Shown one piece after another: positions 1-64,000 of a DNA stretch of 64,000 bases; within the stretch, counting starts at the first letter, position 1; each line of letters opens with the position of its first letter. A program made the translations under genes and the position numbers. The notes beneath the pieces were generated by a model. It saw nothing but the letters and a program-made list of their open reading frames with translations. It was not told the DNA's origin and made no database searches. The stretch is taken from positions 32,001-96,000 of IMG/VR virus record IMGVR_UViG_3300005096_000058; one strand, written 5' to 3'. The stretch comes from a virus.

Positions 1-192
1 GGCCGGGCCCTGGTTAGCGAGGTCTGCGGTGTTTTCCCAATAGGCGCGGATGCGGGCAGCTTCTGCGGCCTCGACGTCAAACGTCGGATTATTGATTGCA
101 GCATTGGTGAACAAATCTTCAATGCGTGACGGTTGGGCCGTGAACAGATCGATGCCATTCTGGATGGCTTGGTAAATAATACGCTCAATCAC
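1..192 (-). CDS. Virion neck/tail-completion-type protein, N-terminal part (runs off the window edge)
   Basis: Hand translation from GTG at 192 (MIERIIYQAIQNGIDLF...) is open to position 1; the start overlaps the stop of 185..976. Confidence 0.6.
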   Translation of the reverse strand, partial: MIERIIYQAIQNGIDLFTAQPSRIEDLFTNAAINNPTFDVEAAEAARIRAYWENTADLANQGPA

Positions 193-976
193 CTAGGAGT
201 GCCCCAAACGCGGCCGGCGCAATTTTGTCCACAAACTTCTCGACGTCCGCCGCGAGTTCTGCGGCTTCGATGCCCGGGTGCTGCCACTTTGTGGGAACCG
301 CATCAGAGATCATGCGAAACGTCGTAAACGTGCTTTGGGCGGCCTTTGCGTACGTCTTTTCTTGGCGCACCATACCCGCGTAAATGTCGGTCGAATGCGC
401 AGGCTTCAGCTTCGGAGCCAAGCCAGCTTGTAGCCGGCCGCCGTAGTTGACCTTGCCTCCAGATTGTCCAGACGTGGGTTTGAGTTGCTTGGCTTTCGCG
501 TAAACAGCTTTGCCAAGCTTTGCTGCATTTTTGACGAGGGGGTGGCCCTCGTACGCGCGACCCATGGGCGGACCACCACCTTGCCCCGCAGTGCCAGGAG
601 TTTGGTGCCGGAAAGGGATCGCCCGATAGAAATGGCCATCAGCGGCTTGCCGTTTGCCTGACTGACCTGGGGAGGCGATCGGCACGTTTGGGCCCAGGAG
701 GGTCTCATGCATGTCGTACGGGCTTGCTCCGAGTTCGACCATGTTGGGGAACACCCCGACAAGTTCAATACTGGCTGTGAGCCCATCCACATCAATTTGC
801 TGGATGCCGTTGATGTAATCCCGTCTGGACGACGTCAACCGCTTACCCGCGAGCTGAATCCAATACGCGCGGGCGCCCGCCGCGATGTCTAACAGCACCG
901 TCTCCAACTGCCCCTCGTTGAATGAGGCCAACAAGGCTTCGTCAACGACGTCAGAAATGATGGTTACGTTGAGCAT
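185..976 (-). CDS. Putative neck/tail-completion virion protein
   Basis: 263-aa ORF tightly packed after the neck genes; call is positional. Confidence 0.55.
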   Translation of the reverse strand: MLNVTIISDVVDEALLASFNEGQLETVLLDIAAGARAYWIQLAGKRLTSSRRDYINGIQQIDVDGLTASIELVGVFPNMVELGASPYDMHETLLGPNVPIASPGQSGKRQAADGHFYRAIPFRHQTPGTAGQGGGPPMGRAYEGHPLVKNAAKLGKAVYAKAKQLKPTSGQSGGKVNYGGRLQAGLAPKLKPAHSTDIYAGMVRQEKTYAKAAQSTFTTFRMISDAVPTKWQHPGIEAAELAADVEKFVDKIAPAAFGALLGD

Positions 977-979
977 GAT

Positions 980-1825
980 TCAGCCGGGGTCTAGCGGGAG
1001 GTGTTCCAGACGGACCATGACCTGCTGAGGCAAGTGCACGATGTCGCCCTGCGGGGTTTTGGTTACAGCTTTCTTCTGCTTCACGAGGGTGGTGCGGTTG
1101 AGCTTTGAGTGCTCCATTACAACCCAAGCGGGACGGCAAAGATAGTGCAGCGAAATCTTGGTGCCGAGCGCAGGCTCCTGCCCCGTCGTCCAGACGATCT
1201 CCCCGCCGACAATGGTGAGGTCGGTGTCCGAGAAAACCGTGGTGAGGGTACGCACTAAATTGATGGAAAAGATGGGGTAGCGCGTTTTCAGAATTGAAGT
1301 GCCGTCAGCTTCGAGCACCTCGCTGTAAACCATGGTGTCGTCAAGAGCGATCAGCCGATCGTAATAGCCGAGCTTGTTCCCTTGGCGCACCGTGCACGAA
1401 GCAGAACCAAACGCCCACTGGCCCAGCACGGTATAGATGTCAGGTTGGCTCAAGGCGTTGACCATCAGCGTCTTGATCACCACCGCATTGGCCTTGTCGA
1501 TGATCGCGCACTGCGCGTCGTCGAGGGTACCAATGAGCGCGCTGTCTGCGGTGTATTCGTGTGGCTTGAAGTACAACCAGCCGAGGCCGTTGCAAAGGGT
1601 GCATTGCGGATCGGGTTGTCTGGACTGCGGGTTAGGTCCGGTGCAGGGGCAGAGGGCGGCCCGAGCCCAGGCAAACCTAGGACACTTGGTTTCTATGAGC
1701 AGATCGAAAGCTGTGTCGTTGACGCTGTTTAACGTCTTGAAGTCGACACGTTGTCCCCCCTCTTTCACGTTGGAGGGCAGGCCGATCACGCCCGAGCCTA
1801 GGAAGCCACCACCGACGTCACTCAT
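980..1825 (-). CDS. Putative head-closure/neck protein
   Basis: CPC...CTLCNGLGW Cys motif and GYYDRL segment as in myovirus neck proteins; follows the adaptor gene. Confidence 0.6.
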   Translation of the reverse strand: MSDVGGGFLGSGVIGLPSNVKEGGQRVDFKTLNSVNDTAFDLLIETKCPRFAWARAALCPCTGPNPQSRQPDPQCTLCNGLGWLYFKPHEYTADSALIGTLDDAQCAIIDKANAVVIKTLMVNALSQPDIYTVLGQWAFGSASCTVRQGNKLGYYDRLIALDDTMVYSEVLEADGTSILKTRYPIFSINLVRTLTTVFSDTDLTIVGGEIVWTTGQEPALGTKISLHYLCRPAWVVMEHSKLNRTTLVKQKKAVTKTPQGDIVHLPQQVMVRLEHLPLDPG

Positions 1826-2886
1826 GCGACACGGAACCTCAACCCCTTGTAGTACCGGATGAGTTCAGGGTACTGGTCTTTCAATTCCTTCGTGTATTGG
1901 ATGATCCGCGCGCCGAAACCTGCGTTTGTCGCGGAGCTCGTCGTGTTGAATGACTGGGAGAGGCCGTCTAACGAAATCGACTGGCTCGCGATGCCCGCGC
2001 CTCCGAGCAGGTCGCCACCAATGTTGAGCGGACCAAAGCTCGCCTCTTTGCCGATGACGTCTTTGATGTTTTGGGGCAGCGGGTTGTTGGCCCCGAAGCC
2101 CGCAAAATACGTGATCCTGAACGCATTGGGGATGAACTTTGACGATCGAAACCCGCGGAGCATCCCGGCCGCACGTGAGCCGCTGAAGACAATCCCCGAA
2201 GAGGTGTCTGGAAGTAAATGCAGCTGACCAAAGTCCTCCTGCACCTGCAGCCACGACGTAGGGAACGCTTGTGGATCCTGCCCAGGCACCACCAACTCCA
2301 CCACGGGAAGCGTGGCGGGGTCCGACTCGTCGTTGATGATCGGAAATTCATCCGTGAGGAAGAACATGAACGTCTCAGCGTCTTCTCTGATCCAATCATG
2401 CTTCTCGACAAAGCGCTGTGGGCAAACTCGGAGGCTCACCTTCTGCTCAAACTTTGCGATCGCGCTCTGGATGTAGTGCGCGTACACCCTGTCTGGAAGA
2501 GGTACGCCCTGATCGTTGGAGAGGGCGTCCCCGAGGCCGTACAAATAAATGTCCTTGAGTTCGTTCACCGTCATTATTTTTTCAAAGGTGGCGTCAACAG
2601 CCGGCGTGATCCCAAAGCGCACATCGACGGGTGTGCCGGGAGTCGCGCTGTTCTGGAGGACAGGCTCATACTCCCAACTTTTCTCAGCGAGTTCGTCGAG
2701 GAAGAAGTAGTTGTAAACTCCAAGCTGAATCGTGATCGGCGTGGGCTTGGTGACCGGCGCAAAGCTGAGTGTGGTCTTCTTGCGGCGCTCCAGACGCACG
2801 GTGTCGTAGCCGGCGTCGATCAAACTCTTCGGGTCGGGGATGAATATGAAGATCTTTGCGGGGTATGTCTGGACGTGTGCGGACAT
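1822..2886 (-). CDS. Putative head-tail adaptor/neck protein
   Basis: C-terminal GIASQSISLDGLSQS...GFGARI resembles head-completion adaptors; ATG at 2886 overlaps the upstream stop (TGATG). Confidence 0.6.
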   Translation of the reverse strand: MSAHVQTYPAKIFIFIPDPKSLIDAGYDTVRLERRKKTTLSFAPVTKPTPITIQLGVYNYFFLDELAEKSWEYEPVLQNSATPGTPVDVRFGITPAVDATFEKIMTVNELKDIYLYGLGDALSNDQGVPLPDRVYAHYIQSAIAKFEQKVSLRVCPQRFVEKHDWIREDAETFMFFLTDEFPIINDESDPATLPVVELVVPGQDPQAFPTSWLQVQEDFGQLHLLPDTSSGIVFSGSRAAGMLRGFRSSKFIPNAFRITYFAGFGANNPLPQNIKDVIGKEASFGPLNIGGDLLGGAGIASQSISLDGLSQSFNTTSSATNAGFGARIIQYTKELKDQYPELIRYYKGLRFRVA

Positions 2887-3587
2887 CAGTTCAACACCTG
2901 CCCATGCACGAGACAAATGTCGCCGCGCGCACCCGTGAAGCTGCGTCCACGGCGGATTTCAAAGGCGATGTTAGCCTCATTCACCCAATTGGCGTGGTGT
3001 ACGGTGACGTTGTTGTCGTCGGTGACGGACTGGATCACAGCCGGTTTGGCGTCGTTGATCCCTCCGAGAGGCTGCAAGACGTCCCCTACGCGAGCCTGGG
3101 CAAATGTGGTGCCCGCACCAACAACGGTCTTGGCGCCGGCCACCAAGGACAGCGTGCCGCCTTGTGCACCTGACCGAATAAAGTCTTGGCGGGTCACCTC
3201 AAGGTCGTGCGGGTAGCGAACTGGATCAGTGTGTGTGCCCGCATCGAAATCGGTGGTGTCACCTTTGTCGATGTAGATCACGCCCTGACCTTCTGTGGTA
3301 GGCGCCGTCTGGTCGAGGAAAACGACATCCTCGGGGTCGGACGAATCTTTGTAGATTAACGCGGCGGCGGGGGGGTCGTCTGGATCTTCTTTTGCTGCGA
3401 ATCTGACAATGGCGTTGCGGTTGGGGGTGCCATCAACAGCTTGGTCCAGACGCACCGTCTGAAGAGCAGGGGGGGCCGTGACTGACAGCGGGTCCGGTTC
3501 TCTGACCGTGAACAAAATCTCGTCGGAGTCCTCACGCACGAGGGTGATGTCTGTGACCGTGGGGGTCGTTGTCGTGGTCGCAGCCAT
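2886..3587 (-). CDS. Ig/BppU-like virion protein with a fibre-type insert
   Basis: DITLVREDS...GVIYIDKGDT...YPHDLEV pattern plus GTLSLVAGAKTVVGAGTTF fibre-like motif. Confidence 0.45.
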   Translation of the reverse strand: MAATTTTTPTVTDITLVREDSDEILFTVREPDPLSVTAPPALQTVRLDQAVDGTPNRNAIVRFAAKEDPDDPPAAALIYKDSSDPEDVVFLDQTAPTTEGQGVIYIDKGDTTDFDAGTHTDPVRYPHDLEVTRQDFIRSGAQGGTLSLVAGAKTVVGAGTTFAQARVGDVLQPLGGINDAKPAVIQSVTDDNNVTVHHANWVNEANIAFEIRRGRSFTGARGDICLVHGQVLN

Positions 3588-3600
3588 CTCTAAAACCTCC

Positions 3601-4416
3601 TCAGCGCAGGAACGCTGCGATCTTCGCTAGGCCTTTCGCCATCCCGCGCTCACCTTCGGCCACCATGTCATCCACGTCTTCTGCCGTCATCCCAAACTCA
3701 AGACCGCTGTGTTTGGTCTTGAGGTACACCACGCGTGCGAAAGCGGCGTCCTCGATGTGCTCCCGGTCAGCGGCGTTGATCATGTCCTCCATCGTGCCCG
3801 ACACACGCACGAGCTTGTTCTTGGGCTTGGGACGCGGATCGCCCTCGCCTGGTGAAAGGAGGCTCAACCCGATCACGGGCGTCTGTTTAGAGCTACGCAT
3901 GATCCAACCTTCATAATCCAGAAGAAAGTTTCCAGACACGCCCCCATCTTCGTAATAGTCCCCGTTGATCTGCACCATGTCGAAAATGGGAAGCGACATG
4001 GATGCGCGAACATGCAGCGGTAGGTCCCCTGAAATCCAGACGCGGTTTTCACCTCGGGTCCAATTGTGTGTGCTGATGTGCAGAGGAAGGGACGCGTCCT
4101 GGTAGCTCTTGGGTAAATTGTCCCGGGCGAATTTGAGCAACAAATCACCCTTGATCACCCCTGAGGTGCCATCAACAAACGGCCAGAATGGGAAGGCCCG
4201 TGGGTCGAGCATTGTGCTGGGTAACGCCGTCCTAGTCAGCTCGTGCAGCCGGTCCAGCGGTTGACCACTTGCGAGCATCCCGGCCGCGATCGCGCCAGCC
4301 GAAGTGCCTAACGCCTCTTCGATCTTGAAGCCGCTCTTTGCGAGTTCCTTGAACGCACCGATATAGACGGGGTAGCGGGTACCCCCACCACGGAGGACGA
4401 TCTTGATGCTTGGCAT
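3601..4416 (-). CDS. Patatin-like phospholipase
   Basis: GGGTR oxyanion loop, GTSAG nucleophile elbow and catalytic DGG all present in order. Confidence 0.92.
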   Translation of the reverse strand: MPSIKIVLRGGGTRYPVYIGAFKELAKSGFKIEEALGTSAGAIAAGMLASGQPLDRLHELTRTALPSTMLDPRAFPFWPFVDGTSGVIKGDLLLKFARDNLPKSYQDASLPLHISTHNWTRGENRVWISGDLPLHVRASMSLPIFDMVQINGDYYEDGGVSGNFLLDYEGWIMRSSKQTPVIGLSLLSPGEGDPRPKPKNKLVRVSGTMEDMINAADREHIEDAAFARVVYLKTKHSGLEFGMTAEDVDDMVAEGERGMAKGLAKIAAFLR

Positions 4417-4653
4417 TTAGGCCGCCTGTGCGCGGATAAAGTCAACAAGTTGGCGCGCGTGAGGAAGGCTGACGCCCTCAATAGGAAAGTCGTCGTCCGG
4501 TCGTGCCTCGACCGCGTCGGCGAGCGCGATAAGATCCACCGCGTCACTCTCAGCAGCCACGTCCATACCCGCAATTGGGTTGAGGCGACGGCAGGCCGCG
4601 TTGATCAATTTCGTGAGCGTAGGATCGAAAACATTTTTCATGACGAGAAACAT
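4417..4653 (-). CDS. Hypothetical protein
   Basis: 78-aa ORF whose stop abuts the patatin ATG. Confidence 0.55.
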   Translation of the reverse strand: MFLVMKNVFDPTLTKLINAACRRLNPIAGMDVAAESDAVDLIALADAVEARPDDDFPIEGVSLPHARQLVDFIRAQAA

Positions 4654-5894
4654 CCTTGCGGCGTGGCCGCTCCGAGATCGTTCGTGCCGGCTGCCGCGAG
4701 GAGCATGGTTGTGCCTGGGTTTGCGCCAACGACGATTTCAGATCCGGCCGGCGTGACCAATGCCCAGCGCGCCGACAGAATTTCACTCATCCTCCCGCCG
4801 TCCACAAGTTCGACAAGGTTTCCCGTGACTGAACCAAGCATGCCGACCGTAGGGCTCAAGCTGTCAACGACGTGGCCCTTGGTTCGGATCATGCGCACGC
4901 CATTTGCAGAAATGCCATTCCCGCCGATACCAACTGTTGTATTTGGTCCGCAATCAAGGCCCACACCAATGTCAATATCGACTTGGTTGAAGAATCGGAT
5001 ATTGGTGTTTGGCTGAATGATGACTGTGTTGTCGAGCAACGATCGGGCGATGTTCGGATAGTTTGATCCGCCGACCAAGAAATTATTTGAAAACGAGGCA
5101 CCAAGGTGAAAGCCGAAGATGTCGCAGTCGACTGTTGTGAAAGAGCCATTTAGCGGTCCATCGTAGTAACCGCCTAACGAGCACTTTTCAAAGCGCCAAT
5201 TGCCCGTAGAATAAACACCGCCATCGAATGCAAGCCCACTAATCCTCGACGACGCGTCAACTGTTTTGATGAAGCCGAAATAATTTGGACCGCCGAGAAT
5301 GCCAGGATTCGTTTCTATCGATCCCCCTATGTAATCTGCGGGAATGCTCAATTGCGTCACATGGGCGTAGACGGCCGTAGGAACCGACACAGTCGTGCCC
5401 GCGACGAGAGTCAAAGACGGCCCGATTGAGCCCTTGCAGATAGCTGGGAACGACTGGACGGTGAACCCGAATGCGGAAAGATCGATGTCGGCCCAATGCG
5501 TCCCATCAATAAAATCAGGATGCGCACCAAAGTTTGGATCGGTGTGTTGGGCATGTCGGTCAGGCTCAACCGTGAAGGATGGCACCGCGTTAGTGACCAC
5601 TGGCGTCGATCGATCTGCGTAGACGGCGAGCACGCCTCCGACACCAGACTTGGGGTGGTGCACGGGAAGCGTGTACGGACCGGCGCCAACGCATTGAATT
5701 TCATAGAGCCCAACGTAGTTTTCAGGCACGCGGTCGACGGCTTCTTTCAGAGTCACGAGCGGCGTTGCAATGTCGCCGACTGCGGCGTCGCTGCCCGTCG
5801 CCGCATCGACGTACTGCCGTGTGGTGGTCGCGCGGTAGAGCGGGCGCAGTTGCGCCGGGTCTCTGATCGATCCGTTTGCAATTAGCATCGCCAC
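4638..5894 (-). CDS. Putative fibre/spike protein (beta-helix-like), partial paralogue of 5896..8184
   Basis: YVDAATGSD...PLVTLKEAV tailspike-like N-terminus; GTG start at 5894 with the same TAACGTGGC junction as the upstream gene. Confidence 0.6.
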   Translation of the reverse strand: MAMLIANGSIRDPAQLRPLYRATTTRQYVDAATGSDAAVGDIATPLVTLKEAVDRVPENYVGLYEIQCVGAGPYTLPVHHPKSGVGGVLAVYADRSTPVVTNAVPSFTVEPDRHAQHTDPNFGAHPDFIDGTHWADIDLSAFGFTVQSFPAICKGSIGPSLTLVAGTTVSVPTAVYAHVTQLSIPADYIGGSIETNPGILGGPNYFGFIKTVDASSRISGLAFDGGVYSTGNWRFEKCSLGGYYDGPLNGSFTTVDCDIFGFHLGASFSNNFLVGGSNYPNIARSLLDNTVIIQPNTNIRFFNQVDIDIGVGLDCGPNTTVGIGGNGISANGVRMIRTKGHVVDSLSPTVGMLGSVTGNLVELVDGGRMSEILSARWALVTPAGSEIVVGANPGTTMLLAAAGTNDLGAATPQGCFSS

Positions 5895-5895
5895 G

Positions 5896-8184
5896 TTAAG
5901 ACCCCATGAACGAGCCGGTGTCGAGGCTGAAGACGCCTGCAACCGAATCAAGGTAGGTGAGGGGGGCACCGTCCAACAAGACTTCATCGCCCGTTGCGGC
6001 CAAAGTCCCCTCGCAAGCGTCGTCGGCGTTGATCAAGCTGCTGCCGTTCTGAAGAACGAAGGCGTCGACGACGGTGCCGGTGACGGTTGCGCCCGGATCG
6101 AAGAATACGGCGATGCCTGGTAGGTAATCGAGCCCAACCGAAGGTGCCACGAAGGCTGTGGCTTGAGTTCCCAGGGTGTAGTCCGAGTTCGCCAGGTTGA
6201 TAGAGTTTTCCCCGGCGTATCTAAAACACGCACCCCCGACGACACGGAAATCCATATCACCAACAAATCCGAGCAGGCATCCGTAATCCAATGTAACGGG
6301 TACCTCACAAAAATTATTGCCTATGCGACCAGGACCGCGAACTTGTACCGTTCCCCCCGCGGCGTGAAGACCCTCGATCCGCGCCACCTCGCCAGAAATC
6401 TTGGCCGATGAAAACGTAGCGACGATCTGGTTTGCGCCTGTGGCCCCCACGTGCCCGTGAAGCAGACAATCCTCGAAACGGCCAAACCCACGATAATCAC
6501 AGGCCAAGAATGTGACCCCGACCATTCTAGCAGTGCCAACCCCAAAGTTCGCCTCGAAACCGATGATGCGGACACCTAGCCCCCAACGGTTGGTCCTGTT
6601 TCCTCCGTCCAAATACGGGGAGTTTGGGACCGGTGGACCAACAAAGTTTAGAATTATCGTCCTTGGGTACACCGACGCAGTCCCGCCAAAAAGCGCAAAG
6701 CGGTCCGCAATGCGTATAGCTGGTGAGACGCTTGGGATAATGTTGGGATAGTACGTCGTGTATGGCGCGCCAAAAGCAGAGACGTCCTCCTCAAGCCAAA
6801 AATCGCCGGCCGTTATACCCGCGTGCAGCCCGAAGTTCGGGTCTTCAAATTGCGTGGCGAAGTTTGGGTCAGCAACAAAAGCAGGAACCGCGTTGGTGAC
6901 CACGGGTGCGCTACGGTCGGCGATGATGTCAAGATGGCCGATACTGCCAAATTGTGGTTGAGGGAAGTTCGATCGATTGATTGCGAGCCCACTCGTGCGC
7001 ACCTCTATCACGTGGTGCCCGACAAACTGGTTAGGAATCGCGTTGATGGCGTCGTCAAGCTCTTGCTGCGTGGTGACGATTGTTAGCGAGGGCGACGCGG
7101 GCTCCGGTTGGGCCGCCAGTTGGTCAAGCGCCTCTTGCACGTTCACCGGGTCGGGGTCCGTCCAGGCGCCTGGCGTTGTAGGCGTAAAGCCCACGCGCGC
7201 AGCCAGCCCGCCGTAAAACACGTTGACCGTCCCAGCGAACAGCTGCGCTGGATCGTCGGGATTAAAACTGGCGCTTGATTCTTGCGGGAAAATGAGCAGC
7301 GTCCCGAGCCCTATTGCCGTTCTGTTCCCAAAGACCGCACCGCTGGCAATCAAGACAGTCCCCGAGGCACCGGCAGCGATCTCCCATAACGCTTGCAGTG
7401 CGTTAGCGAAATTCGTGCTGACGCCTTTCAGGAAAATTGTTTGGAACCCTGCGGTGACCTCAATAAACGGCGCGCCGCCCTCTGCCCGAACCAGACAATT
7501 GCTGAGGAAAAGTTCGTCAAAAACCGGCGAGGTCATCACTGGTGCTGTGGAAAGGCTTGTCAAGGTGAACTGCTGTCCGCTAACTCCGCTGATCCTTGGC
7601 TTATTGGAGATGGTGGCGCCATCAGCAAAATTAAGAGTCTGTGACTGTGGTGCGACCTCAATGTTGATCAACCCACCGTCAAAATCATAAGCACCCGCAG
7701 GGATCGTTGCAGCATTTCCCGTCAGCGATCCGTCGACAACGATGGTCCTTTTCCCTTCTACGTTTTGCACCGCCGCCCACAGCAACGTGAAATCCGCGTA
7801 GACGTTCGCCGCTGTCGCTCCTCCTGGGCGGAAGACGAAAGACTGGGGCTCAGGGCGGGAGGCGAGCTGATCAAGAGCCCCCTGCACATTCGTTGGGTCT
7901 GGGTCAACCCAATTCCCGGGCATCGTTGGTACATATGCAACGTCAACAGCAGCGGGGGTGGAGTCTTCGCTGTCAGGAGTCCAAACCGCTGGTCCGAGGC
8001 TGACCAACCGATAGCGGGTCAGCGTCTCGTCCACGAACACCTTCCCGCCGACGCGCACCACTTCGCCCTGTGTAGCAGGGGCCACCAGCCGGTCGCGATC
8101 TGTGAGCAGGGGGACGTGGATCACAAACGGGATTCCCGCTGAGGGGGATGTCCAACCAAACTCTTCGGGGACGGTGATAGCCAC
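5896..8184 (-). CDS. Putative fibre/spike protein with repeated NVQxALDQL linkers
   Basis: 762 aa, Gly/Ala/Phe/Val-rich; two DPDPxNVQxALDQLAxxPEP repeats. Confidence 0.65.
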   Translation of the reverse strand: MAITVPEEFGWTSPSAGIPFVIHVPLLTDRDRLVAPATQGEVVRVGGKVFVDETLTRYRLVSLGPAVWTPDSEDSTPAAVDVAYVPTMPGNWVDPDPTNVQGALDQLASRPEPQSFVFRPGGATAANVYADFTLLWAAVQNVEGKRTIVVDGSLTGNAATIPAGAYDFDGGLINIEVAPQSQTLNFADGATISNKPRISGVSGQQFTLTSLSTAPVMTSPVFDELFLSNCLVRAEGGAPFIEVTAGFQTIFLKGVSTNFANALQALWEIAAGASGTVLIASGAVFGNRTAIGLGTLLIFPQESSASFNPDDPAQLFAGTVNVFYGGLAARVGFTPTTPGAWTDPDPVNVQEALDQLAAQPEPASPSLTIVTTQQELDDAINAIPNQFVGHHVIEVRTSGLAINRSNFPQPQFGSIGHLDIIADRSAPVVTNAVPAFVADPNFATQFEDPNFGLHAGITAGDFWLEEDVSAFGAPYTTYYPNIIPSVSPAIRIADRFALFGGTASVYPRTIILNFVGPPVPNSPYLDGGNRTNRWGLGVRIIGFEANFGVGTARMVGVTFLACDYRGFGRFEDCLLHGHVGATGANQIVATFSSAKISGEVARIEGLHAAGGTVQVRGPGRIGNNFCEVPVTLDYGCLLGFVGDMDFRVVGGACFRYAGENSINLANSDYTLGTQATAFVAPSVGLDYLPGIAVFFDPGATVTGTVVDAFVLQNGSSLINADDACEGTLAATGDEVLLDGAPLTYLDSVAGVFSLDTGSFMGS

Positions 8185-8185
8185 G

Positions 8186-9004
8186 TTAAGCCAAGCCTTG
8201 GAAGGGTACGCCGCCCGGCGCTTCCTGTAAGAGGTTCGATCGCATCACACGGCAAAGCATAGTGCCGTTGGGGATGGACATCACCAAGCCCGTCTGGACT
8301 TCGGACATGCCCCCGGGAAATCCAGACGTTCCGATGATATACTGGGTTGGGACGCGGGGACCCAACGAATCGATGAACACGTGCACGAGATAGGCCCCAC
8401 CGGGCGGATTGGTGGGGTTGATGGTGAGGCTGAACGCAGCGTTGCCTGTCAATGCTGCCGTGAGTTGGTTGCCCGCGAGGACGTTGGCTTCCGTGTAAGG
8501 GCCTGGGTTGATCGTCCAGAAGACAAAATGGCGGCTTTGAAAAACCAGCGTTCTATTTGTGGAATCAGGATCGACTCCGTCCGTGGCGTCGCCTTGGAAC
8601 ACCACCTGATCAGGTGCCATCTTCTGGAAATTGTAAGGGTGGACCACCGAAAGGAACGGGGACACCATCGGGGTGGAGGGGTTACCGTCGTTGTCGCTGA
8701 TTGAGGCTGAGGTGGGAGGGCCGTTGTTGTAGCTCATACCGATCGTCGGGCTGGCGACAATGGTGCCAATCTCCACCGGGGTTGTGGGGCCCGTGATCCC
8801 CGCGATGCTGAACACACCCGGGTCAGGGCCGCAGGCGATTGCCGGCACCACCACGTCCAGATTGGACCGGGCTTGCAGCTCCACTTCCAGCACGCCTTGT
8901 GGATCGAGCTCCACTTCTAGGTTTCCCGTGACGATGATCTGCTGCGTGATCGCCCCGGATGGGGGGCAGATGGCCGCATGAGTAGATCGCGCAAGGAGGC
9001 CCAT
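8186..9004 (-). CDS. Putative virion structural protein (Ig-like)
   Basis: 272-aa beta-rich ORF inside the structural operon. Confidence 0.5.
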   Translation of the reverse strand: MGLLARSTHAAICPPSGAITQQIIVTGNLEVELDPQGVLEVELQARSNLDVVVPAIACGPDPGVFSIAGITGPTTPVEIGTIVASPTIGMSYNNGPPTSASISDNDGNPSTPMVSPFLSVVHPYNFQKMAPDQVVFQGDATDGVDPDSTNRTLVFQSRHFVFWTINPGPYTEANVLAGNQLTAALTGNAAFSLTINPTNPPGGAYLVHVFIDSLGPRVPTQYIIGTSGFPGGMSEVQTGLVMSIPNGTMLCRVMRSNLLQEAPGGVPFQGLA

Positions 9005-9009
9005 GGGAT

Positions 9010-10767
9010 TTAGAGCTCCTCGACGAAGTGCATAGCGATCAGCGTGTCCGTTGCGGTGACCCCCGTGTAATCAGCTTGGGCTCGCCAGCGTTTGATTTCC
9101 CCGTCAGCATCGTCAGCAGCATTGGGCGCTGCACGCGCTGCAATGGCCGCAGCAGCGGTAGCAAACTGACGGCGGCGGAAGGTGCGTGGCTGGCCTGGAG
9201 GAGCGCCCACGAACACATAAAGGTCGTCCACCACATCTTTACCCGCGAAAGCAGCCGCGGCTGCTAGAGAGCCTCCTACGGAGCCGGTGGTATTGTTGCT
9301 GTTTTGGTCTGTGCCCAAGATTTCCGAAGCAATGGCCTGCCGTTCTGCGAGCGTGAGGGTCTTGGCTGCGCTCACGAGTTCGTCGAGGTTGTCCAAAAGG
9401 AGCGCGCGGGCGGAGGTGTACCCTTGGGCTGTGAGGGCCGCTTGAGCAGCCGTCTGGACATCCCCTGTGCTGACATCGTTGAGGAGCACTGCCGTTGCTG
9501 CCGGCACTCCAGACACGGGCGCGTTGAGGTTGTCGAGGTTGGGTGCCCGTGCCGCCGTGTATCCTTGGGCTGTGAGAGCGCTTTGTATGTCAGCCGAAGA
9601 CAAGTTTTCTAAAGACGTGACCAGTGCTTGGGTAGCGGTATGGGCAGCTTGCTGCAGCGCTTCGTCCGCAGGGCCAACCGGTAATCTCCCGTCCACGGCC
9701 GCCGTCTCTAGTGCGACTTGGTTGTCCCTAGACCGATCAGCCGCAAGATACCCCACTTCGTTGCTGTCCACGACGTGCGTGCTCTTGTCGACGTTGTTGG
9801 TATTGCCCCCTTCAGCCCACGATAGGAAAAAATGCAGCCCTTCGAGGACGTCGCTGGCAGCCACGCTGAACGTGACGAGGTACCGGCCTGGGCCCAAATT
9901 GATCATTGAGGTGGCACTCAAGCGCCCATCCCGGTCACCAGCAGCCCCTCCGAAAGATGTGGCCTGCACCGTGACGCCCGCGTCTGCGTTAACGGGCAAA
10001 CCCTGATCATCCTTCAGATTGAAGTAGATCTCGTGCAGCGTCGTGCCAACTTCAGGGCGCTCCAGGATGGGGATCGACACCTTGAACCGGGTGATGTTTT
10101 CGAAATTGTCGATGTCCGTCTGGATGAGATCGCGAGCCACACGGGCGGCCTGCAAGCCATCTGTGCCGCTCACAAAGCCCCCGCCGGCCAGTGCTACCAA
10201 AGTTGGTCCACCGACGCCTTGTAGCGCTGTAGTCTGCGCGACAAGATCAGCTTGGGTCTGATCATGCTCCGCGACCAAGACAGCCTGCCGCGCAATGGCC
10301 TCCGCCGCAGTTTCGATCAGCGCCACCTGTGCGTTGAGGTTGGCCGACACTAAAGGCTGCATGCTCGCCGTATCTGCGAGAATGGCGGAGACGTCGCCGG
10401 CCGGGGCAGGGTCGAACGCATTTTCCGAAATCAAAATCGTCTCGGCCGTGGTTCCCGCCTTCCCACCTGAATACGTGTATTTGACGACGACAAACTCTTC
10501 GTTGGCTGCGAAATCAGTAGACGCTAGGTCGAAGCCGCTGGCGCTCCGATAGAGGCCCGGTGCGTTCGTAGCGTCAAGCTCTGCAATCGGCGTTGTGGGG
10601 GTTGCTGGCACGCCGGGCGCCTTGAAGAGGTTGTCGGAGAAATCAAGCTGGTCGCCGCTAATAGCCTCGTAAATCTCCGCGACCACGACCAGCCCCGTCA
10701 CACCGCCGTTTTTATTGACGGCCAAGACAAGGGGGATGTCAGTTTGGTTTCGGTCGGCGCTCAGCAT
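9010..10767 (-). CDS. Putative fibre/whisker-like virion protein with internal repeat
   Basis: 585 aa, Ala-rich; ALTAQGYT(A/S)ARAxxLDNL occurs twice. Confidence 0.55.
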   Translation of the reverse strand: MLSADRNQTDIPLVLAVNKNGGVTGLVVVAEIYEAISGDQLDFSDNLFKAPGVPATPTTPIAELDATNAPGLYRSASGFDLASTDFAANEEFVVVKYTYSGGKAGTTAETILISENAFDPAPAGDVSAILADTASMQPLVSANLNAQVALIETAAEAIARQAVLVAEHDQTQADLVAQTTALQGVGGPTLVALAGGGFVSGTDGLQAARVARDLIQTDIDNFENITRFKVSIPILERPEVGTTLHEIYFNLKDDQGLPVNADAGVTVQATSFGGAAGDRDGRLSATSMINLGPGRYLVTFSVAASDVLEGLHFFLSWAEGGNTNNVDKSTHVVDSNEVGYLAADRSRDNQVALETAAVDGRLPVGPADEALQQAAHTATQALVTSLENLSSADIQSALTAQGYTAARAPNLDNLNAPVSGVPAATAVLLNDVSTGDVQTAAQAALTAQGYTSARALLLDNLDELVSAAKTLTLAERQAIASEILGTDQNSNNTTGSVGGSLAAAAAFAGKDVVDDLYVFVGAPPGQPRTFRRRQFATAAAAIAARAAPNAADDADGEIKRWRAQADYTGVTATDTLIAMHFVEEL

Positions 10768-10771
10768 TTTG

Positions 10772-11974
10772 TCAGCTTACCCCAACGCGGCGGCGTCGAT
10801 AAGTCACGTCAAGGCGGGGCGGGGTGTTGCTCGCGTGCACAGCAGAGCGCCAGACGCGATTGGGCGTCCCGCCACCGTTGAGGATCGTGGTAATCGCGAT
10901 GCCGAGGTCTTCGCCATAATTTGGATCGTTGACTTGATCCTGCACGAGCTGCGACACGTCAGGGGTGACGTGGTTTTGCCCGGCAAAATTGAAAGCGGCG
11001 GGTACCCACGGCACGCTGACTGATGACGGAGAATTGTTGAATGCAACGAACGCGTCAACATTCCCGGGGAAGTTCTGCCAATCAAGCCCGATGCCTTCGC
11101 CGAAGTGCATCAGGCGGCCGGCTGACAGGAACGTGTTTTGATGCCGCATCGCAATCCAGGCGGTGTTGTTGATCGCATAAGCATCTGGGACGATGACGAG
11201 AAAATAATCTGCGGACGGGGTGAGGACGATCTGATCAGCGCCCGTGAATTGAAAGGTTTCATTTGCGCCCGCCGCAGCCGTTGTTAACCCGTCCATTGAA
11301 AGATCGTTTGACGTCGCCAACGGTCCGCTGATGTCGTCGGGAACAAGAGTCACGCCGTCAGAATCTAAGATTGCGGCGTAGATGTGGACGCGGACATTCC
11401 CGATCGGTAAGCCTTGTCGGTAGAGTAAAAGCGTTGCGTTTAGGATCTGCGTGTTGCCAGCCGCCGGCACTGTAAAGCCTTGTGCCATCCGTTCACGGTG
11501 TCCGCGGTTTGGTGTCGCGACGACGGCGTATGGTGATGTTGACGCTTGGATCTGACGCATAATCCAAAACGCGTTATCGGCTGCGCCCGTCGTGGCGATG
11601 GTGCCAAAAGTCGTGTTGAGGAGGACCATACTCGCGTTTGACCATTGGTCGGGACGCCATCCGACAAAGTGGGTTAGCGGCGAAAGTAGCGGGCGGCGAA
11701 TCAGCGACGCGTCGCGGGCCACCGTGTTGAGGTTCGTGGTGAACACGCTCCCGCTTGGTTGGTACGCCGTCACACGCATAACGGCAGACTCGATGATTGC
11801 GCCACGCGGAATTCCAGCGTCGAAGATGTTGACCGTCGAGCCCTGTAAACCCAGAAAGAAATTGCCGGCGATTTGACGCTGGTCAAAGAGCCAGGTGGTG
11901 TTGGCCCCTTGAAAGGCGTGGCTCCAAATCCCCCAATTGCTGCCTGGGATCGGTACCGAAGCCGACGTGATCAC
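10772..11974 (-). CDS. DNRLRE-like surface/virion protein
   Basis: IPRGAIIESAVMRV...DVSQLVQDQVN...PPRLDVTY resemble the ends of DNRLRE domains. Confidence 0.45.
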   Translation of the reverse strand: MITSASVPIPGSNWGIWSHAFQGANTTWLFDQRQIAGNFFLGLQGSTVNIFDAGIPRGAIIESAVMRVTAYQPSGSVFTTNLNTVARDASLIRRPLLSPLTHFVGWRPDQWSNASMVLLNTTFGTIATTGAADNAFWIMRQIQASTSPYAVVATPNRGHRERMAQGFTVPAAGNTQILNATLLLYRQGLPIGNVRVHIYAAILDSDGVTLVPDDISGPLATSNDLSMDGLTTAAAGANETFQFTGADQIVLTPSADYFLVIVPDAYAINNTAWIAMRHQNTFLSAGRLMHFGEGIGLDWQNFPGNVDAFVAFNNSPSSVSVPWVPAAFNFAGQNHVTPDVSQLVQDQVNDPNYGEDLGIAITTILNGGGTPNRVWRSAVHASNTPPRLDVTYRRRRVGVS

Positions 11975-12399
11975 GACGACACCAGGACGACACGGACGGT
12001 TTGCACCGGGTCATCTGGATCTTGGGCGGCGGTCTCGAACCCAACGACGCCGGCAAGAACAGCCGACACAACCTCCGGCGTACTCGCAACCAAAAGCTCG
12101 CCCTGAACGTCGACGACATTGCCGACCTGTGCGGTGACGACGACGTTGTAGAGCGCGGCAGCGCCCATAACCACCGCACCACCTGTTGAGGTGATAAGCG
12201 CTTGCATGCTCGGTGCACCATCGCCGACGAGGACAAAACCGTCGCCGGTACCGTCAGGAAAACCAAACTTAACAATACCCGCTTCGAGCAAAGCGGCCTG
12301 ACACGCAGCAAGTTGATCTGGGTGGAGAATTCTAAAGTCGTGCAACTCCGCCAGTTGTGGGTTGCCTAGCGCGGTCGTCTGGAAGATCGGGAATTCCAT
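11971..12399 (-). CDS. Putative small virion protein
   Basis: 142-aa ORF overlapping its neighbours' start/stop codons. Confidence 0.55.
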   Translation of the reverse strand: MEFPIFQTTALGNPQLAELHDFRILHPDQLAACQAALLEAGIVKFGFPDGTGDGFVLVGDGAPSMQALITSTGGAVVMGAAALYNVVVTAQVGNVVDVQGELLVASTPEVVSAVLAGVVGFETAAQDPDDPVQTVRVVLVSS

Positions 12400-12800
12400 C
12401 AGCTTTCATCGCCATCGATCGTCACAGAAAAAGAAAGCGGTCGATTGAGTAGCGTCGTCACCGCGGTCAGCTCCAACCAAACCCAAGAGTTAGCCGGAAT
12501 CGAGGCATTGTCAAACGTGGTGATCACGTGGCCCGTGGTGGTGTGCGCCGGGGTCGCGGCCGTGGTGGTACTTCCTGCGTTTACGATCGCCGTCCCCGTC
12601 GCATCGCGGTTTGGACCAAAACGCAGTCTCCAGGTGACCAACGGCGTGCCCGGTGGTGCGGACGGAAGCCGCAGGATCGACGTCAGCTGCCTGACCGTGA
12701 TCGGCTCGCGCGTGTAGAAGCTTGGATCGTCGTCGTTGACAATAGGGTTCTCAACGAACAACGCCTTGCTAAAAGCTAATGGTAGGTCAACGGAGGCCAT
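12399..12800 (-). CDS. Putative small virion beta-sandwich protein
   Basis: 133 aa, Thr-rich, IPANSWVWLE motif; translationally coupled. Confidence 0.55.
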   Translation of the reverse strand: MASVDLPLAFSKALFVENPIVNDDDPSFYTREPITVRQLTSILRLPSAPPGTPLVTWRLRFGPNRDATGTAIVNAGSTTTAATPAHTTTGHVITTFDNASIPANSWVWLELTAVTTLLNRPLSFSVTIDGDES

Positions 12801-12809
12801 GTCGGAGTT

Positions 12810-13094
12810 TTAACCCTTCCGGTGGGTCACCAATAACGTCGACGTGGACGTACCGCCAACGCCCTTCACCCAGACACCGCGGTCCTCTAGGGGGCAGTTG
12901 AACGTCTCGCCAACCGCTACCTCCCAGAAGTTGACGTCGTTGGTGAAGTCGTCTTCAGTGAAGAACAAGCGGACAGGGAAGGCGGCCACGCGTTGTAGTT
13001 TGACGACAATGGAGAGAGCCTCAAACGGGACGAAACGCCCGGTGGCGTCGATGCTGAGGTCGCGTATGCGTGGGATGCCACTTCGTAACTGCAC
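12810..13094 (-). CDS. Putative small virion protein
   Basis: 94-aa ORF with AGAAGGA RBS-like sequence upstream. Confidence 0.55.
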   Translation of the reverse strand: MQLRSGIPRIRDLSIDATGRFVPFEALSIVVKLQRVAAFPVRLFFTEDDFTNDVNFWEVAVGETFNCPLEDRGVWVKGVGGTSTSTLLVTHRKG

Positions 13095-13187
13095 GGGTTT
13101 CGTCCTTCTGGTGCTTTGCTCGCAAAGAAACCGTGAAGCTACAGGCTCACGCCCATAGCTTCAAAGCCCCCGCCATCAGCCCAAAGC

Positions 13188-13532
13188 TTATTCGCCAGCT
13201 TGGTCGCTGAAACGACCCACCACCAAAAGGTGATGCACCTCAGCCGCGGCTCCCCCGAGTACACTGAACCCGGTAGGAGTGATCGTGCTTTCATCAACTG
13301 TGGTACGGGCTGCCGTCTCACCCGCTGTGATGACGACGTAATCCGTGTCGAACATGGTCTTGAGCCCTAAAGCCACCAAGTCGACCACAAGCGGTGCGGC
13401 GCCGACCTGCGTGACCTTCACCGCCTGCATGCTCACACCAGATTTGTGGGCGGCGACCAAGTAGTCCATCCCCTGTTCTTTGAGGGGAGGGAGGAAGTTG
13501 CTCAGCTTCTTCGGGGTGGCGGTTGCGGACAT
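13188..13532 (-). CDS. Putative capsid decoration protein
   Basis: 114 aa, two genes downstream of the MCP; AGGAG RBS. Confidence 0.5.
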   Translation of the reverse strand: MSATATPKKLSNFLPPLKEQGMDYLVAAHKSGVSMQAVKVTQVGAAPLVVDLVALGLKTMFDTDYVVITAGETAARTTVDESTITPTGFSVLGGAAAEVHHLLVVGRFSDQAGE

Positions 13533-13584
13533 GGTGATCTCCTAAGAACGTCTGGACGTTGAGTAAAGCTTTGGCGTCTTCACC

Positions 13585-14550
13585 TCACTCGTCGGGGAAC
13601 ATCTTTTTGACGATGCGCCCGACGAGAGTTTCAACGCCGATGTTGGGAGCGTACTTCACCTCGTAGGCATCGGCCATTTTCTTGAGAAACGCGATCGGCA
13701 TATCCGCAGTAGGCTTCGGCCAGTTGCCAGACTCCTCGTACACGGACGCGTCATATCCAGACGCCGCAGCTTCTTCGGCAGCAAGGGCCTCGGCCTCCTG
13801 GGAGGCTTGTGCCTCCTCAGCTGCAAGCTGCTCAGCCTTCGCGGCTGCCTCAGCGCGCTGAGCATTCTCGGCCTCTGGGATGGCGCTGGCGCCCTCAGGC
13901 AGGAGCGTCAACGCGGCGGCGCGTAGGTCGTCCTCAGAATGGTAACCGCTTTGCGCTTCGGCCTGGTCAAGCTCGAAAGCGGCGGCGAGAATTGCGGGCT
14001 CAGTGATCCCCATCTCTTTCGCCAATGCTTTGAGCACAGCTTTTGAGTAGCTGCCGAAGGGGGTACTGATCTCGTCGTCAGTCTTGGCCACCACGGGCAC
14101 AGTGGCTGCTACCGCGGCGGCTTGGCGCGCGAGCTTGCTGTGCTGCGGAGCGCCCCCACCAGGTTTGATGTCGGCGTTGCGTGCGACATGGGCAGCTCGC
14201 GCCTGGTTGAGTTGATCGACATTGAAATTGTAGCCGTTCGCGTTCGCGACGGTCTTCAGGAGCTCGGAGAAGGTTTGGCACACCTCGCACTGCGCTTGCA
14301 GGGCTGGCTGGGCTGCCACCAACTGCACAAACGCTTTGGCGCTTGAGATCGAGGGTTTGGGGACGGTGGGGGTGCCCCGACGCGTGGCCTTCGTCTGGAT
14401 GACATCTTCGGTCCAGCCACAAGCTAAAGCCTTGTTGGCATTGACCTCGTCCTCAACGTCGATACACAAGTCAGCTCCGACTGCGTACGACGTGCCGTTG
14501 ATGTCGATGGATTTACCCTTCAAGTGCGCGGAGCGTGTCTGGAGCAGCAT
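13585..14550 (-). CDS. Post-MCP protein with a Nif11-like helical segment, acidic linker and HeH/Rho-N-like C-terminus
   Basis: Start moved to ATG 14550 (after the terminator, AAGGAAG RBS); C-terminal MPIAFLKKMADAYEVKY...LVGRI. Confidence 0.6.
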   Translation of the reverse strand: MLLQTRSAHLKGKSIDINGTSYAVGADLCIDVEDEVNANKALACGWTEDVIQTKATRRGTPTVPKPSISSAKAFVQLVAAQPALQAQCEVCQTFSELLKTVANANGYNFNVDQLNQARAAHVARNADIKPGGGAPQHSKLARQAAAVAATVPVVAKTDDEISTPFGSYSKAVLKALAKEMGITEPAILAAAFELDQAEAQSGYHSEDDLRAAALTLLPEGASAIPEAENAQRAEAAAKAEQLAAEEAQASQEAEALAAEEAAASGYDASVYEESGNWPKPTADMPIAFLKKMADAYEVKYAPNIGVETLVGRIVKKMFPDE

Positions 14551-14587
14551 CTGATTTCTTCCTTGTTTCGGGGGAAACGATCGGCCC

Positions 14588-14635
14588 CAAAAGAAGAAGG
14601 GGCGCGCGACCATCATAAGTCGTACACCCCTTCTA
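14588..14635 (-). terminator. Probable intrinsic terminator after the major capsid gene
   Basis: Minus strand AGAAGGGGTGTACGAC-loop-GTCGCGCGCCCCTTCT then TCTTTT. Confidence 0.65.
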
Positions 14636-14669
14636 TTCCAGACACCCGGTCCCCGCTAGGGGTTAGGCG

Positions 14670-16106
14670 TTAGGGCTGCCCTTTGAAGTTGGGAGCGCGG
14701 CCGATGTTTTTGATCAGCACGGCTTTCCCGGGGGCGTAGAGCACCGGCACGCCGTAGACCAACTGCATCCAACGGATGGACGTGTTGATCGTGGCCAACG
14801 GTACTTTGAGGAATGGCGCCAGCTGTTTCCAGCTGAGACATTCCAAGTTTTGCTGCCAGAGGATCGCGATCGACGTGAACGGCAGACGATCGTTGAGATC
14901 CGTGACGGTGTGTTCACCGGCACCAGACGTGTTGGGGATGCGCGCGATGAGCCGTTGTTTGCCAACGGGGCCATCTTTGCGCGTGCGGTAGAGCTCGTAC
15001 CACTTCACACCGATGGCAGACCCGGGGGTCACACCAAACGTCATGGAGTCACCAGCGGCAACCGCGATGGCACCACCGCTGACCGCGACTGCGACACTGC
15101 GACCGGAATCGTTGTGCGCAGAAACGCTGTAGAAGTAGCTGCCCGCATCGTCCGCTCCGAAGAGTGATCCGACGTCGACAGGGGTCGTGGCACCCGTGGA
15201 GATCGTCGGGGTGGCTGGCCGTAGCGCAGCATCACCCGCGGCGGTGGTCTTGGGGGCACCACCGTCGTTGACGAACACGTTGGGTTCGAATTTGACGTCA
15301 CCAGCGGGGCTGGTGAAGCCAGACACGTCGAGGCCCACCATCCCATCTTTGCGCTTGTCCAGAAGGTCATAACGGCCTTTCGGGAAGAAGCTTTTGATGA
15401 GGTCGGCTTTGATCTTCGGATTCAGATGCAGATGCGTCGGAATGCCGTAGTTGGGCTCATCGGAAATGGTCAGTGCGGCGTCGATGAGAATGTCCTCGTC
15501 GAGCGGCTGACCACGTTGGTCGATGATGTTGTCAGCCGGCGCATTGTCGGTGATCAACTTTTCATAGCCATCGAACTGGATGTTCGACAGCGAAGAGTCC
15601 GCATAGAACATCGCGCGCTCGACGATGCGGAGAAGCCACATCGTTCCGGCCACGGTTTCGTTCGCGATGACATTGCCGTGAGCCGGGCGAATCAAGCTCA
15701 TGACATGGGACACGCTGCGTGTCGTTCCGAGGAACTTCACGGCGGCGTAGCGTCGGGCGTAGGTGGAGTCGTCTTCGGTCGGCAACGCCCCTTCCGAAAT
15801 GAACCCTTCAAGACCCTCGCCGTAGCTCGAAATCTCATTGTGCTCTTCTACTGTGTTGTACGCAGCCAATTTTGGGATCGCTTTGAACAGCCGAATGTGC
15901 TCCATGCGGTAGGTGACGTTTTTCAACGTCTGCTCCAAGGACTCCACGCGGAGCGGGAAGCCTTGCCCGGGCGCAGCACCGGGGTTGTTGATGTCGCCGC
16001 CCGCAGTGAGCGCCTTGTTGAGGTGGTCGAGGTCGGTCGAGGAGAATTGCCCGTCGCCGAATCCGTCCACCCCGTCGTAATCTTTCCAGGAAACTTGGTT
16101 CATCAT
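14670..16106 (-). CDS. Major capsid protein, Herelleviridae (phage K/A511)-like
   Basis: LRVESL, ERAMFYADS, FDGYEKLI, YELYR and LKVPLA...LVYGVPVLYAPGKAVLIKNI match recalled phage K capsid motifs; follows protease and scaffold. Confidence 0.92.
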   Translation of the reverse strand: MMNQVSWKDYDGVDGFGDGQFSSTDLDHLNKALTAGGDINNPGAAPGQGFPLRVESLEQTLKNVTYRMEHIRLFKAIPKLAAYNTVEEHNEISSYGEGLEGFISEGALPTEDDSTYARRYAAVKFLGTTRSVSHVMSLIRPAHGNVIANETVAGTMWLLRIVERAMFYADSSLSNIQFDGYEKLITDNAPADNIIDQRGQPLDEDILIDAALTISDEPNYGIPTHLHLNPKIKADLIKSFFPKGRYDLLDKRKDGMVGLDVSGFTSPAGDVKFEPNVFVNDGGAPKTTAAGDAALRPATPTISTGATTPVDVGSLFGADDAGSYFYSVSAHNDSGRSVAVAVSGGAIAVAAGDSMTFGVTPGSAIGVKWYELYRTRKDGPVGKQRLIARIPNTSGAGEHTVTDLNDRLPFTSIAILWQQNLECLSWKQLAPFLKVPLATINTSIRWMQLVYGVPVLYAPGKAVLIKNIGRAPNFKGQP

Positions 16107-16182
16107 TTTGATGTCCCTCCTTCAGGTTTTTTGTCTGGACAAAGGTTTTGAGCCCGTTAGGCCCGTGGGTGAAGCAGTTGGC

Positions 16183-16869
16183 TCAGGCCCGCTGCGGAGA
16201 AGCGCGTTGCACCTTGGCGACGTCCAGAACCTCTTTGGCGAGGCCCTTGGAAATCTCGTTGGTGATCTCGTACTTCGCGATGGCGGTGCTCATGTTCTCG
16301 CCGCTCTTCGCGAAGCCACTATTGTCTTCGGAGATCGTCTGCATGATCTCCATGACCTGCGACTTCGAAAGCTTGTTGCCCTCAGCCGGTTGGCCCGCGA
16401 GACTTTTCTCAATCGGGGTAGCGGCGGGAGCGTTCACGCCGGCACTGCGAACAGGGCCAGCCGGTTGTCCAGACAGCGCGGCCACTTGGTCAGAAAGGCT
16501 CTTCACGAGCTCACCCATCTGAACCACGGAGGTGGCGAGCGCGACCCGGAACTGGTGCTCCGATCCTTCGCTTTTCTCGATGCGATTGGCGAGGGTGGCA
16601 AGCCCTGCGACGACCGCGCCGTGTTGCTCTTTGATGTACGGGCTGACGTCGATGGATTTCACCATCGCGTCAGACTGCAGCGGGGCGGTGACATCAGCGG
16701 CGAGGCCGCCACCTCCGCCCAAGCTTTTCACGAGCTCGTCGCGTTCTTCGCCGGTGATGGTGCCTTCGTTGGCTTTGGCGAAAAGCAACTTCGATCGCGC
16801 AGCGGGATTGCTGGCTTCTGCTGCAGCCGTGAGGGCATCCAAGCCCGTCTGGAGTTGATTCTGGTCCAT
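16183..16869 (-). CDS. Capsid scaffolding protein
   Basis: Helical 228-aa protein between protease and MCP, with about nine xxKS/KA/KG sites. Confidence 0.75.
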   Translation of the reverse strand: MDQNQLQTGLDALTAAAEASNPAARSKLLFAKANEGTITGEERDELVKSLGGGGGLAADVTAPLQSDAMVKSIDVSPYIKEQHGAVVAGLATLANRIEKSEGSEHQFRVALATSVVQMGELVKSLSDQVAALSGQPAGPVRSAGVNAPAATPIEKSLAGQPAEGNKLSKSQVMEIMQTISEDNSGFAKSGENMSTAIAKYEITNEISKGLAKEVLDVAKVQRASPQRA

Positions 16870-16880
16870 GGTGGTTCTCC

Positions 16881-17723
16881 TTAGAGCATTCCCTGCTCTG
16901 CCAAGGTGGTGAGCACGCCGTAAGCGTGCTCGACGAAAGACGCGTCGGCTCCGGGGAACCGCGCGCGAATGGTGGTGATCGCTACGCTTTTGCTCAGCTG
17001 CTCATCCTGTGTGGCAGCGAGATCTTTCTTGTCGCGTTCCAATGACTGCGGGGACAGGATGCGACCTGCGCCCTCCCCCGTTGTGGGGCCCTGTGAGCTC
17101 GGATGCGTGCCTGCGGGTGCGGCGGCCCCGGTGGTAGCCGTCATGGCCTTGCTTGCCTCTTCAGCAGCTTCCTCGTCGCCCTCTTCCACGGCTACCAGGC
17201 TCTTGGCTAGACATTCCAGACGAGTGCCATAGCCGACCGGGCAATTGGTGATCGCGGTGTGCTTCACGACTGCTTCAGCGATCGTCTTGTTGTTAGGGCC
17301 GGTGCGGCGGACCACGTCGCCCTCAATTGAGAAGCCCAAGCGGCGCTCATTGCCGGCTTTGGCGAAAGCCAGTCCCAGGTCCCAGATGCGATTTGCGCGT
17401 GGGGTGTCGAGCATCCAGCCTTCAGCCCAGGTGCCGTTCGTGGAGGCGGTCGCGCCATCTGGGAGGCGATCGCCCTTCTGGAACCTCCGCACCTCTGTGG
17501 GGTAACCAAGCGGGCTGTCTGTATCTTTGCTGTGGTTGTCGTTGAAGAACCCAGTCTCCAAGAACGGCTTGAAATTGAGTCCCCTCTGGATCACCACCTC
17601 GCCTTGCTTGTCGAGAATGTTTGTGGAGATCACGCCCGCAATCCTCCTCCGTTGCCCACGCGCGCCGTCCGCCTTCTCAAAAAAGGACAGAGGGGCGAAG
17701 AACTTGAAGGGGTTGCTGCCCAC
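16881..17723 (-). CDS. Prohead protease
   Basis: DKQGE, FNDNH, LGFSIEG and AITNCPV motifs of HK97-type prohead proteases. Confidence 0.9.
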   Translation of the reverse strand: MGSNPFKFFAPLSFFEKADGARGQRRRIAGVISTNILDKQGEVVIQRGLNFKPFLETGFFNDNHSKDTDSPLGYPTEVRRFQKGDRLPDGATASTNGTWAEGWMLDTPRANRIWDLGLAFAKAGNERRLGFSIEGDVVRRTGPNNKTIAEAVVKHTAITNCPVGYGTRLECLAKSLVAVEEGDEEAAEEASKAMTATTGAAAPAGTHPSSQGPTTGEGAGRILSPQSLERDKKDLAATQDEQLSKSVAITTIRARFPGADASFVEHAYGVLTTLAEQGML

Positions 17724-17889
17724 GTTTCGTCTCCAGAAATAGAAAAAGGCGAAGTCCAGACGAAGCAGACTGCTTCCTCCGTGACCTCGCCCCTACTCGA
17801 ACCCTAAAAGCGGTTCCTAATCGGGCCTCACGCTGACGCGCTCGGTTGTGCTTCAGATTTATAGGTCCGTCTGGACTGAGTCAAGGAGC

Positions 17890-18090
17890 CTACTCGCGCA
17901 CAACGTAGCGCTCGGGAGCCAATTCCACGCCCTCATCCAAGCTGATCGGGAGGGTGACCGTCTTCTTGCACCAATGGCAGGAGGCTTCCGCCTTGCCGTC
18001 TGGATCGAAACGCACGACGCCAGTGATGCGTAGGCGCGTTTCGTCGCCGCTCTTCTGCAGAAGGCGGCCTTTGCAATGCGGGCATCTCAA
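17890..18090 (-). CDS. Small zinc-ribbon protein (Com-like)
   Basis: TTG start overlapping the upstream stop; RCPHC...CHWCK. Confidence 0.6.
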   Translation of the reverse strand: MRCPHCKGRLLQKSGDETRLRITGVVRFDPDGKAEASCHWCKKTVTLPISLDEGVELAPERYVVRE

Positions 18091-18440
18091 AGGATGTCCT
18101 GGAAGAGCTTGCCCAGATTCGTCTGGATGTCCGCTTCGTTCTCGGGCTTTGGAAAGATGGAGGGACGCCACGCGGGCGACAAGATCTTGTAGTAGCGATC
18201 CATCGTCGGCCAAAGAAGCGTCACCAAGCCACCCGCCGCAGGGAGTCGCACAATGCCCTCCTCTTCGTCGTCGAGGAAGTCAGGATGCTCGTCGAGGATA
18301 GGTAGCGTGACCGCCCCGTTACCTGGGATGTTCCTCAGATAGATGTCGCCCTGAGAGAAAAAAGGACGGACGACGTCAGTTAAGCGTCGATGAGGATTTG
18401 GGCGGCCGTCGAGGGCTAAATAGAAATGGTCGTATTTCAT
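18087..18440 (-). CDS. Hypothetical protein, candidate immunity partner or chaperone of the giant protein
   Basis: ATGA overlap with the stop of the 2226-aa ORF. Confidence 0.6.
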   Translation of the reverse strand: MKYDHFYLALDGRPNPHRRLTDVVRPFFSQGDIYLRNIPGNGAVTLPILDEHPDFLDDEEEGIVRLPAAGGLVTLLWPTMDRYYKILSPAWRPSIFPKPENEADIQTNLGKLFQDIL

Positions 18441-21400
18441 GGGGCAGGCACCTTCAAGCCTTTGCAGGCCTTGTTGATGGAGGCGTTATTCTGCGTTGGG
18501 CTGGTGAAGAAGAAATCAGCGACGGGGATGTTGTTGATCTCAGTCTTCCCCGCTGACGTCAGCGTCTCAATCAATCCAGATCTGACTTGGTCGGAAGCAC
18601 ACCACACACCTGCAATGTCCTCGTGTGCGACACCATGCTCAAACAAGACTTCATGGCTACTAGAATTCAAATTGAGTGTGTCAGGTTTTGACTTAGCCGG
18701 TGCTTGCGATCCGTAACCGTCGTGGTTGTGGGCCCAATAATCAGCCCGCTTCAGAATGCGAGGTCGATAGATATAGCGCACGGTAGAACCCGTATTGTAG
18801 CCATGCACACCGCTCGCCTGAGGACCACCTTTGCGTGCGATCCTCGTGAACACGCCTGCTGCGCCACCGGTATTCACGTCGGAGCCCGCCTGTGACGAGT
18901 AGGGTGCGGTGCCGGTTGTGTACCCCTGCTTCCGAGAGGGGACGCCAGTTTCTTGGAGCAGAAAGGCTGTGGCCGCACCGGGTGAATCGGCACCCGTGTG
19001 CACAAATTGCACGTCTTTGAGATCAGCATCGGTGATTTGATCAAATTCAACGGTGTGGGCGCCGCCCGCGCCCACCTTGATGCGGGCTGTGTCGACGTAC
19101 TTGTCGAATCCAGATTTCTTGAGTTGGGAGTCGAGCCAAACTTCGTTGTCGTAGTTTTTCCGAGAAGCGCCCCAGTAACCCTTAGCCCCTAACGAGTTTC
19201 GCACAAGCTGCGATTTGATGAATAGCCGCTCAGCTTGTCCATCATGCGCGCTGGCAGCTAGCGCGGGCGCGATTCCCGCCAGCTGCAAGCCTTGTTGAAG
19301 TTCCGTTTGCACATCTTTTGACGCGGGGATACGCGCAACGAAGCGGTTCCGCATCGCCAACCCCCCATGGGCTTCAGGGGCTAGATCGCCGTTGTGCGCC
19401 ACGCCTACGTAGGACCCCCCGTCCGTGAGCCCATCAAAACCAAACCAGCCCCCCTCAATGACGTTGTCTCCTTTTTTGTGGAGCCCAGTGTCCTCGTCAT
19501 ATACGTCGTACACCGCCCCACCAGCTTCATCCGTGGTGGAGGTGTATTTGATCTTCCCTTTAGAAAGCTTGGATTTCTGCGGGTTGAAATTAAGCAGGTC
19601 GCCCGTGACCTCAAAGAAATCCTCGCCGTCTGGATTCGCAACACGGCGGACGCTGATCTGGCTGTTGATCCAGAGTCCCGCGCCGCCATGCCTAATCGTG
19701 TGACCCCAATGCCCCATCTTGATCGCATCGAGAGCACCGAGGTCAGCCTCGTTGTTGATGGCAAGCTCGCCTTGCTTCTGCGGCCCAAGAGCAAACGGGG
19801 GGGCCGACTGCGCAAAAGCAGGAGGCAGATCGGGAAGCTTGGGCGTAGTCACCGTCGTGGTTTCCACCGCGACGTCAAGGTCCGCTTTTGTCACGGTGAA
19901 CACCGTGTTGGTGGCCACCATGGGCTCGCCGTGAACAGTGATGCTCTTGTCTGCAAGATATTGTTTGGCGGCTGCTTGCGCCTCGTTGGTAATCCCGCCG
20001 AATTTGATGACAATTTTATCACTGTCCGTGTCGTGCGGCTTGATCTTTTTAGGCTTCCCGAGGCCCTCTTCCGAAAACCCAGACACGAAATCAGCGACCA
20101 CCTCATGTTTGACTGTTTTGGTGGTCACTTCCGTCTGCTCAAACGTGGTGCCCGCAGGGTAGTCAACGTTGTCTGGACCCTTGATCGTTTGCGTGCCTGG
20201 GAAGCGGTTGGCGAGTTCGTCCTTGCTCACGCCGAGCATGTCCCCAAGAGGAGAGGTTACGTCCGTCGACGGGGGCATACTTTGCCAGTTGGCCACCGCC
20301 TCTTTGAACTTCGCTGAATCCTTGCCGGCAATCAGGAAGTTACCTTCCCCATCGTCGTGCACGTGCAGCCCACCCTCGTAGCCCAGGCCAGCTAGCTTCT
20401 CCTGCAAGAAGGACAGGGTGAGGAGGTCCGAAGCCTTGTTGGATTGGGGGTGGGACTTCACCCAAGCTGCCCACGCCTTGGCCTTCTTCACTTTTTCAGA
20501 GTCAACACTTGGTTTTTTTACCGTCGGCGCGAGAGGTTTAGGTTTCTTCTTCTTTTTGACCGGGTCACCAGGCCACTGCACAGAAGCACCACCGGCCTCC
20601 TGAATCATCGAGGCCGCTTTTTTGGCGGTGAACCCCTCGCTGAGGGTGACGCCCTGTTTGTTCGTGACGCTGAACATGGGGTTCAACGCATTGGCTCCTG
20701 GACCGAGTGAGCTAAGCGTTTCCCCCCACTTGGTGTGTAGCTTCACGCCTGCCGGGAGGGCGTAAATCTTATCTATGACCGTCGTCAGTTTCAAATTGGA
20801 AGGAAGTGACTTCAGTTTCTTCTTGCCAGCGTCTGGACCCGGGGAATCGAGGTCGGCATGGTCTACATACGGAGGCTGTGCAGCCGACTCAGCCACTGTG
20901 GTTTCGGCGGCGTACAGTTTGGAGGAAACGTCGGCGTCTGTGGGTACGTCGGCCCACGCACCGCTGCTAGGCCCGGGCCCAAAGAATTCGACTTCCCAAT
21001 CGAGCGCGTGGTCAGCTAGAAACGACGCTAGGGCCTCTGTAGGGGCCGCGCTCAAACCTTGTTTCGCATAACAATACAGTGAGTCATCTTCTAAATTAAA
21101 TTCAGCCGCATATTTCTCTTGCACAGACGCGAGCGCGACGTACTCGGCTAGCGGTAGTTTGTCGACGACGACTTTGTTCTTCTGCTCCGGTGGGATGTCC
21201 TGCGGGTGAACGCCGATCGCTTCACCTGCGGTGGGCAAAGCCTTGTACGTAGCAAACGAAACGTCTTGAGGGAAAGACGCATCAACGAGTTTGAATGCCG
21301 CCTTCACCTCGGCAATTGTCAGATTATAGATACCCATGAGATCTGCGAGCGCGTAATCCAATGCGAGAGCGGACGACGACGACTCAGCCCCATGGACAAT

Positions 21401-24400
21401 CTTTCCATCCTCGTCGATCGCCACAAACTTCAGTGTCGGCGAAGCGTCTCCGTCCTCGCCGTACCCGGTCGCCGATGGGGTGATCCAGATCTTCTCACCG
21501 TGCAGCACCCCTTCGAGCCAAACACCCATCGGAGGCACCCACGACGCCCAATGCGGGGATTTCATCCCGAAAGTCTTGTTGGGCTTGCCCGGGACAGGTA
21601 ATCCAGACAGCTTGGTGGCATTGCTCCAGACAACATCTTTGTCGGGGAAATCTGGCAGCGCTTCCTTTGTCGTGACCACGGTGGGTCCGATGTCCCCTGT
21701 GATGCTCGGGGTGGCTGGCTCCGGGTCAAGGTTGGGCGGACCTCCTGCGAGGAGCAGCTCCAAGGTGGTTGGATCTTTGGCCTCGACGGGTTGGCCGCCC
21801 TTGAGGTCGACGGACCACTCAACCGACTCAGAAGAGAGCCATTCCGCCGTGTAAACCATGTCCAGCTTGGGGTTCAGCCACTTACCTTGCGGGAAGTCTT
21901 TGTGGCTTATTTTCGTGAAGGTGTCTATTCCGTCGTTGATCTCAGCGTCAACGGGGAGCGCGTCTAGCTCAGCCACCGTGAGGGGCTTGGTCCCCGACGT
22001 GTCTGGAGATCCGGGCTGGTCCTCGATACTCAGCGCATGTTCGATCATGTCGCTGACTGTGTAGCTGGCACCGCTGATGGTCTGGAAAGCTCCAGACAGC
22101 TGCTTCTTGTATTGGTAGCCCGCCACGTCCTTCAGCACCGTGCCAAAAACCAAAGCTTTAAGCTGTGCTGCGGTGGGCACCTTCGATCCCTGCCACGCGA
22201 GAGAACTCGGGGGTGGTGGCGGCTCACCGATTGAATTCACCTTCAGACCACCAAAGCCCGAAGCGGCGTCCTCAGCAACGTCCGCACTCAACTCTGTGGC
22301 AGTGAGTGCTGTAGTCATCGACCCACCCATAGGCTTCCACCCGTCAGGGTGTTTGACCCAGCCCTCACCCTCAGGGTCAGAGTTGGGGAAGGGCTTAGCG
22401 ACCGGGTCGCCATAACCCAGCACAGAGCCTATGGGGAGCTCGTCGAGCTCATCCGCGGTGGGACTCTTCCAACCATCCCAGCCAGGTTCTCCGGGTGGCT
22501 GTAGGGCTGCTTCCGCCGTGGTCGCGATGACGTTGGCGAACTCCATGAACTCGCCCGTCTTGGGCTTCACACCGAAGAACTTCCAGCCGCCTCCTGAAGC
22601 GATCTTCGTTTTGCCCGTCTTGGCTTTGTAATCGGCTTTGCCGAGATAGCCCTTCTGGACGAGCCAAACGTGATCACTGGCCGCGCTCAGGCTTTTGTGT
22701 TTGGTGACGTCGTCGCCCTTTGGGGCCTTGATCGTGACCTCAAATCCCTCCTCCAAAACTTCCAGCTGCACCTTGAGTTCCCCGAGGTGATCAAAAGGCT
22801 TGGTGAGCTCGTGCTTATGACCAATAGGGAGGGGACCACCCTTCTTCGGGTATTTCACCTCTTTGGGCGTCTGGACTTTCTTAGCTGCGGGGGTCACTTC
22901 AGCTTGAGGCGCTGGACCTGCCGGGAGCGGCTTTGGCTTTGGTTGCTTGGCGGTTTGCGTCGCCTTGGCGGCAGCAACTACCGACGGGAGAGCGAGGACG
23001 GACTTCAAACTTTGGGATGCAGGGTGCGTTGACCCGAAGACCACGGGGACACCAGTTGAGGGCACTGTGACGTTTTTGAGCAGCGGGGCACCGCCTTCGG
23101 CGGCCTGATGGACGACCCAGATGTCGAACGTTCCATCCGCGCTGAGAATTTTGATGACGCTGCCAGGCAGAGGGAGCGTTTTTGGCCAATCATGCGGGAC
23201 GGATATTGCAGCATGCTCCATCGCGAACGTCAGGGCCGCTGGGGGAATGAGCGTGGAGTCGGTGACGATCCCATCTTCAACCGCGGCCAGCATCTCGTGC
23301 AGCGTGATCTCTTTCTTCTCGGGGGCTAGGCCCAGCTCAGCCATGAGTTCGTCAGCGCTCATGCTCCCGATCGTTGGCTCCGATGTGGTGCCTGCGGCCT
23401 GGAACTCCCCTTCAAATTGCTTCAGCGCGAAAAGCTTGGTGGCCGGGTAGGCGATGCCTTTGGCTTTCTTTTCCGTCGAACCCATGTCTAGAGGCAAACC
23501 CTTGTTGAACAGCTGCGTGCTGTCCGCAGCCGCTGCGGGGGAGGGGTAGATCTTTGTGGTCCCGTTGGGGAAAAGCACTGCGATCGCAGGCTTCCCATCG
23601 ACGGAATCAAAGCCAAACTCAAAAACGTTGCCCGCCATCTTAACCGCGGCCTGGTATCCGGGGCCGGGGTATTTGGTGGGCCAGCCGGGGGGATGCTCAC
23701 CACCAGGGGCGTGCACAGTCACGTTCCCCTTGGTGACGGGCCAGCCGGGTGTCTGGACGAAGTCGACGATCTTCTCGGTCTTATCCTCGACGGGGGTGAT
23801 CGCAGGCTCATCTGCGGCTGACGGGATCGTGACTTTGTCCCCCGTCATCTCAGAGAGGAATGTCTCCCAGTTGCTGCGGAGATCTTTGAACCGCTTCTCA
23901 ATCAGCGCCCATTTTTTCTTCGGCTCAAAGTCTTCCAGACCCTGCGCGGCGTCTTCCAGATAGGGGGCCACGATGCTGTGGTACTGCTCCACGGACAGGT
24001 TCTTCTCGATACTGAGCAACACCTCCGTGACAGCTTTGATGGGGTCGCCTTTGATTTCCCCGTTTTGGAAGAGCTTCCACATTGCATTGTACGCGGGAGA
24101 ACTCGCGTTCAATTTATAGCTGGTGCTGAGCTTGTCTGCGCCGATCGCTTTGAACGCTTGGCCTTTATCAATAGCGGCGAGGTCACCACCGAGCGTCTCG
24201 ACGAAGTTGGCCCCGTGGCTATCGTGGTTGGACATCATCCAATCCAGCACTTGGTGCTGCACTAGCCGCTCAAAATGTTTTTGAAGCTTGGCTTTAGTGG
24301 TCCCGTGATCACCACTGACCTCGTTGCCGATGGTACCTTTATTGTCGACCCACGACAGGAGCACCCCTTGGTCGCCAGCGTGCTCAATCATCTCCGCGTC

Positions 24401-25117
24401 TGGATATAGACCCTCCTTGGGGAAGACGAGAGAAGCCACTCGGTTGAACGCCTCTTCAGCACGGCTCACCCAAGTTTGACCTCCGTTGGTTTTCCAGGCG
24501 TACTGGTTCCCATTTTTGTCCTCGACGATCTTACCGCCGTGGCTGCCCCCCAGGTTTCCCTTGAGTTTGAGCGTCGCAAGCAAGCTGTCTGGAAACGGAG
24601 GATCAGCGTCAGCCCCCGAGGCCCCTTTGGCCGACCACGCGGTGATCTCGTGCGGAGGGGGCACCAACGGTTCCCCAACGTGCTGCCAAAGTTCAGACGC
24701 TTTGAACTTGACCAAGCCGCCGATGCCAGCGGACTTGAGCCCGGGGAAAGAAGCCAGCAACAGCTGGGCGTCGCTGGCGCTGACGACGAAGATGCCTGCA
24801 AAACCCCCACCTTTCGATTGGATGCCCACGTCCTCTAACCACTCCCAAATTTGAGAGGCATGATCGGAGTCTTTTGGGTGGAGAGGTGGCGCGCCCTTGG
24901 TGGCCTTGGCCGCGTCTTTTTTGGCTTTGAGCTTCTTGGCGGCAGAGGACCCACCGTAGACCGGTTTGCCGTGCACCCAACCGACGATCTTGCCCCCTTT
25001 GGGGCCGATCGCCAGCACGACCATGCCGTTCGCAAACCCGAGCTTGGGCTTGGGCGTCTTAGCTTTTACGGCCTTGGAAAGGGCCGCAGGTTGGATTGCT
25101 AGCGCCGTCTGGAACAT
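18437..25117 (-). CDS. Giant multidomain (polyvalent-type) head protein: HipA/PI3K-like kinase, repeats, putative ADP-ribosyltransferase-like C-terminus
   Basis: GGSHGG...AWK...AE...DWMMSNHDSHGAN...AIDKG kinase motifs; C-terminal VHTG...GVFTR...HEVLF. Confidence 0.7.
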   Translation of the reverse strand: MFQTALAIQPAALSKAVKAKTPKPKLGFANGMVVLAIGPKGGKIVGWVHGKPVYGGSSAAKKLKAKKDAAKATKGAPPLHPKDSDHASQIWEWLEDVGIQSKGGGFAGIFVVSASDAQLLLASFPGLKSAGIGGLVKFKASELWQHVGEPLVPPPHEITAWSAKGASGADADPPFPDSLLATLKLKGNLGGSHGGKIVEDKNGNQYAWKTNGGQTWVSRAEEAFNRVASLVFPKEGLYPDAEMIEHAGDQGVLLSWVDNKGTIGNEVSGDHGTTKAKLQKHFERLVQHQVLDWMMSNHDSHGANFVETLGGDLAAIDKGQAFKAIGADKLSTSYKLNASSPAYNAMWKLFQNGEIKGDPIKAVTEVLLSIEKNLSVEQYHSIVAPYLEDAAQGLEDFEPKKKWALIEKRFKDLRSNWETFLSEMTGDKVTIPSAADEPAITPVEDKTEKIVDFVQTPGWPVTKGNVTVHAPGGEHPPGWPTKYPGPGYQAAVKMAGNVFEFGFDSVDGKPAIAVLFPNGTTKIYPSPAAAADSTQLFNKGLPLDMGSTEKKAKGIAYPATKLFALKQFEGEFQAAGTTSEPTIGSMSADELMAELGLAPEKKEITLHEMLAAVEDGIVTDSTLIPPAALTFAMEHAAISVPHDWPKTLPLPGSVIKILSADGTFDIWVVHQAAEGGAPLLKNVTVPSTGVPVVFGSTHPASQSLKSVLALPSVVAAAKATQTAKQPKPKPLPAGPAPQAEVTPAAKKVQTPKEVKYPKKGGPLPIGHKHELTKPFDHLGELKVQLEVLEEGFEVTIKAPKGDDVTKHKSLSAASDHVWLVQKGYLGKADYKAKTGKTKIASGGGWKFFGVKPKTGEFMEFANVIATTAEAALQPPGEPGWDGWKSPTADELDELPIGSVLGYGDPVAKPFPNSDPEGEGWVKHPDGWKPMGGSMTTALTATELSADVAEDAASGFGGLKVNSIGEPPPPPSSLAWQGSKVPTAAQLKALVFGTVLKDVAGYQYKKQLSGAFQTISGASYTVSDMIEHALSIEDQPGSPDTSGTKPLTVAELDALPVDAEINDGIDTFTKISHKDFPQGKWLNPKLDMVYTAEWLSSESVEWSVDLKGGQPVEAKDPTTLELLLAGGPPNLDPEPATPSITGDIGPTVVTTKEALPDFPDKDVVWSNATKLSGLPVPGKPNKTFGMKSPHWASWVPPMGVWLEGVLHGEKIWITPSATGYGEDGDASPTLKFVAIDEDGKIVHGAESSSSALALDYALADLMGIYNLTIAEVKAAFKLVDASFPQDVSFATYKALPTAGEAIGVHPQDIPPEQKNKVVVDKLPLAEYVALASVQEKYAAEFNLEDDSLYCYAKQGLSAAPTEALASFLADHALDWEVEFFGPGPSSGAWADVPTDADVSSKLYAAETTVAESAAQPPYVDHADLDSPGPDAGKKKLKSLPSNLKLTTVIDKIYALPAGVKLHTKWGETLSSLGPGANALNPMFSVTNKQGVTLSEGFTAKKAASMIQEAGGASVQWPGDPVKKKKKPKPLAPTVKKPSVDSEKVKKAKAWAAWVKSHPQSNKASDLLTLSFLQEKLAGLGYEGGLHVHDDGEGNFLIAGKDSAKFKEAVANWQSMPPSTDVTSPLGDMLGVSKDELANRFPGTQTIKGPDNVDYPAGTTFEQTEVTTKTVKHEVVADFVSGFSEEGLGKPKKIKPHDTDSDKIVIKFGGITNEAQAAAKQYLADKSITVHGEPMVATNTVFTVTKADLDVAVETTTVTTPKLPDLPPAFAQSAPPFALGPQKQGELAINNEADLGALDAIKMGHWGHTIRHGGAGLWINSQISVRRVANPDGEDFFEVTGDLLNFNPQKSKLSKGKIKYTSTTDEAGGAVYDVYDEDTGLHKKGDNVIEGGWFGFDGLTDGGSYVGVAHNGDLAPEAHGGLAMRNRFVARIPASKDVQTELQQGLQLAGIAPALAASAHDGQAERLFIKSQLVRNSLGAKGYWGASRKNYDNEVWLDSQLKKSGFDKYVDTARIKVGAGGAHTVEFDQITDADLKDVQFVHTGADSPGAATAFLLQETGVPSRKQGYTTGTAPYSSQAGSDVNTGGAAGVFTRIARKGGPQASGVHGYNTGSTVRYIYRPRILKRADYWAHNHDGYGSQAPAKSKPDTLNLNSSSHEVLFEHGVAHEDIAGVWCASDQVRSGLIETLTSAGKTEINNIPVADFFFTSPTQNNASINKACKGLKVPAP

Positions 25118-25149
25118 GCTCCCACCCTACTCGGGAAGCTGCGACCGGG

Positions 25150-25428
25150 CTACTGGACAACGTAGAGCTCAACCGCTTTTTTCTGTGGAGCGCCGAAGCT
25201 TTTAGCCAAGGCGGATTCAAGGTCGGCAGCGTCAGGGAGCGCGTGCCTGGCCGCGAGCTCGCCGTCTGCACGGATGTCGTAGAACGTCCCCGTGAGCTCG
25301 GGGCTGTTACGCTCGATCTCCAGGTTGCGCTTTCCAGACACCCAAGCCCGCGCGTACGCGCCAAGCACTTGCATACCAAAGTCCGTGAACGATCCGTCTG
25401 CGTTTTCAGTTGGTAAGGTCATAGCCAA
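25150..25428 (-). CDS. Hypothetical protein
   Basis: 92-aa ORF overlapping the MuF-like gene stop; contains LAKS site. Confidence 0.55.
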   Translation of the reverse strand: MAMTLPTENADGSFTDFGMQVLGAYARAWVSGKRNLEIERNSPELTGTFYDIRADGELAARHALPDAADLESALAKSFGAPQKKAVELYVVQ

Positions 25429-27941
25429 CTCTTTTCATCTTCCAGTTCGAGTAGGTGGGTGACGGGGCTGTCTTCACCTAAAAATTTCACAGCCACCGCT
25501 AAACGTTCCTCGTCGTCGGTAGCATTTCCCCAGGCGGACCATCCTTCCTCACCCATCTGCTCATCAGGAATGACTACAATAGGGACAGACACACCGGCCG
25601 CCTTGGCCGCAGCAACTCTATGCGAACCGGTCCAAGCGTCTGGGCGGACAGGATCGCCAGAAACCACGACGGGGGCGCCCACAAATTCACCTTGGGCGCG
25701 GAAGCGGCGCTCAATCGATTTTAATTTGTCCTGGTCGCGTACCTCGTGGAGGGGGTTGATCCGACTAGCTTGTATACTGCGCTGGCGCCTAATTGCGTGG
25801 CCTTTTAGATTCGAAAAATCAGCTGTATCTTTCGTATAGGGGATCGTGTGCTGTGGGTCGGCCCACTTGCCCCCTCGCGGTCCCAAGAACAAAGCCTTGT
25901 CTAGTAGATCGTCGCCACTCTTAGTGCCGAGGTCAATCGGTTTGCGTTCCTCGTCGTTCTCAATGATCCGCGCTGAATCATCTTCGATGGGCCAACGGGG
26001 CCTGCCCTCTTGCTGCGTCGGGTGCCACTGGCCTTCGGGCTGACGGACAGCGCCGCGGTTGGTAGGTACGTCGCGCATCTGGAAACTGATCCGCGCCACC
26101 TCACGCTTGTGCTCTTCCGCGCGGTTCTCCGTCTCGTCGGGTGTGATGATGTTCTTGGTGTTCTTGTAGGCATCGGCGATCGCGTAAATCTGCGTGTCGA
26201 CACCCGCCCCAAAAACATAGATGCTGGGGTCGCGGCGGACGATGACATCGCCATGATGTTGCGCCCCTTGGAGGTATTCGCGGACACCTGCGACGTCATG
26301 AGGGTTGTGCGGCTTGGCCGGTAGCTCGGCCTGAATGTTGACCCCGCCGCCGCTGCCTTCTTTGAGGATGAACTGCCCGCCGCCAACGGCGAAAGCTGTA
26401 CCGCTCACACCCTCGACGTAGGGGACACCCTTCCGCATGAGGGTCACCGCTCGTCTGCGGATCTTAGGCCGAATTGTGAACCGCGCGTCTGGACGGAGAG
26501 GAGGAGGCACCGGCTCCACGTAGTTGGGGTTGGGCACCACGAACTCAGGGGTGGCTTTTGACAACTTGCGCGGGTTGGCCAACGTGGTGGTGAGCTTGTC
26601 TTTGAGCTTGCCCACGCTCATCGTCGTCATGCTTCCGAAAAAACCTTCGTCATCGTAGTTGGCGAGATAGGCCGCTTTGGCCTCCCCTGCCGACGAAAAA
26701 CCAAGCATAACCTTGTCCTCGTCGTAGCCCTCAAACTTCCCCTCTAAGGTGCGCTTGCGTTGGTGCACGACGTACGCCTTCGATGCAAGGGGGTTGGGTC
26801 CGACGAAGCAATCGACGTGATCACCGTCGACACCAAGCGTGCGCCGGATGTAGCCGTAGGGCCAAAGCATCACGCTGGCCCCTGAAGTCTTGTTCTTGTG
26901 GTCCTTCCAAAAGCGCAGTCCACCCGCGCCGTTCTCGATGGCGATGTCCATGCCTTGGAATTGCAGCTCCCCGTCCAGACGGTACGCCTTCACCAGCGCG
27001 TCCATATGCTGGTCTTCTGCTCGCAGCGCTTTCTCCACGTCGTCAGCAGCACCCTCGTACTCAACACCAAACTCGCCGCCTGGCACCATCGTACCATCTT
27101 CGTCGTAGCCCCATCCTGCGGGGACGCGAACAGCCTGGCACTGGCAATTGGGATGAATTGAGCCAATGCTTGGTACCCAGTCCGCTGCTTTCTTCCCCAC
27201 GTTGGACCCGGGGGCGCCCAACTGAGACAGCTTGAAGATGATCGGGGCACCGTCGGGGCCTAAACTCAATCTGAGGCAGTGTTTGCAGGCGTCGGGCATG
27301 GCGATCAGAGAGACCCGGGCGTCCTCACCATATTGTTTGCGGAAACCGTCGGCGACGCCTTCCTGCATGACGTTGTGCTTCTCCGTGACGGCAATGCGGT
27401 CGAGGTTGCGGGTCCAGTCCTGCATGGCGTGCCCGAGCTTGCTCTTGAGCGTACCCACCGTGCTGCGGCTAGCCACATTCTCAGAGGTGCTCGTCTGGAT
27501 GTCAGCTTGAAGTTTTTTGCGCTGGGCCTGGTCAGCTTCGATCAGGAGCTTGCCCGTCTGGATGTCGATCGTGTTCCCCAGCCCCTGCACGTACTGGGCG
27601 GCATTGATCTTAGCCGTCTGGATGGCCTGCTCCTCGACGGCAGACAATGGGATGGGGTTTTTGGCGAGTTCAGCCTTGACCTTGTCGAGGTCCCAGGTAG
27701 GCATATTTGGATCTTGAAGCTTGGCCACCAGCTGGCCGTAGGTGTACGCGGTTTCAAATAGATCTTCGTGGCCCTCTAGCAGCCCCGCGCTCTTCAGATC
27801 AGCCACAACTCCAGCCGGAATAGCAGTCGGACCAAAGACGTCGACGACAAAAGCAGCGTTGTGCTTCTGGATGACCTCCTTCACCAACTGCATGAGTTCC
27901 GGGGTGAGCTTCATCCCAGGCGGCCACGCGGCGTTGGGCAC
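25419..27941 (-). CDS. Minor head (MuF/SPP1 gp7-like) protein fused to pyrophosphatase-like and ParB/Srx-like domains
   Basis: DACKHC...HPNCQC; YGYIRRT.GVDGDHVDCFVG...DEDKVMLGF; PVVV...TGSHRVAAA. Confidence 0.8.
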   Translation of the reverse strand: MPNAAWPPGMKLTPELMQLVKEVIQKHNAAFVVDVFGPTAIPAGVVADLKSAGLLEGHEDLFETAYTYGQLVAKLQDPNMPTWDLDKVKAELAKNPIPLSAVEEQAIQTAKINAAQYVQGLGNTIDIQTGKLLIEADQAQRKKLQADIQTSTSENVASRSTVGTLKSKLGHAMQDWTRNLDRIAVTEKHNVMQEGVADGFRKQYGEDARVSLIAMPDACKHCLRLSLGPDGAPIIFKLSQLGAPGSNVGKKAADWVPSIGSIHPNCQCQAVRVPAGWGYDEDGTMVPGGEFGVEYEGAADDVEKALRAEDQHMDALVKAYRLDGELQFQGMDIAIENGAGGLRFWKDHKNKTSGASVMLWPYGYIRRTLGVDGDHVDCFVGPNPLASKAYVVHQRKRTLEGKFEGYDEDKVMLGFSSAGEAKAAYLANYDDEGFFGSMTTMSVGKLKDKLTTTLANPRKLSKATPEFVVPNPNYVEPVPPPLRPDARFTIRPKIRRRAVTLMRKGVPYVEGVSGTAFAVGGGQFILKEGSGGGVNIQAELPAKPHNPHDVAGVREYLQGAQHHGDVIVRRDPSIYVFGAGVDTQIYAIADAYKNTKNIITPDETENRAEEHKREVARISFQMRDVPTNRGAVRQPEGQWHPTQQEGRPRWPIEDDSARIIENDEERKPIDLGTKSGDDLLDKALFLGPRGGKWADPQHTIPYTKDTADFSNLKGHAIRRQRSIQASRINPLHEVRDQDKLKSIERRFRAQGEFVGAPVVVSGDPVRPDAWTGSHRVAAAKAAGVSVPIVVIPDEQMGEEGWSAWGNATDDEERLAVAVKFLGEDSPVTHLLELEDEKSWL

Positions 27942-28339
27942 GTGATGGCCCGGTCGTGGTCAAGCGGGAACGCCTTGAGCACGATCTTCGGCTTACTAAA
28001 AAAGAACTCACGGATGCGCTGCTTGAGAGGTGGTCGGTACGCGGGCAGACCGGAAGCGATGCGGTGGTGCTCATCAAGGGTGTTAAACATGGGCGCCTGC
28101 TTAATGTCACGCCAGAACTCCACGTGCTCCATCTTAAAACTGACGCTGCGTAGCGTCAGCTCCAACGGCTCCGCGCGCCAGCCCACGCCTTGGGGGGGTA
28201 ACGTGAGCGCCTCAAGTACCTCACCATGTGTCAACCGCGTGACCGGCTTGTACCCGAGGTCCAGGTTAGCTGCGAGCATGGCACCAGCAATACCAATACC
28301 AAGCTTCTTAAAGAATCCGCGACGTGTATCTGACATCAT
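27911..28339 (-). CDS. Hypothetical protein with twin-arginine-like N-terminus
   Basis: SDTRRGFFKKLGIGIAGAMLAA. Confidence 0.5.
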   Translation of the reverse strand: MMSDTRRGFFKKLGIGIAGAMLAANLDLGYKPVTRLTHGEVLEALTLPPQGVGWRAEPLELTLRSVSFKMEHVEFWRDIKQAPMFNTLDEHHRIASGLPAYRPPLKQRIREFFFSKPKIVLKAFPLDHDRAITCPTPRGRLG

Positions 28340-28797
28340 TTTGAGTCTGCTTTCTTTGTCGACTCCGTGAACAGATCGCGGAGCTCGTTGACGCTCATGC
28401 CGTAAAGCGGGCCGCCTTCTTCGAAGTCTTCCGGGGTGTAACCCTGACCAATGAGCGCAGCCTGCATCTTGTCATAGGCAGCTTGCTCCTCGTCGACCAT
28501 TTTGGCCGTGTAATCTGGGCTCGCTGTTGCGCTCTTGACCATGTGGCCGTCCACCGTCTGGACAATCTCTGTGATCATGCGATCGAAACCGCGTTGGGCT
28601 CGGGCGCGCATTTTCGTGTGGAGGTCGCGAAGCGCCTGGTGCTTGAGGACGGGTTCGTGCGCGGGGGCCGTGGCCGCCTTCTGCAGCCGGTCAGCGAGCG
28701 CAGGAGCATCCTCCCCGAGCGCTTTGGCCATCGCGTCGAGCAACTCCGACCCACGCTCACGCAGCTCCTCAGGCGTAGCTTCCAGACGCAATTTCAC
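28336..28797 (-). CDS. Hypothetical head-associated protein
   Basis: GTG start overlapping the upstream stop; LQKA and MVKS sites. Confidence 0.6.
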   Translation of the reverse strand: MKLRLEATPEELRERGSELLDAMAKALGEDAPALADRLQKAATAPAHEPVLKHQALRDLHTKMRARAQRGFDRMITEIVQTVDGHMVKSATASPDYTAKMVDEEQAAYDKMQAALIGQGYTPEDFEEGGPLYGMSVNELRDLFTESTKKADSK

Positions 28798-29195
28798 GGC
28801 AGCGCGTCTCCCCACACAGCCCAGATGAGACGGAGGTCTGCGATCGGGGTGACGATCAAAGCGGAGACGTCGCATTCCATAAAAACTTTAGACTCAGCAA
28901 ACACGGCAGCGCTGGCCCCTGTTGCCCCGCGCCGCACCTGGAACGGGCCGGCGCCGTTGATCAACAGATCGAAGTCCCCTGTGGCGCGAAGGAAGAAACC
29001 TTTACCCACCGTCACCACTGCGCCAAACGGGACGGTGAACGCACCATCTGACGAGAGCAGATTTTTGGCGTCGCTGGTCTGTGAGGTGAACCCATCGAGG
29101 ATCGCCTCAGAGAGGGCATCGTCCAGACCCAGCAACACGTTCTTGCCGTCCGCGTCTTCGGTGATCTTGGGATTAACTGTGTGCCTGATACGCAT
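28794..29195 (-). CDS. Hypothetical virion protein
   Basis: 133 aa, AGGAGG RBS right after the portal stop. Confidence 0.65.
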   Translation of the reverse strand: MRIRHTVNPKITEDADGKNVLLGLDDALSEAILDGFTSQTSDAKNLLSSDGAFTVPFGAVVTVGKGFFLRATGDFDLLINGAGPFQVRRGATGASAAVFAESKVFMECDVSALIVTPIADLRLIWAVWGDALP

Positions 29196-29204
29196 GACGC
29201 CCTC

Positions 29205-32200
29205 CTATAGGTCGAGGTCGATGCTCACAATACCCGGCACCGCCGCTGGTGTCCCCTGCCCCCCCAAAGCCTGTGAGGACCAGCTGCCTTTGCCGAATGG
29301 ATTTCCTCCCCCAGACGAGCCCTTCTTGGCTTCCTCATCGGAGGTGGCAGCTGCGCCGTCCTCAGCATCTGCTGCGTTCTCGTTTTGGATGCCATCGAGT
29401 TCACCACCGAATGCGGCGTCCGTGCCGTCGTCCTCCGCAAAGTCTCCGGTGCCCATCTCCTGCTGCGCCGCCATCGTCTTGTTTTGCATCCAGACAGCGT
29501 GGAGAATGACTTGCCCCTCTCCGTCTGGAAGCGGCGGGAGATCTTCCTCGGCACGCACCTCGTCGACCATCTTGTACGATGTCACCTGCTTTGTATTGAG
29601 GTCAGCGAGCTCGTCTGGGGTTTGCGCGTCCAGACCGACAAAAGCGAATTCGAAATCTTCGTCGATGCGGTGAACGAGGAAGGAGGACAACCGGTGCTGG
29701 ATAAATCGGAGAAGGGGCTGCAGCCCTTTGTCTTTGGACTGCGCCAGCTTTTGCTTGTTGCTCGACTCAAACATCGAGCCGCCGCTGCCCCCGCTGTCCC
29801 CATATTTGAAGTTGATCTCCATCGGATCCATGCCGTAGATCGCGCACGCCACCTTGATCAGGAAATCAAACCACGCGCTGAATTCCATGTCGCGGTTGGA
29901 TTGCTGCAGGTTGATGTATTGGAGCTCCTCCGCATTTGTGATCGGAGTTTTGAATGCGTTCTCGACGCCAGCGACCATCGAATACCAATGACGGCGAAAA
30001 GCGCGCAGCTGTTTCTCAGGCACGGCACCTTTGAAGTTGATGATGCCTTTGGTCGACGTGCCTTGGCTGTTGTGCACGGCCATGTGGTTGAGCACGAACA
30101 GGTGCTCGTCGTTGAAAACCTCGACATCGAACATCTCACGATCTTCGTCGGCGTGACCAACAACCTCAACCGGCACCTGTAGGTAGCGCAGCCACGCGGG
30201 CTCCTCAGCACCGAGGCGTTGCAGAAGGTGGATTGCGTAGGCGCGGCTCATCGTCACGCGTCCCCCCGACGCTTTGCGGGCCATGTCGCGCTCCGCAACA
30301 GAGAGGGACTTGTAGTTGTCGTGCTTCCAGACGTGCGTACCAAGGTTGCGGCTCAAGTGCGGGTGCAACCGGTCCCAGCGATCGCGCTGAGCAGGACTGC
30401 GTTCAATCCCCTCGTTTTTGTACGCCTGCAAATAACCCACGGACGACGTGAAAGAGGCGATGTCCTGCACGGTGATGGTACCGTGTCGGCTCGCAGCTGT
30501 GCCTCCACCCACAAGGTTTGAAGCCACGCCCACCGACCACAAACACTTGAGGATGTCCTGCGCCAGAGCCGGATCGGAGGAATGCACGCTTGGGGTACGG
30601 TAACCTGTGGCGTGTGTGGCGGTGCAGCCATCAGCACTGAAGATGCCGCGGAGCAAAGCGGCACGGATGTGCGCTGGCTGGCGGTAGACACTTTCAGGGA
30701 TGCGCTTACCCTCACGAGACGGGCGGAAACCAATGTCACGCAGCCAGCGGTGGAACGCTGTGTGGCATATTTGCAACGCTGGGTAACCAAACTCGCCATC
30801 GCTACGCTCGATGGTTTTGTTGATCACACGGTCGGTGCAATGAATACCATGCCTCACGCAAACAGCCTTAAACCGTTCGAAGAGATCAGCATCACGAGAA
30901 TAGTGCGGGAAGACTTGCAACCAGCTGGGGGTGTCTCGCCCTTCATCGGGGAAGTACCCATCACCTAGCGCGAAGCCCATGAACTCCCAAAATTCAGGGT
31001 CCTCAATGAGCGCTTTCGTGGGGCGGAAGTCGCGTCCTGTTTTTCGATCGGTGTCGTAAACGCGGTCGACGAGGAGGGTCTCATAATCGAATTCAGGGTC
31101 GGAGCGCTCATAGCTGACCAAGGCGAAATCGCCGGCCTGCAAGTCTTCTTGGCGGACCCATTCGGGATCACCATCACGGGAGCTCGCTGGGATCACGCGG
31201 TACCTATGGTCGGGACTGGTGGTGAGCTCCAGCCCATTCCACAATGTGGTGACCGCGGTGACCTTCTTGCCTGTGGGGAAAGCGCGCGCCTCCCCCCAAG
31301 TGCCTGGGCCAGTGCTGGCCACGAAGTTTTTTCCAGACAGATCCCTCAAAGGGATCAACCCTTCTGATGTGGTCACCAGCCCGTCGCCATCCGCACAAAA
31401 GAATTTCTGATTATAGTCCCATGACCAAAGTAACGACGTCACCGTCGAGATCAACATCTCTGTTTCGGCAATCCCGTACCCTTGGTTTCGGATGTCCGTG
31501 ACCGGATTGCGAACACCAAAACACATCTGATCAGCGCCATATTCGGCTGTGACCAGGCCGTCGTAGATCTGGACGTAGCGGGTCTCTTCGGGTGTGCCTT
31601 GGTAGTAAAGCTTGGTTGTGTCCGCGATGCGCAGCGTGGCGCCGTCAACGGCGTAGAAGTCGTAAGGCTTGTCACCACGATCTTCCCGCACCTCGAAACC
31701 CAGTTGGTCATAGGTCAATGCGTCGCGCACGATCTTGCGCAAGAACGTCTCAAAATTGTCGCGAGCATTGGGTGTGCCGCGGTCGTTGACCTTGCCCGTT
31801 GTCATCACCCAGTTGGTGATCTCTTTGCTCTTCTTTTCGCTGGCCTTAGAGGGGGAAGCCTTGCGATCACGCAACTGGATGCGAAAGCCTGTCTGGAACT
31901 TGTCCTCCTGCGGCAGACTGAAATTGGCCATCTGGTCGGTGCGCGTCTTGATGATCGCCTGGATGATCGGCATGCGGAAGACCATCGCCGACAACGTCGA
32001 GTAACTGATTGAGCTTGGCCGCTCTTTGTATCCGAGCGCGTCAATGACTGAGAACGGATCCCAGAACAAGGCTTTGGGATCGCTGACCGGATCACCAATT
32101 TCTGACGGGTGTGGACCGGCCGTTGCGGGCGTGTCCGTAGTGGGTTGTGCGCCGTCGTCACCCTCATCCTGCGCCTTGGACAGCACATCGAGAGCCGCCG

Positions 32201-32246
32201 TAGAGGCGGCTCCCGCTGCTTCCCTCACTGTGTCGAAGAGCCCCAC
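29205..32246 (-). CDS. Portal protein (intein-containing precursor, about 570 aa after splicing)
   Basis: FLRKIVRDALTYDQ, AVDGATLRI, DMEFSAW, SKDKGLQPLL and EVRAEEDLPPL portal motifs. Confidence 0.92.
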   Translation of the reverse strand: MGLFDTVREAAGAASTAALDVLSKAQDEGDDGAQPTTDTPATAGPHPSEIGDPVSDPKALFWDPFSVIDALGYKERPSSISYSTLSAMVFRMPIIQAIIKTRTDQMANFSLPQEDKFQTGFRIQLRDRKASPSKASEKKSKEITNWVMTTGKVNDRGTPNARDNFETFLRKIVRDALTYDQLGFEVREDRGDKPYDFYAVDGATLRIADTTKLYYQGTPEETRYVQIYDGLVTAEYGADQMCFGVRNPVTDIRNQGYGIAETEMLISTVTSLLWSWDYNQKFFCADGDGLVTTSEGLIPLRDLSGKNFVASTGPGTWGEARAFPTGKKVTAVTTLWNGLELTTSPDHRYRVIPASSRDGDPEWVRQEDLQAGDFALVSYERSDPEFDYETLLVDRVYDTDRKTGRDFRPTKALIEDPEFWEFMGFALGDGYFPDEGRDTPSWLQVFPHYSRDADLFERFKAVCVRHGIHCTDRVINKTIERSDGEFGYPALQICHTAFHRWLRDIGFRPSREGKRIPESVYRQPAHIRAALLRGIFSADGCTATHATGYRTPSVHSSDPALAQDILKCLWSVGVASNLVGGGTAASRHGTITVQDIASFTSSVGYLQAYKNEGIERSPAQRDRWDRLHPHLSRNLGTHVWKHDNYKSLSVAERDMARKASGGRVTMSRAYAIHLLQRLGAEEPAWLRYLQVPVEVVGHADEDREMFDVEVFNDEHLFVLNHMAVHNSQGTSTKGIINFKGAVPEKQLRAFRRHWYSMVAGVENAFKTPITNAEELQYINLQQSNRDMEFSAWFDFLIKVACAIYGMDPMEINFKYGDSGGSGGSMFESSNKQKLAQSKDKGLQPLLRFIQHRLSSFLVHRIDEDFEFAFVGLDAQTPDELADLNTKQVTSYKMVDEVRAEEDLPPLPDGEGQVILHAVWMQNKTMAAQQEMGTGDFAEDDGTDAAFGGELDGIQNENAADAEDGAAATSDEEAKKGSSGGGNPFGKGSWSSQALGGQGTPAAVPGIVSIDLDL
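30069..31397 (-). mobile_element. Intein with LAGLIDADG homing endonuclease in the portal (443 aa)
   Basis: QKFF|CADGDG...TTSPDH...MGFALGDG...LRGIFSADG...MFDVEV...AVHN|SQG. Confidence 0.92.
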
Positions 32247-32254
32247 AAGGCCGC

Positions 32255-34789
32255 CTAGTCGTCGAAGGTGAGCCCACCGGGCGCGAGAAGGTCACGACCT
32301 GGTACGGGGCGGCGCAGGCCGGGGCCCTTGCTGTGCGTCTGCGGAATGTCAGCTTGGGCCTCTGCGGTAAAGCCCTTCTGGAGGGAGCCGCCCATGCGAT
32401 CCACGCCGCACGCGGGACATTTGGTGAGCGCCTTCATCACGCGCGTGCCGCACGCGGGGCACGCAAGACTCTTGGTGAGGTCGTTCCCCATATCGAAGCC
32501 AGGTTGGCGGCCGTGATACCCGAAGTTGTCTTCGCTGCTCTTGAGCAGCGCGACACAAGCCCGATCAGAAATGTCCGTCATGATGATCCCACCCTTCATC
32601 ATGACCCGCACCGGTTGGCTCTGCAGCGGAGCTTCTTGCCCAACACTTTCCCGGACACCGAGGCCCATGACGATGTCGTCTCCACCCTTGCGCAGCGCGC
32701 TCACAGCTGCAGCATGGGATCGCTGCTCTGAGATCGTCTCTTGATCTGCGTGCAGAGGCATGCCGGTTTGCGCATCGATCTCAGCTTTGCTGAACAGCTT
32801 GGAGGAACTTTCGTTCTGATGCAGGCCAGGGGCGCCAGTTTGTGGGTTACTTCCAGACGGAGCTCCGGGGCTGGCTCCAGACGCGCCACCTTGAGGGTCG
32901 TGCGTGCTGGCGCGCATGGATTGTTGGTTGCCGGTGTGGTTGGAGCCATAGGCAGGTCCGCCTTGGCTGCGCTTCTCGCCGATGCCAGCGGCTCCCGTTT
33001 GGGGATTGCTTCCAGACGCCGCTGCGGAGCTCGGTGCTCCAGGCATGGGCGCGGTGGCGTCGCCGTAAGCATTACCGCCTTGGCTCGCTGCGGAGCGCTG
33101 AGCACCCTGCGCTCCGTAGGCGCCAGCGGGCGCGCCGGGCATGGAGATCATCCCCAGTTTCGACTTCATTTTGTCGGTGTCGTTGGGGTCGTCGGGGGTG
33201 AACTGGTCGGTCTTGCCCGCACCGGTCATCTTTGTCGTGGATTGCATGTTCGCCATTCCTCCATCGGATTTTCCAGACGTGGCACCGACACCGTCCAGCT
33301 TACCACCATCTTCGCCACGGCTCACTCCGACGTTTCCGGTGTAGCCGTTGCGCTCATCCAAGCCACCACGCACTCCCTTGGGGAGGGGTTTGCCCGCAGT
33401 GCCGCCGCCGTAGTTGCCGGTGCCGGGACCAACAGCCTTACTGAGCCAGTTGTGCGGATCGCTGAGCCAATCCCCAAGCGCGCCGTCACCAGCGAAACTT
33501 TTGGACATAGATGGTCCATGCAGCTCTTTCAGCGATTTGCCTTTGTGTTTCTTTGGCACGCGGTCGTCGTGCTCGCCGGACATGGCTTCGTCGTGGAATT
33601 GGTCAGCCATCACTTTGGCAGCGGCTTGTCTAGTCGGCACATCATGCGCGGGAGCTCCGCCTGACATCTTTTTCGAAGAGGCGGTGGTGAGGTGCGTGAA
33701 GAGTTTGGTGGCTTGTGCGTGGTCGTACTTGCCCGCTGCCATTTTGCGCGCGAGGTTGTCACGGATGGGTTCGTGTTGTTGCTGGTGGAGATCGCCGTCG
33801 TTCTCGGTGGTGAGCACGAGATCGCGGGCACCCTCAGGGTCGTGCTTCTTCGCCGTTGGGGCATTTTTGCCTGCGTGCTTCTTGTCGTTCCACGGGATCT
33901 TGTGCGCGGCGTCGGCCCACTTGCCGCCGCGGACACCGATGAACGGGCCGCCCGCCTTGCTGATCTCCGATTTCTTGAGGGGACTACCGCCCGCTTTTTT
34001 GCTGTGGTGTTGGGCTGATCGCAACTGGAAGTTGGCAGCCTCTTCGTGCTCGCTATCCCCACTTTCTTTGTGCGCCTGTGTGTACGCTTCTGATGCGTTC
34101 GCATGGTGCTCAGCCATTTTGGCGTGCATCTCTTTCTTCGCTTTACCCCGCAAACTTTGACTGCGCATAGATAGGTTCGCCGCCTGTTGCGCGTGCTGCT
34201 TGGCCTGCTCATAGATCGGTTTTCCAGACGCAGAATGACCTACAACGTTGCCTCCACGGGTTCCTTCACCCTCCCCCTTCTCGACGAGGTCATCGTAGCT
34301 TTTGGAGAATGTGTCCTCAGCAGCAAGGTCGAGAATGTCGTCCTCTCCACGATCGGAAAGCCAAGCGTTCAAACCGCCCTTGTTCATGTCCGAATAGTCG
34401 TCCATGTTCTTCGCCATGGGTGGCCCCTCATTCGCTTCCGACCCCTCTTCTTTCGCGGCCTCAGCTTCAGACTCGTCGGGCTCGTCATCGGAACCACCTT
34501 CGGCGGTGACATCGACCTGCTCAGCGGGCTTGTCGGTGCCGGCCTTGCTCAGCTGGGCTGAGCGGGAGTCATGCCATTCGTGCCGGGACTGGTGCCCAGA
34601 CGTCTGGGGATCGTCGACGAGGCCCATCTGGAGTTCATCAAGCTGACCGGTGCTCTTCGCCAATTCGCGGGACGCGTCGCGGGCGAGTGCATGGGCGGCC
34701 GACGCGCTCTTGTGTAACGCGGGCGTGTTCTCCTTCTCGGCCTGGGTGGAGGCATCAAAGGCAGCTTTTGCGAGGTCGTTGTAATTCAT
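32255..34789 (-). CDS. Putative internal head polyprotein with about 19 xxK[A/S/G] sites and a C-terminal zinc ribbon
   Basis: 844 aa, low complexity; CPACG..CPACG; lies between terminase and portal. Confidence 0.65.
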   Translation of the reverse strand: MNYNDLAKAAFDASTQAEKENTPALHKSASAAHALARDASRELAKSTGQLDELQMGLVDDPQTSGHQSRHEWHDSRSAQLSKAGTDKPAEQVDVTAEGGSDDEPDESEAEAAKEEGSEANEGPPMAKNMDDYSDMNKGGLNAWLSDRGEDDILDLAAEDTFSKSYDDLVEKGEGEGTRGGNVVGHSASGKPIYEQAKQHAQQAANLSMRSQSLRGKAKKEMHAKMAEHHANASEAYTQAHKESGDSEHEEAANFQLRSAQHHSKKAGGSPLKKSEISKAGGPFIGVRGGKWADAAHKIPWNDKKHAGKNAPTAKKHDPEGARDLVLTTENDGDLHQQQHEPIRDNLARKMAAGKYDHAQATKLFTHLTTASSKKMSGGAPAHDVPTRQAAAKVMADQFHDEAMSGEHDDRVPKKHKGKSLKELHGPSMSKSFAGDGALGDWLSDPHNWLSKAVGPGTGNYGGGTAGKPLPKGVRGGLDERNGYTGNVGVSRGEDGGKLDGVGATSGKSDGGMANMQSTTKMTGAGKTDQFTPDDPNDTDKMKSKLGMISMPGAPAGAYGAQGAQRSAASQGGNAYGDATAPMPGAPSSAAASGSNPQTGAAGIGEKRSQGGPAYGSNHTGNQQSMRASTHDPQGGASGASPGAPSGSNPQTGAPGLHQNESSSKLFSKAEIDAQTGMPLHADQETISEQRSHAAAVSALRKGGDDIVMGLGVRESVGQEAPLQSQPVRVMMKGGIIMTDISDRACVALLKSSEDNFGYHGRQPGFDMGNDLTKSLACPACGTRVMKALTKCPACGVDRMGGSLQKGFTAEAQADIPQTHSKGPGLRRPVPGRDLLAPGGLTFDD

Positions 34790-34826
34790 GTCCAGAACCC
34801 TAACTGATAGATCTGCGTGAGTCTTC

Positions 34827-35891
34827 TCACGCTTTGGAAGGAGCGAGTTTGCCCGCCGTGTGTACGAGCTCGCCGGCCTTCACGGAGTCACGGATCGCGT
34901 CTTTGACGAGTTCATCGTCGTAGCCCCCGTAGCCCTTGAGATCATCGAGGGTGCATCCCTTGCCCACGCGTTTGGCTAAGCCCTCCCGGCATTTGCGCTT
35001 GAGGACGTCCCGTCCAGACACGTGCGCACCGTCTTGTTTTGCGTAGTCGTCTTCGTTGTAGAAATAGCGGTGCTTGCCCGTTTCTTTGTCGGTGACACGG
35101 CGGTGGTAGCTGCCCCCACGGGGTGAAGCCTTGCGCATTGACTCGTCAAAATCTGGATGTGAGTCGTCGCCGTCATTGTCCCACGCTTGTTGCGCCATCG
35201 CTCGGCCCGCCGCATCCATTGCGAGGCAATAGCGCACCCCTTGGTCAGCCTTGCGTAAACCGATTAGGCGGCGTTGCAAACGCTCGGCCTCATTCTGGTT
35301 GTTGCCGTGGTCTTGGTAATACCGGGAGGCACGTTGCACCACGGCACGACGCTGCACGCTGTCCAGCTGCATGTACTGCAGCTTGTGGTTCAGTGAGGTG
35401 CGGTAGTTCACCTCGGGGTGATCCATGTTGGCTTGTACCAGCGCCTGAATTTCGTGCTCCTGCCCTTGCGAAAGGGCAAGTCCGCGGGTGATCCCTGCGG
35501 GGGTGAGCACCGGCTCGGTGAAGGCCAAAAGCTTGGCCACCGTGCGCCCGCCTTTTGGCATTGCCGTGAGCGAGCTCGGGATGCTCATACGTGGAATTTG
35601 GCCTGCGATGATGCCTGTGGCTTTACTGAGTCCACCGTTACCTTCGGTCATGGTCAGACGGTCATACTTCACGTCGACAGTCAAACCACTAGCGTCGTCG
35701 CTGCCCGCCATGGGCTGATTGTCCTCAACGAGGACGTGGAAGCACGCGCCCTTGGTGGTCTTGCTTGTAAAACCACCGCCCATCGTCTGGTAAATTCCAG
35801 ACACATAGGCGTAGTTTTCGCCTTGCCCTTGTTTGGCGGCCTGCTCTTTGGCGCGGGCCCATTTGTCGTGGTCGGTGACGTTTGCCGGCAT
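34827..35891 (-). CDS. Putative internal head protein
   Basis: 354 aa; LSKA, LRKA, MRKA sites and SPRGG motif. Confidence 0.6.
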   Translation of the reverse strand: MPANVTDHDKWARAKEQAAKQGQGENYAYVSGIYQTMGGGFTSKTTKGACFHVLVEDNQPMAGSDDASGLTVDVKYDRLTMTEGNGGLSKATGIIAGQIPRMSIPSSLTAMPKGGRTVAKLLAFTEPVLTPAGITRGLALSQGQEHEIQALVQANMDHPEVNYRTSLNHKLQYMQLDSVQRRAVVQRASRYYQDHGNNQNEAERLQRRLIGLRKADQGVRYCLAMDAAGRAMAQQAWDNDGDDSHPDFDESMRKASPRGGSYHRRVTDKETGKHRYFYNEDDYAKQDGAHVSGRDVLKRKCREGLAKRVGKGCTLDDLKGYGGYDDELVKDAIRDSVKAGELVHTAGKLAPSKA

Positions 35892-35940
35892 TTAGGACCC
35901 TCTTCGAGTGCTCAGTGTGGCCTGCGTGAATGCCTGACGT

Positions 35941-38900
35941 CTACCACTCGAAATCCTTGTTGCCGAGTCCAGGTAGATGCCTCCACGCCAGCTCGTCTGG
36001 ATGGAGGAGTTCATCAGGGACCAAAGCGGCTTCACTCGCTGAACGTGTGGCCTTGGGTCCTACGAGGTTTTCCACTGTGAGGTTGGCTTGCAGGAACTCC
36101 TTGATCGCGTCTTTGGGCGCGTCCTCCAGCTCTACGTCGCCTCCCCAATCTTTGAGCAAGTCCCCCACGGGGTCGTTACCCAACGCCGCGCTGTCCGGTT
36201 CAGCCATTTGCTGCTCAAGAAGTTCGTCCAGACTGAGGTCATCGTCGTCACCGAAAGAAAAGCCGAAGGCGCCAGCGCGCACAGCGCAGTTGGCAATCCA
36301 GAACGCCATCACGGTGTCATCGTGCGAACCCACCCCCTGGAGCTTGCCCTCCAGCCAAGTGAAGTGACGCATCTCCTTGATCCACTCGTCACCCTTTTCG
36401 ACGCTTTCGCGATCGCCGCGGGGGATGCGCACCTTGGCGTTTTCGAGGAGCACGCGCAGCTGGGGCACTCCACCTTCCAAGGTGTTCTTGTTCATGGTGT
36501 GCGTGTTGCCTGTGGGCTGGCTGTTGTTGTTCTTCTTGGTTCCAGACGTCACGAACTTGAAGATCGGCAGATCGGTTTCGCGGATGAGCTCGTCACCAAA
36601 GATCCGCTGCATCTGGTTCGACTCCAGATAGATGAGATCAGCGTCGTACTTTTGGCCAAGAGCGTTGATCAGCCCCTTTTGTTGGTTGTAGGCCAGGCCG
36701 TGGTGACGCTGGATGTCGATCACCCAGCGGTTGCGAAACTGGTCAACGCCAAGCACGAACCCGACGGTGTAATCGGCGCCCGTCGAGGTGGAGATTGCGA
36801 AGTCGAACCCGATGTAGAAACTCGTGATGCCGAGCTCTTCGTAATAGGCACGAGGCTGGCCCATCTTCACGCCGATTTGCTCGACGGGAGCCCCCTGGAA
36901 CAGCTTGCCGGGGAACAGGCTCATCTCATCGCTGATTGGCTCGCACATGAACTCGCGCGTGAAGCGCACGCTCTTGATCTCGATCTCACGCTCTTCCAGC
37001 GATTCGACGACGATGCCTTGTTCCAGATAGCGAAGACGTTCAGCTTTGGTCGCGCAGAAGCGCTCGGGCCACAAGGCTTTGCCTTCCGCATCACGGGCGG
37101 CATATTTACGGTAGCAATAACGTTTGTTCGTCGACAGGTCCGCGTAGAGGTCAGCCGCATGGAATGGCGTGCCGACGACGATGACCTGGCCACCGGGGTT
37201 CACCATGTTGGTGATCGCCGTGTAGAAATAGTCGATGTGCTTGGTGCGCACGAGCTCGGAGTACGCGTCCTCGTCGTTCAGCCCGTCGTCGACAACAATC
37301 CAATCCGGGTGGGCGCCGCGAATCTTGGTGCCGTAGCCTCGTGCATAGATTTTGTGACCGTTGGCCAACGTGATTTGCGTCTTGCTCCAGTTGCGCGCTT
37401 TGTTCTTTGGGTTGAGAAATGCGAGCTTCGGGTTGGACTCAATCTCCTCCTTGATGTCCTCCAAAATGCGCACGGCCTGGTCTTGGGTCGCCGAGAAAAT
37501 GTAGCCGCGGCCCCCGGGCAGGTACGCTGCTTTCCAGATGGGGTAGGCGAAATCAAAATAAAACGTGTTGTGGTTGATGACGTCGTCGGAGACGTAGTTC
37601 ACCAAACCAGGGACGTGCATCGACCAAGTTTCTTGCTCCCCAATATCCTCGATAGCGATGATCTCATCCCAAAGCACATCTGCGTCAGCAAGAGCCAACA
37701 GCTCGCTGTTGTTTTCCGCAACTGCGATCGCACGCAGCTTGGCTCGCGTCGGTTCGTACTGTGGGGTGGGGCGGGGATGTCCGCGGTCCCGAAACCAAGT
37801 CTCAGAATGTTCGACCTGCTCCCACACATCCCGAGGAAAGCGATCAATGGCTGGGCCATGTGGGGGATCTTTGGCCTCCTGCATCTGGACCAGGGCCGCC
37901 AATTGCGTTGCCTTGCCCCCTCGCAAACTAATCTGCGCGGCAAGGCGCAAGACGTCTTGCCCCCTGACTGTGAGACGCCACGACCAATGATCTTTCGCGA
38001 GGTATTTGCCCTTTTTACGGCCCAGCACAGCCACCACGCCTAAGCGCACAAGGAGGTGTTGCACGTCTCGTAGGAGTTGCTCCGAGACAGAATAAAACTC
38101 GACTGCGCCGCCCCCAGACAAGGCACAAGTACCATCGGCTTCCAGATACCCCGCAAGGAATTCAGCGATCGACGTGTCCGAGGCTGTGAACAACTCTTTA
38201 GGCACGCGCTTTTCATGCGCTGTGTGCCCCATGAGGCCAAGCGCTCGCATACGCTGCACGGGGCCACCCTCGCGAGCATAGTTGGCGTGCAGTCCATAAG
38301 TGATCGGGTCCGCGGGCCTGCGGGTGAGCCCCCACCCCAACCGAGCCGCTTCCTGTTTGACTGCCCCCAACGTAACGGCATCGGCCACGGTGATCGTGAC
38401 CCCGGTTCCGGTAAGGCCGCCATCGCCAATCAACATCCCTAGAAGCCAAGCGTCATCCACCGTTTTGCTGGCGCTCGTTTGTAGCCTGCGGGGGACACCG
38501 ATGCGCTGGCCCACCACCAGTTGATCAGCACGGAGCCAACGATCCAGCAACCTCAACGGATGATTTTCCGTGACGCGTACGCGGCGGCCCGTCTTCGTGG
38601 TGATCTCTAGGCAGCGCTTGTGCCCGTTGCGCCGGGACGCGGGCGCATAGGTGGGCACGAGTTTGTGCGTGTCCTCGTCGTAAGCGATCACCTCGCCGCC
38701 TGACCAAGACTCGATCGGGATGCGGCGGCCATCAGCCGCATTTATGAGCGCACCCTCAACCTGGCACTTCCCATGATTCCGGGGGGCTAGCACGCAAATG
38801 CGATCCTGCTCCGCGACGAGATCATCCCATTCCATGTGATGATCTGCGACGACAAAATGGCCGTTGTAGGGAGCTTGTATTGGTCCAGACAGGAACTCAC

Positions 38901-39144
38901 TGGCGAAAAACGCGCAGCTGTTCCTCATCATCTCTAAGGTGAACGCGTCCCACGCGTCATCGCCGCCTTCCACGGCGGCGTGTGCACGTTTCTCCACGTC
39001 GTTCTCATCCCACTCGGGGACTGAAGCACTGAAGAGGTCACGAAAGCCTGCGGTGGTCACAAGGCAAAGACTGGCGGCGATCGTCTGGAAAGTCCAGACG
39101 TCAGTGCACTGTGTCGAGCATACCCGCCTTGCGCATAGACTCAC
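35941..39144 (-). CDS. terL: Terminase large subunit (intein-containing; true start may be GTG near 39060)
   Basis: APRNHGK|T Walker A, IVVDD Walker B, VVGTP, IGFDFA nuclease motif, HDDTVMA. Confidence 0.95.
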   Translation of the reverse strand: MSLCARRVCSTQCTDVWTFQTIAASLCLVTTAGFRDLFSASVPEWDENDVEKRAHAAVEGGDDAWDAFTLEMMRNSCAFFASEFLSGPIQAPYNGHFVVADHHMEWDDLVAEQDRICVLAPRNHGKCQVEGALINAADGRRIPIESWSGGEVIAYDEDTHKLVPTYAPASRRNGHKRCLEITTKTGRRVRVTENHPLRLLDRWLRADQLVVGQRIGVPRRLQTSASKTVDDAWLLGMLIGDGGLTGTGVTITVADAVTLGAVKQEAARLGWGLTRRPADPITYGLHANYAREGGPVQRMRALGLMGHTAHEKRVPKELFTASDTSIAEFLAGYLEADGTCALSGGGAVEFYSVSEQLLRDVQHLLVRLGVVAVLGRKKGKYLAKDHWSWRLTVRGQDVLRLAAQISLRGGKATQLAALVQMQEAKDPPHGPAIDRFPRDVWEQVEHSETWFRDRGHPRPTPQYEPTRAKLRAIAVAENNSELLALADADVLWDEIIAIEDIGEQETWSMHVPGLVNYVSDDVINHNTFYFDFAYPIWKAAYLPGGRGYIFSATQDQAVRILEDIKEEIESNPKLAFLNPKNKARNWSKTQITLANGHKIYARGYGTKIRGAHPDWIVVDDGLNDEDAYSELVRTKHIDYFYTAITNMVNPGGQVIVVGTPFHAADLYADLSTNKRYCYRKYAARDAEGKALWPERFCATKAERLRYLEQGIVVESLEEREIEIKSVRFTREFMCEPISDEMSLFPGKLFQGAPVEQIGVKMGQPRAYYEELGITSFYIGFDFAISTSTGADYTVGFVLGVDQFRNRWVIDIQRHHGLAYNQQKGLINALGQKYDADLIYLESNQMQRIFGDELIRETDLPIFKFVTSGTKKNNNSQPTGNTHTMNKNTLEGGVPQLRVLLENAKVRIPRGDRESVEKGDEWIKEMRHFTWLEGKLQGVGSHDDTVMAFWIANCAVRAGAFGFSFGDDDDLSLDELLEQQMAEPDSAALGNDPVGDLLKDWGGDVELEDAPKDAIKEFLQANLTVENLVGPKATRSASEAALVPDELLHPDELAWRHLPGLGNKDFEW
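37567..38766 (-). mobile_element. Intein with LAGLIDADG homing endonuclease in the terminase Walker A motif (400 aa)
   Basis: HGK|CQVEG...VTENHP...LGMLIGDG...LAGYLEADG...VINHN|TFY. Confidence 0.93.
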
Positions 39145-39376
39145 GCATGCGCTTGGCTACCGATCGCGCTTGAGCCTGGATCGTGGCTATATGCTTTGCG
39201 CTGATCTCAGACTCTTCGGCTGATTTGCGCCAGAACGCAGCGTTGGCCTCTGCTGCGAGAAGCTGAGCCTGCACATTGGGTTTCACCCCCTCGTGCTCGA
39301 ACTCAACAGAAAGCCGCACGAGGTCAACGCTGAGATGACCTCCGAGTCCTTGTTGTTCTCGGCCGTGTTGAGACAT
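39101..39376 (-). CDS. Hypothetical protein directly upstream of terL
   Basis: ATG at 39376 lies just downstream of a terminator; no terminase small-subunit motif recognised. Confidence 0.4.
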   Translation of the reverse strand: MSQHGREQQGLGGHLSVDLVRLSVEFEHEGVKPNVQAQLLAAEANAAFWRKSAEESEISAKHIATIQAQARSVAKRMRESMRKAGMLDTVH

Positions 39377-39392
39377 TGACCGGATCGTAACG

Positions 39393-39422
39393 AAAAAAGG
39401 CCGCAAGCGTAAACTTGCGACC
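39393..39422 (-). terminator. Intrinsic terminator
   Basis: GGTCGCAAG-TTTACG-CTTGCGGCC followed by TTTTTT. Confidence 0.8.
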
Positions 39423-39775
39423 CCTCCCCTCATGACCGGGTTTTACACCCCGGGGGAAAGCCCCGAAAGGCTATTGAAGCGGTGTGGGGGTACAAGCCCC
39501 ATCCTACTCCACCCGGGGCCTGCCCCCGGGCGCTCTGCGGCTTATCCACGGCCCGCGGACCCAAAGGCCCAAACACCGCACCAAGCCCTCAGCCCCGTCG
39601 TCTTTGGCAGGGCTCGCCGTTGCCGGCTCACCCCTCGATGGGACTGACCCTCACTAACCGGCCTCTATTTTGAGAGGATCGGCCAACTTTTGTTGTCCCC
39701 CGGGTCGGGGTGTTGCTATCCCCTCTAAGAGGGGGTCCCGTCAGCGAGTCGACTCGCTGCACAACGAGATTGTTG
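39393..39775 (-). ncRNA. Candidate structured non-coding RNA or late-operon leader
   Basis: No credible ORF; a run of about seven hairpins ending in a terminator. Confidence 0.45.
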
Positions 39776-39806
39776 TCTCAAACAACCGTGGTTGCTGTCA
39801 ACACAA

Positions 39807-40025
39807 TTAAGCGAGCGCGTGCTCGCCCGTGACCGGATCACCTTCCACACTGTCTGCTGGGATCTGCGCGCGCATTGTGCGCGTCTTGCTCCTGATCCGT
39901 GCGAGCACTTTGCGTTTCTCTTCCCGTGTGGCGTCGAGCTCGTCGGTGCTGGGGCAGTCGACGCTTTCGCCGTCTTGCTCCCCCTCGTCGTCGCGGTGGA
40001 ATAGCTTGGCCAAGAGTTTCACCAT
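39807..40025 (-). CDS. Small hypothetical protein
   Basis: 72 aa, AGGA RBS-like sequence; follows the holin-like gene. Confidence 0.5.
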   Translation of the reverse strand: MVKLLAKLFHRDDEGEQDGESVDCPSTDELDATREEKRKVLARIRSKTRTMRAQIPADSVEGDPVTGEHALA

Positions 40026-40041
40026 CGGAGTACGTCCTTGA

Positions 40042-40362
40042 TCATTTGTCGACTTTGGCCACCAGTTGGCCCAGTGATTTGTCGACGTTTTGGAGGGCGT
40101 GGATGATGTCTTTGTTGTCCGCTGTCTGATCGGTCACCAGCTTCGTGATCGTAGCCGTGCGCGCTTCGAGCAAAACGGCAGCCTCTTTGCGCATGCCGTT
40201 CCCCCACTTCCAGACGATCCCCACCACGCCACCCATGGTTCCGACCGTGCTGATCAGGATCACCTCAAGCGCGGTCAGCCCTGCAATAGCAGTGAGCTTC
40301 ACGGGCGGCGGTGCGTGCTGCGCAGCGACGTCAATCAGCAAGTAAATCAAAGATAGGTCCAC
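40042..40362 (-). CDS. Holin-like membrane protein
   Basis: Hydrophobic segment (VILISTVGTMGGVVGIVW) followed by a coiled-coil tail. Confidence 0.45.
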   Translation of the reverse strand: MDLSLIYLLIDVAAQHAPPPVKLTAIAGLTALEVILISTVGTMGGVVGIVWKWGNGMRKEAAVLLEARTATITKLVTDQTADNKDIIHALQNVDKSLGQLVAKVDK

Positions 40363-40573
40363 GATCCGTACCCTAGCGGGTGCCGGGTCAGACTGTCAGC
40401 TAGCGCACCATCGGCGCGCGGCCACTTCGTGCAGCTCCACGGAACTCGCGTCCGTGAGGCCCTTCAGCTGATCAGCCGCATTGAACAATTTCCAGACGGT
40501 GCCCGTCCAGAACGCCCAACCACCGGGGCCAGCCAATTGCCTGTGCCCTGGAACCGTGTCCTGCTCCACAACC

Positions 40574-40816
40574 TCACATCCAGTTGCGCTCACGCGTCAG
40601 CTCCTCATTCGCCTTGCCCGTTGCCGCGTCTACCCGTTCCAAGAGCTTGTCACTTTCGATCAGGCTGCCCGTGGGCATGAGTTTCAATGCCGCCACAAAT
40701 CTCTCCCGAAGCAGCTCCGTCGATTTCACCAGCTCCGCGCGCCAATCGCCTCTAATTTGGTCCTCTTCCATTTTGTCCTCCTTAGACTTCTTCCGGCTCG
40801 CCCGTCCAGACGCCAC
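40574..40816 (-). CDS. Small hypothetical protein
   Basis: AAGGAGG RBS before the internal MEEDQ start. Confidence 0.5.
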   Translation of the reverse strand: MASGRASRKKSKEDKMEEDQIRGDWRAELVKSTELLRERFVAALKLMPTGSLIESDKLLERVDAATGKANEELTRERNWM

Positions 40817-41375
40817 TCAGCGCCCTCGTGACCATGCCTCCAAAAATGTTGCCGAGCGCTACCCGGTGCTCCCACGGAATCTCCACGGGAGACGCGGGGA
40901 GCTCGGCGGGCTTAGCTGGCGTGTGGCAGGCGTCGGTACCTGGTAGGCGTCCGTCGTGCTCCTGCATGTGGGCCACAATGCCCCGGGAGCATTCGATCGC
41001 CTCGCGTTGGATCGTGACCGCCTCGACTTTGCTCATGCCGCCCTCTTTGACCAAACGACGCCAGACGCTGGCTAATTGCTCAGTGGCGGCGAGCGGTATC
41101 TGGGCAGGCACAAAATACACGCCGCCGTTGTCACCGATGAATTTGTCGACGACCTCCATCAATGCCGCGCTGAGTGCGTGCGCGCGGTCGTGCATCACGT
41201 CGAGAATAGCAACGTGCGCCTGCATGCAGCGTGCGTGTGCCGTGGTCACGTCCTCCTGCGCCGCTACGGGTTGACCGGCCTCGATCGAGCGGGCGCAGAG
41301 CGGGCAGGGCCCGAGATCCTCAAGGGCAAGTCCAGACACCAGCTTTTCCACGTCCAGTCCTTCAATGAAATTCAT
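40782..41375 (-). CDS. Hypothetical protein with CxxC...HxxC zinc motif
   Basis: ATG 41375 overlaps the upstream stop; CPLC...HARC. Confidence 0.55.
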   Translation of the reverse strand: MNFIEGLDVEKLVSGLALEDLGPCPLCARSIEAGQPVAAQEDVTTAHARCMQAHVAILDVMHDRAHALSAALMEVVDKFIGDNGGVYFVPAQIPLAATEQLASVWRRLVKEGGMSKVEAVTIQREAIECSRGIVAHMQEHDGRLPGTDACHTPAKPAELPASPVEIPWEHRVALGNIFGGMVTRALSGVWTGEPEEV

Positions 41376-41992
41376 GAGGTGCTTTCTGCGAGGACGAACG
41401 TGCCTTTGGGGCCGAGCACTTTCTCGCCGGGGAAGCAGCTTTTGAGTGCTTCGTAGATGTCGCGTTTGATCTTCGGGGTGGATTTGACCGCCCACCCCTT
41501 CCAGATCGATTTCTTAGCTTTAGTCGGCTTGTCTAGAAAGGCCCATAGGGCTTTGCGATCTTTCCACGGCACGCAGTTTTTAAGCTGATAGTTAAACTTC
41601 GATGTGGCGGGACCAAAGGGCGTCTGGACAATGAGCACGGGGAAGACCTCCTCCCCGTGAAACTTCATCTCTGTGGCTGTGATCACGATCGTCTTCTTGG
41701 TGAACCGTTTGCGCACAATGTCGGCGAACAAGGGGAAGCCCAGTGCAGACACTTGATCAGCGAGCTCCAATTTCTGCGCGTTCGCGGTGGAGTCGAGGGC
41801 GGCAATAGCCACAAGCTTGTTGGCCTCCGTTCGCTGCGCCTCAGAGGCACCAAGATCTGCCGGCAGATATTTGTCCCGGCAGACGGGCCCGATCCCCAGC
41901 TCCACCGACACCGCGTCTAAGAGCGTGCGCCCGCAGCAAATGCAGTTAGACGCGGCGAGCTTTGCTACTTTGGCTTGCTCGTACCCCATCAC
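41372..41992 (-). CDS. DUF6011-like zinc-finger protein
   Basis: CICCGRTLLDAVSVELGIGPVC signature. Confidence 0.7.
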   Translation of the reverse strand: MMGYEQAKVAKLAASNCICCGRTLLDAVSVELGIGPVCRDKYLPADLGASEAQRTEANKLVAIAALDSTANAQKLELADQVSALGFPLFADIVRKRFTKKTIVITATEMKFHGEEVFPVLIVQTPFGPATSKFNYQLKNCVPWKDRKALWAFLDKPTKAKKSIWKGWAVKSTPKIKRDIYEALKSCFPGEKVLGPKGTFVLAESTS

Positions 41993-42288
41993 CCAACCTC
42001 ACTGCCGAGGCGAAAAGGACCGTCGACCCAGCCGGTGCGACCATCCGATAGTTGCACCTCGGTAGTGCTACCAGACTGCGAGAGTATCCTTGCGCGACAA
42101 TCAAAAAGCCAAGAACCTGGGCCGTCAGTGTCGTTGGGCGCTGATTGGAGGAGGAGTTCCGACACATCCACCTGGCTGCCTGCGGGCAGGATAGGTAATT
42201 CAGGGCACCAGGCGTACCAAAGGTTCTCAACTTCTAATAGATCCAAGATAGATGCGGTGTGGGCCATGCGGGGCTCCTTCGTGCTCAT
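41989..42288 (-). CDS. Hypothetical protein
   Basis: First gene after the promoter at 42295; ATG 6 nt from the -10 box. Confidence 0.55.
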   Translation of the reverse strand: MSTKEPRMAHTASILDLLEVENLWYAWCPELPILPAGSQVDVSELLLQSAPNDTDGPGSWLFDCRARILSQSGSTTEVQLSDGRTGWVDGPFRLGSEVG

Positions 42289-42294
42289 GAGTTC

Positions 42295-42333
42295 ATTATA
42301 CACGCAGGCATATAGCTGTCAAGACATATGTCT
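42295..42333 (-). promoter_or_regulatory. Sigma70-type promoter with palindromic operator
   Basis: TTGACA-N16-TATAAT; AGACATATGTCT at 42322-42333. Confidence 0.85.
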
Positions 42334-42345
42334 AAGTTTGTTAGA

Positions 42346-42534
42346 TCAGCCTTCAGTTAAAAAGTAGCGGGTGGGTGTGCCGGCCTCGATGGAGAGTTCT
42401 GGGATAAACCCACCATTACCCACCCAGTCAGTGAGATTTTGAAGGGCTTCAGTGAGCTCCTCACGGACGCCGTCTGGATGATCTACGTCCGTGAGGAGGT
42501 GGAAGATGAGGGCGAGCGTAGCGTTGGGGTCCAT
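42346..42534 (-). CDS. Small hypothetical protein
   Basis: MDPNATL... 62 aa with GGGAG RBS. Confidence 0.6.
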   Translation of the reverse strand: MDPNATLALIFHLLTDVDHPDGVREELTEALQNLTDWVGNGGFIPELSIEAGTPTRYFLTEG

Positions 42535-43095
42535 TTATTTACTCCCTAGTTGTTGGCGACGTGCTCCTCGGGAGGGATCCCAGAACCAAACGTGCCGTTG
42601 TTTCGTCGAGACTAAAGCCCCATACGGCAGGTCGGATTCGCTCTTGCCGAATACCTCACTGCGGCTGCGGGCGGGCTCAAAGATCGCTGAGAAGTTGGAG
42701 ACGAGGCCGCCATAGCAAATAGGGTGCGTGCGAGTGGCTAACACCGCTTCATAATCGTGGGCCATTTGCCTCCAAAAAGTATTGCGTAGGTCGCTGACCA
42801 GATCCTCGACCGGGCCGACACGTGCCCAGCAAAACGCAGACGCCCACTGCAGCCAATCCGAAGTGTGATCAGCATAACGCTTGGTTAGTCTGAGTTTTCG
42901 GGCGCGAGCTAACTTCTCTTTGTGAGACTCTTCTCGATCTGTGTGTTCAACCAGCACTTCCTCCGGGCCATTAAAAAGACGGCGGCGCAGAGCTAAAAGC
43001 ATGCTGCGGTACTCCTGGTTGAGGCTGTTTTCCCAGCGACAGTATTTGTGATCCAGAAGTTCGCCAGCCAAATAGTGGTGCTGTGGGTGCGTCAT
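42535..43095 (-). CDS. Hypothetical protein
   Basis: 186-aa translationally coupled ORF. Confidence 0.55.
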   Translation of the reverse strand: MTHPQHHYLAGELLDHKYCRWENSLNQEYRSMLLALRRRLFNGPEEVLVEHTDREESHKEKLARARKLRLTKRYADHTSDWLQWASAFCWARVGPVEDLVSDLRNTFWRQMAHDYEAVLATRTHPICYGGLVSNFSAIFEPARSRSEVFGKSESDLPYGALVSTKQRHVWFWDPSRGARRQQLGSK

Positions 43096-43367
43096 TGGTC
43101 ACACACGCGGTAGGCATCAATCAGCGCGTGGATGGGAGATTCGTCTGGACGGTTGGGTTTAAGGCCCAGCTGCTCTGTGATCTCTTCCTCGGCCAGACGC
43201 TTAACCTGCACCTCGTGCCTAAGCGCGTCGAGGTCACGCTCCATCTGGACAATCTGATTGACCAGGGCGTCGCCGTGTTCGTCCCAACGGGGGCCATCCC
43301 AGCGCACCTGCAAACAAAGCTTCCAGACTTTCTTTCGCTCTTTCACGGTCTGGTCGGAATAGGTCAT
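43092..43367 (-). CDS. Hypothetical protein
   Basis: 91 aa, GGGGA RBS. Confidence 0.5.
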   Translation of the reverse strand: MTYSDQTVKERKKVWKLCLQVRWDGPRWDEHGDALVNQIVQMERDLDALRHEVQVKRLAEEEITEQLGLKPNRPDESPIHALIDAYRVCDQ

Positions 43368-43527
43368 GGTTCCCCCTTAATGTGCCCGCCGCTGCGTTCC
43401 AGCTCGGTGATCTCATGTGCGAGTTTGGGGTGTGTGGTGCGGAGTAGTTCACGGAGTGCTCTAAGCGAAAAGCCCTTCACGTCAGCCTCCGACCAGTCCA
43501 AAGCTTTAGCTATACGGGTATGCAGGC

Positions 43528-44109
43528 TCACGCTTTGCTCCGGGTGAGGCCAGCCAAGGTGTGGCGGGCGGTGGTGCCGGCGTAATGGGCGGCCACCGAC
43601 TCAACCCCATCCTCGAATTCGTCGTAGTCGAAATCACCCTCGACAAGTGCCTTAAACAGCTCTGCGTTGAGAAGCTTGGCTAGCGCGTGCCGGGTAGCGA
43701 GACAAGCCTTGTAGACTTTTTCTGCAGAACGGCTGTCATCGTCGTAACCAAGATCGCTGGCCCAGTCCTCGAACGGTTGGTCCGTTCCAGATGCGTCAGA
43801 AACGAGGCTGAAAAGCACGTCGTCGGCTGTTGGTGGTTCAAAGTGCGCGCTCCCTTGGGAGAAGGTCTGCGCCGCCATCAGCCTGCCTTGGAACACGAGC
43901 GTGCACGCCCAATGTGATCCCCCCTTGAACGTTTCGTGCCGTTCGGCCGGAAGGGCATCGCCTTCCAGACGGCGAACAACCAAGCAGACTTTCTCCTTAT
44001 CCTCGCCATCACGGATGCCTGCGGGGAGCTCCTGATAGGCCGCAGCCATGTTGGCCTTGTTCTGCTCGAAATCGTAGATGGTGCGGGGGTTGTGGGTGGT
44101 GTTGAACAT
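43528..44109 (-). CDS. Phage hypothetical protein
   Basis: PTADDVL.SL..DA...FEDWASDLGYDDDSR motif recalled from phage early genes; GGAG RBS. Confidence 0.65.
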   Translation of the reverse strand: MFNTTHNPRTIYDFEQNKANMAAAYQELPAGIRDGEDKEKVCLVVRRLEGDALPAERHETFKGGSHWACTLVFQGRLMAAQTFSQGSAHFEPPTADDVLFSLVSDASGTDQPFEDWASDLGYDDDSRSAEKVYKACLATRHALAKLLNAELFKALVEGDFDYDEFEDGVESVAAHYAGTTARHTLAGLTRSKA

Positions 44110-44136
44110 TGGCGGCTCCGTTTGGTTGATAGAGAC

Positions 44137-44176
44137 AGCCTAACAAGCGGGCATATGGCTGTCAAGACATATGTCT
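44137..44176 (-). promoter_or_regulatory. Sigma70-type promoter with palindromic operator
   Basis: TTGACA-N17-TAGGCT; AGACATATGTCT at 44165-44176. Confidence 0.8.
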
Positions 44177-44191
44177 GTGTTTATTTTCAGA

Positions 44192-45238
44192 TCACCAAAA
44201 TAAAGTTGCAGCACGTGGTTGTGGTCGGCGGGCTAGGAAGGCGGCCACGAACGCTGACGCTTGCGGAGCCACGATGGCGTTTCCGTAGGCGCGCAGGCGT
44301 CCCACTCGATTGGTAACCCCATGAGCCAACGGGAATGTGCCGGGTTCAACTGGCCGGGCTTTTCCGTCTGAGCACCTGAGCCACTCGGCTCCAGCCCAAG
44401 CACCATTTGTTTCAGCGCTTGGTCGCCTTGTCGGTTCGGAGGGGGCTGTGCGCCCGTCCCGTCGTTGGCCCTCGGGGTGGGCCAACCCTGGACCGTCTGG
44501 ACTTGGAGGCTGAGGCTGGTAAGGCTCACGCCCAACTTTGATCCCTTCTGAATCGCCCGCCGTTTGCGCTCCAGAAATTGCTCCGGGGTGCCTCCCGCTT
44601 CGCGGGCTGCCGGCGTGGCCCAGGTTGCCAAGGCCGCTGAGTGTAGGTCTTGTGGGCCGCCCTTGCGGGCTGTCTCGCGTGCCGCTCCTGCGGCCGATCG
44701 GACGTTCTTGGTGCCGGCCGGCGATCTCGTCGTGGGCCACCCAATAAAGTCGCTTTCGTTGGTGCGGGGCACCGAAACCACAAGCCGCGGTAACGCTCGC
44801 CCCGACGGCGTAGCCTCCACTTTCCAAGTCTGACGATACAAGGTCGAACCAAGCCTCTCCTGCTTTTCCCGCAACCTGCTCGCCAAAGATCGTGTGAGGC
44901 GCGCACTGTTCGACGAGCCAATGCCAGGAGGGCCAAAGGTGCCGCTCGTCGTCAAACCCAGCTCCTTTGCCTGCCGCGCTGAAAGGCTGGCACGGGCAGC
45001 TGCCTGTCCAGATGGGCCGGTCATCGGGCCACCCGGCATTGCGCAGCGCTAAACTCCAGACGCCAACACCCGCAAAGAAATGACATTGTACATAGCCTTT
45101 CAGATCGCTCGGGACGACGTCCTCGATGCTGCGCTCGTCGACGTCACCGTGGGCGATCTGGCCAGCGTCGATAAGGTTGCGCAACCACTGCGCGGCGTAG
45201 GGATCGATCTCATTGTAATAGGCTGAGCGCAAGATCAT
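44192..45238 (-). CDS. DNA cytosine-C5 methyltransferase, main polypeptide
   Basis: FFAGVG (motif I), SCPCQPFS (IV), EQV (VI), HQRKRLY (VIII), RLRAYGNAI (X). Confidence 0.93.
44233..45039 (-). CDS. Alternative-frame C5 methyltransferase subunit with W(P/A)T(P/T) repeats and motif IX
   Basis: Nested in the MTase gene in another frame; ends in [16 protein letters not shown]. Confidence 0.75.
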
Positions 45239-45612
45239 TCCCCCTCAAAAGCCTCTAGCATGTCGCCAAAGAAGGCATAGACCGGGGCGTCCATGTCCAG
45301 CTTGGCGCGGTCGTAGCCACCAAAGCGTTCGTCAATCTTCTTGAACACGTCCATTCCTGGGGGCATCGGCGCGGATTTGGTCCCTGGTTTGTTCTCCAAC
45401 AAGGTTTTGGGGCCATACCGGTAGTAAACGCCGCCCCGAGGCTGCGGGTGTGCCCAGCGGGCTATCAAGCCCAGCAGGAGCAGCGCGCGCAAATGTCCTG
45501 AGGTGGTTTTGGGTGTCAGGCCGGTCAAGGTTGCGATCTCGCTGCTGGTCGCGGGCTGGTCAAAGGCCAGCGTGATGTTCAGGGTGGTGCGTAGTCCAGG
45601 TGTAAGTTTCAT
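45235..45612 (-). CDS. Winged-helix DNA-binding protein
   Basis: TSSEIATLTGLTPKTTSGHLRAL...GLI HTH pattern. Confidence 0.7.
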   Translation of the reverse strand: MKLTPGLRTTLNITLAFDQPATSSEIATLTGLTPKTTSGHLRALLLLGLIARWAHPQPRGGVYYRYGPKTLLENKPGTKSAPMPPGMDVFKKIDERFGGYDRAKLDMDAPVYAFFGDMLEAFEGE

Positions 45613-46835
45613 TGCGATCCTTCCTCAACATCAGCGCCGAGCTCGTGTGTGGTTTTCTCAGAGGTGGGGGCGTCTTGAGGTCCGCGCCAAAAGGGGTTGC
45701 GATACTTCCAGACGCGATCGATGCGGCCCTTGCCAGAAGCAAAGCGTTGCCAATGTCCAGACACCAGCGTGCGCGTGGTCAGCTGTGCGCGGGGGAGCGC
45801 ATCTTTCTCAGTGGCCGTGGTGGGCATCGATCGATCCACCTGGATCGTCTTGCCCAAGAGGATCCGGGGTTGGTGCACTTGTTGTTTGTGCTGGATCACA
45901 AGCTTTGCGCGCTTCTTGTTGCCCTTCTTGGGTAGCGTCTGGATGCGGGCCCAGAGGCGTGCAGCGGTTGCGTTGGCCTCGATGGCGTGCAGCTCAGCGA
46001 CAGGTGACGTCGTGTAGAAGATCAAATTCATGATCCAGCGGAACACGTTGACCCAAACGTCCGCCTGCCGATCCATCGCCGCTTCATCTTGCGGGAGGTT
46101 GAGATCTATGCGCGCTTGGTGTGACTGGCTGCGCATGTTTTCCAGCACAGAGGTCAGCGTGGCTGCAATCGGCTGGTCAGCGATCAACGGCACGAAGAAA
46201 TGCGAAAGAGAATCGTCGAGCTCATCGGTCTTGCCTGCAGCTGTGAGAAGCAGGCGCAAGCCACGGAACCCCTTGTGCACATCGGTGGCGACGTAGCAGC
46301 CTGTGACGTCGTGCCAGCCGGTGTGCCGATCGAACGTCTGGAATCCCAAGCTCTTGGGGAGCGTCACGTAGATCGTGTGGTAGGGCATCTGGAGGTCTGA
46401 TCCGGTGATCCCTCGCAGCTCTGTGAGGAGCAGGCGTTGTGTCAGCCCCTCGCTGGGCACGTAGGTCTGGCGGCCGGCTGCGCGGAAGCGGGCTGACTGC
46501 CAAGCGACCATCGCCTGCGTGACACACTCCCCTTCCAAGCCGTTGGGATCGAGTCCTGCGGCGTGCGCGAGCGCGGTGGTGGCTTGGTAGATCTCCTCCC
46601 CAGACAACGTGTTCTCCGACCACACATCGAAGGGCAGCGAGTCGGCGGTGTCCAGACCGCGTTGAGCCCACACGCTTTGCAGCGCGATCAGAGCTAACGC
46701 CCGATGTGGTGCGGTCTCAATCAGCTTGAGGGAGACACGACTGAGGGGGGCGTCTCCCCACTTTGTCGCGAACGCTTTGGCGAAAGGCAGCTGCGAGTCG
46801 ATCACGCGTTCGTAATGGTGTTGGTTCTGAGTCAT
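45609..46835 (-). CDS. Phage hypothetical protein, probably leaderless
   Basis: C-terminal LVSGHWQR...PFWRG motif; ATG 6 nt after the -10 box. Confidence 0.7.
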   Translation of the reverse strand: MTQNQHHYERVIDSQLPFAKAFATKWGDAPLSRVSLKLIETAPHRALALIALQSVWAQRGLDTADSLPFDVWSENTLSGEEIYQATTALAHAAGLDPNGLEGECVTQAMVAWQSARFRAAGRQTYVPSEGLTQRLLLTELRGITGSDLQMPYHTIYVTLPKSLGFQTFDRHTGWHDVTGCYVATDVHKGFRGLRLLLTAAGKTDELDDSLSHFFVPLIADQPIAATLTSVLENMRSQSHQARIDLNLPQDEAAMDRQADVWVNVFRWIMNLIFYTTSPVAELHAIEANATAARLWARIQTLPKKGNKKRAKLVIQHKQQVHQPRILLGKTIQVDRSMPTTATEKDALPRAQLTTRTLVSGHWQRFASGKGRIDRVWKYRNPFWRGPQDAPTSEKTTHELGADVEEGSQ

Positions 46836-46841
46836 GTTTGC

Positions 46842-46881
46842 ATGCTAATCAGCGGGCGTATGGCTGTCAAGACATATGTCT
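46842..46881 (-). promoter_or_regulatory. Sigma70-type promoter with palindromic operator
   Basis: TTGACA-N17-TAGCAT; AGACATATGTCT at 46870-46881. Confidence 0.8.
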
Positions 46882-46988
46882 GTGTTATTCTCAAAAAGAA
46901 AGCAAGACAACATCGCCTTGCTCCTTTCCGGGCCCCACACGACCCTGACAACTCTCAGCTGCAGATCTTAATCCCCAACGGGGGAAGA

Positions 46989-47402
46989 TCAAGGCAGATA
47001 TTCGACGGCGTGCCCGGTATTGATCAGCTCTTGGTTCAGGTTGATCCACTCACCCATGAGGTTCGGATGCCAGATAGTGCACAGCCAGCGGCCGTATTTA
47101 CCCGTCTTGTCCCGGTGGGTTTCAATGACGACTGCGGCACTGATCTGGACAAGATCCTCCAGCTCCTCCAGACCTTTGTAGAGCAGCCTGGCCTTCAACC
47201 AGTCACGGGCCGCGCGACCTTTGACCTTCTCCTCCTCATCTCCACGGAGTTCAGGCGTGTCGATCCCGAAAAGGCGCAACTTCTGCTTCGTCACCCAGGT
47301 ACCTAAGCCGAGGTCGATGTCGGCCGTCACCGAATCCCCGTCGTAGACCTTGGTGATGTTGGCGCGGTAGCGGTACAGCTGGTCGAGGATGTCCGTCGTC
47401 AT
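46989..47402 (-). CDS. Thermonuclease (SNase)-family nuclease
   Basis: VYDGDS, LRLFGIDTPE, GKYGRWL, INQELI-like C-terminal motifs. Confidence 0.88.
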   Translation of the reverse strand: MTTDILDQLYRYRANITKVYDGDSVTADIDLGLGTWVTKQKLRLFGIDTPELRGDEEEKVKGRAARDWLKARLLYKGLEELEDLVQISAAVVIETHRDKTGKYGRWLCTIWHPNLMGEWINLNQELINTGHAVEYLP

Positions 47403-48016
47403 GAGAGGGGCACCTTCTTGGCGTTGTAAAGCTTGGTTGCGATAGCCTCTAGACCCAGAGGGACGCCCCAAAACCTTTGCGAGGCGTGCTTAAAGTCGTC
47501 ACCGTCTGCTAGCTCCTGCATCTCGTGTGTGGCTTCGTGGTCGTATTCGATCTGCGTGAGGGTGAGTTCTGGACGCACGACCAGGTGGATCTCGTCCCCG
47601 TCGTGCCAGCCCGCAACATAGAGCGGTGTGCCTTCAGCGGTGGTACGCCCCCAAGGATCGCGGATGTGCTGGGCAGCGCGCCCATCTGATTCGGCCTCAA
47701 CGCCAGGGTCGTAGGCGTACCAAACCACGCGGAGGTTGTTGCACTTCTGGATGGCGTCTTTGCGGTTGAGCCCCACCTCAACGGCGGCTTCAACCAAGCA
47801 CTCGTTCATGAGAGCGATGTCCTCGACCGTGGCCTCAAATGGGGGCTTCCTTTCCAGACGCGTATCCCAGCCGGGCACCTTGACCGGGAAGCGCGCTTCA
47901 TACGCGTTGCGCTGCAAGCGGGGAAAGAGCACGAGGGTGAATAGCGTAAAGGCTGCTGCGAAACCGACGATCGCCGTGGCCATCACGGCGAGGAGAATCA
48001 ATTCAAATGTGCTCAT
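47399..48016 (-). CDS. Membrane-anchored protein with HExxH motif
   Basis: N-terminal hydrophobic helix; HEATHE. Confidence 0.55.
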   Translation of the reverse strand: MSTFELILLAVMATAIVGFAAAFTLFTLVLFPRLQRNAYEARFPVKVPGWDTRLERKPPFEATVEDIALMNECLVEAAVEVGLNRKDAIQKCNNLRVVWYAYDPGVEAESDGRAAQHIRDPWGRTTAEGTPLYVAGWHDGDEIHLVVRPELTLTQIEYDHEATHEMQELADGDDFKHASQRFWGVPLGLEAIATKLYNAKKVPLS

Positions 48017-48552
48017 TCCCTAGGCTCCTTGTCTGGATGATTCCACCATTTTGGCAGCGTCATCCTCAGAGGTGAGATCGTACGGGGTAGCCACGGTTTG
48101 CTCCAGAGGCCAGCAAACACCCCCCGCATTGGCCACCACACATTCTGATCGAAAGAGGCACCGACGAGGTGGCTATGGCCGAAGAGGCCGATGATGCAGC
48201 GGTGACCCACGACGGCGCAGCCAAACCAAGCGAGAGCGTTGACGAGCGCGAGCCCCCTGACCCCGTTCATCGTTGAGCACGCGCGCAACCAAAGGCGATC
48301 GACGTTGGACCAGCGCGGATCTTTCTGAGGTAGATGCTCTTCTCCCACCGTCGCTGTGCCGGGATAACCGTGTCCCCAAAACTGTAGATCAACGTCGCTG
48401 CGGTCTGCGCAAGCGTCAAGGATGTCACCCCATGACCGGGCCTTCACGACGACGTCAAACTTCCAGAAGAAAACCAGGGCGCCCAATCTCCAGAACGTCG
48501 CGACATTCCAAACGGGTGTGGGCGTGGCGTCATAGGCAAGGATCCGAGTCAT
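48013..48552 (-). CDS. Hypothetical protein, possible His-Cys peptidase fold
   Basis: FWGHG...LRACS. Confidence 0.5.
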   Translation of the reverse strand: MTRILAYDATPTPVWNVATFWRLGALVFFWKFDVVVKARSWGDILDACADRSDVDLQFWGHGYPGTATVGEEHLPQKDPRWSNVDRLWLRACSTMNGVRGLALVNALAWFGCAVVGHRCIIGLFGHSHLVGASFDQNVWWPMRGVFAGLWSKPWLPRTISPLRMTLPKWWNHPDKEPRE

Positions 48553-48646
48553 CTGGACTTCCTTTGATGAAACGTTGCCGGCAGCTCAAACTCCTGCCAG
48601 CGGCCATCCAGCTGCCATGTTCAGCGAAAGTTCCTACCACGGTGCG

Positions 48647-50857
48647 CTACCGTGGGTGCTCGGAGTCGTCGCCTTCAGCCCTGCGCACTCCGCTTTCCTG
48701 AGCGTCCTCAGGCGCGCGATGCGTGGGGGTGATGTCTGCTTGTACCCCTAAGGCCCCGAGCATGGTTAGGAGTCTTTGAAGAGATCCACGCTTGCGGGGA
48801 TCTCGGGGCTTTGCCCTGGCCTCTGTGAGGCGTCTGTGGGCCTCATCACGGGCGGCCTGTTTTGCGCGCTGCTTGGCCAACCTCTTCCGCACCGAGGCGT
48901 TGGGTTTCGGGGCTTTGCGTTTCAAGGTGGTCTCCTGCGCAAAGTCAGCTTCAATCGCAGCCCAGTCAGACGCGATAGCCTCCGCATCGCTTTTGGTGGG
49001 CTGAGGCGCGGGTGGGCCAAACGCAAGCGCATGCGTGAGGCCATAGGCGAAACCCTGAGTCATGCGGCGGTGGCGAGCTTTGCGCGAACGTGATCAGGCA
49101 GCTGCGTAATCGGTTGGCGAGCATCAAAGCCGGTTTGCGAGGCGATGTCGTGGAGCAGGAAGGCGAGGTTCCCCTCGTCGCGCTCCGCAATATCCTTGTG
49201 GGCCTTGCATGCCTCAGCCTCTTGCTGGGCGGAAGTGCAACGTGACTGCGCGTCGGCGAGCTCGTCTTCCAGACGGCGGATTTGGGCTTGGTGTTGGGTC
49301 ATGGGTTTCCTCCGTGGTTGGGTGTCCAGACGAGTATATCGGCTCGGTCAACATCCTGCGCGCTGTGCGAGACATATCAGCCAAATCAAACATCGCCGTT
49401 CTGACTGCGTGAGAGACGGGAGCCACTTCCAAGAACGCTTCCAGACGTTCAGCTTGTTCCACCACGTAGCCCAGCACGCTGTCCAGCTGCTTCAGGCGCA
49501 CCTCGGGATCCTCAGGAAAATGCTGAGGGCCGTCCTCTATTTTTGACTCGTAGCCCATGCAGATCGTGCAGTCCGCATCGAAACAAAACAGCGCGTGATT
49601 GAGAATTCGATAGAGGGATTTCTCCCTCTTGGTTAGCTGCGTTGGTGTCCTGCCTTTGACCACGTGTGCACGGTAGGCCGTTCCCAGACGGACGTCCAGA
49701 CCAACTTATTCAGGGGGCGGGGGCTCCCCATCTGCTCCTGGCCGGTCCAGAAAGTCAAACGTCTTATCGCTGAGCACCCCGTTCTCCCCTTCTGTGGGGA
49801 TGTGGGGTTTCCCCGCAGAATGTGAGGGTGTTTCCTGCGGGGGTTCGTCGAACTCCTCCAGACGTTTTTCCAGATGGGTGCCTACGTCCTCGATCAAGAG
49901 GAGCGTGCGCTCGATCGCGTGCTTGGTCCCGCGCGCTCCGCGGACAAAGAGTTCAGCGCCCACCTTGCCTCCGAGGGTGAGGCCGTCGAACAGCTTGTCA
50001 ATGAGCGGGTGGTCTTCAGGATCGGTCATAAGCCTCCCGGCTGGACGCGGGCCAGGTCTGCCTTGTGGGTCGCGTCTCGATTATGGGCAGCCACCAGGCC
50101 ATCGAGTTCAAGGATGAGCGTCCCCACCTTCAGGCGAGCCACATGCTCCTCGGACCTGCTCTGCTCCAATTGGATCAGAGCCCTGTCAGCATCCCTCCGT
50201 GCCAGAGCGGCATGTTCTTCCAGACGACCTATGGTGGCCCAGAGAATGCGGACCATGTCCTTGTCTTTCGTGCCTGCGGGAAAGACCCGATCGAGTCTGC
50301 AATCGTCTGATAATGCGGTCATGGTTTCACCCCTGGAGCGACATGAAAGTCGCATTCGCCAACGCAATCCTCGCCCCAATCGTCTGGATTTTCTGGACAA
50401 CTTACGTGGTGGCCCGCCTCGCAGCCCAGGGCACAACCCTCATCACACGGCGCGAGGTCTCCGATAAGGCAAGCGCATTGGCCGGGGTCGACCAAGCCGT
50501 CGTACCCGTCCGTGATCAAGCGCTGCCGGACAATATCTAAAACTATTAACGACGTCACGACCCCACCTCGGCATCGCCAATTCTCCCAGTGACAACGAGA
50601 ATTATGTGCTCCTCTTGCCCGGGCGGGCCGCCCTTTGTTGTGAGGTAACGCATGAGCAAGTCCTCCCTGGCTTTACTAACCTTTTCCAATTCCTCTTTGA
50701 ATTCTGTACCTGGGTGGTTTGAGATATGCATACGCTTAATTCTACACGCAACTTCAGCAGCCCTTTCAAGCTCGGCTTTATATTCCTCGACGGTGAAGAT
50801 CTTGGCTTTGAGACAAAGCTTCAGCAGCGTTAGGTCGCCTACACTTTCGATATTCAT
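48647..50857 (-). other. Run of small coupled hypothetical ORFs (48647-49063, 49060-49302, 49706-50029, 50026-50322, 50319-50558, 50555-50857)
   Basis: Start/stop overlaps typical of phage early operons; no recognisable domains. Confidence 0.55.
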
Positions 50858-52278
50858 GATTTCTCCTCGTCGCCTACGCCCTTTGCGCCGTGCATCTTGT
50901 CGGTGCCGGGTTTAGGCGTCGACTCGTCGGGTGTATTATGGCCTGGCACTGGACATTCGCTGTCCCCGATTTCTTGATGGCATTGGCATTTTGGCTCGCC
51001 GGTCAACTCGACCATCGTCGGATTGATGAGCGCGTTCGTTGAGGCCCCGTCGTCGTCGTCGGCCGGTTTGCGCATGTGCTTGACGGCAGCACCGACGATT
51101 GCGCGCATTTCGGGCGTGTCAGGCAACGGGCTGAATGTTTTGACGTCGGACAGGTCGGCGTCGTCGGTCTTTTTGGCGTAGGGGTTTGCCATTGGTGAGT
51201 CAGGAGCTACCCCATCAATCTCCGCGTGATGCTGATGGGCCCAGTCGGTCCCGCCTGCCCTGTAGGCTTCATCCCAGACCTGCGCATCCCGCGCCCGCAG
51301 CGCTTCGGTGGGGGTAATCTTGAGGGAAGTCCTCAACACGTCTTCGATGTGCGCGGAGACGCGCACCTCTCCTGCGTCAATCGCGCGAAGCAGTTCGACG
51401 AGCACAACCAAAAGCGGAGCATATTGTGCTTGCGTCGCGAGGTGTAGATGATTCTCGGTAGCCAGCTTCGCCAACAAGGCTTCGCAGTTTTGGCAGGGGA
51501 CCTCCTCTTGCTCAGGCACCGCGAGGTCAAAGGCTGATTCGGCAGCGTCGTCAATTGGCGACAATAGATCTTGCGTCCCCCACCGAGGCGTCCCGCCATC
51601 CGCTTTGGCGCTGTGCATACCGCCGTGTCCTTCCGGTAAGGCACAGTGGAGGTCGTTCAGGGTGGAGGTGCAGGGCTCGAATTCGGGGGGTCCAAGTGCT
51701 TCCGTTGTGGGCTCCGTTGTGGCGTCACAGGCGGAATCAAGCACCTTACGCGCGTCACGCATCCGCCCGCTATAAAAGCTATCGCCGGTGACTCTGGGTC
51801 GATTTTCGTAGTCTTTTATCGTTTGCTCCCAAGCATTAAACGCTCCCACCACCGTCGCCAGCTTCGCAGCCAGAGCAGCATTATCGCGCAATGCGCCGCT
51901 ATAGAGATCCTCGGCGAAGTGCTTCTCGTTGAGGTGTGTAAGCGCCGATTTTTTATGGGCGTCTGTGGCATCACGGAGGTTTTGGATCTCCACCAAAGCC
52001 TTGTCGCGCTCATGTCTGCAAGCGTCGTACTTTGCTTGTAAGCTACCAAGCGTTAGCTTTTGATTGAGCTTCTTTCTTTCGAGTAAAGTGGCGGCGCGTG
52101 AAGCAACGCCAAGTGCCTCGCCCATCCTGACTGATGTGTCGCTCGCCTGTTTGGCTGACAGCGCTACCAGCGCCATCTCGACTTCCAGACACGTGATCTT
52201 GTCCAGGGCCTTGTCCCTCTGGTTCTTGATCACGCGGATTGTCTCGCGGTTAACAGCCGCCATAGCGCCCTTACTCAT
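50854..52278 (-). CDS. Coiled-coil protein with small Cys/His motifs
   Basis: 474 aa; heptad-rich N-terminus; C...HCALPEGH..MH and CQC...C..H motifs. Confidence 0.6.
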   Translation of the reverse strand: MSKGAMAAVNRETIRVIKNQRDKALDKITCLEVEMALVALSAKQASDTSVRMGEALGVASRAATLLERKKLNQKLTLGSLQAKYDACRHERDKALVEIQNLRDATDAHKKSALTHLNEKHFAEDLYSGALRDNAALAAKLATVVGAFNAWEQTIKDYENRPRVTGDSFYSGRMRDARKVLDSACDATTEPTTEALGPPEFEPCTSTLNDLHCALPEGHGGMHSAKADGGTPRWGTQDLLSPIDDAAESAFDLAVPEQEEVPCQNCEALLAKLATENHLHLATQAQYAPLLVVLVELLRAIDAGEVRVSAHIEDVLRTSLKITPTEALRARDAQVWDEAYRAGGTDWAHQHHAEIDGVAPDSPMANPYAKKTDDADLSDVKTFSPLPDTPEMRAIVGAAVKHMRKPADDDDGASTNALINPTMVELTGEPKCQCHQEIGDSECPVPGHNTPDESTPKPGTDKMHGAKGVGDEEKS

Positions 52279-52619
52279 GGTGTAGCTCGTGCGATGCCTA
52301 GCAAGAACTCAAAAACCGGAATGGGGCCGCCGCGAGGGCAAACACTCGCGGTCACCTCGCCCCCCTCCCTAACAGGTAGCTGCGCTGGCTGGACCATCGT
52401 AAATGTGCCTTCGTCGTCGGTAATCGTGTACCGCTGGTTGGCCGCGTACAATTGGTCGTTCGCCCCTAACGTAGTGAGCACTACCCAGGTACCACTGCCG
52501 TCATCAGGTGCTTCCGCAACATCAGAGCAAACCACCTCGTAGGTCTCCCAAACGATGGGCGTGTCTGGAACTCCGCAGGCCGCGGTGGTCAGGGCTAAGG
52601 CCAGAATGAGTTTGCGCAT
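52275..52619 (-). CDS. Putative lipoprotein
   Basis: MRKLILALALTTAA-C lipobox-like signal; GGAGG RBS. Confidence 0.65.
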   Translation of the reverse strand: MRKLILALALTTAACGVPDTPIVWETYEVVCSDVAEAPDDGSGTWVVLTTLGANDQLYAANQRYTITDDEGTFTMVQPAQLPVREGGEVTASVCPRGGPIPVFEFLLGIARATP

Positions 52620-52637
52620 GAGGAGCCTCCAGACAAG

Positions 52638-52666
52638 AGCGTAAGCAGCGGGCATATAGCTGTCAA
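52638..52666 (-). promoter_or_regulatory. Sigma70-type promoter of the same family, without the operator
   Basis: TTGACA-GCTATATGCCCGCTGCT-TACGCT. Confidence 0.75.
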
Positions 52667-52669
52667 GCC

Positions 52670-54111
52670 TCATTCGGCGAAAGTGATGATCCCACCACGC
52701 TTGGCTGCACCCTCAAACTCAGGCTCAGCCTCTGTGCCGGTGACGATCGGACCCCCGCGGATGAGGTTGTTGCGTTTGTCTGGATCAAGGGCCACGGCGG
52801 TGACCGGGGTGACCTCTGCGCATTCCTCTTTGCTGAGCACACGGTTGAGGTGTTGGGGTCCAACGTTGATGTGGCTGACGTTCATGCCGAAGCATTCCCC
52901 ATCTGGACGGATGCCTAGATCTCGCACACGATCCTCCGCTTGACGCACGTTGCCCGCTTGCACGATGACCACGCCGCGGAACACGTCGTCATCCATGAAG
53001 CTGAGCCACCAAGTTTGTGCCCCGGTGACGTAACCCGTGGACGGTTTGTCGCTGCCGATGTCAAGTGTTTTTGTCATCTTCGATCTCGATGTCCGGTTGT
53101 AGTTCGAGCAGCTCTTCCAGACGCCGCACTAACTTTGTTTGAGAACGTCCAGCGCCAGAGCGGCGCCATCGACCGCCATTTATTCGCACCCACAACGATG
53201 ACGAAGCAGGCCATTGCCCTTTGGCTCCCGGTGGGCCGCCGTGCGAACTCGACTCAATTTCAATCGTCGTCTTCACGTGCCACTTCGCCCTGCATGAAGC
53301 CCCACAACTGGTCGACAAGGGCCTCGATCTTGGCTGGTGCTGGATGCCCCTGTGGGAACACCGCTGATCTCAGCATAGCGATCCCCTCGATGACAGCGCT
53401 GTGTGGCCTATCGCTCCGCCCCATTGCGGCCACGTCCTCCAGACGGCTGAGCGGGGTGCCGTGCTCGTCGATGTCGCTGTAGCTAGCGAAGTTGATGCCC
53501 TTGACCAACTTGTCAAAGCACGACGGGCAGAAGTCCCACTCCCATTCGCCAAACGCTTGGAAAAGCTTCGGGTTCTCAGGGTCATCGCGATTGATGGCTG
53601 AGAGCCCGCTGCGCTTGGTCACCGTCGTCGTGTAAAACTCTACTTCGCGCCGGACCCCTTCTTCATGGGCTCGGCTCCACCCTTGTCCATGGCGCGTGTG
53701 GTGCCCGCCGTCGCGGTCCTCCTTGCCGCACTTGTCGCAACGGAGGCCGATCGTCGGGCGTTGTGGATGCTCAAGGTTGACCAGTTTTGCCATTCAAACC
53801 ACCTGCCTAAACACGTGGGCAACGAGGCCGCGATGATCGTCAACGGCTGAGCCCACGTGTTCGAAGCCATTGCCCACAAACTCAAAGCCGGTGCCCACGA
53901 TGCCGAAGGTTTCCGTCTCCAAGTGTTCGTGCGTGTCGGTACGCACGAGGCACCAAACACAAAGCTTCCCTCGTTGCACACCGACGTGCAGCGTATGATG
54001 CAGACTCATTTGAAGCTCGACCACGTGGATCGGCCCAATGTGTGCAATCTCGCAGAGCTCATATTTCCAGACAGCAAGTTTGCTGTCTGGCTCACCATTG
54101 GCGTTCTTCAT
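52670..54111 (-). other. Small hypothetical ORFs (52670-53077, 53260-53793 with two CxxC, 53794-54111)
   Basis: Tightly packed minus-strand ORFs. Confidence 0.55.
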
Positions 54112-54386
54112 GATTCCATGCTCCGTTCTTCGTATTGCCCAAGGAACGTGCGCACCTTCTGGACGTCGTCAGTCTCGGTGGTGCTCTTGCGCCCGAGCCT
54201 GAACAGGTATTTCCAGACGTTGCCCAAGTAGAAGTCCTTCTTGGCCGCAGCGTCGATGAGGTCAAAGCATTCGACGGTGACCAACTGCCGGTTGCCGTTG
54301 GCCAACGTCGCCATCACCACCACCTTGTAGTAGTTGGGGCGAAGTTCTTCAGACTTGGCCACGCAGCTTCCTTTCCAGCACACCAA
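54108..54386 (-). CDS. DUF3310-like protein
   Basis: PNYY...ECFDLI...FYLGNVWKYLFRLGRK...DVQK signature. Confidence 0.7.
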   Translation of the reverse strand: MVCWKGSCVAKSEELRPNYYKVVVMATLANGNRQLVTVECFDLIDAAAKKDFYLGNVWKYLFRLGRKSTTETDDVQKVRTFLGQYEERSMES

Positions 54387-54640
54387 CCTCGCTGAGCTTG
54401 GATTTGAGTTGATCCTCCAGCTCTTGCACGCGCTCCATCTGGACGCGCATTTGCGGAGGGATCGGAACGTCTGCGGCGTTGGGTAGCAGGCCGGACGCGG
54501 TCAGGAGCTCGTAGACGTCAAGCTTCTGAAGCTTGTCGGCTGCGCGGTCGTCGCCTTGTTGGTGGAGTGCTTTGGCTTGCACGTCCTGCACACGCTCAAC
54601 GAGGTTGCGGAGTTCTCCGAGAATAGAGGCGGCGAGGCGT

Positions 54641-55273
54641 TCATTCAGTTTTTGAGACATGGACAGTGATCTCCTTGGTGCTGGGTTCCAGACGGCGTAG
54701 CGCGACATCAGGAACACGTGAAGGGGGTAGCGGTGTTGCTGTCATCACAATGGGGGCGAACACCCGATCATGACGCTTGAGGAGTTCAGAGCGGGCCTCT
54801 GCGACCGTCTTGAAAAACACCCGACCGCAGAGCATGCGCTGCCACAATTGCCACTGAGCTTCTACTCCGGTCTCAACAAGCACCACGGGGAGGCAATCGC
54901 CTAGGAGCTTGAGCAAGCCCTCGTTCGGGTCGCGGCTCCAGATCTCAAAGCGGCCTGAGATCTTAGGTCGTGCTCCGGTTGGATACGGCAGCGCGAGCTT
55001 TTGTTCACGGCGGGCGGTTGCGTCTGGAAAGCGGAAGCCCAGCTCCAGCTTGCCGTGTTTCTTGAGCACGTAGCGCAGATGGCTGGTGGTCTGCATGTCT
55101 GGAGGTCGTGGTCGCAGATAAATGTCTTGGCCGCCAACGTAATGGCCTTCGTAGTCTTGTTTGGCCACCGTCTGTGCGGCGGCGCCATAGATGTTGTCAG
55201 CCTCGACGGCTTGGCGCCTGGATTGCCACTTGCCTTGTGTGGTGACGACGATGTCTTCGGAGACTTTGATCAT
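54641..55273 (-). CDS. Hypothetical protein
   Basis: 210-aa coupled ORF. Confidence 0.55.
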   Translation of the reverse strand: MIKVSEDIVVTTQGKWQSRRQAVEADNIYGAAAQTVAKQDYEGHYVGGQDIYLRPRPPDMQTTSHLRYVLKKHGKLELGFRFPDATARREQKLALPYPTGARPKISGRFEIWSRDPNEGLLKLLGDCLPVVLVETGVEAQWQLWQRMLCGRVFFKTVAEARSELLKRHDRVFAPIVMTATPLPPSRVPDVALRRLEPSTKEITVHVSKTE

Positions 55274-55545
55274 GGGCGCTTCTCCATCCGTTCCGCTACG
55301 GCTGTTTTATACGCGACGTAATCGGTGGGGTCTTCGCCCTTGCTGACCATGACAGCCGCAACTGCGCGGCTCACTGCGCGCGTCCATGGTGCCCAAGTAG
55401 CGTTGACGCAGTCCTCCCGGATCTTCACCGTCCTGTAAACCCCCAACTGCACATCTGGTGGTACGAGGGACCAACACCCACGGCACATGAGGTGCGCCGG
55501 TGGGCACGCGTTCGAGCAGCCTGGTTGGTGGCAAGTGTGTTTCAC
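55270..55545 (-). CDS. Small zinc-binding protein
   Basis: HTCHQPGC...LMCRGCW. Confidence 0.6.
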   Translation of the reverse strand: MKHTCHQPGCSNACPPAHLMCRGCWSLVPPDVQLGVYRTVKIREDCVNATWAPWTRAVSRAVAAVMVSKGEDPTDYVAYKTAVAERMEKRP

Positions 55546-56030
55546 GACAACGTCTCCTTATCAACAACGAGCACTGCTTTTGGTAGCTTGTCGGACAGCA
55601 CCTTGAGTTTGCGTTTCATCGCTTGGTTTTCCCGCACGATCTTGCCATTGAAATGCCGGCAGCCCTCGTAGGGGCACGACGTGTTGCCGTAGGGAAATTC
55701 AGCGCACATCTTCGGCCTGTCCTCGTAGTCCAGACAGTTGCGTGTCTCGCCGTCAAAGTATTTGCAGGTGAAGAAGTTTGCGCGTCCGCTGCCTAGGCGA
55801 TCGGGACGCACGGGGTTGTCGACACGCTTGCCAAGGGGAATGACCATGTCCGCAATCTTCTGGAGGTCGCGCCAGCGCTCGTGAGCATCTGACCAAGCCT
55901 TGTCGGTGTGATAGTCGGCCCACTTGGGCTCTGCCTCCTCGCGAGCCATCTTCCGCAACGCCGTCATCGACATGGGCAGCGTGAAGGCGGCGCAACAATA
56001 ACCTTTGCACGCGTTCCGTTTAGTCGACAT
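55542..56030 (-). CDS. YkgJ/CxxCxxCC-like metal-binding protein
   Basis: CKGYCC...CKYFD...CLDYEDRPKMCAEFP. Confidence 0.75.
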   Translation of the reverse strand: MSTKRNACKGYCCAAFTLPMSMTALRKMAREEAEPKWADYHTDKAWSDAHERWRDLQKIADMVIPLGKRVDNPVRPDRLGSGRANFFTCKYFDGETRNCLDYEDRPKMCAEFPYGNTSCPYEGCRHFNGKIVRENQAMKRKLKVLSDKLPKAVLVVDKETLS

Positions 56031-57702
56031 TGAGAAACCTATCTGCCTGGGCAAGCCACTCGCGCACCTTCACCGTGCGCACGGGTTGGTTGGGGTGCTG
56101 GATACTGGCTCGACTTACGACAGCTTTCGAGTCGTGTTCTAAGAGAAACACAGCGTCATCAACAATGTCTCTGGCGTGCGCCTTCTTAGTCCTCAGATAG
56201 GTGACATATTCGCGCACAGCGTTCTCTTTGCAGCCGTCAGCCGCCTCCAGCGCAGCAAGCCAAGCATCGAAATGAAGGTCATCCATGGGTGTTTCTTTCC
56301 GCCCAACTCGACAAACTGAGCAGCGTCGTCTCAGTGCGGTCCATCTGTTGTCCGTGCGTAGAGATCAAGGCACGGAGCGCTTCCCCCTCGTCTCTGAAGG
56401 TCGGCGGGTATAAGACGGAGGGCACCACCCACCGCTTACCGCGGAGATAAGCGAGTTCCCCAGAGGGCAGGTGCAGGTGTACAACGGGAGAGCCGCTCCA
56501 CGTCGTGTAGGTTACGAATTCACCCATGACCAATCTGTTCCCCTAGATTTTGGATCATGTCGTCGGCCAATTTCACCTGCTTGGTCATGGCCTTGAGCAG
56601 GAACGGCCTCATCGGTTCCCACTCGTCTTTCGCCTCGTCGAAATCGCGTTCTTCGTTCTCACTGTGCCAGACGGTTGCTCCCAGAAACTCGACCCAAGAA
56701 ACCACACCATCGCTGGAGAAAGTTAGCAGCATGGCCGCTTCTTCGGGCTCGCCATAAGCTTCTCTAATGGCGTCATTGACGATGGCTACAGCCTGAAAGG
56801 CTTCCTTCGATTTCCCGTTGCAGTCGGCGAGGATGTTAGCGTGTAATTCGGCGGTGGTGATTCCTTCGGGCCTCCACCCGTCTTTTCTCGCACGAGCCAA
56901 GAGATCCCAGGGCGGACCGCTCCGTTGATGGTGCAGCACACCCTTAGCCACATCCCTCAACGCTATCCGCGCCGACGCACCGTCTTGGCTGATGACGAAG
57001 CACCCATCCGTTGGTAGCCACTCTTTGGCGGGGGCGCTGACATACCAATGGCCGTCGTTGGTTGTGAAATCTGCGGTCATCATGGCGTGAGGTTTCCTTT
57101 GGGGATTGGGTGGTTGGCGACGTCGCGTTTGGCGGCGGGTTTCCAGCGCGCCTTGATCACGCGGCGCGATATGACACGGCGGGGGATGATTTCCATTTGT
57201 GTGCGGCGGAGACCTGCACCGTTGCCCGCAAGCCATCCAGAGAAAAGGGCCAGGGTCGGCTCGGAACCGCCTCTGGTGCTATAATGGATCTCCCAAAACC
57301 AGTAGGCGGCGTCGCGCTCGACGCTGCGGAGAAGTTGGCCGCGCTCCCATATGGCGGCACCACTGACGTTCACTCGCACGGCGCGGGGGCCATTTTGCCA
57401 AGCGATGCACTCAACAGGGTTGCCCCAGATCTGGATCGGGGCGCGAACCATCAAGAATGTTTGGATCATGATTTGGCCTCGTCGCGGAAGAAGCCGTCAG
57501 CTTCTTCGGTCGCGGTGAGTTCGCACGTGACTTTGTAGAAGGTGCGTGGCCCAAGGGTGCGGACCAAGACGCGGGTTTCCCGGTCCGGCGCTCCTGCTTC
57601 TCTGACGGCTTTCTCCGCCGCTTGGGTGGGGGTTTCTGCGCCGACGTGGACGTGCCCTTGATGGCCCTTGCCGTAGTCGAGCACGCAAAGAAATTCAGTC
57701 AT
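56020..57702 (-). other. Small hypothetical ORFs (56020-56286, 56279-56533, 56520-57083, 57080-57469, 57466-57702)
   Basis: Coupled minus-strand ORFs without recognised domains. Confidence 0.55.
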
Positions 57703-57727
57703 TTTGGCTCTCCTTTAGCACTACCCA

Positions 57728-58204
57728 CTACAACACCTGAGGGTTGGGTTTTTCCAATGGCTGCTGAAACTTTTTGCGCCGTCTGGACATCTCGCGCAAA
57801 GCCCGCGGGGTGAGGCTCACGATCGCGCGGGGGCCCCTGTGGTTCTTAGTTCGGTGGATGGCTGCACGGTTTGCTTGCACCATGCTGCTGACCAGCTCAC
57901 TCACGGTTGTTTGCGTCATGCCCAGATGCTTGCGGATCTCCTGGTAGGACATGCGGCTGGTGCCGATCAGGAGCATGAGCACGAAATGCTGCAGCGGAAT
58001 GACATCCACGCGAATGATGGGGAGAGCTTCGTAGAGGCGGCGTGCGAGCTCGCGATCTGCCTTGCGGCCTCTATGTGTCGGAATGCCTCTTCGCGCCCTA
58101 GCGGCGTACACGGCCTGCACAGATACACCCAGCTGAAGGGCTAGCGTGCTGTCAGGCACCTGGCCTAGCAGCTGTTTGTTCCAGACAATGTGTTTCTTCG
58201 CCAC
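57728..58204 (-). CDS. Double HTH (MarR-like winged helix) regulator
   Basis: PDSTLALQLGVSVQAV and MSYQEIRKHLGMTQTTVSELV...VSLT. Confidence 0.7.
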   Translation of the reverse strand: MAKKHIVWNKQLLGQVPDSTLALQLGVSVQAVYAARARRGIPTHRGRKADRELARRLYEALPIIRVDVIPLQHFVLMLLIGTSRMSYQEIRKHLGMTQTTVSELVSSMVQANRAAIHRTKNHRGPRAIVSLTPRALREMSRRRKKFQQPLEKPNPQVL

Positions 58205-58550
58205 GGGCTCCCCTACGTGCAGCTTTGGTTTGGTGATTGACGATCAGTCTAACTCACCTACTCCACACAGTTTTTTCTATTTTTGAGGTTTTAGGCTGAT
58301 AGCACGCACCTGATTGGCTCGTTCAGCCCTCACCCGCACCGACTGCAACACCTCAGCGCGCTTAGCTGCGGCTGCGTTATCGAGGCTTACGGCCTTGTTG
58401 AGCTTCTGCCGTTCACTGGGTAGGAGGATGAGTGTTCGCTCGTCTGGACAGATGTAGCAGCTTGGTGGTGGGTTGTTTGGTGCCGGGGAGAGTCTCGACT
58501 GGCCGCCGCATTTTGGGCACATGAGGGATCTGGTTTCGATAGGTGGGGAC

Positions 58551-59075
58551 TTAGCCATCGTGGATCACCCGCTCCAACGTGCGGCTGATCGTGTCCTTGA
58601 TCCTGCCTGATTGTTCTGGGTGTAGCGCCTTCAAGAACCGGGAGGCCACAGCCTTCGCTTGCGCGTTCTGCACGTCTTCGTGCGTGACGTGTTGGCTGTA
58701 CCCGAGTCGATCATTGGCGGGTTCTTCCAGACACATTTGGCGCACCTCCTGCCATTGGACGTTGTTGTGTCCAGACGCCACATAGATACGGGGGCTGCTC
58801 AGGTTGTGGCTGTGCTGGTCGATAAACTGTTGGGCAGCTTGTCTAGTGAAGAACGGTTGCACCCACTTCCAGATGTCTTTGTAGCCAACAGTTTCGTCAG
58901 CGTCGTAGTCGTTGGGGTCGCATTCGTCCCGGTCGCGGTTGAGGTGGACACGTCCTTCAGCGTGGTCATGGTCCATGCCGTAGACACGGAGGCGCTCCTC
59001 GACGATGAAAATGGGGTGAGCGGTGATGTGCTCTTTGGGGTCGTTGCGGACGTCTTCTGAGAATGAAGGTTTCAT
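58551..59075 (-). CDS. Phage hypothetical protein
   Basis: TAHPIFIVEE...FFTRQAA...PRIYVAS motif recalled from phage early genes. Confidence 0.6.
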   Translation of the reverse strand: MKPSFSEDVRNDPKEHITAHPIFIVEERLRVYGMDHDHAEGRVHLNRDRDECDPNDYDADETVGYKDIWKWVQPFFTRQAAQQFIDQHSHNLSSPRIYVASGHNNVQWQEVRQMCLEEPANDRLGYSQHVTHEDVQNAQAKAVASRFLKALHPEQSGRIKDTISRTLERVIHDG

Positions 59076-59286
59076 GGTGTCGTCTGGATGTGTTGGAGGG
59101 CGTTGTGCTCACGGAAGTATTTGCGCACGACCTCTGAGCTCGTCTTGGCTCGTTGGGAGATAACGGAAATGGTCATGGGGTTGCCGCCATTCTTGAGGCT
59201 GGAGAGGATGCGGGCGAGACGCTCATCACGCGCTTGCGTTCTGGATTGAACGCAGCCGGTCTTGAACACTTTGTGTGAGGTGGCGG

Positions 59287-60006
59287 TCATTGTGGTTTCC
59301 GTGGTGGGGTTGTCCGGGGTGTACGTATGAGTCCCTCCGGCCCTGGAAACTGCTCCTCGGGGATTGGCCCTAGGGCCATGCGTGACCTGATCGCGTTCAG
59401 CTTATAAGCGAGTTCTTCTTTGGTGAGTAAGCCGCGGTCTCGTTGTGCGAGCACTACCCGCATCTCGTCTAGGCTGGCCTCGCTGCCGGCGCCTTCAACC
59501 ATTTGTAGGTGGCTGCCGGTCTCTGCGTCGTTTGGGTTGATGGGGATGTCGAGGTCAGAGCGGCCTTTGCGCGCGTTCACCTCGTTAAACTTCTGGACGA
59601 TGGCTGCCCCCAGATCAATGCCCAGCTTTTCAGCGAGCAGGTCGCAGTAGGTGATGACATCGGACAGCTCTTTGCCAATTTCCAGACATGCGGCGTCATC
59701 TGTCAGTGCTCCTTGGCGATGTTTGTTGATCACCTTGATCACCTCTCCGGCTTCGCCCGCAATGAGGGCTGCCCATTCAAGATCTGTGTTCCGGTCGATG
59801 ATGTGGAAGGCTTCTTCACAACGGTTGGCATTGTGCTTGCGGAAAGCGCGGAATGTGAGGTCCCAGCTTAGTGCTTCCGCCGATCGGGTGGCAGCGTCAT
59901 AAGCGCACATCACGTCATAAGCCGCATGGATGGCCCCTGCATCGAGCAGCACCGAAGCCGCCGCAAGAGCCGATGAAAACAGGTCGAGTTGTTTGTCGGT
60001 GGGCAT
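59287..60006 (-). CDS. MazG-like nucleotide pyrophosphohydrolase
   Basis: AGEAGEV...KELSDV...GIDL..AI..KF. Confidence 0.8.
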   Translation of the reverse strand: MPTDKQLDLFSSALAAASVLLDAGAIHAAYDVMCAYDAATRSAEALSWDLTFRAFRKHNANRCEEAFHIIDRNTDLEWAALIAGEAGEVIKVINKHRQGALTDDAACLEIGKELSDVITYCDLLAEKLGIDLGAAIVQKFNEVNARKGRSDLDIPINPNDAETGSHLQMVEGAGSEASLDEMRVVLAQRDRGLLTKEELAYKLNAIRSRMALGPIPEEQFPGPEGLIRTPRTTPPRKPQ

Positions 60007-60007
60007 C

Positions 60008-60445
60008 TCAGCCTCCCATCACCCCGAGCTCGTCGTCGGTGGGCTCGGGTGTGAGTTTTTGTTGTTTGGTGACGACGCGGATTTCCGCACCCGCAAGCAC
60101 GTGACGGGACCGGGCCACGGCGGCGATTTGTTTCTCTTCGGTGTCGATGTCGATGTCGCGCAACGACGTGTTGGCTCCGAGGCGACTGAGCACCTCAGCA
60201 ATGTACGCGGCTGCTGCTGTTTTTCCAGCCTTCGCGGGGCCCTCGACGGTGATGGTGATCATGAGATCCCTCCTCTGGTGTTTCTTGTTGAATTTTGCCG
60301 CCGCAGCTTCAGCTACGACTGGACACATGATGTCGTGTTGACCCACGACGAGGTGCCCATGGTCGGGACTTTTGCAGGCGTCGCATGGCGGGTCCATCTG
60401 GGGCCAGGTGTCGATGTGGATAACGTTCATGTCATCCTGGGTCAT
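60008..60445 (-). CDS. Small protein with a P-loop motif
   Basis: ITVEGPAKAGKT. Confidence 0.5.
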   Translation of the reverse strand: MTQDDMNVIHIDTWPQMDPPCDACKSPDHGHLVVGQHDIMCPVVAEAAAAKFNKKHQRRDLMITITVEGPAKAGKTAAAAYIAEVLSRLGANTSLRDIDIDTEEKQIAAVARSRHVLAGAEIRVVTKQQKLTPEPTDDELGVMGG

Positions 60446-60986
60446 ATTCATCCCCGTGCCCGTCCCAGCCTTCTGGAATCTTGCCGCGGGCGAAAAGTTC
60501 AATGCGCGGGCGATCGCCAAGTAGCTCGACGATGCGATCGCGCACTTCGGGGGGCTTAGTCGAATGCTTCCCAGGCAATGGCTTCGGAGCAAAAACCGTC
60601 TGGACAATCTTCTCGCTCAACAGCGGAAAAACGCGCTTGTCCTTCGTCGAGTAAACAAGGCAGAATTCAGTGAGAGGCTTAACCGTGCGCGGACGGACAC
60701 CACTGGCCTTGAGCGGAGTACCGTCCAGCTTGGTCTTCACCCAAACGAAGGCCACGCCTTGGTAGATCAAGCCTTGTTTCTTCCAGCGTTCGCCGCAGCG
60801 AAGAGCCAGGTCCAACTTCGGGCAGGTCACCCATGAGAAGACGATCGCATCTTTCGCGAGGAAGAGGGACCAATCGAAGTTGGAGATCTCCTCCTCAGTC
60901 ATTTGCTTGTACGTGAGCTTGGCCGTGCCGAATTTTGTGTACGTCCATGGGAAATCAGTGAGGACAATTTCGTAACGCTTGGTCAT
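60432..60986 (-). CDS. MT-A70-family (adenine) methyltransferase
   Basis: TDFPW (DPPW-like), FVWVK, TEFCL, HSTKP, RIELFAR. Confidence 0.85.
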   Translation of the reverse strand: MTKRYEIVLTDFPWTYTKFGTAKLTYKQMTEEEISNFDWSLFLAKDAIVFSWVTCPKLDLALRCGERWKKQGLIYQGVAFVWVKTKLDGTPLKASGVRPRTVKPLTEFCLVYSTKDKRVFPLLSEKIVQTVFAPKPLPGKHSTKPPEVRDRIVELLGDRPRIELFARGKIPEGWDGHGDEYDPG

Positions 60987-62623
60987 TCTGTTCCCCAGTC
61001 GTACTTGTCTAGCTGCATCATCTGCTCGTGCGTGACAAGGGAAAGTTGATTTGCGCTGAGGTAATTGTGGAGGGCAGCCTCAAAGGCGGTTTGGAACGCG
61101 GGGCCTTCGGGCTGCAACGTTGCCACATCCAGCCCCACGTTGGTGGGAAGCACGATTGTATGTGTCTGGACGTTCTGCCCGAGCATCCACTCGTCAATGT
61201 CCTTGGCAAGAAGGCCCAACCCTTTGACGTGTGTGCCAGAGAAGCTGGGTCCGTAACGAAGGTGGATAAGGAAAGTGCTGGGTCCGGCAGCGTGGACGAC
61301 TGGTGGGTGCGCTTGGATCTCCTCCATCTTGGGTCCAGGAGGGATCAGATTTGTGAGTGCTGTTTTTAAGTCTTGTTCAAACTGCGCCAGAGCCTTGTCG
61401 GTGATGGTGTGGTGGTGGTCCTCAATGGTGATATTGCTGCTCTGGCTCGGCCCCACAAACCCACCAGTCGGTCCCCAGGGGACTGGTGAGTAGGGGATCG
61501 GCTTTGCTGGGGTAGCCGCTACTTGCTTGGACCAAGCCAAAGCCTTGTCGTTAAGACTCTGGCGGGCGCCGGTAACGACGTTGTCGCTCGGGATCGGTTC
61601 CTTAGGCACCTGCTGCACGTTGTGGGTGACACAATCATCCCAAGTGAAGGTCAGATCCGGTAACAGCATGCTGACCGCCATCATAAATTGCTCTAGCTGC
61701 GCCTCTGCTCCCCACGTCGCAGCCTTTGTGGTGGTGACGTGGCACGCCAATTTGAAATCTTGGTCGAATTTCGTTTCGACAGACACCACCTCGAACGCAA
61801 GGCCGGCCCCAGCATCGTCCAGCCACTCGTGCAATTGCCCCGATGACGGGGTACTACTTTTTCCCCATGGGGGAGGAAGCAGCGATTTGGCGTACGTGTC
61901 GTCCCAGACGCAAACCACTTCTCCAACCCACGGGGATGCGTGGCTTAACACGTCGTGGATGCAGTTTTGTATGCTGGTCAGATCCACGTGAAGGTTTGGG
62001 TTCGCAAACGTGATCAATAAAGTCTTCTTGTTCTTGGGGAAGCCAAGAGAGGCTACCGATAAGACAAACAGACCGATCGATTTGGCGAGATCTTTGACCC
62101 ACTTCCTGACTCCGCTGATGGTCGCAAAGTCCCAGGCTGCCGATGGTGCTGTGGGCGGCCAGACGGACGCCGTTGGGTGCCATGCCTGCCCATACTTCTG
62201 CTGCATAATTGCCAGGGGCGTGGCTAGCGGGAACTCCTTCGGTGATTCATCAATGATGGCGGTGGTCAGCGAGGGCCCTTTGATCGGGTCTTCGTTGGCC
62301 CTATCCTCTGCCAATTTCTTAGCGAGTTTGGTATCGGCGAGAGCGTACTCGGCAGCTGTGTAGACGGACCCAGCGTCGGCGACGACTTTCAACTCTTGGT
62401 GGGAGACTGTAAGTTGTTGAGCCGTCCAGACAGGCCCTGACGGCATGATCTTCCCGTTGAAATACGCTGATTTGAAACCCGGATCTTGCTCGTGCTTCTT
62501 CTTCAGCGCAAGCATCTGTTCATCATCCAGAAGGAGGATGCCTGGGCCTGTCCCCGCGTAATTTAGCCGGTCGATCGTCACGTCCAGAGCAGGGTTGAAC
62601 AGGCTGATGGGTTTTCCAGACAC
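60983..62623 (-). CDS. Hypothetical protein (546 aa)
   Basis: Long coupled ORF; no domain recognised. Confidence 0.6.
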   Translation of the reverse strand: MSGKPISLFNPALDVTIDRLNYAGTGPGILLLDDEQMLALKKKHEQDPGFKSAYFNGKIMPSGPVWTAQQLTVSHQELKVVADAGSVYTAAEYALADTKLAKKLAEDRANEDPIKGPSLTTAIIDESPKEFPLATPLAIMQQKYGQAWHPTASVWPPTAPSAAWDFATISGVRKWVKDLAKSIGLFVLSVASLGFPKNKKTLLITFANPNLHVDLTSIQNCIHDVLSHASPWVGEVVCVWDDTYAKSLLPPPWGKSSTPSSGQLHEWLDDAGAGLAFEVVSVETKFDQDFKLACHVTTTKAATWGAEAQLEQFMMAVSMLLPDLTFTWDDCVTHNVQQVPKEPIPSDNVVTGARQSLNDKALAWSKQVAATPAKPIPYSPVPWGPTGGFVGPSQSSNITIEDHHHTITDKALAQFEQDLKTALTNLIPPGPKMEEIQAHPPVVHAAGPSTFLIHLRYGPSFSGTHVKGLGLLAKDIDEWMLGQNVQTHTIVLPTNVGLDVATLQPEGPAFQTAFEAALHNYLSANQLSLVTHEQMMQLDKYDWGTE

Positions 62624-62626
62624 GAA

Positions 62627-62965
62627 TCAGACGCCTTTCAGATGACTGAAAAGCACCGTTTCAATCTGGGCAAAACCCACGTCATCTAGGTTCAGCACCA
62701 CGGTCGTGCGCAGCTCAGCCATGATCGTGTCCGCGACGTCACCATTGATCGCCTTTTCAGCGCGCAGATCATGGGCCAGCTGCTCGTATTTGGTCGCGAG
62801 GGTGTGCATGCGCGTCTGGACGTTCTCGTGTTTGGTCCGTTCTGCATCGGCGTATGCCTTCAGTTTGTCGAAGCGCTCACCTAAGTTGGAGAGTTCCCGT
62901 TCCTCCTCCGCACGCGCTTCGTTGATGAGGTTGAACGCTATCTGGATTTTGTCGTCAGAGGGCAT
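62627..62965 (-). CDS. Coiled-coil hypothetical protein
   Basis: 112 aa, AGGAG RBS. Confidence 0.55.
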   Translation of the reverse strand: MPSDDKIQIAFNLINEARAEEERELSNLGERFDKLKAYADAERTKHENVQTRMHTLATKYEQLAHDLRAEKAINGDVADTIMAELRTTVVLNLDDVGFAQIETVLFSHLKGV

Positions 62966-62969
62966 GGGC

Positions 62970-63200
62970 TTATCTCCTGGGCAGAAGGGCTGTGAGCTTC
63001 ACACCAAGGGCGTCGGCGATCGTGCGCATCGTACCAAGGGTTGGTTTCCTGTCCCCTCGTTCAAGCTTGAGAATGGCGTCGTAATGCAAGCCGCACGTGT
63101 CCGCGAACTCAGCGCGTGTTTGCTTTCGTTTCAGACGCGCTTTGGTGAGGCGTTCACCAAACCCATCAAGGGCTTCGGCGTTGTATTCGGCGTTTGTCAT
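62970..63200 (-). CDS. XRE-family HTH regulator
   Basis: FGERLTKAR...TRAEFA...LERGDRKPTL...IADALGV. Confidence 0.88.
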   Translation of the reverse strand: MTNAEYNAEALDGFGERLTKARLKRKQTRAEFADTCGLHYDAILKLERGDRKPTLGTMRTIADALGVKLTALLPRR

Positions 63201-63204
63201 AGGA

Positions 63205-63987
63205 TCACTCCCCAAATGGTTGCGTGGCGTCGAGATCGTCTAGCCAGCCTGGGTATTGTTCGTAAGAGGGGAGCAGCGCTGCCTGTTTCGCGTGTCTTTT
63301 GCGCGGAAAACTTCCTCGTCTTGCCGTGAACTTGTTGCGCTCGGATGCCACACGGGCGTGATCAACACACGCCCGGAAGTTGCCCGCGTGCAGGGCTGCA
63401 CAGAGGTCATGATCATCCTCGATCACCCGGTCGAACTCGGTCCATGCGATGCCAATCATGCCGGCCCAATGTGCATCCGAGCCCCCGGTGATGGGTAGGC
63501 CCATTCGTTGGGCCGCTCCGCGTGCGAGAGCGTTTGTCTCGGGCGATCGGGTTTCCACCTGCCCGTTGTAGCCCTCGATAGCAGCGAGCCCCTGAAGGCC
63601 TGTAACGTGGTCCTTGGCTGCGCGAGCGTAGCCTTTGTAAGGGTGGGGCACGACGCAGGCGCCGCCCATGGCGTTCACCTCGTCAATAACGGCCTGGATG
63701 TTGGGGTACATGCCCCAGGCCAGCGCGGGGACGGGGACGTCGATCCCGAAAATGAGCAGGTGGTTCATCTCCGTGCTGTACTCAACACCTACGAACGCGC
63801 GCACGCCCACCGCCTCCAGGGCCTCAGCCACCCGGTGCACCTCCGCATTGTCCCCCACCGTGTTGGTGTGGTGGTCCGTGAGACAAAGCCCATCGAGGCC
63901 CGCAGCCTTAGCCGCGTGGGCAATGTCGACGGGGGAGCTCATGCCGTCGGAGCCCTTTGTGTGGCTGTGCATATCGAGCTTGAACAT
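63205..63987 (-). CDS. PHP-domain phosphoesterase
   Basis: DMHSHT, TDHH, GVE, PHP, IEGYNG, GSDAH. Confidence 0.9.
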   Translation of the reverse strand: MFKLDMHSHTKGSDGMSSPVDIAHAAKAAGLDGLCLTDHHTNTVGDNAEVHRVAEALEAVGVRAFVGVEYSTEMNHLLIFGIDVPVPALAWGMYPNIQAVIDEVNAMGGACVVPHPYKGYARAAKDHVTGLQGLAAIEGYNGQVETRSPETNALARGAAQRMGLPITGGSDAHWAGMIGIAWTEFDRVIEDDHDLCAALHAGNFRACVDHARVASERNKFTARRGSFPRKRHAKQAALLPSYEQYPGWLDDLDATQPFGE

Positions 63988-64000
63988 CTCAGCTACCGAT

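Follow-up and report, generated by a model that had tools for sequence, protein, structure and literature searches.

A highly iterated DNA word in an uncultured phage and its lineage-specific counterparts in related phages

A short word is highly iterated throughout the phage genome

The genome of the uncultured phage G000 (110,147 bp) contains 197 copies of the heptamer TCCAGAC, 103 on one strand and 94 on the other, and most of its relatives iterate either the same core or a one-base variant of it. This clade-wide trait with lineage-specific words is a new result, missed in the initial annotation of the window (the whole 64-kb stretch of DNA described there, positions 32001-96000 of G000). 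The figure of about 124 window copies given in that annotation proved exact, and every example coordinate was right:

467-62820, both strands, field of TCCAGAC(R), 124 dispersed sites (69 on the + strand, 55 on the - strand)

Both orientations are indeed used (binomial P=0.24), with all genes on the minus strand, and the following base is a purine, as had been noted, at 115 of 124 sites. Dinucleotide shuffles of the window yield 8.87 +/- 2.9 copies (highest 18), close to the eight or so predicted earlier from base composition. For the whole genome, a third-order Markov model with the sites masked expects 10.8 copies, the reversed control word occurs 11 times, and the octamer TCCAGAC(A/G) reaches about 200 copies, roughly 18 times expectation. 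This is the many-fold, genome-wide excess (197 against 10.8-16 expected) that is seen for the highly iterated palindromes (HIPs) of cyanobacteria.

The initial annotation had named three grounds on which the motif would have to be dismissed, and none of them applies. The excess remains when synonymous codons are shuffled within genes (51.9 +/- 5.5 copies, top value 69) or when whole codons are shuffled (32.2 +/- 4.3). The strongest unrelated 7-mers stop at z of about 8, compared with 37 for TCCAGAC. Independently assembled genomes from other samples show this enrichment as well. The enrichment is thus real, and an assembly artefact is excluded.

The core of the motif is TCCAGA, with 320 sites in G000 (about 2.9 per kb) where about 42-58 would be expected. 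At position 7, C strongly predominates over A and T, and G hardly ever occurs; a purine follows at position 8, and C is seldom found at position -1. The flanks are asymmetric: 62% of sites have C at +7, whereas 34% have G at -1. One-letter variants are enriched only in the case of TCCAGAA and TCCAGAT (3.3-6.2 fold); the other 19 occur at about 1x, so that deviants sit at the flank position, as in HIPs. Unlike a HIP, TCCAGAC(R) is not a palindrome, although the sister phages G006 and G011 use the palindromes TCCGGA or TTCCGGAA.

As the initial annotation stated, the word lies in several reading frames; all six frame/orientation classes are occupied, with 12-43 sites apiece. Coding sequence holds 92% of the TCCAGAC sites, 16 are intergenic or at gene edges, and in six genomes intergenic and genic densities of the word are equal. 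Of 205 Ser-Gly pairs, 47 are spelled TCT-GGA (4.2 expected), and Ser-Arg is spelled TCC-AGA 18 times (1.2 expected), rare codons notwithstanding. Because all six frames are used, rare-codon spellings are in excess and genic density equals intergenic density, a DNA-level process, rather than coding or base composition, makes or preserves TCCAGAC. A local example is the trio of Ile-Gln-Thr sites reported earlier in a MuF-like protein, which we confirm:

27493-27622, - strand, three TCCAGAC sites, each ATCCAGACG, 60-63 bp apart, encoding Ile-Gln-Thr

The carrier is an 840-aa head protein whose sole Pfam match is an InPase domain.

Orientation follows a random order along the genome (98 runs against 99.3 expected), and spacing is Poisson-like rather than regular (CV 0.9-1.1), with the largest per-strand gaps, 5-6 kb, matching chance. 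Neither periodicity in the long-range context of the sites nor a favoured spacing or pairing of neighbouring sites was detected. Orientation skew was considered as a marker of a replication origin and rejected (P=0.02-0.2, at positions that disagree between genomes). A VSP-type drive finds no support either, as precursors one letter away from the word are not depleted, restricted TCCGGA excepted. Among motif-free stretches only one is statistically significant:

4042-8291, no strand, TCCAGA-free stretch, 4,258 bp (0.001 such gaps expected)

It contains most of a patatin gene, the gene for a 762-aa protein and small ORFs. Apart from the patatin, these genes occur in G000 only, without a homologue in any relative; the patatin has a single, weak relative match (29%, in G011); the homologue search for the 762-aa and patatin genes returned uncultured relatives only. 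Judging from this gene content, the phage probably acquired the block recently.

Individual sites are maintained between diverged genomes

When G000 is aligned with its relative G001, 49 of 103 TCCAGAC sites are identical, compared with 12.3% for control 7-mers (P=2e-18). Between G007 and G013, whose word is the near-palindrome TTCCAGAA, 60 of 90 sites are identical, compared with 9.1% for controls (P=1e-40). These genome pairs are only 71-72% identical overall, and their word sites are retained 4-7 times better than control words. Individual sites are maintained between diverged genomes, although such conservation could also come from independent re-occupation of the same permissive codons.

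Related phages iterate different words at similar density

The check on related phages that the initial annotation had called for reveals enrichment across the clade, with the word itself varying by lineage. The clade consists of myoviruses of 100-110 kb, and the genomes are complete. Most relatives carry a TCCAGA or TCCGGA core at about 2-3.5 sites per kb, and in six full genomes density is alike whichever word is used (2.8-3.3 per kb). The flanks define types by lineage: TCCAGAC-R in G000, TTCCAGAAA, TCCAGACT and the palindrome TTCCGGAA. In G006, T precedes 67% of TCCGGAA, which completes the full 8-bp palindrome (310 copies against 11 expected) and implies that duplex DNA, rather than a single strand, is read. 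Some other relatives enrich CTCGAG or GAGCTC instead. The AT-rich G010 and G012 have no enriched word; they are nested within the clade and retain every core gene, and therefore no core gene is sufficient for the trait.

Trees of replication genes and of structural genes agree and place G006 (TCCGGA) as sister to G000 plus G001, and among close relatives the type switches between TCCGGA and TCCAGA at least twice. Positions are partly in common, as TCCAGA positions of G000 hold TCCGGA in G006 in 8 of 111 cases (background 0.34%). The TCC[A/G]GA core is enriched across relatives of 50-67% GC with differing spectra of palindrome avoidance; G000 and G001 use the identical 8-mer, though of these two only G001 purges AATT and GATC.

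The iterated words are completely missing from some sister genomes. TCCGGA is absent from G000, G002 and G008, and G000 wholly lacks CTCGAG, TCCGGA and ACATGT. TCCGGA, CTCGAG and GAGCTC are iterated in some phages and purged by sisters, which ties the phenomenon to host restriction-modification specificities.

Annotated methyltransferases and head proteins do not track the word

The initial annotation proposed that a phage or host system creates or selects the site, with two methyltransferases as candidate writers and ParB-like or RAMA-like domains in head proteins as candidate readers. The DNA-level process is supported; the named writers and readers are not. The genes concerned are:

44192-45238, - strand, C5 cytosine DNA methyltransferase, proposed writer
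60432-60986, - strand, ORF of an MT-A70 family methyltransferase (match at about 60447-60974, G000 92447-92974), proposed writer
18437-25117, - strand, 2226-aa head-module protein, proposed carrier of a reader domain, without Pfam match

The C5 methyltransferase (PF00145) is confined to G000 and G001. MT-A70 (PF05063) occurs in G000 and G008 only, and G001 lacks it while iterating the identical motif. By tblastn the D12 enzyme is restricted to G000-G002, apart from a 20%-identity match in the motif-free G012, and PF01555 is found in G014 only. Five genomes with equally strong words (G006, G007, G009, G011 and G013) match neither PF00145, PF01555 nor PF05063, and tblastn with the D12 enzyme found nothing in them; PF02384 and Vsr were sought in G006, G007 and G011 and are absent there. 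Presence of the proposed writers across relatives thus does not follow the word, as it would for a target of phage-encoded methylation.

A search of G000 and four relatives for ParB_N and RAMA domains gave no match, and the 2226-aa and 844-aa head proteins match no Pfam family. Of the eight genomes with a strong TCC[A/G]GA word, six encode a homologue of the 2226-aa protein; G006 retains only a 79-aa piece, and G008 has no homologue. Altogether, none of the methyltransferase, Vsr, ParB, RAMA and TGT families follows the word among the genomes checked, and Pfam and PHROG yielded no function for the conserved unknown proteins. Two further leads were set aside. A 140-aa protein (G000 8927-9349) is present with the six strongest genomes, and its structural model (pLDDT 53) is unfit for searching. 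The two TCCGGA phages, both GC-rich, have an excess of convergent residues, which is scattered over many proteins and yielded no candidate.

Searches for relatives and host

A blastn comparison of 7 kb of the phage with isolated phages gave no match, and tblastn with the terminase gave nothing above 30% identity; therefore neither a cultured relative nor a host could be assigned. None of 301 Cyanobacteriota genomes has a phage-like TCCAGA density. A scan of genome and viral contigs for triple sites returned, among the matches listed, tandem or local repeats only; these matches and the 301 Cyanobacteriota together contain no dispersed bacterial excess of TCCAGA(C). Neither the C5 methyltransferase nor the ADP-ribosylglycohydrolase, used as queries in the Protein Atlas, gave a clue to the host, and a search for tRNAs found none. 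In the literature we found no paper with the TCCAGAC word and nothing relevant on TCCGGA or HIPs in phages, and we agree with the initial annotation that the motif is unlike HIP1, DUS and known Chi sites.

What might read or drive the word

These results point to an unrecognised system that reads or marks the entire phage genome. We tentatively favour the reading that TCCAGAC(R) is the target of one sequence-specific DNA-binding or modifying factor inherited with the phage, perhaps a single and phage-encoded one. TCCAGAC(R) would be the G000 version of a clade-wide iterated word, a compact 6-8 bp site of the type read on duplex DNA by restriction-modification-type proteins, at which a factor hidden in the current annotation would dock or act. 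The genome would be kept covered at about 3 sites per kb, irrespective of orientation and position, with sites that drift away being replaced, and this coverage may serve protection, self-marking or compaction. The specificity of the reader would shift by small changes from one lineage to the next (TCCGGA to TCCAGA, or other flanks), possibly as an escape from host enzymes that cut the old word. One can also imagine, with some doubt, a heritable genome barcode, in which a phage reader or modifier needs about 300 targets and the word co-evolves with them and moves by single-base steps, or to new flanks, once a host enzyme begins to cut it. Phage inheritance of the word is supported by the persistence of the TCC[A/G]GA core across differing GC content and avoidance spectra, and the motif-free block specific to G000 also counts in its favour. 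Against it count the absence of a candidate gene, the wordless state of G010 and G012 despite all core genes, and the fact that the words are ones purged by sisters.

A close rival, possible although doubtful, is a host-linked drive of the HIP type, as proposed for HIP1 and alternate HIPs of cyanobacteria. A host (orphan) methyltransferase would target the word, and the word would report the host; a repair bias linked to methylation, or selection in favour of marks of the host type, would fill any DNA that replicates in that host. The words are typical of restriction-modification and range from total avoidance to 3-9-fold enrichment among sister phages, strongly iterated genomes lack a recognisable methyltransferase of their own, and AT-rich G010 and G012 are wordless with core genes in place, as expected after a host change. 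Variants tolerated at the flank position only, as in HIP1 (PMC4390886), and equal coding and non-coding densities fit as well. However, no bacterial genome with a dispersed excess was found (0/301 Cyanobacteriota, and tandem arrays only among the matches listed), the core endures across very different GC contents and avoidance spectra, the 4.26-kb block specific to G000 is free of sites, and precursor words are not depleted beyond TCCGGA. The neutral alternative, that an ancestral iterated TCCGGA decayed through CpG transitions to TCCAGA/TCTGGA after restriction or methylation, is the least probable and already largely refuted. TCCGGA does stand at 0 against 36-42 expected in G000, the TCCAGA count there (320) matches that of TCCGGA in G006 (364) and G011 (319), the two orientations are about equally numerous, and positions of the two types overlap. 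A relic would nonetheless not be kept 4-7 times better than control words or show asymmetric flanks (62% and 34%); G007, G009 and G013 pair normal TCCGGA levels with a strong TCCAGA excess, and synonymous sites are saturated between these lineages (about 50% nucleotide identity in codon alignments).

Start sites for a DnaG/T7-like primase, reading the template 5'-..CTGGA-3' with a cryptic 3' GA, have little probability. Enrichment would let both strands be primed about every 0.7-1.1 kb, and the per-strand density is near Okazaki-fragment size with both orientations in use; the primase of G000 (5492-6580) has a CPxC...CxxC zinc ribbon and a TOPRIM domain, the core common to all variants ends in GGA on one strand, and the T7-like AtTwinkle uses 5'-(G/C)GGA-3' with a cryptic GA (PMC5737085). 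Yet the word does not track the primase, which wordless G010 and G012 retain (about 40% identity, similar zinc ribbon). The full 8-bp palindromes of G006 imply duplex rather than single-stranded reading, long gaps are as frequent as by chance, and orientation skew is weak and placed differently in each genome. A don't-degrade signal for host RecBCD or AddAB, accumulated by the phage, is less probable again. The word is asymmetric, 7-8 nt long and G/T-rich on one strand (GTCTGGA), and Chi-rich phages exist, LLS among them (PMC12315714, PMC3784561). A Chi-like role is unlikely because orientation is random (103 and 94 by strand, with weak and inconsistent skew and no terminal clustering), spacing is Poisson-like, and RecA and SbcCD are encoded by the phage itself (RecA, Rad50/SbcC-like and Mre11/SbcD-like genes), while Chi-rich lambdoids lack recombination modules. 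Perfect palindromes in sister phages, and a density roughly threefold that of the most Chi-rich phage cited, also speak against it.

Relation to known systems and significance

Highly iterated short words have long been a puzzle; for HIP1, known from the 1990s onwards, there is to our knowledge still no accepted function. HIP1 (GCGATCGC) and alternate HIPs of cyanobacteria have been described, with phages unmentioned (Elhai 2015, PMC4390886). The phage word resembles HIP1 as a short, GC-rich word far over expectation genome-wide, within and outside genes, replaceable by another in related lineages, with one-letter deviations at the flank and a suspected tie to methyltransferase-type specificities. 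It differs in residing in phage genomes, in being non-palindromic (palindromes occur in sisters), and in that most phage genomes here encode no cognate methyltransferase.

The DUS of Neisseria and USS of Pasteurellaceae are found in competent bacteria, measure 9-12 nt and often form inverted pairs in terminators. Like them, the phage word is dispersed, asymmetric and present in both orientations, and DUS and USS serve self-recognition, but its sites are 92% coding and show no favoured pairing or spacing. Chi-rich lambdoids likewise accumulate an asymmetric octamer above chance (Bobay 2013, PMC3784561; Zheng 2025, PMC12315714). Their sites are strongly oriented, lie near one end and amount to about 20-30 per genome, and the phages concerned lack recombination genes; LLS has 23 Chi sites, one per 1.86 kb, with 20 of 23 pointing one way (Zheng 2025, PMC12315714). 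Here, in contrast, about 200-320 sites are random in orientation and position, and RecA and SbcCD are present. Primase sites (T7 5'-GTC-3'; AtTwinkle 5'-(G/C)GGA-3', PMC5737085) have the GGA-ending core, use of both strands and kilobase spacing in common with the word, but known ones are 3-5 nt long and read on a single strand, with enrichment unreported, while the evidence here favours duplex reading. Avoidance of restriction sites by phages concerns the same class of words, with purging in place of enrichment.

The clade is a compact natural experiment, in which core genes are held in common and the iterated word differs, being a palindrome, its one-base non-palindromic neighbour, another palindrome or none. 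A phage-encoded reader would represent a new type of system for self-marking or protection across the genome. If the word is driven by the host, it would be a sequence-only predictor of hosts for uncultured phages and would support the methylation-repair model for HIPs, extended to asymmetric sites.

Abundance and placement of TCCAGAC

Every gene of the phage genome (G000; a 110,147-bp IMG/VR contig with a 91-bp terminal overlap and 58.5% GC, of which bases 32001–96000 are the window) is on the minus strand. For the window, the initial annotation had reported about 124 copies of TCCAGAC where about 8 were predicted, in both orientations despite the one-strand genes and nearly always followed by a purine. 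We count exactly 124, against 8.9 ± 2.9 in dinucleotide shuffles, with 69 on the plus and 55 on the minus strand and a purine next at 115. Genome-wide the count is 197, with 103 on one strand, 94 on the other and a purine following 183 of them, compared with 11 copies of the reversed control word and 10.8 expected under a masked third-order Markov model. The excess persists under codon-preserving shuffles (51.9 ± 5.5 with synonymous codons shuffled within genes; 32.2 ± 4.3 with whole codons shuffled), and no 7-mer rivals the word (z = 37; about 8 for the top unrelated 7-mer).

The core TCCAGA occurs at 320 sites in G000 (2.9 per kb). At position 7, 62% of sites have C; A or T is tolerated there and G excluded. 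A purine follows at position 8, and C is rare at −1. The sequence signal is confined to about −3 to +8, and no periodic context was seen around G000 sites. The earlier claim of several coding frames holds, all six frame/orientation classes being occupied. Codon-pair choice is bent in the word's favour: of 205 Ser-Gly pairs, 47 use TCT-GGA (4.2 expected), and Ser-Arg appears as TCC-AGA 18 times (1.2 expected).

Site density is equal in intergenic and coding DNA, spacing is Poisson-like with neither gap avoidance nor a preferred pair distance found, and successive sites are randomly oriented (98 runs, 99.3 expected). Orientation skew is weak (P about 0.02–0.2), with extremes at non-homologous places in relatives. 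The most constrained genes are site-poor (major capsid protein, 1 versus 4.2 expected; RecA, 1; primase, 1), and genes unique to G000 carry 2.0 sites per kb versus 2.9–3.5 elsewhere. A single stretch is significantly motif-free:

Window 4042–8291, genes on the minus strand: 4,258 bp with a 762-aa gene, small ORFs and a patatin gene

The 762-aa gene and small ORFs lack a homologue in any relative, and the patatin gene is matched only in G011, at 29%. The block is probably a recent acquisition.

Iterated words in related phages

A terminase search gave 36 related viral contigs, zero of them cultured, and ten additional near-complete or large genomes were analysed. Word enrichment recurs among these independent assemblies, which speaks indirectly against an assembly artefact.

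Table. Iterated words in relatives (G, genomes; L, loci)
G001 (70% nucleotide identity to G000): TCCAGAC-R, as in G000; 204 copies
G007, G013: TTCCAGAAA; TCCAGA 305 and 314
G009, L058: TCCAGAAA; TCCAGA 210 in G009
G002: TTTCCAGA; 2.2 per kb
G003 (locus L011): TCCAGACT; 3.5 per kb
L034: TCCAGAGT
G008: 5-mer TCCAG only; 800 versus 283 expected
G006: TCCGGA, 364 sites; full palindrome TTCCGGAA, 310 versus 11 expected
G011: TCCGGA; 319 sites
L035: TCCGGA
L037–L039: GAGCTC
G014, L036, L046, L048: CTCGAG
G010, G012 (32% GC): no iterated word

Six full genomes (G000, G001, G006, G007, G011, G013) have 2.8–3.3 sites per kb, or 298–364 per genome, whichever word they use; this near-constant number is an apparent set-point that no explanation so far covers. 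In all six, coding and intergenic DNA have equal site density. TCCAG in G008 (L072–L077) is strongly strand-biased (488 versus 312). On a terminase phylogeny, close relatives switch between the TCCGGA and TCCAGA types at least twice. Separate concatenations of replication and of structural genes yield one and the same topology: G006 is sister to G000 plus G001, while G010 and G012, which have no iterated word, are nested within the clade.

Individual sites are maintained. Between G000 and G001, 49 of 103 aligned TCCAGAC sites are identical (control 7-mers, 12.3%; P = 2e-18), as are 60 of 90 aligned TTCCAGAA sites between G007 and G013 (control words, 9.1%; P = 1e-40), and per-column identity, about 0.70 in flanks, reaches 0.80–0.87 within sites. 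Of 111 codon-aligned positions with TCCAGA in G000, 8 carry TCCGGA in G006, against a background rate of 0.34%; each genome therefore uses shared permissive positions for the word that it iterates. Together these results largely rule out a relic in which TCCGGA decayed neutrally; they are compatible with selection and with biased-repair drive alike.

Some of these words are purged in sisters: TCCGGA has a count of 0 in G000, G002, G008 and G015, CTCGAG in seven genomes and GAGCTC in nine. TCCGGA is neutral in G007, G009 and G013, so the TCCAGA process rejects G at position 4. Palindromes wholly missing from G000 are CTCGAG (65 expected), TCCGGA (42) and ACATGT (26). G001 purges other words (AATT, 12 versus 259, plus GATC), while G002, G008, G011 and G013 are each without a different set of 6–10 six-base palindromes. 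These differing losses indicate heavy, varied host restriction pressure. G008 is also without the non-palindromic CTCTTC (EarI/SapI-type; 90 expected).

Candidate writers and readers

Window 44192–45238, minus strand: C5 methyltransferase (Pfam)
Window about 60447–60974, minus strand: MT-A70 enzyme (Pfam)
G000 97547–98383, just beyond the window, minus strand: D12 enzyme (Pfam)
Window 18437–25117, minus strand: 2226-aa head-module protein, no Pfam match
Window 35941–39144 and 29205–32246, minus strand: intein-interrupted large terminase and portal genes

The C5 and MT-A70 enzymes had been named as candidate writers, and neither distribution follows the word: the former is restricted to G000 and G001, and the latter is in G000 and G008 and absent from G001. 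By tblastn the D12 enzyme, which does not track the word either, is found only in G000–G002, plus a 20%-identity match in motif-free G012; PF01555 is restricted to G014. PF02384 and Vsr were not found in G000, G001, G006, G007 or G011, and TGT/DpdA was not found either. The ParB-like and RAMA-like readers fared no better, profile search giving no ParB_N or RAMA match in G000 or four relatives, and among the large head proteins the one Pfam hit is an InPase domain. Kinase, RAMA and ART domains suggested for the 2226-aa protein were unconfirmed by profile search. This protein is in six of eight strong TCC[A/G]GA genomes, with a 79-aa piece only in G006 and none in G008. The six strongest genomes share a 140-aa protein that has no family assignment and whose structural model was not usable.

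The C5 gene is one of three translationally coupled genes (window 44192–46835); its partners encode a 408-aa function-unassigned protein and a 125-aa ArsR-like winged-helix protein, the latter not detected in G001. The trio may be a regulated modification module. The terminase and portal inteins carry LAGLIDADG homing-endonuclease domains, and in G001 the terminase insert is shorter by about 1.2 kb.

Search for host genomes

No genome among 301 sampled Cyanobacteriota, or among the matches listed in two collection-wide scans, has a dispersed excess of the word. A 3-fold heptamer excess in bacterial genomes is explained by element arrays, not dispersed enrichment. In the Actinomycetota MAG JAYRXR01 (L141:5395–5550), and also in the bacterial genome G020, many copies occur of an element in which inverted tandem arrays, their 7-bp unit containing GTCTGGA/TCCAGAC, stand on either side of a spacer of about 90–100 bp; it is probably a REP- or MITE-like repeat. 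The published literature yielded no match for TCCAGAC and no description of iterated non-palindromic words in phages; the nearest published phenomenon is HIP1 and alternate HIPs, the cyanobacterial highly iterated palindromes.

What the word may be for

The pattern points to a duplex-DNA-reading protein with restriction-modification-type specificity, because the sites are compact (6–8 bp), full palindromes are completed in G006, G007 and G013 use near-palindromes, and the words overlap with those purged by sister phages. This evidence weakens a role as primase site, as do the Poisson gaps and the retention of primase in word-less G010 and G012, although there is a precedent in AtTwinkle, whose site is 5'-(G/C)GGA-3' with cryptic GA (PMC5737085). 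The phage encodes PolA, a zinc-ribbon DnaG-type primase, a DnaB-like helicase, a clamp, RecA and SbcCD. In G011 (L091) the primase stop-to-stop frame runs upstream into the DnaB-like helicase region, which suggests a fused helicase-primase, versus two separate genes in G000. A Chi-like role is unlikely, since site orientation is random, ends show no clustering, recombination genes are phage-encoded and sister phages use palindromes; Chi-rich lambdoid phages (PMC12315714) differ from G000 in these respects.

A methylation-linked drive in the host, of the kind proposed by Elhai for HIPs (PMC4390886), is favoured by three observations: phage methyltransferases are lacking, G010 and G012 have lost the word, and the word repertoire resembles that of restriction-modification systems. 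We consider such a drive doubtful, yet close to the account that we tentatively prefer. In that preferred account, the word would be read or modified by a putative phage-inherited protein. We lean towards such an inherited reader or modifier because the probably acquired island (window 4042–8291) is motif-free, G000 and G001 share an identical 8-mer despite different avoidance spectra, and phages spanning 50–67% GC, with differing avoidance spectra, all retain the TCC[A/G]GA core.

Follow-up and report, generated by a model that had tools for sequence, protein, structure and literature searches.

The analysed DNA belongs to an uncultured 110-kb phage with a G+C content of 59%; all coordinates refer to the window, i.e., the whole analysed stretch of 64,000 nt from IMGVR_UViG_3300005096_000058. 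Its minus strand carries, from position 17723 down to 14670, the genes for a protease, a scaffold protein and a major capsid protein (MCP), in this order. The encoded proteins were scanned for the motif [LIMFV]-x-K-[ASG], in which Lys is P1 and the predicted cut lies between Lys and Ala, Ser or Gly (arrows):

14670..16106, minus strand: MCP of the SPO1/A511 type, 478 aa (PHROG 752, E = 1.7e-83)
16011-16022, minus strand: codons of LNK↓A, the predicted MCP maturation bond K31↓A32, from the alignment to A511
16183..16869, minus strand: scaffold protein, 228 aa, in the position of SPO1 gp3.3, with nine motif sites
16881..17723, minus strand: prohead serine protease, 280 aa (PHROG 1028, E = 1.5e-31)
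17199-17210, minus strand: predicted protease self-cleavage at a conserved Lys-Ser, K174↓S175
16986-16997, minus strand: predicted protease self-cleavage at a motif in the C-terminal tail, LSK↓S, residues 243-246

The MCP is 36-38% identical to Herelleviridae MCPs. As proposed in the initial annotation, its LNK↓A is the counterpart of the Lys-Ser bond of the A511 capsid protein: K31 aligns with K23 of A511, where the annotated mature peptide starts at S24, and with LNK↓A of SPO1. The A511 bond was reportedly defined in a 1995 study of that phage. The protease is 33-39% identical in tblastn to the procapsid proteases of the Herelleviridae SP-10, SPO1 and YungSlug; no Pfam family matched it, and sequence searches found no relative of solved structure. 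Residues H64 (in NDNHS) and S132 (in GFSIEG) are invariant in 7/7 aligned sequences, including SPO1 and A511, and are the putative catalytic residues. An invariant Lys-Ser bond lies C-terminal to the catalytic domain, and the C-terminal tail copies the MCP N-arm; in A511, the protease tail beyond the Lys-Ser bond nearly repeats the N-terminus of the mature MCP. An equivalent gene order is found in SPO1 (gp3.2-gp3.3-gp6.1) and A511 (protease-gp85-cps). Homology, the conserved His and Ser and the gene order all fit, and on these grounds the enzyme is a Herelleviridae-type prohead (procapsid) serine protease.

Three further genes for head proteins proved to be rich in the same motif:

32255..34789, minus strand: 844-aa head protein with 19 sites and, at its C-terminus, a Zn ribbon
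33509-33883, minus strand: helical domain of the 844-aa protein, residues 303-427, confident in the AF2 model and flanked by ISK↓A 276 and MSK↓S 428
33869-33931, minus strand: tag GGPFIGVRGGKWADAAHKIPW in the 844-aa protein
34827..35891, minus strand: 354-aa protein with five sites
35058-35120, minus strand: tag variant SPRGGSYHRRV...GKHRYFY of the 354-aa protein, after MRK↓A 252-255
28336..28797, minus strand (ORF call to 28875): 153-aa protein with sites MAK↓A, LQK↓A and MVK↓S

Motif counts were compared with those expected from residue shuffles made protein by protein with composition preserved, and p values are Poisson. All motifs listed in the initial annotation are present in the genes named there, and its approximate counts of nine in the scaffold and 19 in the 844-aa protein are exact. 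The scaffold sites (FAKA30, LVKS46, MVKS69, IEKS97, LVKS121, IEKS153, LSKS167, FAKS186 and ISKG206) compare with 1.24 expected (p = 6e-6); SPO1 gp3.3 has 11 against 1.31, and the scaffolds of relatives carry 9-16 sites each. The 19 sites of the 844-aa protein compare with 3.4 expected (p = 4e-9). The protease, in the tail of which the motif had also been noted, has five against 0.86 (2e-3), as well as six against 1.4 in the relative G002 and eight against 1.56 in SPO1. Likewise raised are the 354-aa protein, with five against 1.26 (9e-3; homologues, 4 versus 1.38 and 4 versus 1.15, for a family total over three genomes of 13 versus 3.8), and the 153-aa protein, with three against 0.61 (0.02; homologue in the relative G001, 3 versus 0.70). 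With 137 genes corrected for, two proteins remain significant individually, the scaffold and the 844-aa protein; enrichment of the other three rests on replication in relatives, that of the 354- and 153-aa proteins being weak taken singly.

The comparison of head and non-head ORFs by regular expression, which the initial annotation had called for, gives 21.8 motifs per 1000 aa in these five proteins versus 3.2 elsewhere in the genome, a contrast that is post hoc because the five were picked by their own enrichment. No motif excess was found in any remaining gene of the 110-kb genome (137 genes), and the excess, limited to head-internal proteins, recurs in G001, G002, L003-L006 and SPO1. In an unbiased scan of P1, Lys alone was enriched (41 versus 7.5 expected), with Arg at 5 versus 5.9; Arg was never seen to replace the P1 Lys. 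Raised L/M/F at P3, Ser at P2, Ser at P1′ and Gly at P3′ are confined to the five enriched proteins, and the P3, P2 and P1′ preferences are coupled to Lys at P1. We consider the chance that the excess is an artefact of composition to be practically negligible: the proteins are indeed rich in Lys, Ser and Ala and their grouping was made post hoc, but the shuffles keep composition and the excess repeats in independent genomes (40-90% MCP identity) as well as in SPO1. The chance explanation was tested on the scaffold and on the 844-aa family and was rejected for both. Since the motif of the head proteins (in its core form Leu, Met or Phe, any residue, Lys, then Ala, Ser or Gly) is the annotated MCP maturation site of the related A511, the head protease probably cuts the scaffold, its own tail, the 844-aa protein and the joints of the multi-enzyme head protein. 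A match to the motif is by itself no predictor of cutting: three matches persist in the mature MCP, and a 2226-aa protein of the head module has 12 at chance frequency.

The initial annotation had also called for structure prediction to see whether the sites lie in linkers. The folded domains (MuF, InPase and the 844-aa core, the last with 16 Lys) contain 47 Lys and no motif in the AF2 models, where the sites occupy linkers of low pLDDT or the ends of helices; however, the preference of the 844-aa sites for low pLDDT is not significant (15/41 versus 4/22 Lys, p = 0.16), and one site of the MuF-like protein described below, LVK↓A, lies inside a helix predicted with confidence and not in a loop. 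The 844-aa protein matched no Pfam or PHROG family and no enzyme domain, and no homologue was found among GenBank phages. A fold search of its model against 48,161 PDB chains yielded for residues 1-57 only generic helical hairpins (Z ≤ 7.2), and the same search with the 303-427 domain gave nothing useful. Its pLDDT is below 50 for 534/844 residues (~63% predicted disorder), and most inter-site pieces are 5-40 residues long, as in the scaffold. Because of this extent of disorder and the single small helical domain, the modelled protein looks more like a disposable, diced scaffold or core component than like cargo or a string of enzymes. Its homologues carry 6-20 sites per protein at drifting positions, and this retention of number rather than position fits selection for the number of cuts, not for structure.

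The remaining head genes carry the motif at individual positions:

25419..27941, minus strand: MuF-like/InPase polyvalent protein, 840-aa ORF (likely start 27914, giving 831 aa; residue numbers of its sites follow the 840-aa ORF)
26985-26996, minus strand: LVK↓A, residues 316-319, before the InPase
26553-26564, minus strand: LSK↓A, residues 460-463, after the InPase
25893-25904, minus strand: LDK↓A, residues 680-683, followed by a tag
25815-25877, minus strand: tag LFLGPRGGKWADPQHTIPY of the MuF-like protein
18437..25117, minus strand: 2226-aa Lys-rich head-module protein
25070-25081, minus strand: codons of LSK↓A, residues 13-16 of the 2226-aa protein and its sole credible site
29205..32246, minus strand: portal protein, 1013 aa with an intein (Phage_portal PF04860, PHROG 12)
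32172-32183, minus strand: N-terminal LSK↓A of the portal, residues 22-25

The N-terminal region of the MuF-like protein matches PHROG 115, a minor head protein (E = 6e-5), and, in tblastn, Herelleviridae minor capsid proteins, and residues 320-450 are a pyrophosphatase domain (InPase, PF18823; E = 5.9e-31). Two unrelated domains, the anchor region and the InPase, are thus combined in one polypeptide, as is characteristic of polyvalent proteins; homologues add PolyA_pol, Zeta toxin, RelA_SpoT, ddrB-ParB and other domains. Borders of the pyrophosphatase-like domain had been suggested to coincide with sites, and LVK↓A and LSK↓A do flank PF18823 and are kept in ~100/120 homologues, with a variable P2; the MuF and InPase folds contain 31 Lys and no motif. 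The proposed ParB-like module (residues 683-840) has no Pfam match at E ≤ 1 and a pLDDT below 50, and neither the middle piece nor the MuF piece of the protein matched a Pfam family. The N-terminal site of the portal is conserved in position, being LAK↓A in G001 and G002, and the portals of SPO1 and A511 also have N-terminal motifs. That noted in the 2226-aa protein is likewise present (FAK↓A plus LSK↓A in G001), but this protein shows no excess (12 versus 12.9 expected); its internal sites were rejected as signal, being at chance density, with a conservation in G001 that merely mirrors that of their flanks. As the MuF-like protein (5 versus 3.1), the portal (2 versus 2.6) and the 2226-aa protein lack an overall excess, only single, positionally conserved sites count in them.

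Could the junctions be cut after delivery by another enzyme, such as a host trypsin-like protease or a peptidase embedded in the polyvalent chain? Polyvalent proteins have been proposed to be processed by their own embedded zincin-like metallopeptidase (MPTase) domain (Iyer et al., 2017; PMC5512222). However, the 840-, 844- and 2226-aa proteins have no peptidase domain at Pfam E ≤ 0.01, nor do their re-searched pieces at E ≤ 1-10, and the junction motif is identical to that of the MCP and of the protease self-site, so that we regard such processing as very unlikely. The embedded MPTase is frequent in the polyvalent family, not obligatory. The protein studied here resembles that family in the fusion of a MuF-like anchor to a polyvalent-type InPase (PF18823), and its relatives add ART-PolyVal, GNAT, SNF2 and PAPS-reductase domains in a virion-gene context; it differs from the polyvalent proteins of Iyer et al. 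in that the joints carry the prohead protease motif and a tag in place of such a peptidase.

This tag, newly described here, is a 20-residue sequence, GP[FY]IGPRGGKWAD..H.IPW, located downstream of a hydrophobic-x-K-[AGS] site. It is internal, occurs in up to five copies per chain and is predicted to be disordered when taken alone; the searches made returned no Pfam family for it, and it was not found among GenBank phages. The Myxococcales genome CP070713.1 contains a relative with a 60% identical MCP and a tagged protein, and 24/25 of the tag-bearing contigs tested carry the same MCP family. The site precedes the tag in 80/89 metagenomic contexts, versus 7.3 in shuffles. The conserved L-x-K-[AS] ahead of the tag could simply belong to it. 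Tags preceded by His or Arg were considered as a mark of phages with another protease specificity, an idea that was rejected, their MCP, scaffold and protease still using Lys motifs. The tag separates GNAT, ADP-ribosyltransferase and PAPS-reductase modules in a 1909-aa protein of a relative, and site-plus-tag units in G002 delimit GNAT, ART-PolyVal, PAPS-reductase and SNF2 modules. Between relatives, modules are fused or split at these junctions; the G002 homologue of the 153-aa protein, for instance, makes up the first ~95 residues of an SNF2 polyvalent protein of 1991 aa and is followed by LEK↓A and the tag.

Taken at its widest, the initial annotation held that a single prohead protease cuts the products of several head genes into peptides and enzymes retained in the capsid for ejection. 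The first part is probable given the MCP alignment, the Lys-Ser bond of the protease, the enrichment confined to head proteins and the conservation of the InPase flanks. That all marked proteins, the 844-aa protein included, are cargo polyproteins seems unlikely to us: the genes do lie in the head module beside MuF, portal and InPase, classic parts of virion-delivered polyvalent proteins, and the G002 units point the same way, but the largely disordered 844-aa protein shows no enzyme domain and would yield mostly short pieces. We give even less credence to a narrower alternative, under which maturation is of the ordinary Herelleviridae type, limited to the MCP, protease and scaffold, and the motifs of the 844-, 354- and 153-aa and MuF/InPase proteins are uncut structural features, either helix ends or part of the RGGKW tag. 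Consistent with it, several sites fall at C-terminal ends of predicted helices, L-x-K-[AGS] is a nearly fixed prefix of the tag and there is no overall excess in the MuF protein; on the other hand, the 844-aa family retains its sites despite their drift, Arg never substitutes and other helical proteins in three genomes have no similar excess.

The reading that we favour as likely is that of a Lys-specific prohead protease of the Herelleviridae type that chops up scaffold-like proteins and also cleaves polyvalent head proteins where their modules join. The protease, of the SPO1 gp3.2/A511 kind, would cut after Lys in [L/M/F/I/V]-x-K↓[A/S/G] wherever this is exposed within the procapsid. It very probably shortens the MCP by its first 31 residues, cuts off its own C-terminal tail, the copy of the MCP N-arm that probably carries it into the shell, and chops the scaffold into pieces of 10-35 residues. 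The same enzyme may dice the 844-, 354- and 153-aa proteins, which would supply extra core or scaffold material and a small tagged helical domain. Conservation suggests that N-terminal propeptides are trimmed off the portal and the 2226-aa protein, and that the polyvalent protein is split into its MuF-like anchor, its pyrophosphatase domain and its C-terminal module. Many of the modules so released in this phage clade would start with the tag, and, more speculatively, freed enzymes might remain in the head and enter the host along with the DNA.

Homologous protease and MCP, scaffold position and, for SPO1, the motif excess link this system to the Herelleviridae (A511 Cps; SPO1 gp3.2/gp3.3/gp6.1), to which it adds the multi-site 844-aa protein, the tagged modules and the MuF-InPase polyvalent protein. 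In the literature searched, of which coverage is incomplete, neither a multi-site Lys motif of Herelleviridae scaffolds nor the cutting of polyvalent proteins by a prohead protease was found to be described. By analogy, the predicted processing is a Lys-specific variant of that in T4 and phiKZ heads. The T4 gp21 system comprises gp22, gp67, gp68, the internal proteins IPI-III and Alt; cleavage follows Glu ([L/I]-x-E), and the capsid-targeting sequence precedes the cut and is discarded. Here, in contrast, P1 would be Lys and the conserved tag comes after the predicted cut, so that, unlike the T4 sequence, it would stay on the product. The likeness to gp21 lies in what is well established for T4 (review, PMC9026906), namely one protease with a three-residue motif that trims both the MCP and itself, breaks up the scaffold core into small peptides and removes targeting propeptides from injected proteins. 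In phiKZ (gp175) and SPN3US (gp245), a common motif is cleaved in many head and ejection proteins, with several cuts within long propeptides (PMC10052503); here, too, several head-internal proteins and the MCP share one motif. Those jumbo phages differ in their A-x-E motif and their T4-like protease. Each of their substrates, moreover, is a protein of its own with an N-terminal propeptide, whereas here multi-enzyme chains would be cut at each joint.

HK97-fold shells also receive cargo through short signals, such as the T4 capsid-targeting sequence and the encapsulin cargo-loading peptides. A localization signal has been described for P1 DarB as well (PMC9024508). The RGGKW tag is, like these, a short conserved peptide on unrelated cargo of an HK97-fold shell; it differs in being internal, repeated and N-terminal only after cleavage, and its targeting role is putative. 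Tentatively, and with more doubt than confidence, site and tag may form a modular loading-and-release cassette that leaves a 20-residue N-terminal label on each freed enzyme module. Such a label could dock the module to a common head partner (DNA, the inner capsid wall or the portal) for retention and ordered ejection, making it a phage counterpart of the encapsulin peptides in which effector modules are freely swapped.

If the favoured processing scheme is true, the mature proteins of the virion and the enzymes it delivers could be read off from a simple sequence rule in a large clade of uncultured ~100-kb phages. The rule would also hold for some of the Herelleviridae, among them Staphylococcus and Listeria phages of therapeutic use. 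Foreign proteins have already been loaded into heads with the T4 capsid-targeting sequence, and the site-plus-tag cassette might be usable for both loading and releasing them in phage heads. Furthermore, polyvalent proteins would have a way of being processed that does not depend on an embedded peptidase, and the shuffling of effector modules between phages at standard junctions would be explained.

The source virus record comprises 110,147 bp with direct terminal repeats, and the window (its bases 32001-96000), with a G+C content of ~59%, carries essentially all genes on the minus strand. The head module encodes the following proteins:

35941-39144, minus strand, large terminase with an intein
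minus strand, 354-aa protein
minus strand, 844-aa protein
29205-32246, minus strand, portal with an intein
minus strand, small ORFs of 133, 153 and 142 aa
minus strand, 840-aa MuF-like/pyrophosphatase (InPase) protein
18437-25117, minus strand, 2226-aa protein
16881-17723, minus strand, prohead protease
16183-16869, minus strand, scaffold
14670-16106, minus strand, major capsid protein (MCP)

The MCP shares 36-38% identity with capsid proteins of the SPO1, SP-10 and CP-51 type and the protease 33-39% with the corresponding procapsid proteases, and the order protease-scaffold-MCP is the same in SPO1 (gp3.2, gp3.3, gp6.1) and A511. Both the terminase and the portal are split by LAGLIDADG-domain inteins (Pfam Intein_splicing/LAGLIDADG_3 at terminase residues 148-526 and portal residues ~333-726); the orthologues in the related phage G001 (644 and 638 aa) are free of inteins.

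All tetrapeptides listed in the initial annotation as hydrophobic-x-K-[A/S/G] sites are present in the sequence. Compared with shuffles preserving the composition of each protein, [LIMFV]-x-K-[ASG] is in excess in the scaffold (9 observed versus 1.24 expected; Poisson 6e-6), the 844-aa protein (19 versus 3.4; 4e-9), the protease (5 versus 0.86), the 354-aa protein (5 versus 1.26) and the 153-aa protein (3 versus 0.61), the only five of all 137 minus-strand ORFs of the genome to reach p < 0.02. The scaffold and the 844-aa protein alone survive multiple-test correction, whereas the other three depend on replication. The enrichment did not extend to other proteins to which the initial annotation had assigned sites: the 2226-aa (12 versus 12.9), MuF-like (5 versus 3.1) and portal (2 versus 2.6) proteins are not enriched overall, and the terminase shows no excess (2 versus 2.7). 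Site density reaches 21.8 per 1000 aa in the five head proteins, a group chosen afterwards, versus 3.2 elsewhere. In an unbiased scan of residues around Lys, L/M/F at P3, Ser at P2, Ser at P1' and Gly at P3' were raised only in these five proteins. When all 20 residues were placed at P1 of [LIMFV]-x-X-[ASG], only Lys was in excess (41 versus 7.5; Arg, 5 versus 5.9), and variants with a non-small P1' or non-hydrophobic P3 occurred at or below the expected count.

The same genome-wide test, repeated on the related phages G001 (MCP 90% identical) and G002 (58%), again picked out the scaffolds (10 versus 0.9 and 10 versus 1.3, respectively) and the 844-aa homologues (16 versus 3.2 and 14 versus 4.6), as well as the G002 protease (6 versus 1.4). 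In more distant contigs (MCP identity 40-56%), 9 sites occur in the scaffolds and 19 in a 1061-aa protein, and the MCP carries L-[RN]-K-A close to residue 30; the excess is also apparent in SPO1 (scaffold gp3.3, 11 versus 1.31; protease, 8 versus 1.56).

Lys content is extremely low in tail-region proteins (0-1.7%; window 4638-12800, minus strand), with none in a 400-aa protein (10772-11974, minus strand), versus 5-9% in head-internal proteins. Arg is strongly depleted in the 2226-aa protein (18437-25117, minus strand; 8.8% Lys, 1.1% Arg) and in a 546-aa protein (60983-62623, minus strand; 6.2% Lys, 0.9% Arg), versus ~4-9% in the rest of the genome.

The motif can be linked to a known capsid cleavage. 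In the A511 RefSeq record, the annotated mature capsid protein begins at residue 24, and the bond is therefore ...A-L-K↓S-F-T-T-G (the arrow marks the cut), which was reportedly established through N-terminal sequencing by Loessner and Scherer in 1995. In a multiple alignment, K31 of the MCP (LNK↓A) shares a column with A511 K23 and the Lys of SPO1 LNK↓A. The His (NDNHS) and Ser (GFS-x-EG) of the protease are invariant in all seven aligned sequences, as is a Lys-Ser directly behind the catalytic domain. The protease tail repeats the mature capsid-protein N-arm (...G...L..ESLE...) beyond this bond in A511 and beyond a second, slightly more downstream site in the other six; the two segments are nearly identical in A511. 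The enzyme therefore contains a copy of its substrate sequence. By standing in for a capsid-protein N-arm, this tail plausibly draws the enzyme into the shell.

The 142-aa ORF (27911-28339, minus strand) between the 153-aa and MuF-like genes opens with a twin-arginine-like signal (SDTRRGFFKKLGIGIAGAML), behind which the N-arm segment occurs for a third time (33% identical to MCP residues 32-94); this ORF is also present in G001.

The N-terminal region of the 840-aa protein is MuF-like (PHROG 115, and tblastn matches to minor capsid proteins of Herelleviridae) and is followed by a polyvalent-type pyrophosphatase (PF18823, residues 320-450). The 'ParB-like' label previously given to its C-terminus was not confirmed by a Pfam search of the C-terminal piece. 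Although the protein is not enriched in motifs, all five lie outside its folded parts. In a set of 120 homologues (32-100% identity) whose C-terminal modules are diverse, the pre-InPase site retains a hydrophobic P3 (96/97), Lys (98/106) and A/S/G (103/110) with a freely variable P2; the post-InPase site retains a hydrophobic P3 (96/102) and Lys (73/102). In the AF2 model (mean pLDDT 66; > 90 for MuF and InPase), the former site is at the end of the helix joining the two domains and the latter in a stretch below pLDDT 50 directly after the last InPase helix.

The 844-aa protein matches no Pfam or PHROG family, save for a weak Zn-ribbon match, and in an AF2 model built with 11 homologues, 534 of its 844 residues fall below pLDDT 50, leaving a helical hairpin at the N-terminus and a single confidently predicted helical domain (residues 303-427), which lies between ISK↓A and MSK↓S. 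The MuF, InPase and 844-aa core domains contain 47 Lys in total and no motif. Homologues carry 6-20 sites apiece, fixed in position only before the tag described below and at residues 699 and 748; the others drift. Selection favouring numerous cuts within flexible regions would produce such a pattern, and the protein is closer in character to a scaffold or core component than to an enzyme chain.

Ahead of the helical domain, all 844-aa homologues carry ...h-x-K-[AGS]-(G)GP[FY]IG-x-[RK]GGKWAD..H.IPW, a site followed by a ~20-residue tag, and the MuF-like protein has the same tag behind LDK↓A. Searching IMG/VR with the back-translated pattern yielded 100 stretches in 89 distinct contexts, 80 of which have the full motif 4-9 residues before GPRGG (shuffled mean, 7.3). 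Two RGG-type variants also directly follow sites:

34196-34258, minus strand, tag variant of the 844-aa protein, VEK↓GEGEGTRGGNVVGHSASGKPIY (variant sequence GEGTRGGNVVGHSASGKPIY)
35058-35120, minus strand, tag variant of the 354-aa protein, MRK↓ASPRGGSYHRRV...GKHRYFY (SPRGGSYHRRV...GKHRYFY)

The former recurs in the G002 homologue and at the C-terminus of the G001 MuF protein. In nine of the 89 contexts the Lys is missing, replaced by His in five and Arg in two (IMG/VR contigs L053, L065, L101, L034, L038, L089). A different protease specificity in such phages was considered and rejected, as those checked keep Lys motifs in MCP, scaffold and protease.

Three giant polyvalent proteins lie between portal and terminase in G002 (contigs L002/L024), where the phage studied here has a shorter set together with the 2226-aa protein:

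1991-aa SNF2 helicase
1575-aa protein, no Pfam family
1909-aa protein, GNAT + ART-PolyVal + PAPS-reductase

Five site-plus-tag units part the 1909-aa protein into an N-terminal part, GNAT, ART-PolyVal, an unassigned part and PAPS-reductase, and the 1991-aa protein opens with a homologue of the 153-aa protein, behind which come a site and tag. Relatives thus have the modules either fused or separate, and the point of division is a site. The same MCP family (27-64% identity) is present in 24 of 25 tag-bearing contigs tested. No GenBank phage carries the tag, and among about 185,000 species genomes its pattern is present in only 6 (including L142, L139 and L137). One of these, the 3.5-Mb metagenome-assembled chromosome of Myxococcales bacterium bin5 (L142; CP070713.1), encodes a tagged protein of 858 aa with 10 motifs as well as an MCP sharing 60% identity with that of the window, which suggests a prophage relative and a host range in Myxococcota.

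T4 gp21 cuts after [L/I]-x-E, dicing gp22 and trimming internal proteins and Alt. The proteases phiKZ gp175 and SPN3US gp245 cut after A-x-E, several of the cuts being in ejection-protein propeptides (PMC10052503). The logic is the same here, with cuts predicted from sequence. For polyvalent proteins, as defined by Iyer et al., processing by embedded metallopeptidases has been proposed (PMC5512222); we found no such peptidase here, and the joints are instead marked by the prohead protease's own motif. Our literature search found no description of the Lys motif as a multi-site code, nor of the tag.

The initial annotation was correct in its observation of the motif, and its proposal that the protease cuts several head proteins into separate peptides and enzymes for ejection is supported in part; retention of the products in the head and their ejection are speculative. 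There is good support for the enzyme's specificity and for its action on the MCP, the scaffold and the protease; from enrichment, conservation and placement, we infer that its substrates also include the 844-, 354- and 153-aa proteins and the polyvalent joints. Given that the mature MCP and the 2226-aa protein hold unselected matches, the motif is insufficient for cutting and exposure must matter. Under the bacterial N-end rule, the new Ala, Ser or Gly N-termini would presumably be stabilising. Overall, the system is best read as a variant, derived from Herelleviridae and specific for Lys, of head contents processed by a protease, and the conserved tag behind the presumed cut is new.

Follow-up and report, generated by a model that had tools for sequence, protein, structure and literature searches.

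In phage lambda, the late promoter pR', the 6S leader RNA and the terminator tR' are arranged in series, with a promoter-proximal leader and a terminator placed before a long late operon on a single strand, and read-through of the terminator is Q-dependent. The lambda leader is ~194 nt in length and is not a conserved multi-helix RNA; its promoter has a good -10 and a sigma-dependent pause, and Q is encoded immediately upstream. The lambda cos site is located just upstream of the terminase genes. To our knowledge, RNA elements that govern transcription read-through alone are very few, comprising put, EAR, and conAn2. The put RNA consists of two stem-loops (~65-70 nt) and acts on early operons. 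The large GOLLD and ROOL RNAs (~580-800 nt) are widespread and usually lie beside tRNA genes.

The HK022 put element is a nascent RNA structure that lies downstream of a promoter and ahead of terminators and acts in cis: it renders RNA polymerase resistant to termination with no need for a protein (PMC9378689). The conAn2 element is a 260-600-nt intergenic RNA that heads the pLS20-like conjugation operon and overrides terminators in cis; it needs a small protein for long-range action, and its sequence is poorly conserved between relatives (PMC8191782). GOLLD (RF01998) and ROOL (RF03087) are large multi-helix RNAs of phages and prophages that have their own ends and an unknown function (10.1101/2024.12.08.627333).

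The element described here is very probably a genuine structured RNA. Its best explanation, offered tentatively from the sequence, is a promoter-leader-terminator module that would gate the late operon by read-through, in the manner of put or conAn2. It is found in an uncultured phage represented by a 110,147-bp IMG/VR contig, bases 32001-96000 of which form the window, the 64,000-nt stretch of DNA analyzed here. The contig has a GC content of 58.5%, and its minus strand carries essentially all genes. The best GenBank phage match to its TerL shares 30% identity, indicating that there is no close cultured phage. The 91-bp terminal repeat of the contig falls inside a 33-bp tandem repeat. It probably arose from assembly overlap within a repetitive gene rather than from a genuine genome end, and is therefore uninformative on the true ends of the genome. 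A TerL-guided search of IMG/VR returned many distant relatives and one close one, IMGVR_UViG_3300037247_001314 (L002, 106.8 kb, TerL 89% identical), which carries a homologous element.

On the minus (gene) strand, window positions 39801-39393 begin at a TTGACA box, contain about ten hairpins, and finish with an intrinsic terminator, all within a gap of ~400 nt; the predicted RNA is ~385-400 nt long with about ten helices. Small early genes lie upstream, behind consensus sigma70 promoters such as TTGACA-16-TATAAT at 42322-42295. Downstream are a 91-aa ORF, the intein-bearing terL, and then the head genes; terL, the database form of which is 1039 aa, starts the late, structural gene block. The element thus sits exactly at the early/late junction. 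Its parts and the genes that follow it are:

39796-39801, minus strand: -35-like box TTGACA (TTGACG in L002, counterpart at 4649-4654).
39771-39783, minus strand: invariant 13-mer GTTTGAGACAACA, 13/13 identical in L002, 11-12 nt past the -35-like box.
39657-39770, minus strand: variable 5' domain, drawn from single-sequence folds of both copies and a table of helices.
39507-39656, minus strand: conserved 150-nt core of three arms and 40 pairs, the same fold being predicted separately for each sequence.
39431-39506, minus strand: 3' domain, drawn from the folds of both copies and the table of helices.
39393-39422, minus strand: intrinsic terminator, a 9-10-bp GC-rich stem (39422-39399) and U6 (39398-39393), dG ~-15 kcal/mol.
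39101-39376, minus strand: first downstream ORF, 91 aa, with its ATG at 39376, 16 nt past the T run.
35941-39060, minus strand: terL (large terminase) with a LAGLIDADG intein (Pfam Terminase_6N/6C, Intein_splicing, LAGLIDADG_3).

Several of these features had been picked out in an earlier note on this DNA. The TTGACA box at 39801-39796 without a clear -10, the 18-bp palindrome at 39759-39742 on the minus strand, and the terminator with its T6 tract are all present. The note also placed packaging genes 16 nt beyond the element; the spacing to the ATG at 39376 stands, but the first ORF there encodes a protein confined to this clade, and terL comes after it. Other apparent gaps in the window are occupied by abutting 80-90-aa ORFs, and it is plausible that the element is the window's largest ORF-free gap. 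A coding region was ruled out by stops in all three frames, by the lack of codon periodicity (substitutions relative to the homologue fall 57/55/50 by codon phase), and by indels of 1, 3, 4, 6, 12, and 22 nt, not all of which are multiples of three. A replication origin at the element was likewise rejected, since the GC-skew profile is flat.

Folding energies set the element apart from the rest of the genome. First, its minimum free energy (MFE) is -205.6 kcal/mol (z -5.1) and none of 100 shuffles folds as well, contrary to the concern in the earlier note that folding might be no better than that of shuffled sequence; a dinucleotide-shuffle control gives z -6.2. Second, 20 other 422-nt windows from the same strand of the genome have a mean z of -0.92 (sd 1.09, minimum -2.84), placing the element ~4.8 sd outside the genome's own background. 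Third, the stability is strand-specific: sense and antisense z-scores are -5.1 and -3.3 for the whole element in the window, -3.0 and -0.2 for the whole L002 homologue, -2.8 and 0.0 for the 150-nt core in the window, and -3.3 and -0.95 for the core in L002. The fold model is rich in G-U pairs, which on the complementary strand become A-C mismatches. Because the extra stability belongs largely to the sense strand and to G-U pairs, the element is taken to act as a transcript and not as a cruciform or a protein-binding DNA site.

The L002 homologue occupies positions 4649-5078 at the same early/late junction, in the order early genes, element, homologue of the 91-aa ORF, and terL. Conservation is patchy, at 73% overall, and is concentrated in invariant blocks: TTGAC, the 13-mer, GGGTCAGTC, GAGGGGTGAG, CGCAGAGCGC, AAACCCGGT.ATGAGG, and the 3' half of the terminator with its U tract. 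Within these blocks, conservation equals or exceeds that of the adjoining early proteins. The two copies, folded independently, adopt the same architecture. In the core alignment, 40/40 pairs are standard in both sequences, with 10 changed on both sides and 9 on one, in a consensus structure built from the same two sequences that were used to score covariation; when the 3' partners are slid by 1-3 columns as a control, pairing falls to 38-49% and double changes to 0-1. A hand-made table of the helices outside the core, two of which fall in regions not alignable by sequence, lists 18 unchanged pairs, 7 one-side changes, 11 both-side changes, and 3 broken pairs. A stricter full-length test, which scores the MFE pairs of one sequence against the substitutions of the other, yields p 0.01-0.03. 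With two sequences, phylogeny-aware covariation statistics do not apply. The check for homologues and covariation upstream of terL proposed in the earlier note thus produced one homologue in which the core pairs are kept with compensation.

These comparisons also bear on whether the locus has any function at all. A GC-rich spacer with incidental hairpins, closed by an ordinary early-operon terminator, could account for part of the data: only two sequences are available, high GC favors hairpins, and the full-length single-sequence MFE-pair test is just modestly significant. Such a spacer would not be expected to fall so far beyond the folding background of its genome, to fold asymmetrically between strands, to show double compensation in a quarter of its core pairs with none broken, or to be conserved in blocks at or above the level of neighboring early proteins, and this explanation is improbable.

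A packaging-initiation site (cos or pac), read as double-stranded DNA by the terminase, is very hard to credit for related reasons. Its appeal lies in the position just upstream of the terminase region, as for lambda cos, and the uninformative contig ends leave the genome termini out of the argument. However, base pairs of RNA type, many of them G-U, are conserved for the gene strand alone; when the core is read from the opposite strand, its folding does not exceed that of shuffled sequence. The substitutions are compensatory and do not preserve sequence blocks, the element ends in a transcription terminator, and phages with similar TerL proteins lack it. The 18-bp palindrome is not conserved either, as L002 holds two hairpins in its place. 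The strand-specific pairing speaks against a site made of DNA alone; a DNA site that overlaps the RNA may exist. The earlier note had weighed a novel ncRNA, a late-operon leader whose terminator is read through, and a packaging site; the strand-specific fold, the compensatory changes in one homologue, and the real terminator at the early/late junction bear out the two RNA readings alike, but not the third.

The architecture can be followed part by part. In the 5' domain, helix P1 (39769-39764 with 39741-39736) encloses the palindromic hairpin, and its pairs are UCUCGU/ACGGGA in the window versus UCCCGU/GCGGGG in the relative. Further hairpins at 39734-39720, 39710-39698, and 39683-39657 diverge in sequence and match their L002 counterparts in position and shape. 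In arm 1 of the core, P6 (39647-39636 with 39600-39589) surrounds P7 (39634-39624 with 39619-39609). The inner part of this arm, GGGGU-GA-GCCG-GCAA-CGGC-GA-GCCCU, contains a tandem G-A internal loop and a GCAA (GNRA) tetraloop at 39623-39620, and a C-G pair of its stem in the window is U-A in L002. Arm 2 is forked (P8/P9, 39587-39539), with a UUUG tip in the window and GCAA in L002, and arm 3 is the hairpin 39532-39510, CCCGGGG-GCAGG-CCCCGGG. The 3' domain comprises a hairpin at 39500-39487, a conserved ACCGC, a UUCG-loop hairpin at 39472-39459 (other sequence, same shape in L002), a CCGGG/CCCGG helix at 39453-39436, whose loop holds an additional hairpin in L002, and a conserved AAACCCGGU.AUGAGG. 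Among several alternative long-range pairings are those between 39530-39514 and 39465-39449, and between GCGGUGU and ACACCGC. Most of the hairpins proposed from the window sequence were recovered (~39735-39720, 39684-39657, 39530-39512, 39500-39487, 39472-39459, and 39453-39436), but the one at 39591-39614 is not kept in the homologue, and nested helices at 39647-39589 and 39634-39609 are found instead.

The terminator consists of a GC-rich hairpin directly before a U tract on the transcribed strand, as expected of an intrinsic terminator; counting this one, the gene strand carries about three clean terminators in the entire 110-kb genome. Its 3' half, U tract, and following CGUU are 18/18 identical in L002; the top of the stem differs and still pairs. 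A conserved AUGAGG lies 10 nt before this stem, and in both phages 27 nt separate the AUG (39433 in the window) from the stem's 3' half even though internal indels occur, so that the same frame passes through the stem; in the window, this frame runs into the 91-aa ORF. A ribosome starting at AUG 39433 might thus cross the stem and block the hairpin, making the element a translation-coupled attenuator. However, this AUG has no Shine-Dalgarno sequence ahead of it, the two phages encode different peptides at the covarying part of the stem, the frame in L002 finishes within an unrelated 52-aa ORF overlapping another gene, and retention of the frame has a 1-in-3 chance, all of which renders this attenuator highly improbable.

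No described RNA family accounts for the fold. None of the 4227 models of Rfam 15 (including GOLLD, ROOL, riboswitches, ribozymes, RNase P, tmRNA, and T-box) matches the element at its gathering threshold; the top-scoring ones, at 19 bits where 45-66 would be needed, are ctRNA models matched in a terminator-like way. At gathering thresholds, Rfam finds nothing in the whole window, and nothing comes near threshold at the L002 locus. A tRNA or tmRNA was ruled out by ARAGORN, which finds none; the Rfam search suggested in the earlier note and ARAGORN together agree with its remark that no tRNA, tmRNA, RNase P, or SRP signature was recognized. The structured RNA is new as a family, with two phages known to carry it. 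Unlike GOLLD and ROOL, it matches neither of their models and has no nearby tRNA.

Searches beyond these two phages support a narrow distribution. The element has no blastn match among GenBank phages, and IMG/VR scans with four conserved-block patterns returned the L002 contig alone. The core covariance model, R1, has 0 matches in three complete 110-kb relatives and 0 in 46 terL-related loci, a set that does not extend to TerL relatives at 65-67% identity, which are known as proteins only. A metagenome scan with a loose two-block pattern gave 120 chance matches, none fitting R1, and a pattern scan of genome contigs gave 10 matches, none genuine (an Anaerolineales repeat, a T-box leader, and others). 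In relatives with TerL ~55-62% identical, coding sequence lies upstream of terL, in most cases without a terminator there. It follows that the element was added in one very small lineage, within a region that varies. In a published catalogue of IMG/VR structured RNAs, at least 3 distinct copies were required and models were at most 151 nt, so this two-copy element would not be in it (PMC10690425). Uncultured phage groups carry lineage-specific structured RNAs, which catalogues with a requirement of at least 3 copies and a ~150-nt limit would miss (PMC10690425).

The repeat encountered in the genome-contig scan is shared by four contigs of one Anaerolineales MAG (L174, L177, L179, and L183) as GAGGGGTGAAGGGGTGAGGG.GAGCGCTGC...AAACGTTTATCCCGAAT.CACGTT. 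It resembles a family of intergenic repeats and has no relation to the phage RNA.

The preferred reading, a read-through gate on the late operon, draws on the position of the terminator, which stops 16 nt short of the first late-block ORF. Between 30 and 48 kb, the only sigma70-like promoters are at 42322 and 46870, both upstream of the element; a promoter scan from the terminator to 30 kb finds no sigma70-like site. With no recognizable promoter past the terminator, RNA polymerase would, as judged from sequence, have to cross it in order to reach terL and the head genes. In its default state, the module would halt transcription and release the folded RNA. Late expression would require read-through of the terminator, and the folded leader would be the cis-acting part of the switch, either rendering polymerase termination-resistant by itself, as put and conAn2 do, or offering a phage factor a place to load. 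A further possibility is that the terminated RNA persists as a stable product. The element would then occupy the point where all late transcription of a 110-kb phage must pass, and may represent a new RNA-based late switch.

Comparison with the known systems reveals both likenesses and differences. As at lambda pR'-tR', a terminator lies between a putative promoter and the first late ORF. Unlike lambda, the locus combines a 400-nt covarying fold with neither a -10 nor a Q protein of the PF06530 family, and no sigma70 promoter with a -10 and a promoter-proximal pause element was found. At the distance of 16-18 nt from TTGACA, the sequence reads AGACAA or GACAAC, neither acceptable as a -10 box, and the promoter scan does not call the TTGACA at 39796-39801. 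The invariant 13-mer could mark where the RNA starts at its 5' end, or it could be recognized by a phage transcription factor; its candidacy as a recurring late-promoter motif was dismissed, as it has a single copy in the window. PF06530, the only Q family searched, has no match in the 110-kb genome, and the ORFs upstream of the element, examined for Q, have no Pfam or PHROG match. No sigma r2 domain was recognized in the genome, and the phage RNA polymerase family PF00940 has no match, but control genomes are equally blank. A Pfam scan of 30 early ORFs identified HTH regulators, methyltransferases, MazG, and PHP only, and no transcription factor of known antitermination type.

The put RNA provides a model for how the leader could act, but the element is about six times larger, has about ten helices, stands at a late operon, and bears no detectable similarity to put. 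It resembles conAn2 in its size, its position at the head of a long single-strand operon, and the presence of a small protein gene nearby. Unlike this element, conAn2 comes from Gram-positive plasmids and has no terminator of its own; ConAn1 lies upstream of conAn2, whereas the co-restricted small ORF lies downstream of the RNA here.

A second locus of the same phage has a comparable layout:

17743-17884, minus strand: second promoter-leader-terminator module, with TTGACT-15-TATAAA, a ~105-nt leader, and a very strong terminator of -30.6 kcal/mol plus T5.

A spacing of 19 nt separates the end of its terminator from the GTG start of the 280-aa ORF that opens the head block. The leader contains a nearly invariant stretch, GGCCCGATTAGGAACCG..AGGGTTCGAGTAGGGG, and the module is conserved in L002 with covariation at the top of the stem. 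Beyond the terminator tail, no motif is common to both leader modules. As this second terminator module stands ahead of head genes, terminators before late blocks recur in this phage. This second module may encode an sRNA, or it may act as another read-through gate.

The points that speak against gating by the element are the missing -10, the lack of a recognized Q or sigma factor, the lack of a conserved antiterminator pairing with the 5' strand of the terminator (a 7-bp candidate exists in the window alone), and its absence from relatives. Each of these would fit equally well with a stand-alone RNA. It is possible, if rather unlikely, that the element is an accessory "moron", a trans-acting RNA gene that brings its own promoter and terminator. 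Its folded product would then have targets in the host or the phage, or would assemble into a particle, as proposed for GOLLD and ROOL; the terminator would simply mark where the gene stops, and the late genes would be expressed through leakage or by another route. The multi-domain fold with its GNRA tetraloops and tandem G-A loops is typical of compact RNAs, and the 13-mer and the terminator, that is, both ends, are its most conserved parts. The element is lineage-specific, lies in a variable spot, and is flanked by ORFs that differ between the two phages, and relatives without it manage late expression. L002 has ~1.7 kb of additional ORFs upstream, and one more ORF, of 70 aa, separates its terminator from the 91-aa ORF; these suit an accessory RNA gene as well. 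The second module, too, may be a ~105-nt sRNA gene. Furthermore, a perfect 10-bp direct repeat, GATCCGGTCA, flanks the element at 39839-39830 and 39386-39377 on the minus strand, 453 nt apart, and could be an insertion or recombination scar, but ~0.2 such repeats are expected by chance per 700 nt, and it is not seen in L002. Against an independent RNA gene, a terminator positioned 16 nt ahead of the opening late ORF, and followed by no recognizable promoter, cannot be neutral for late transcription. In addition, no target or partner was identified for a trans-acting product, and it would lack similarity to GOLLD, ROOL, or any other Rfam family as well as a neighboring tRNA.

The 91-aa protein encoded just beyond the terminator is as restricted as the RNA. 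The ORF shares 51% identity with L002:5316-5594, and these are its only two members among 5.8 billion proteins; it belongs to no Pfam or PHROG family and has no tblastn match among GenBank phages. An AlphaFold model (pLDDT 70) depicts a plain three-helix bundle, and the ORF has no Shine-Dalgarno sequence. Since both are confined to the same two phages, the protein and the structured RNA may work together. A bolder form of the gating hypothesis, put forward with considerable doubt, is that the fold represents a new kind of large cis-acting RNA antiterminator, perhaps acting with the 91-aa protein. The RNA would load onto the polymerase during its own synthesis and let the enzyme pass the element's terminator and a strong one 21 kb downstream. 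If true, a ~38-kb late operon would be switched by RNA structure and not by a Q- or N-type protein.

At 39384-39413 on the minus strand, overlapping the terminator, is a weak promoter-like pair, with TTTACG in the terminator loop, 18 nt, TACGAT, 7 nt, and the ATG at 39376. This pair, which is not kept in L002, could yield a near-leaderless mRNA for the 91-aa ORF. In this way it also speaks against gating at the terminator.

The surroundings of terL vary among more distant phages. In the 110-kb relatives L014 and L031, whose TerL proteins are ~55-60% identical, a PHP-domain gene lies directly upstream of terL (3706-4574 and 3668-4394, respectively), and in L014 it follows a consensus-like TTGACA...TATTAT promoter. 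The PHP gene of the window is instead located at 63205-63987, 24 kb upstream, and the early region thus appears to be placed differently in this lineage.
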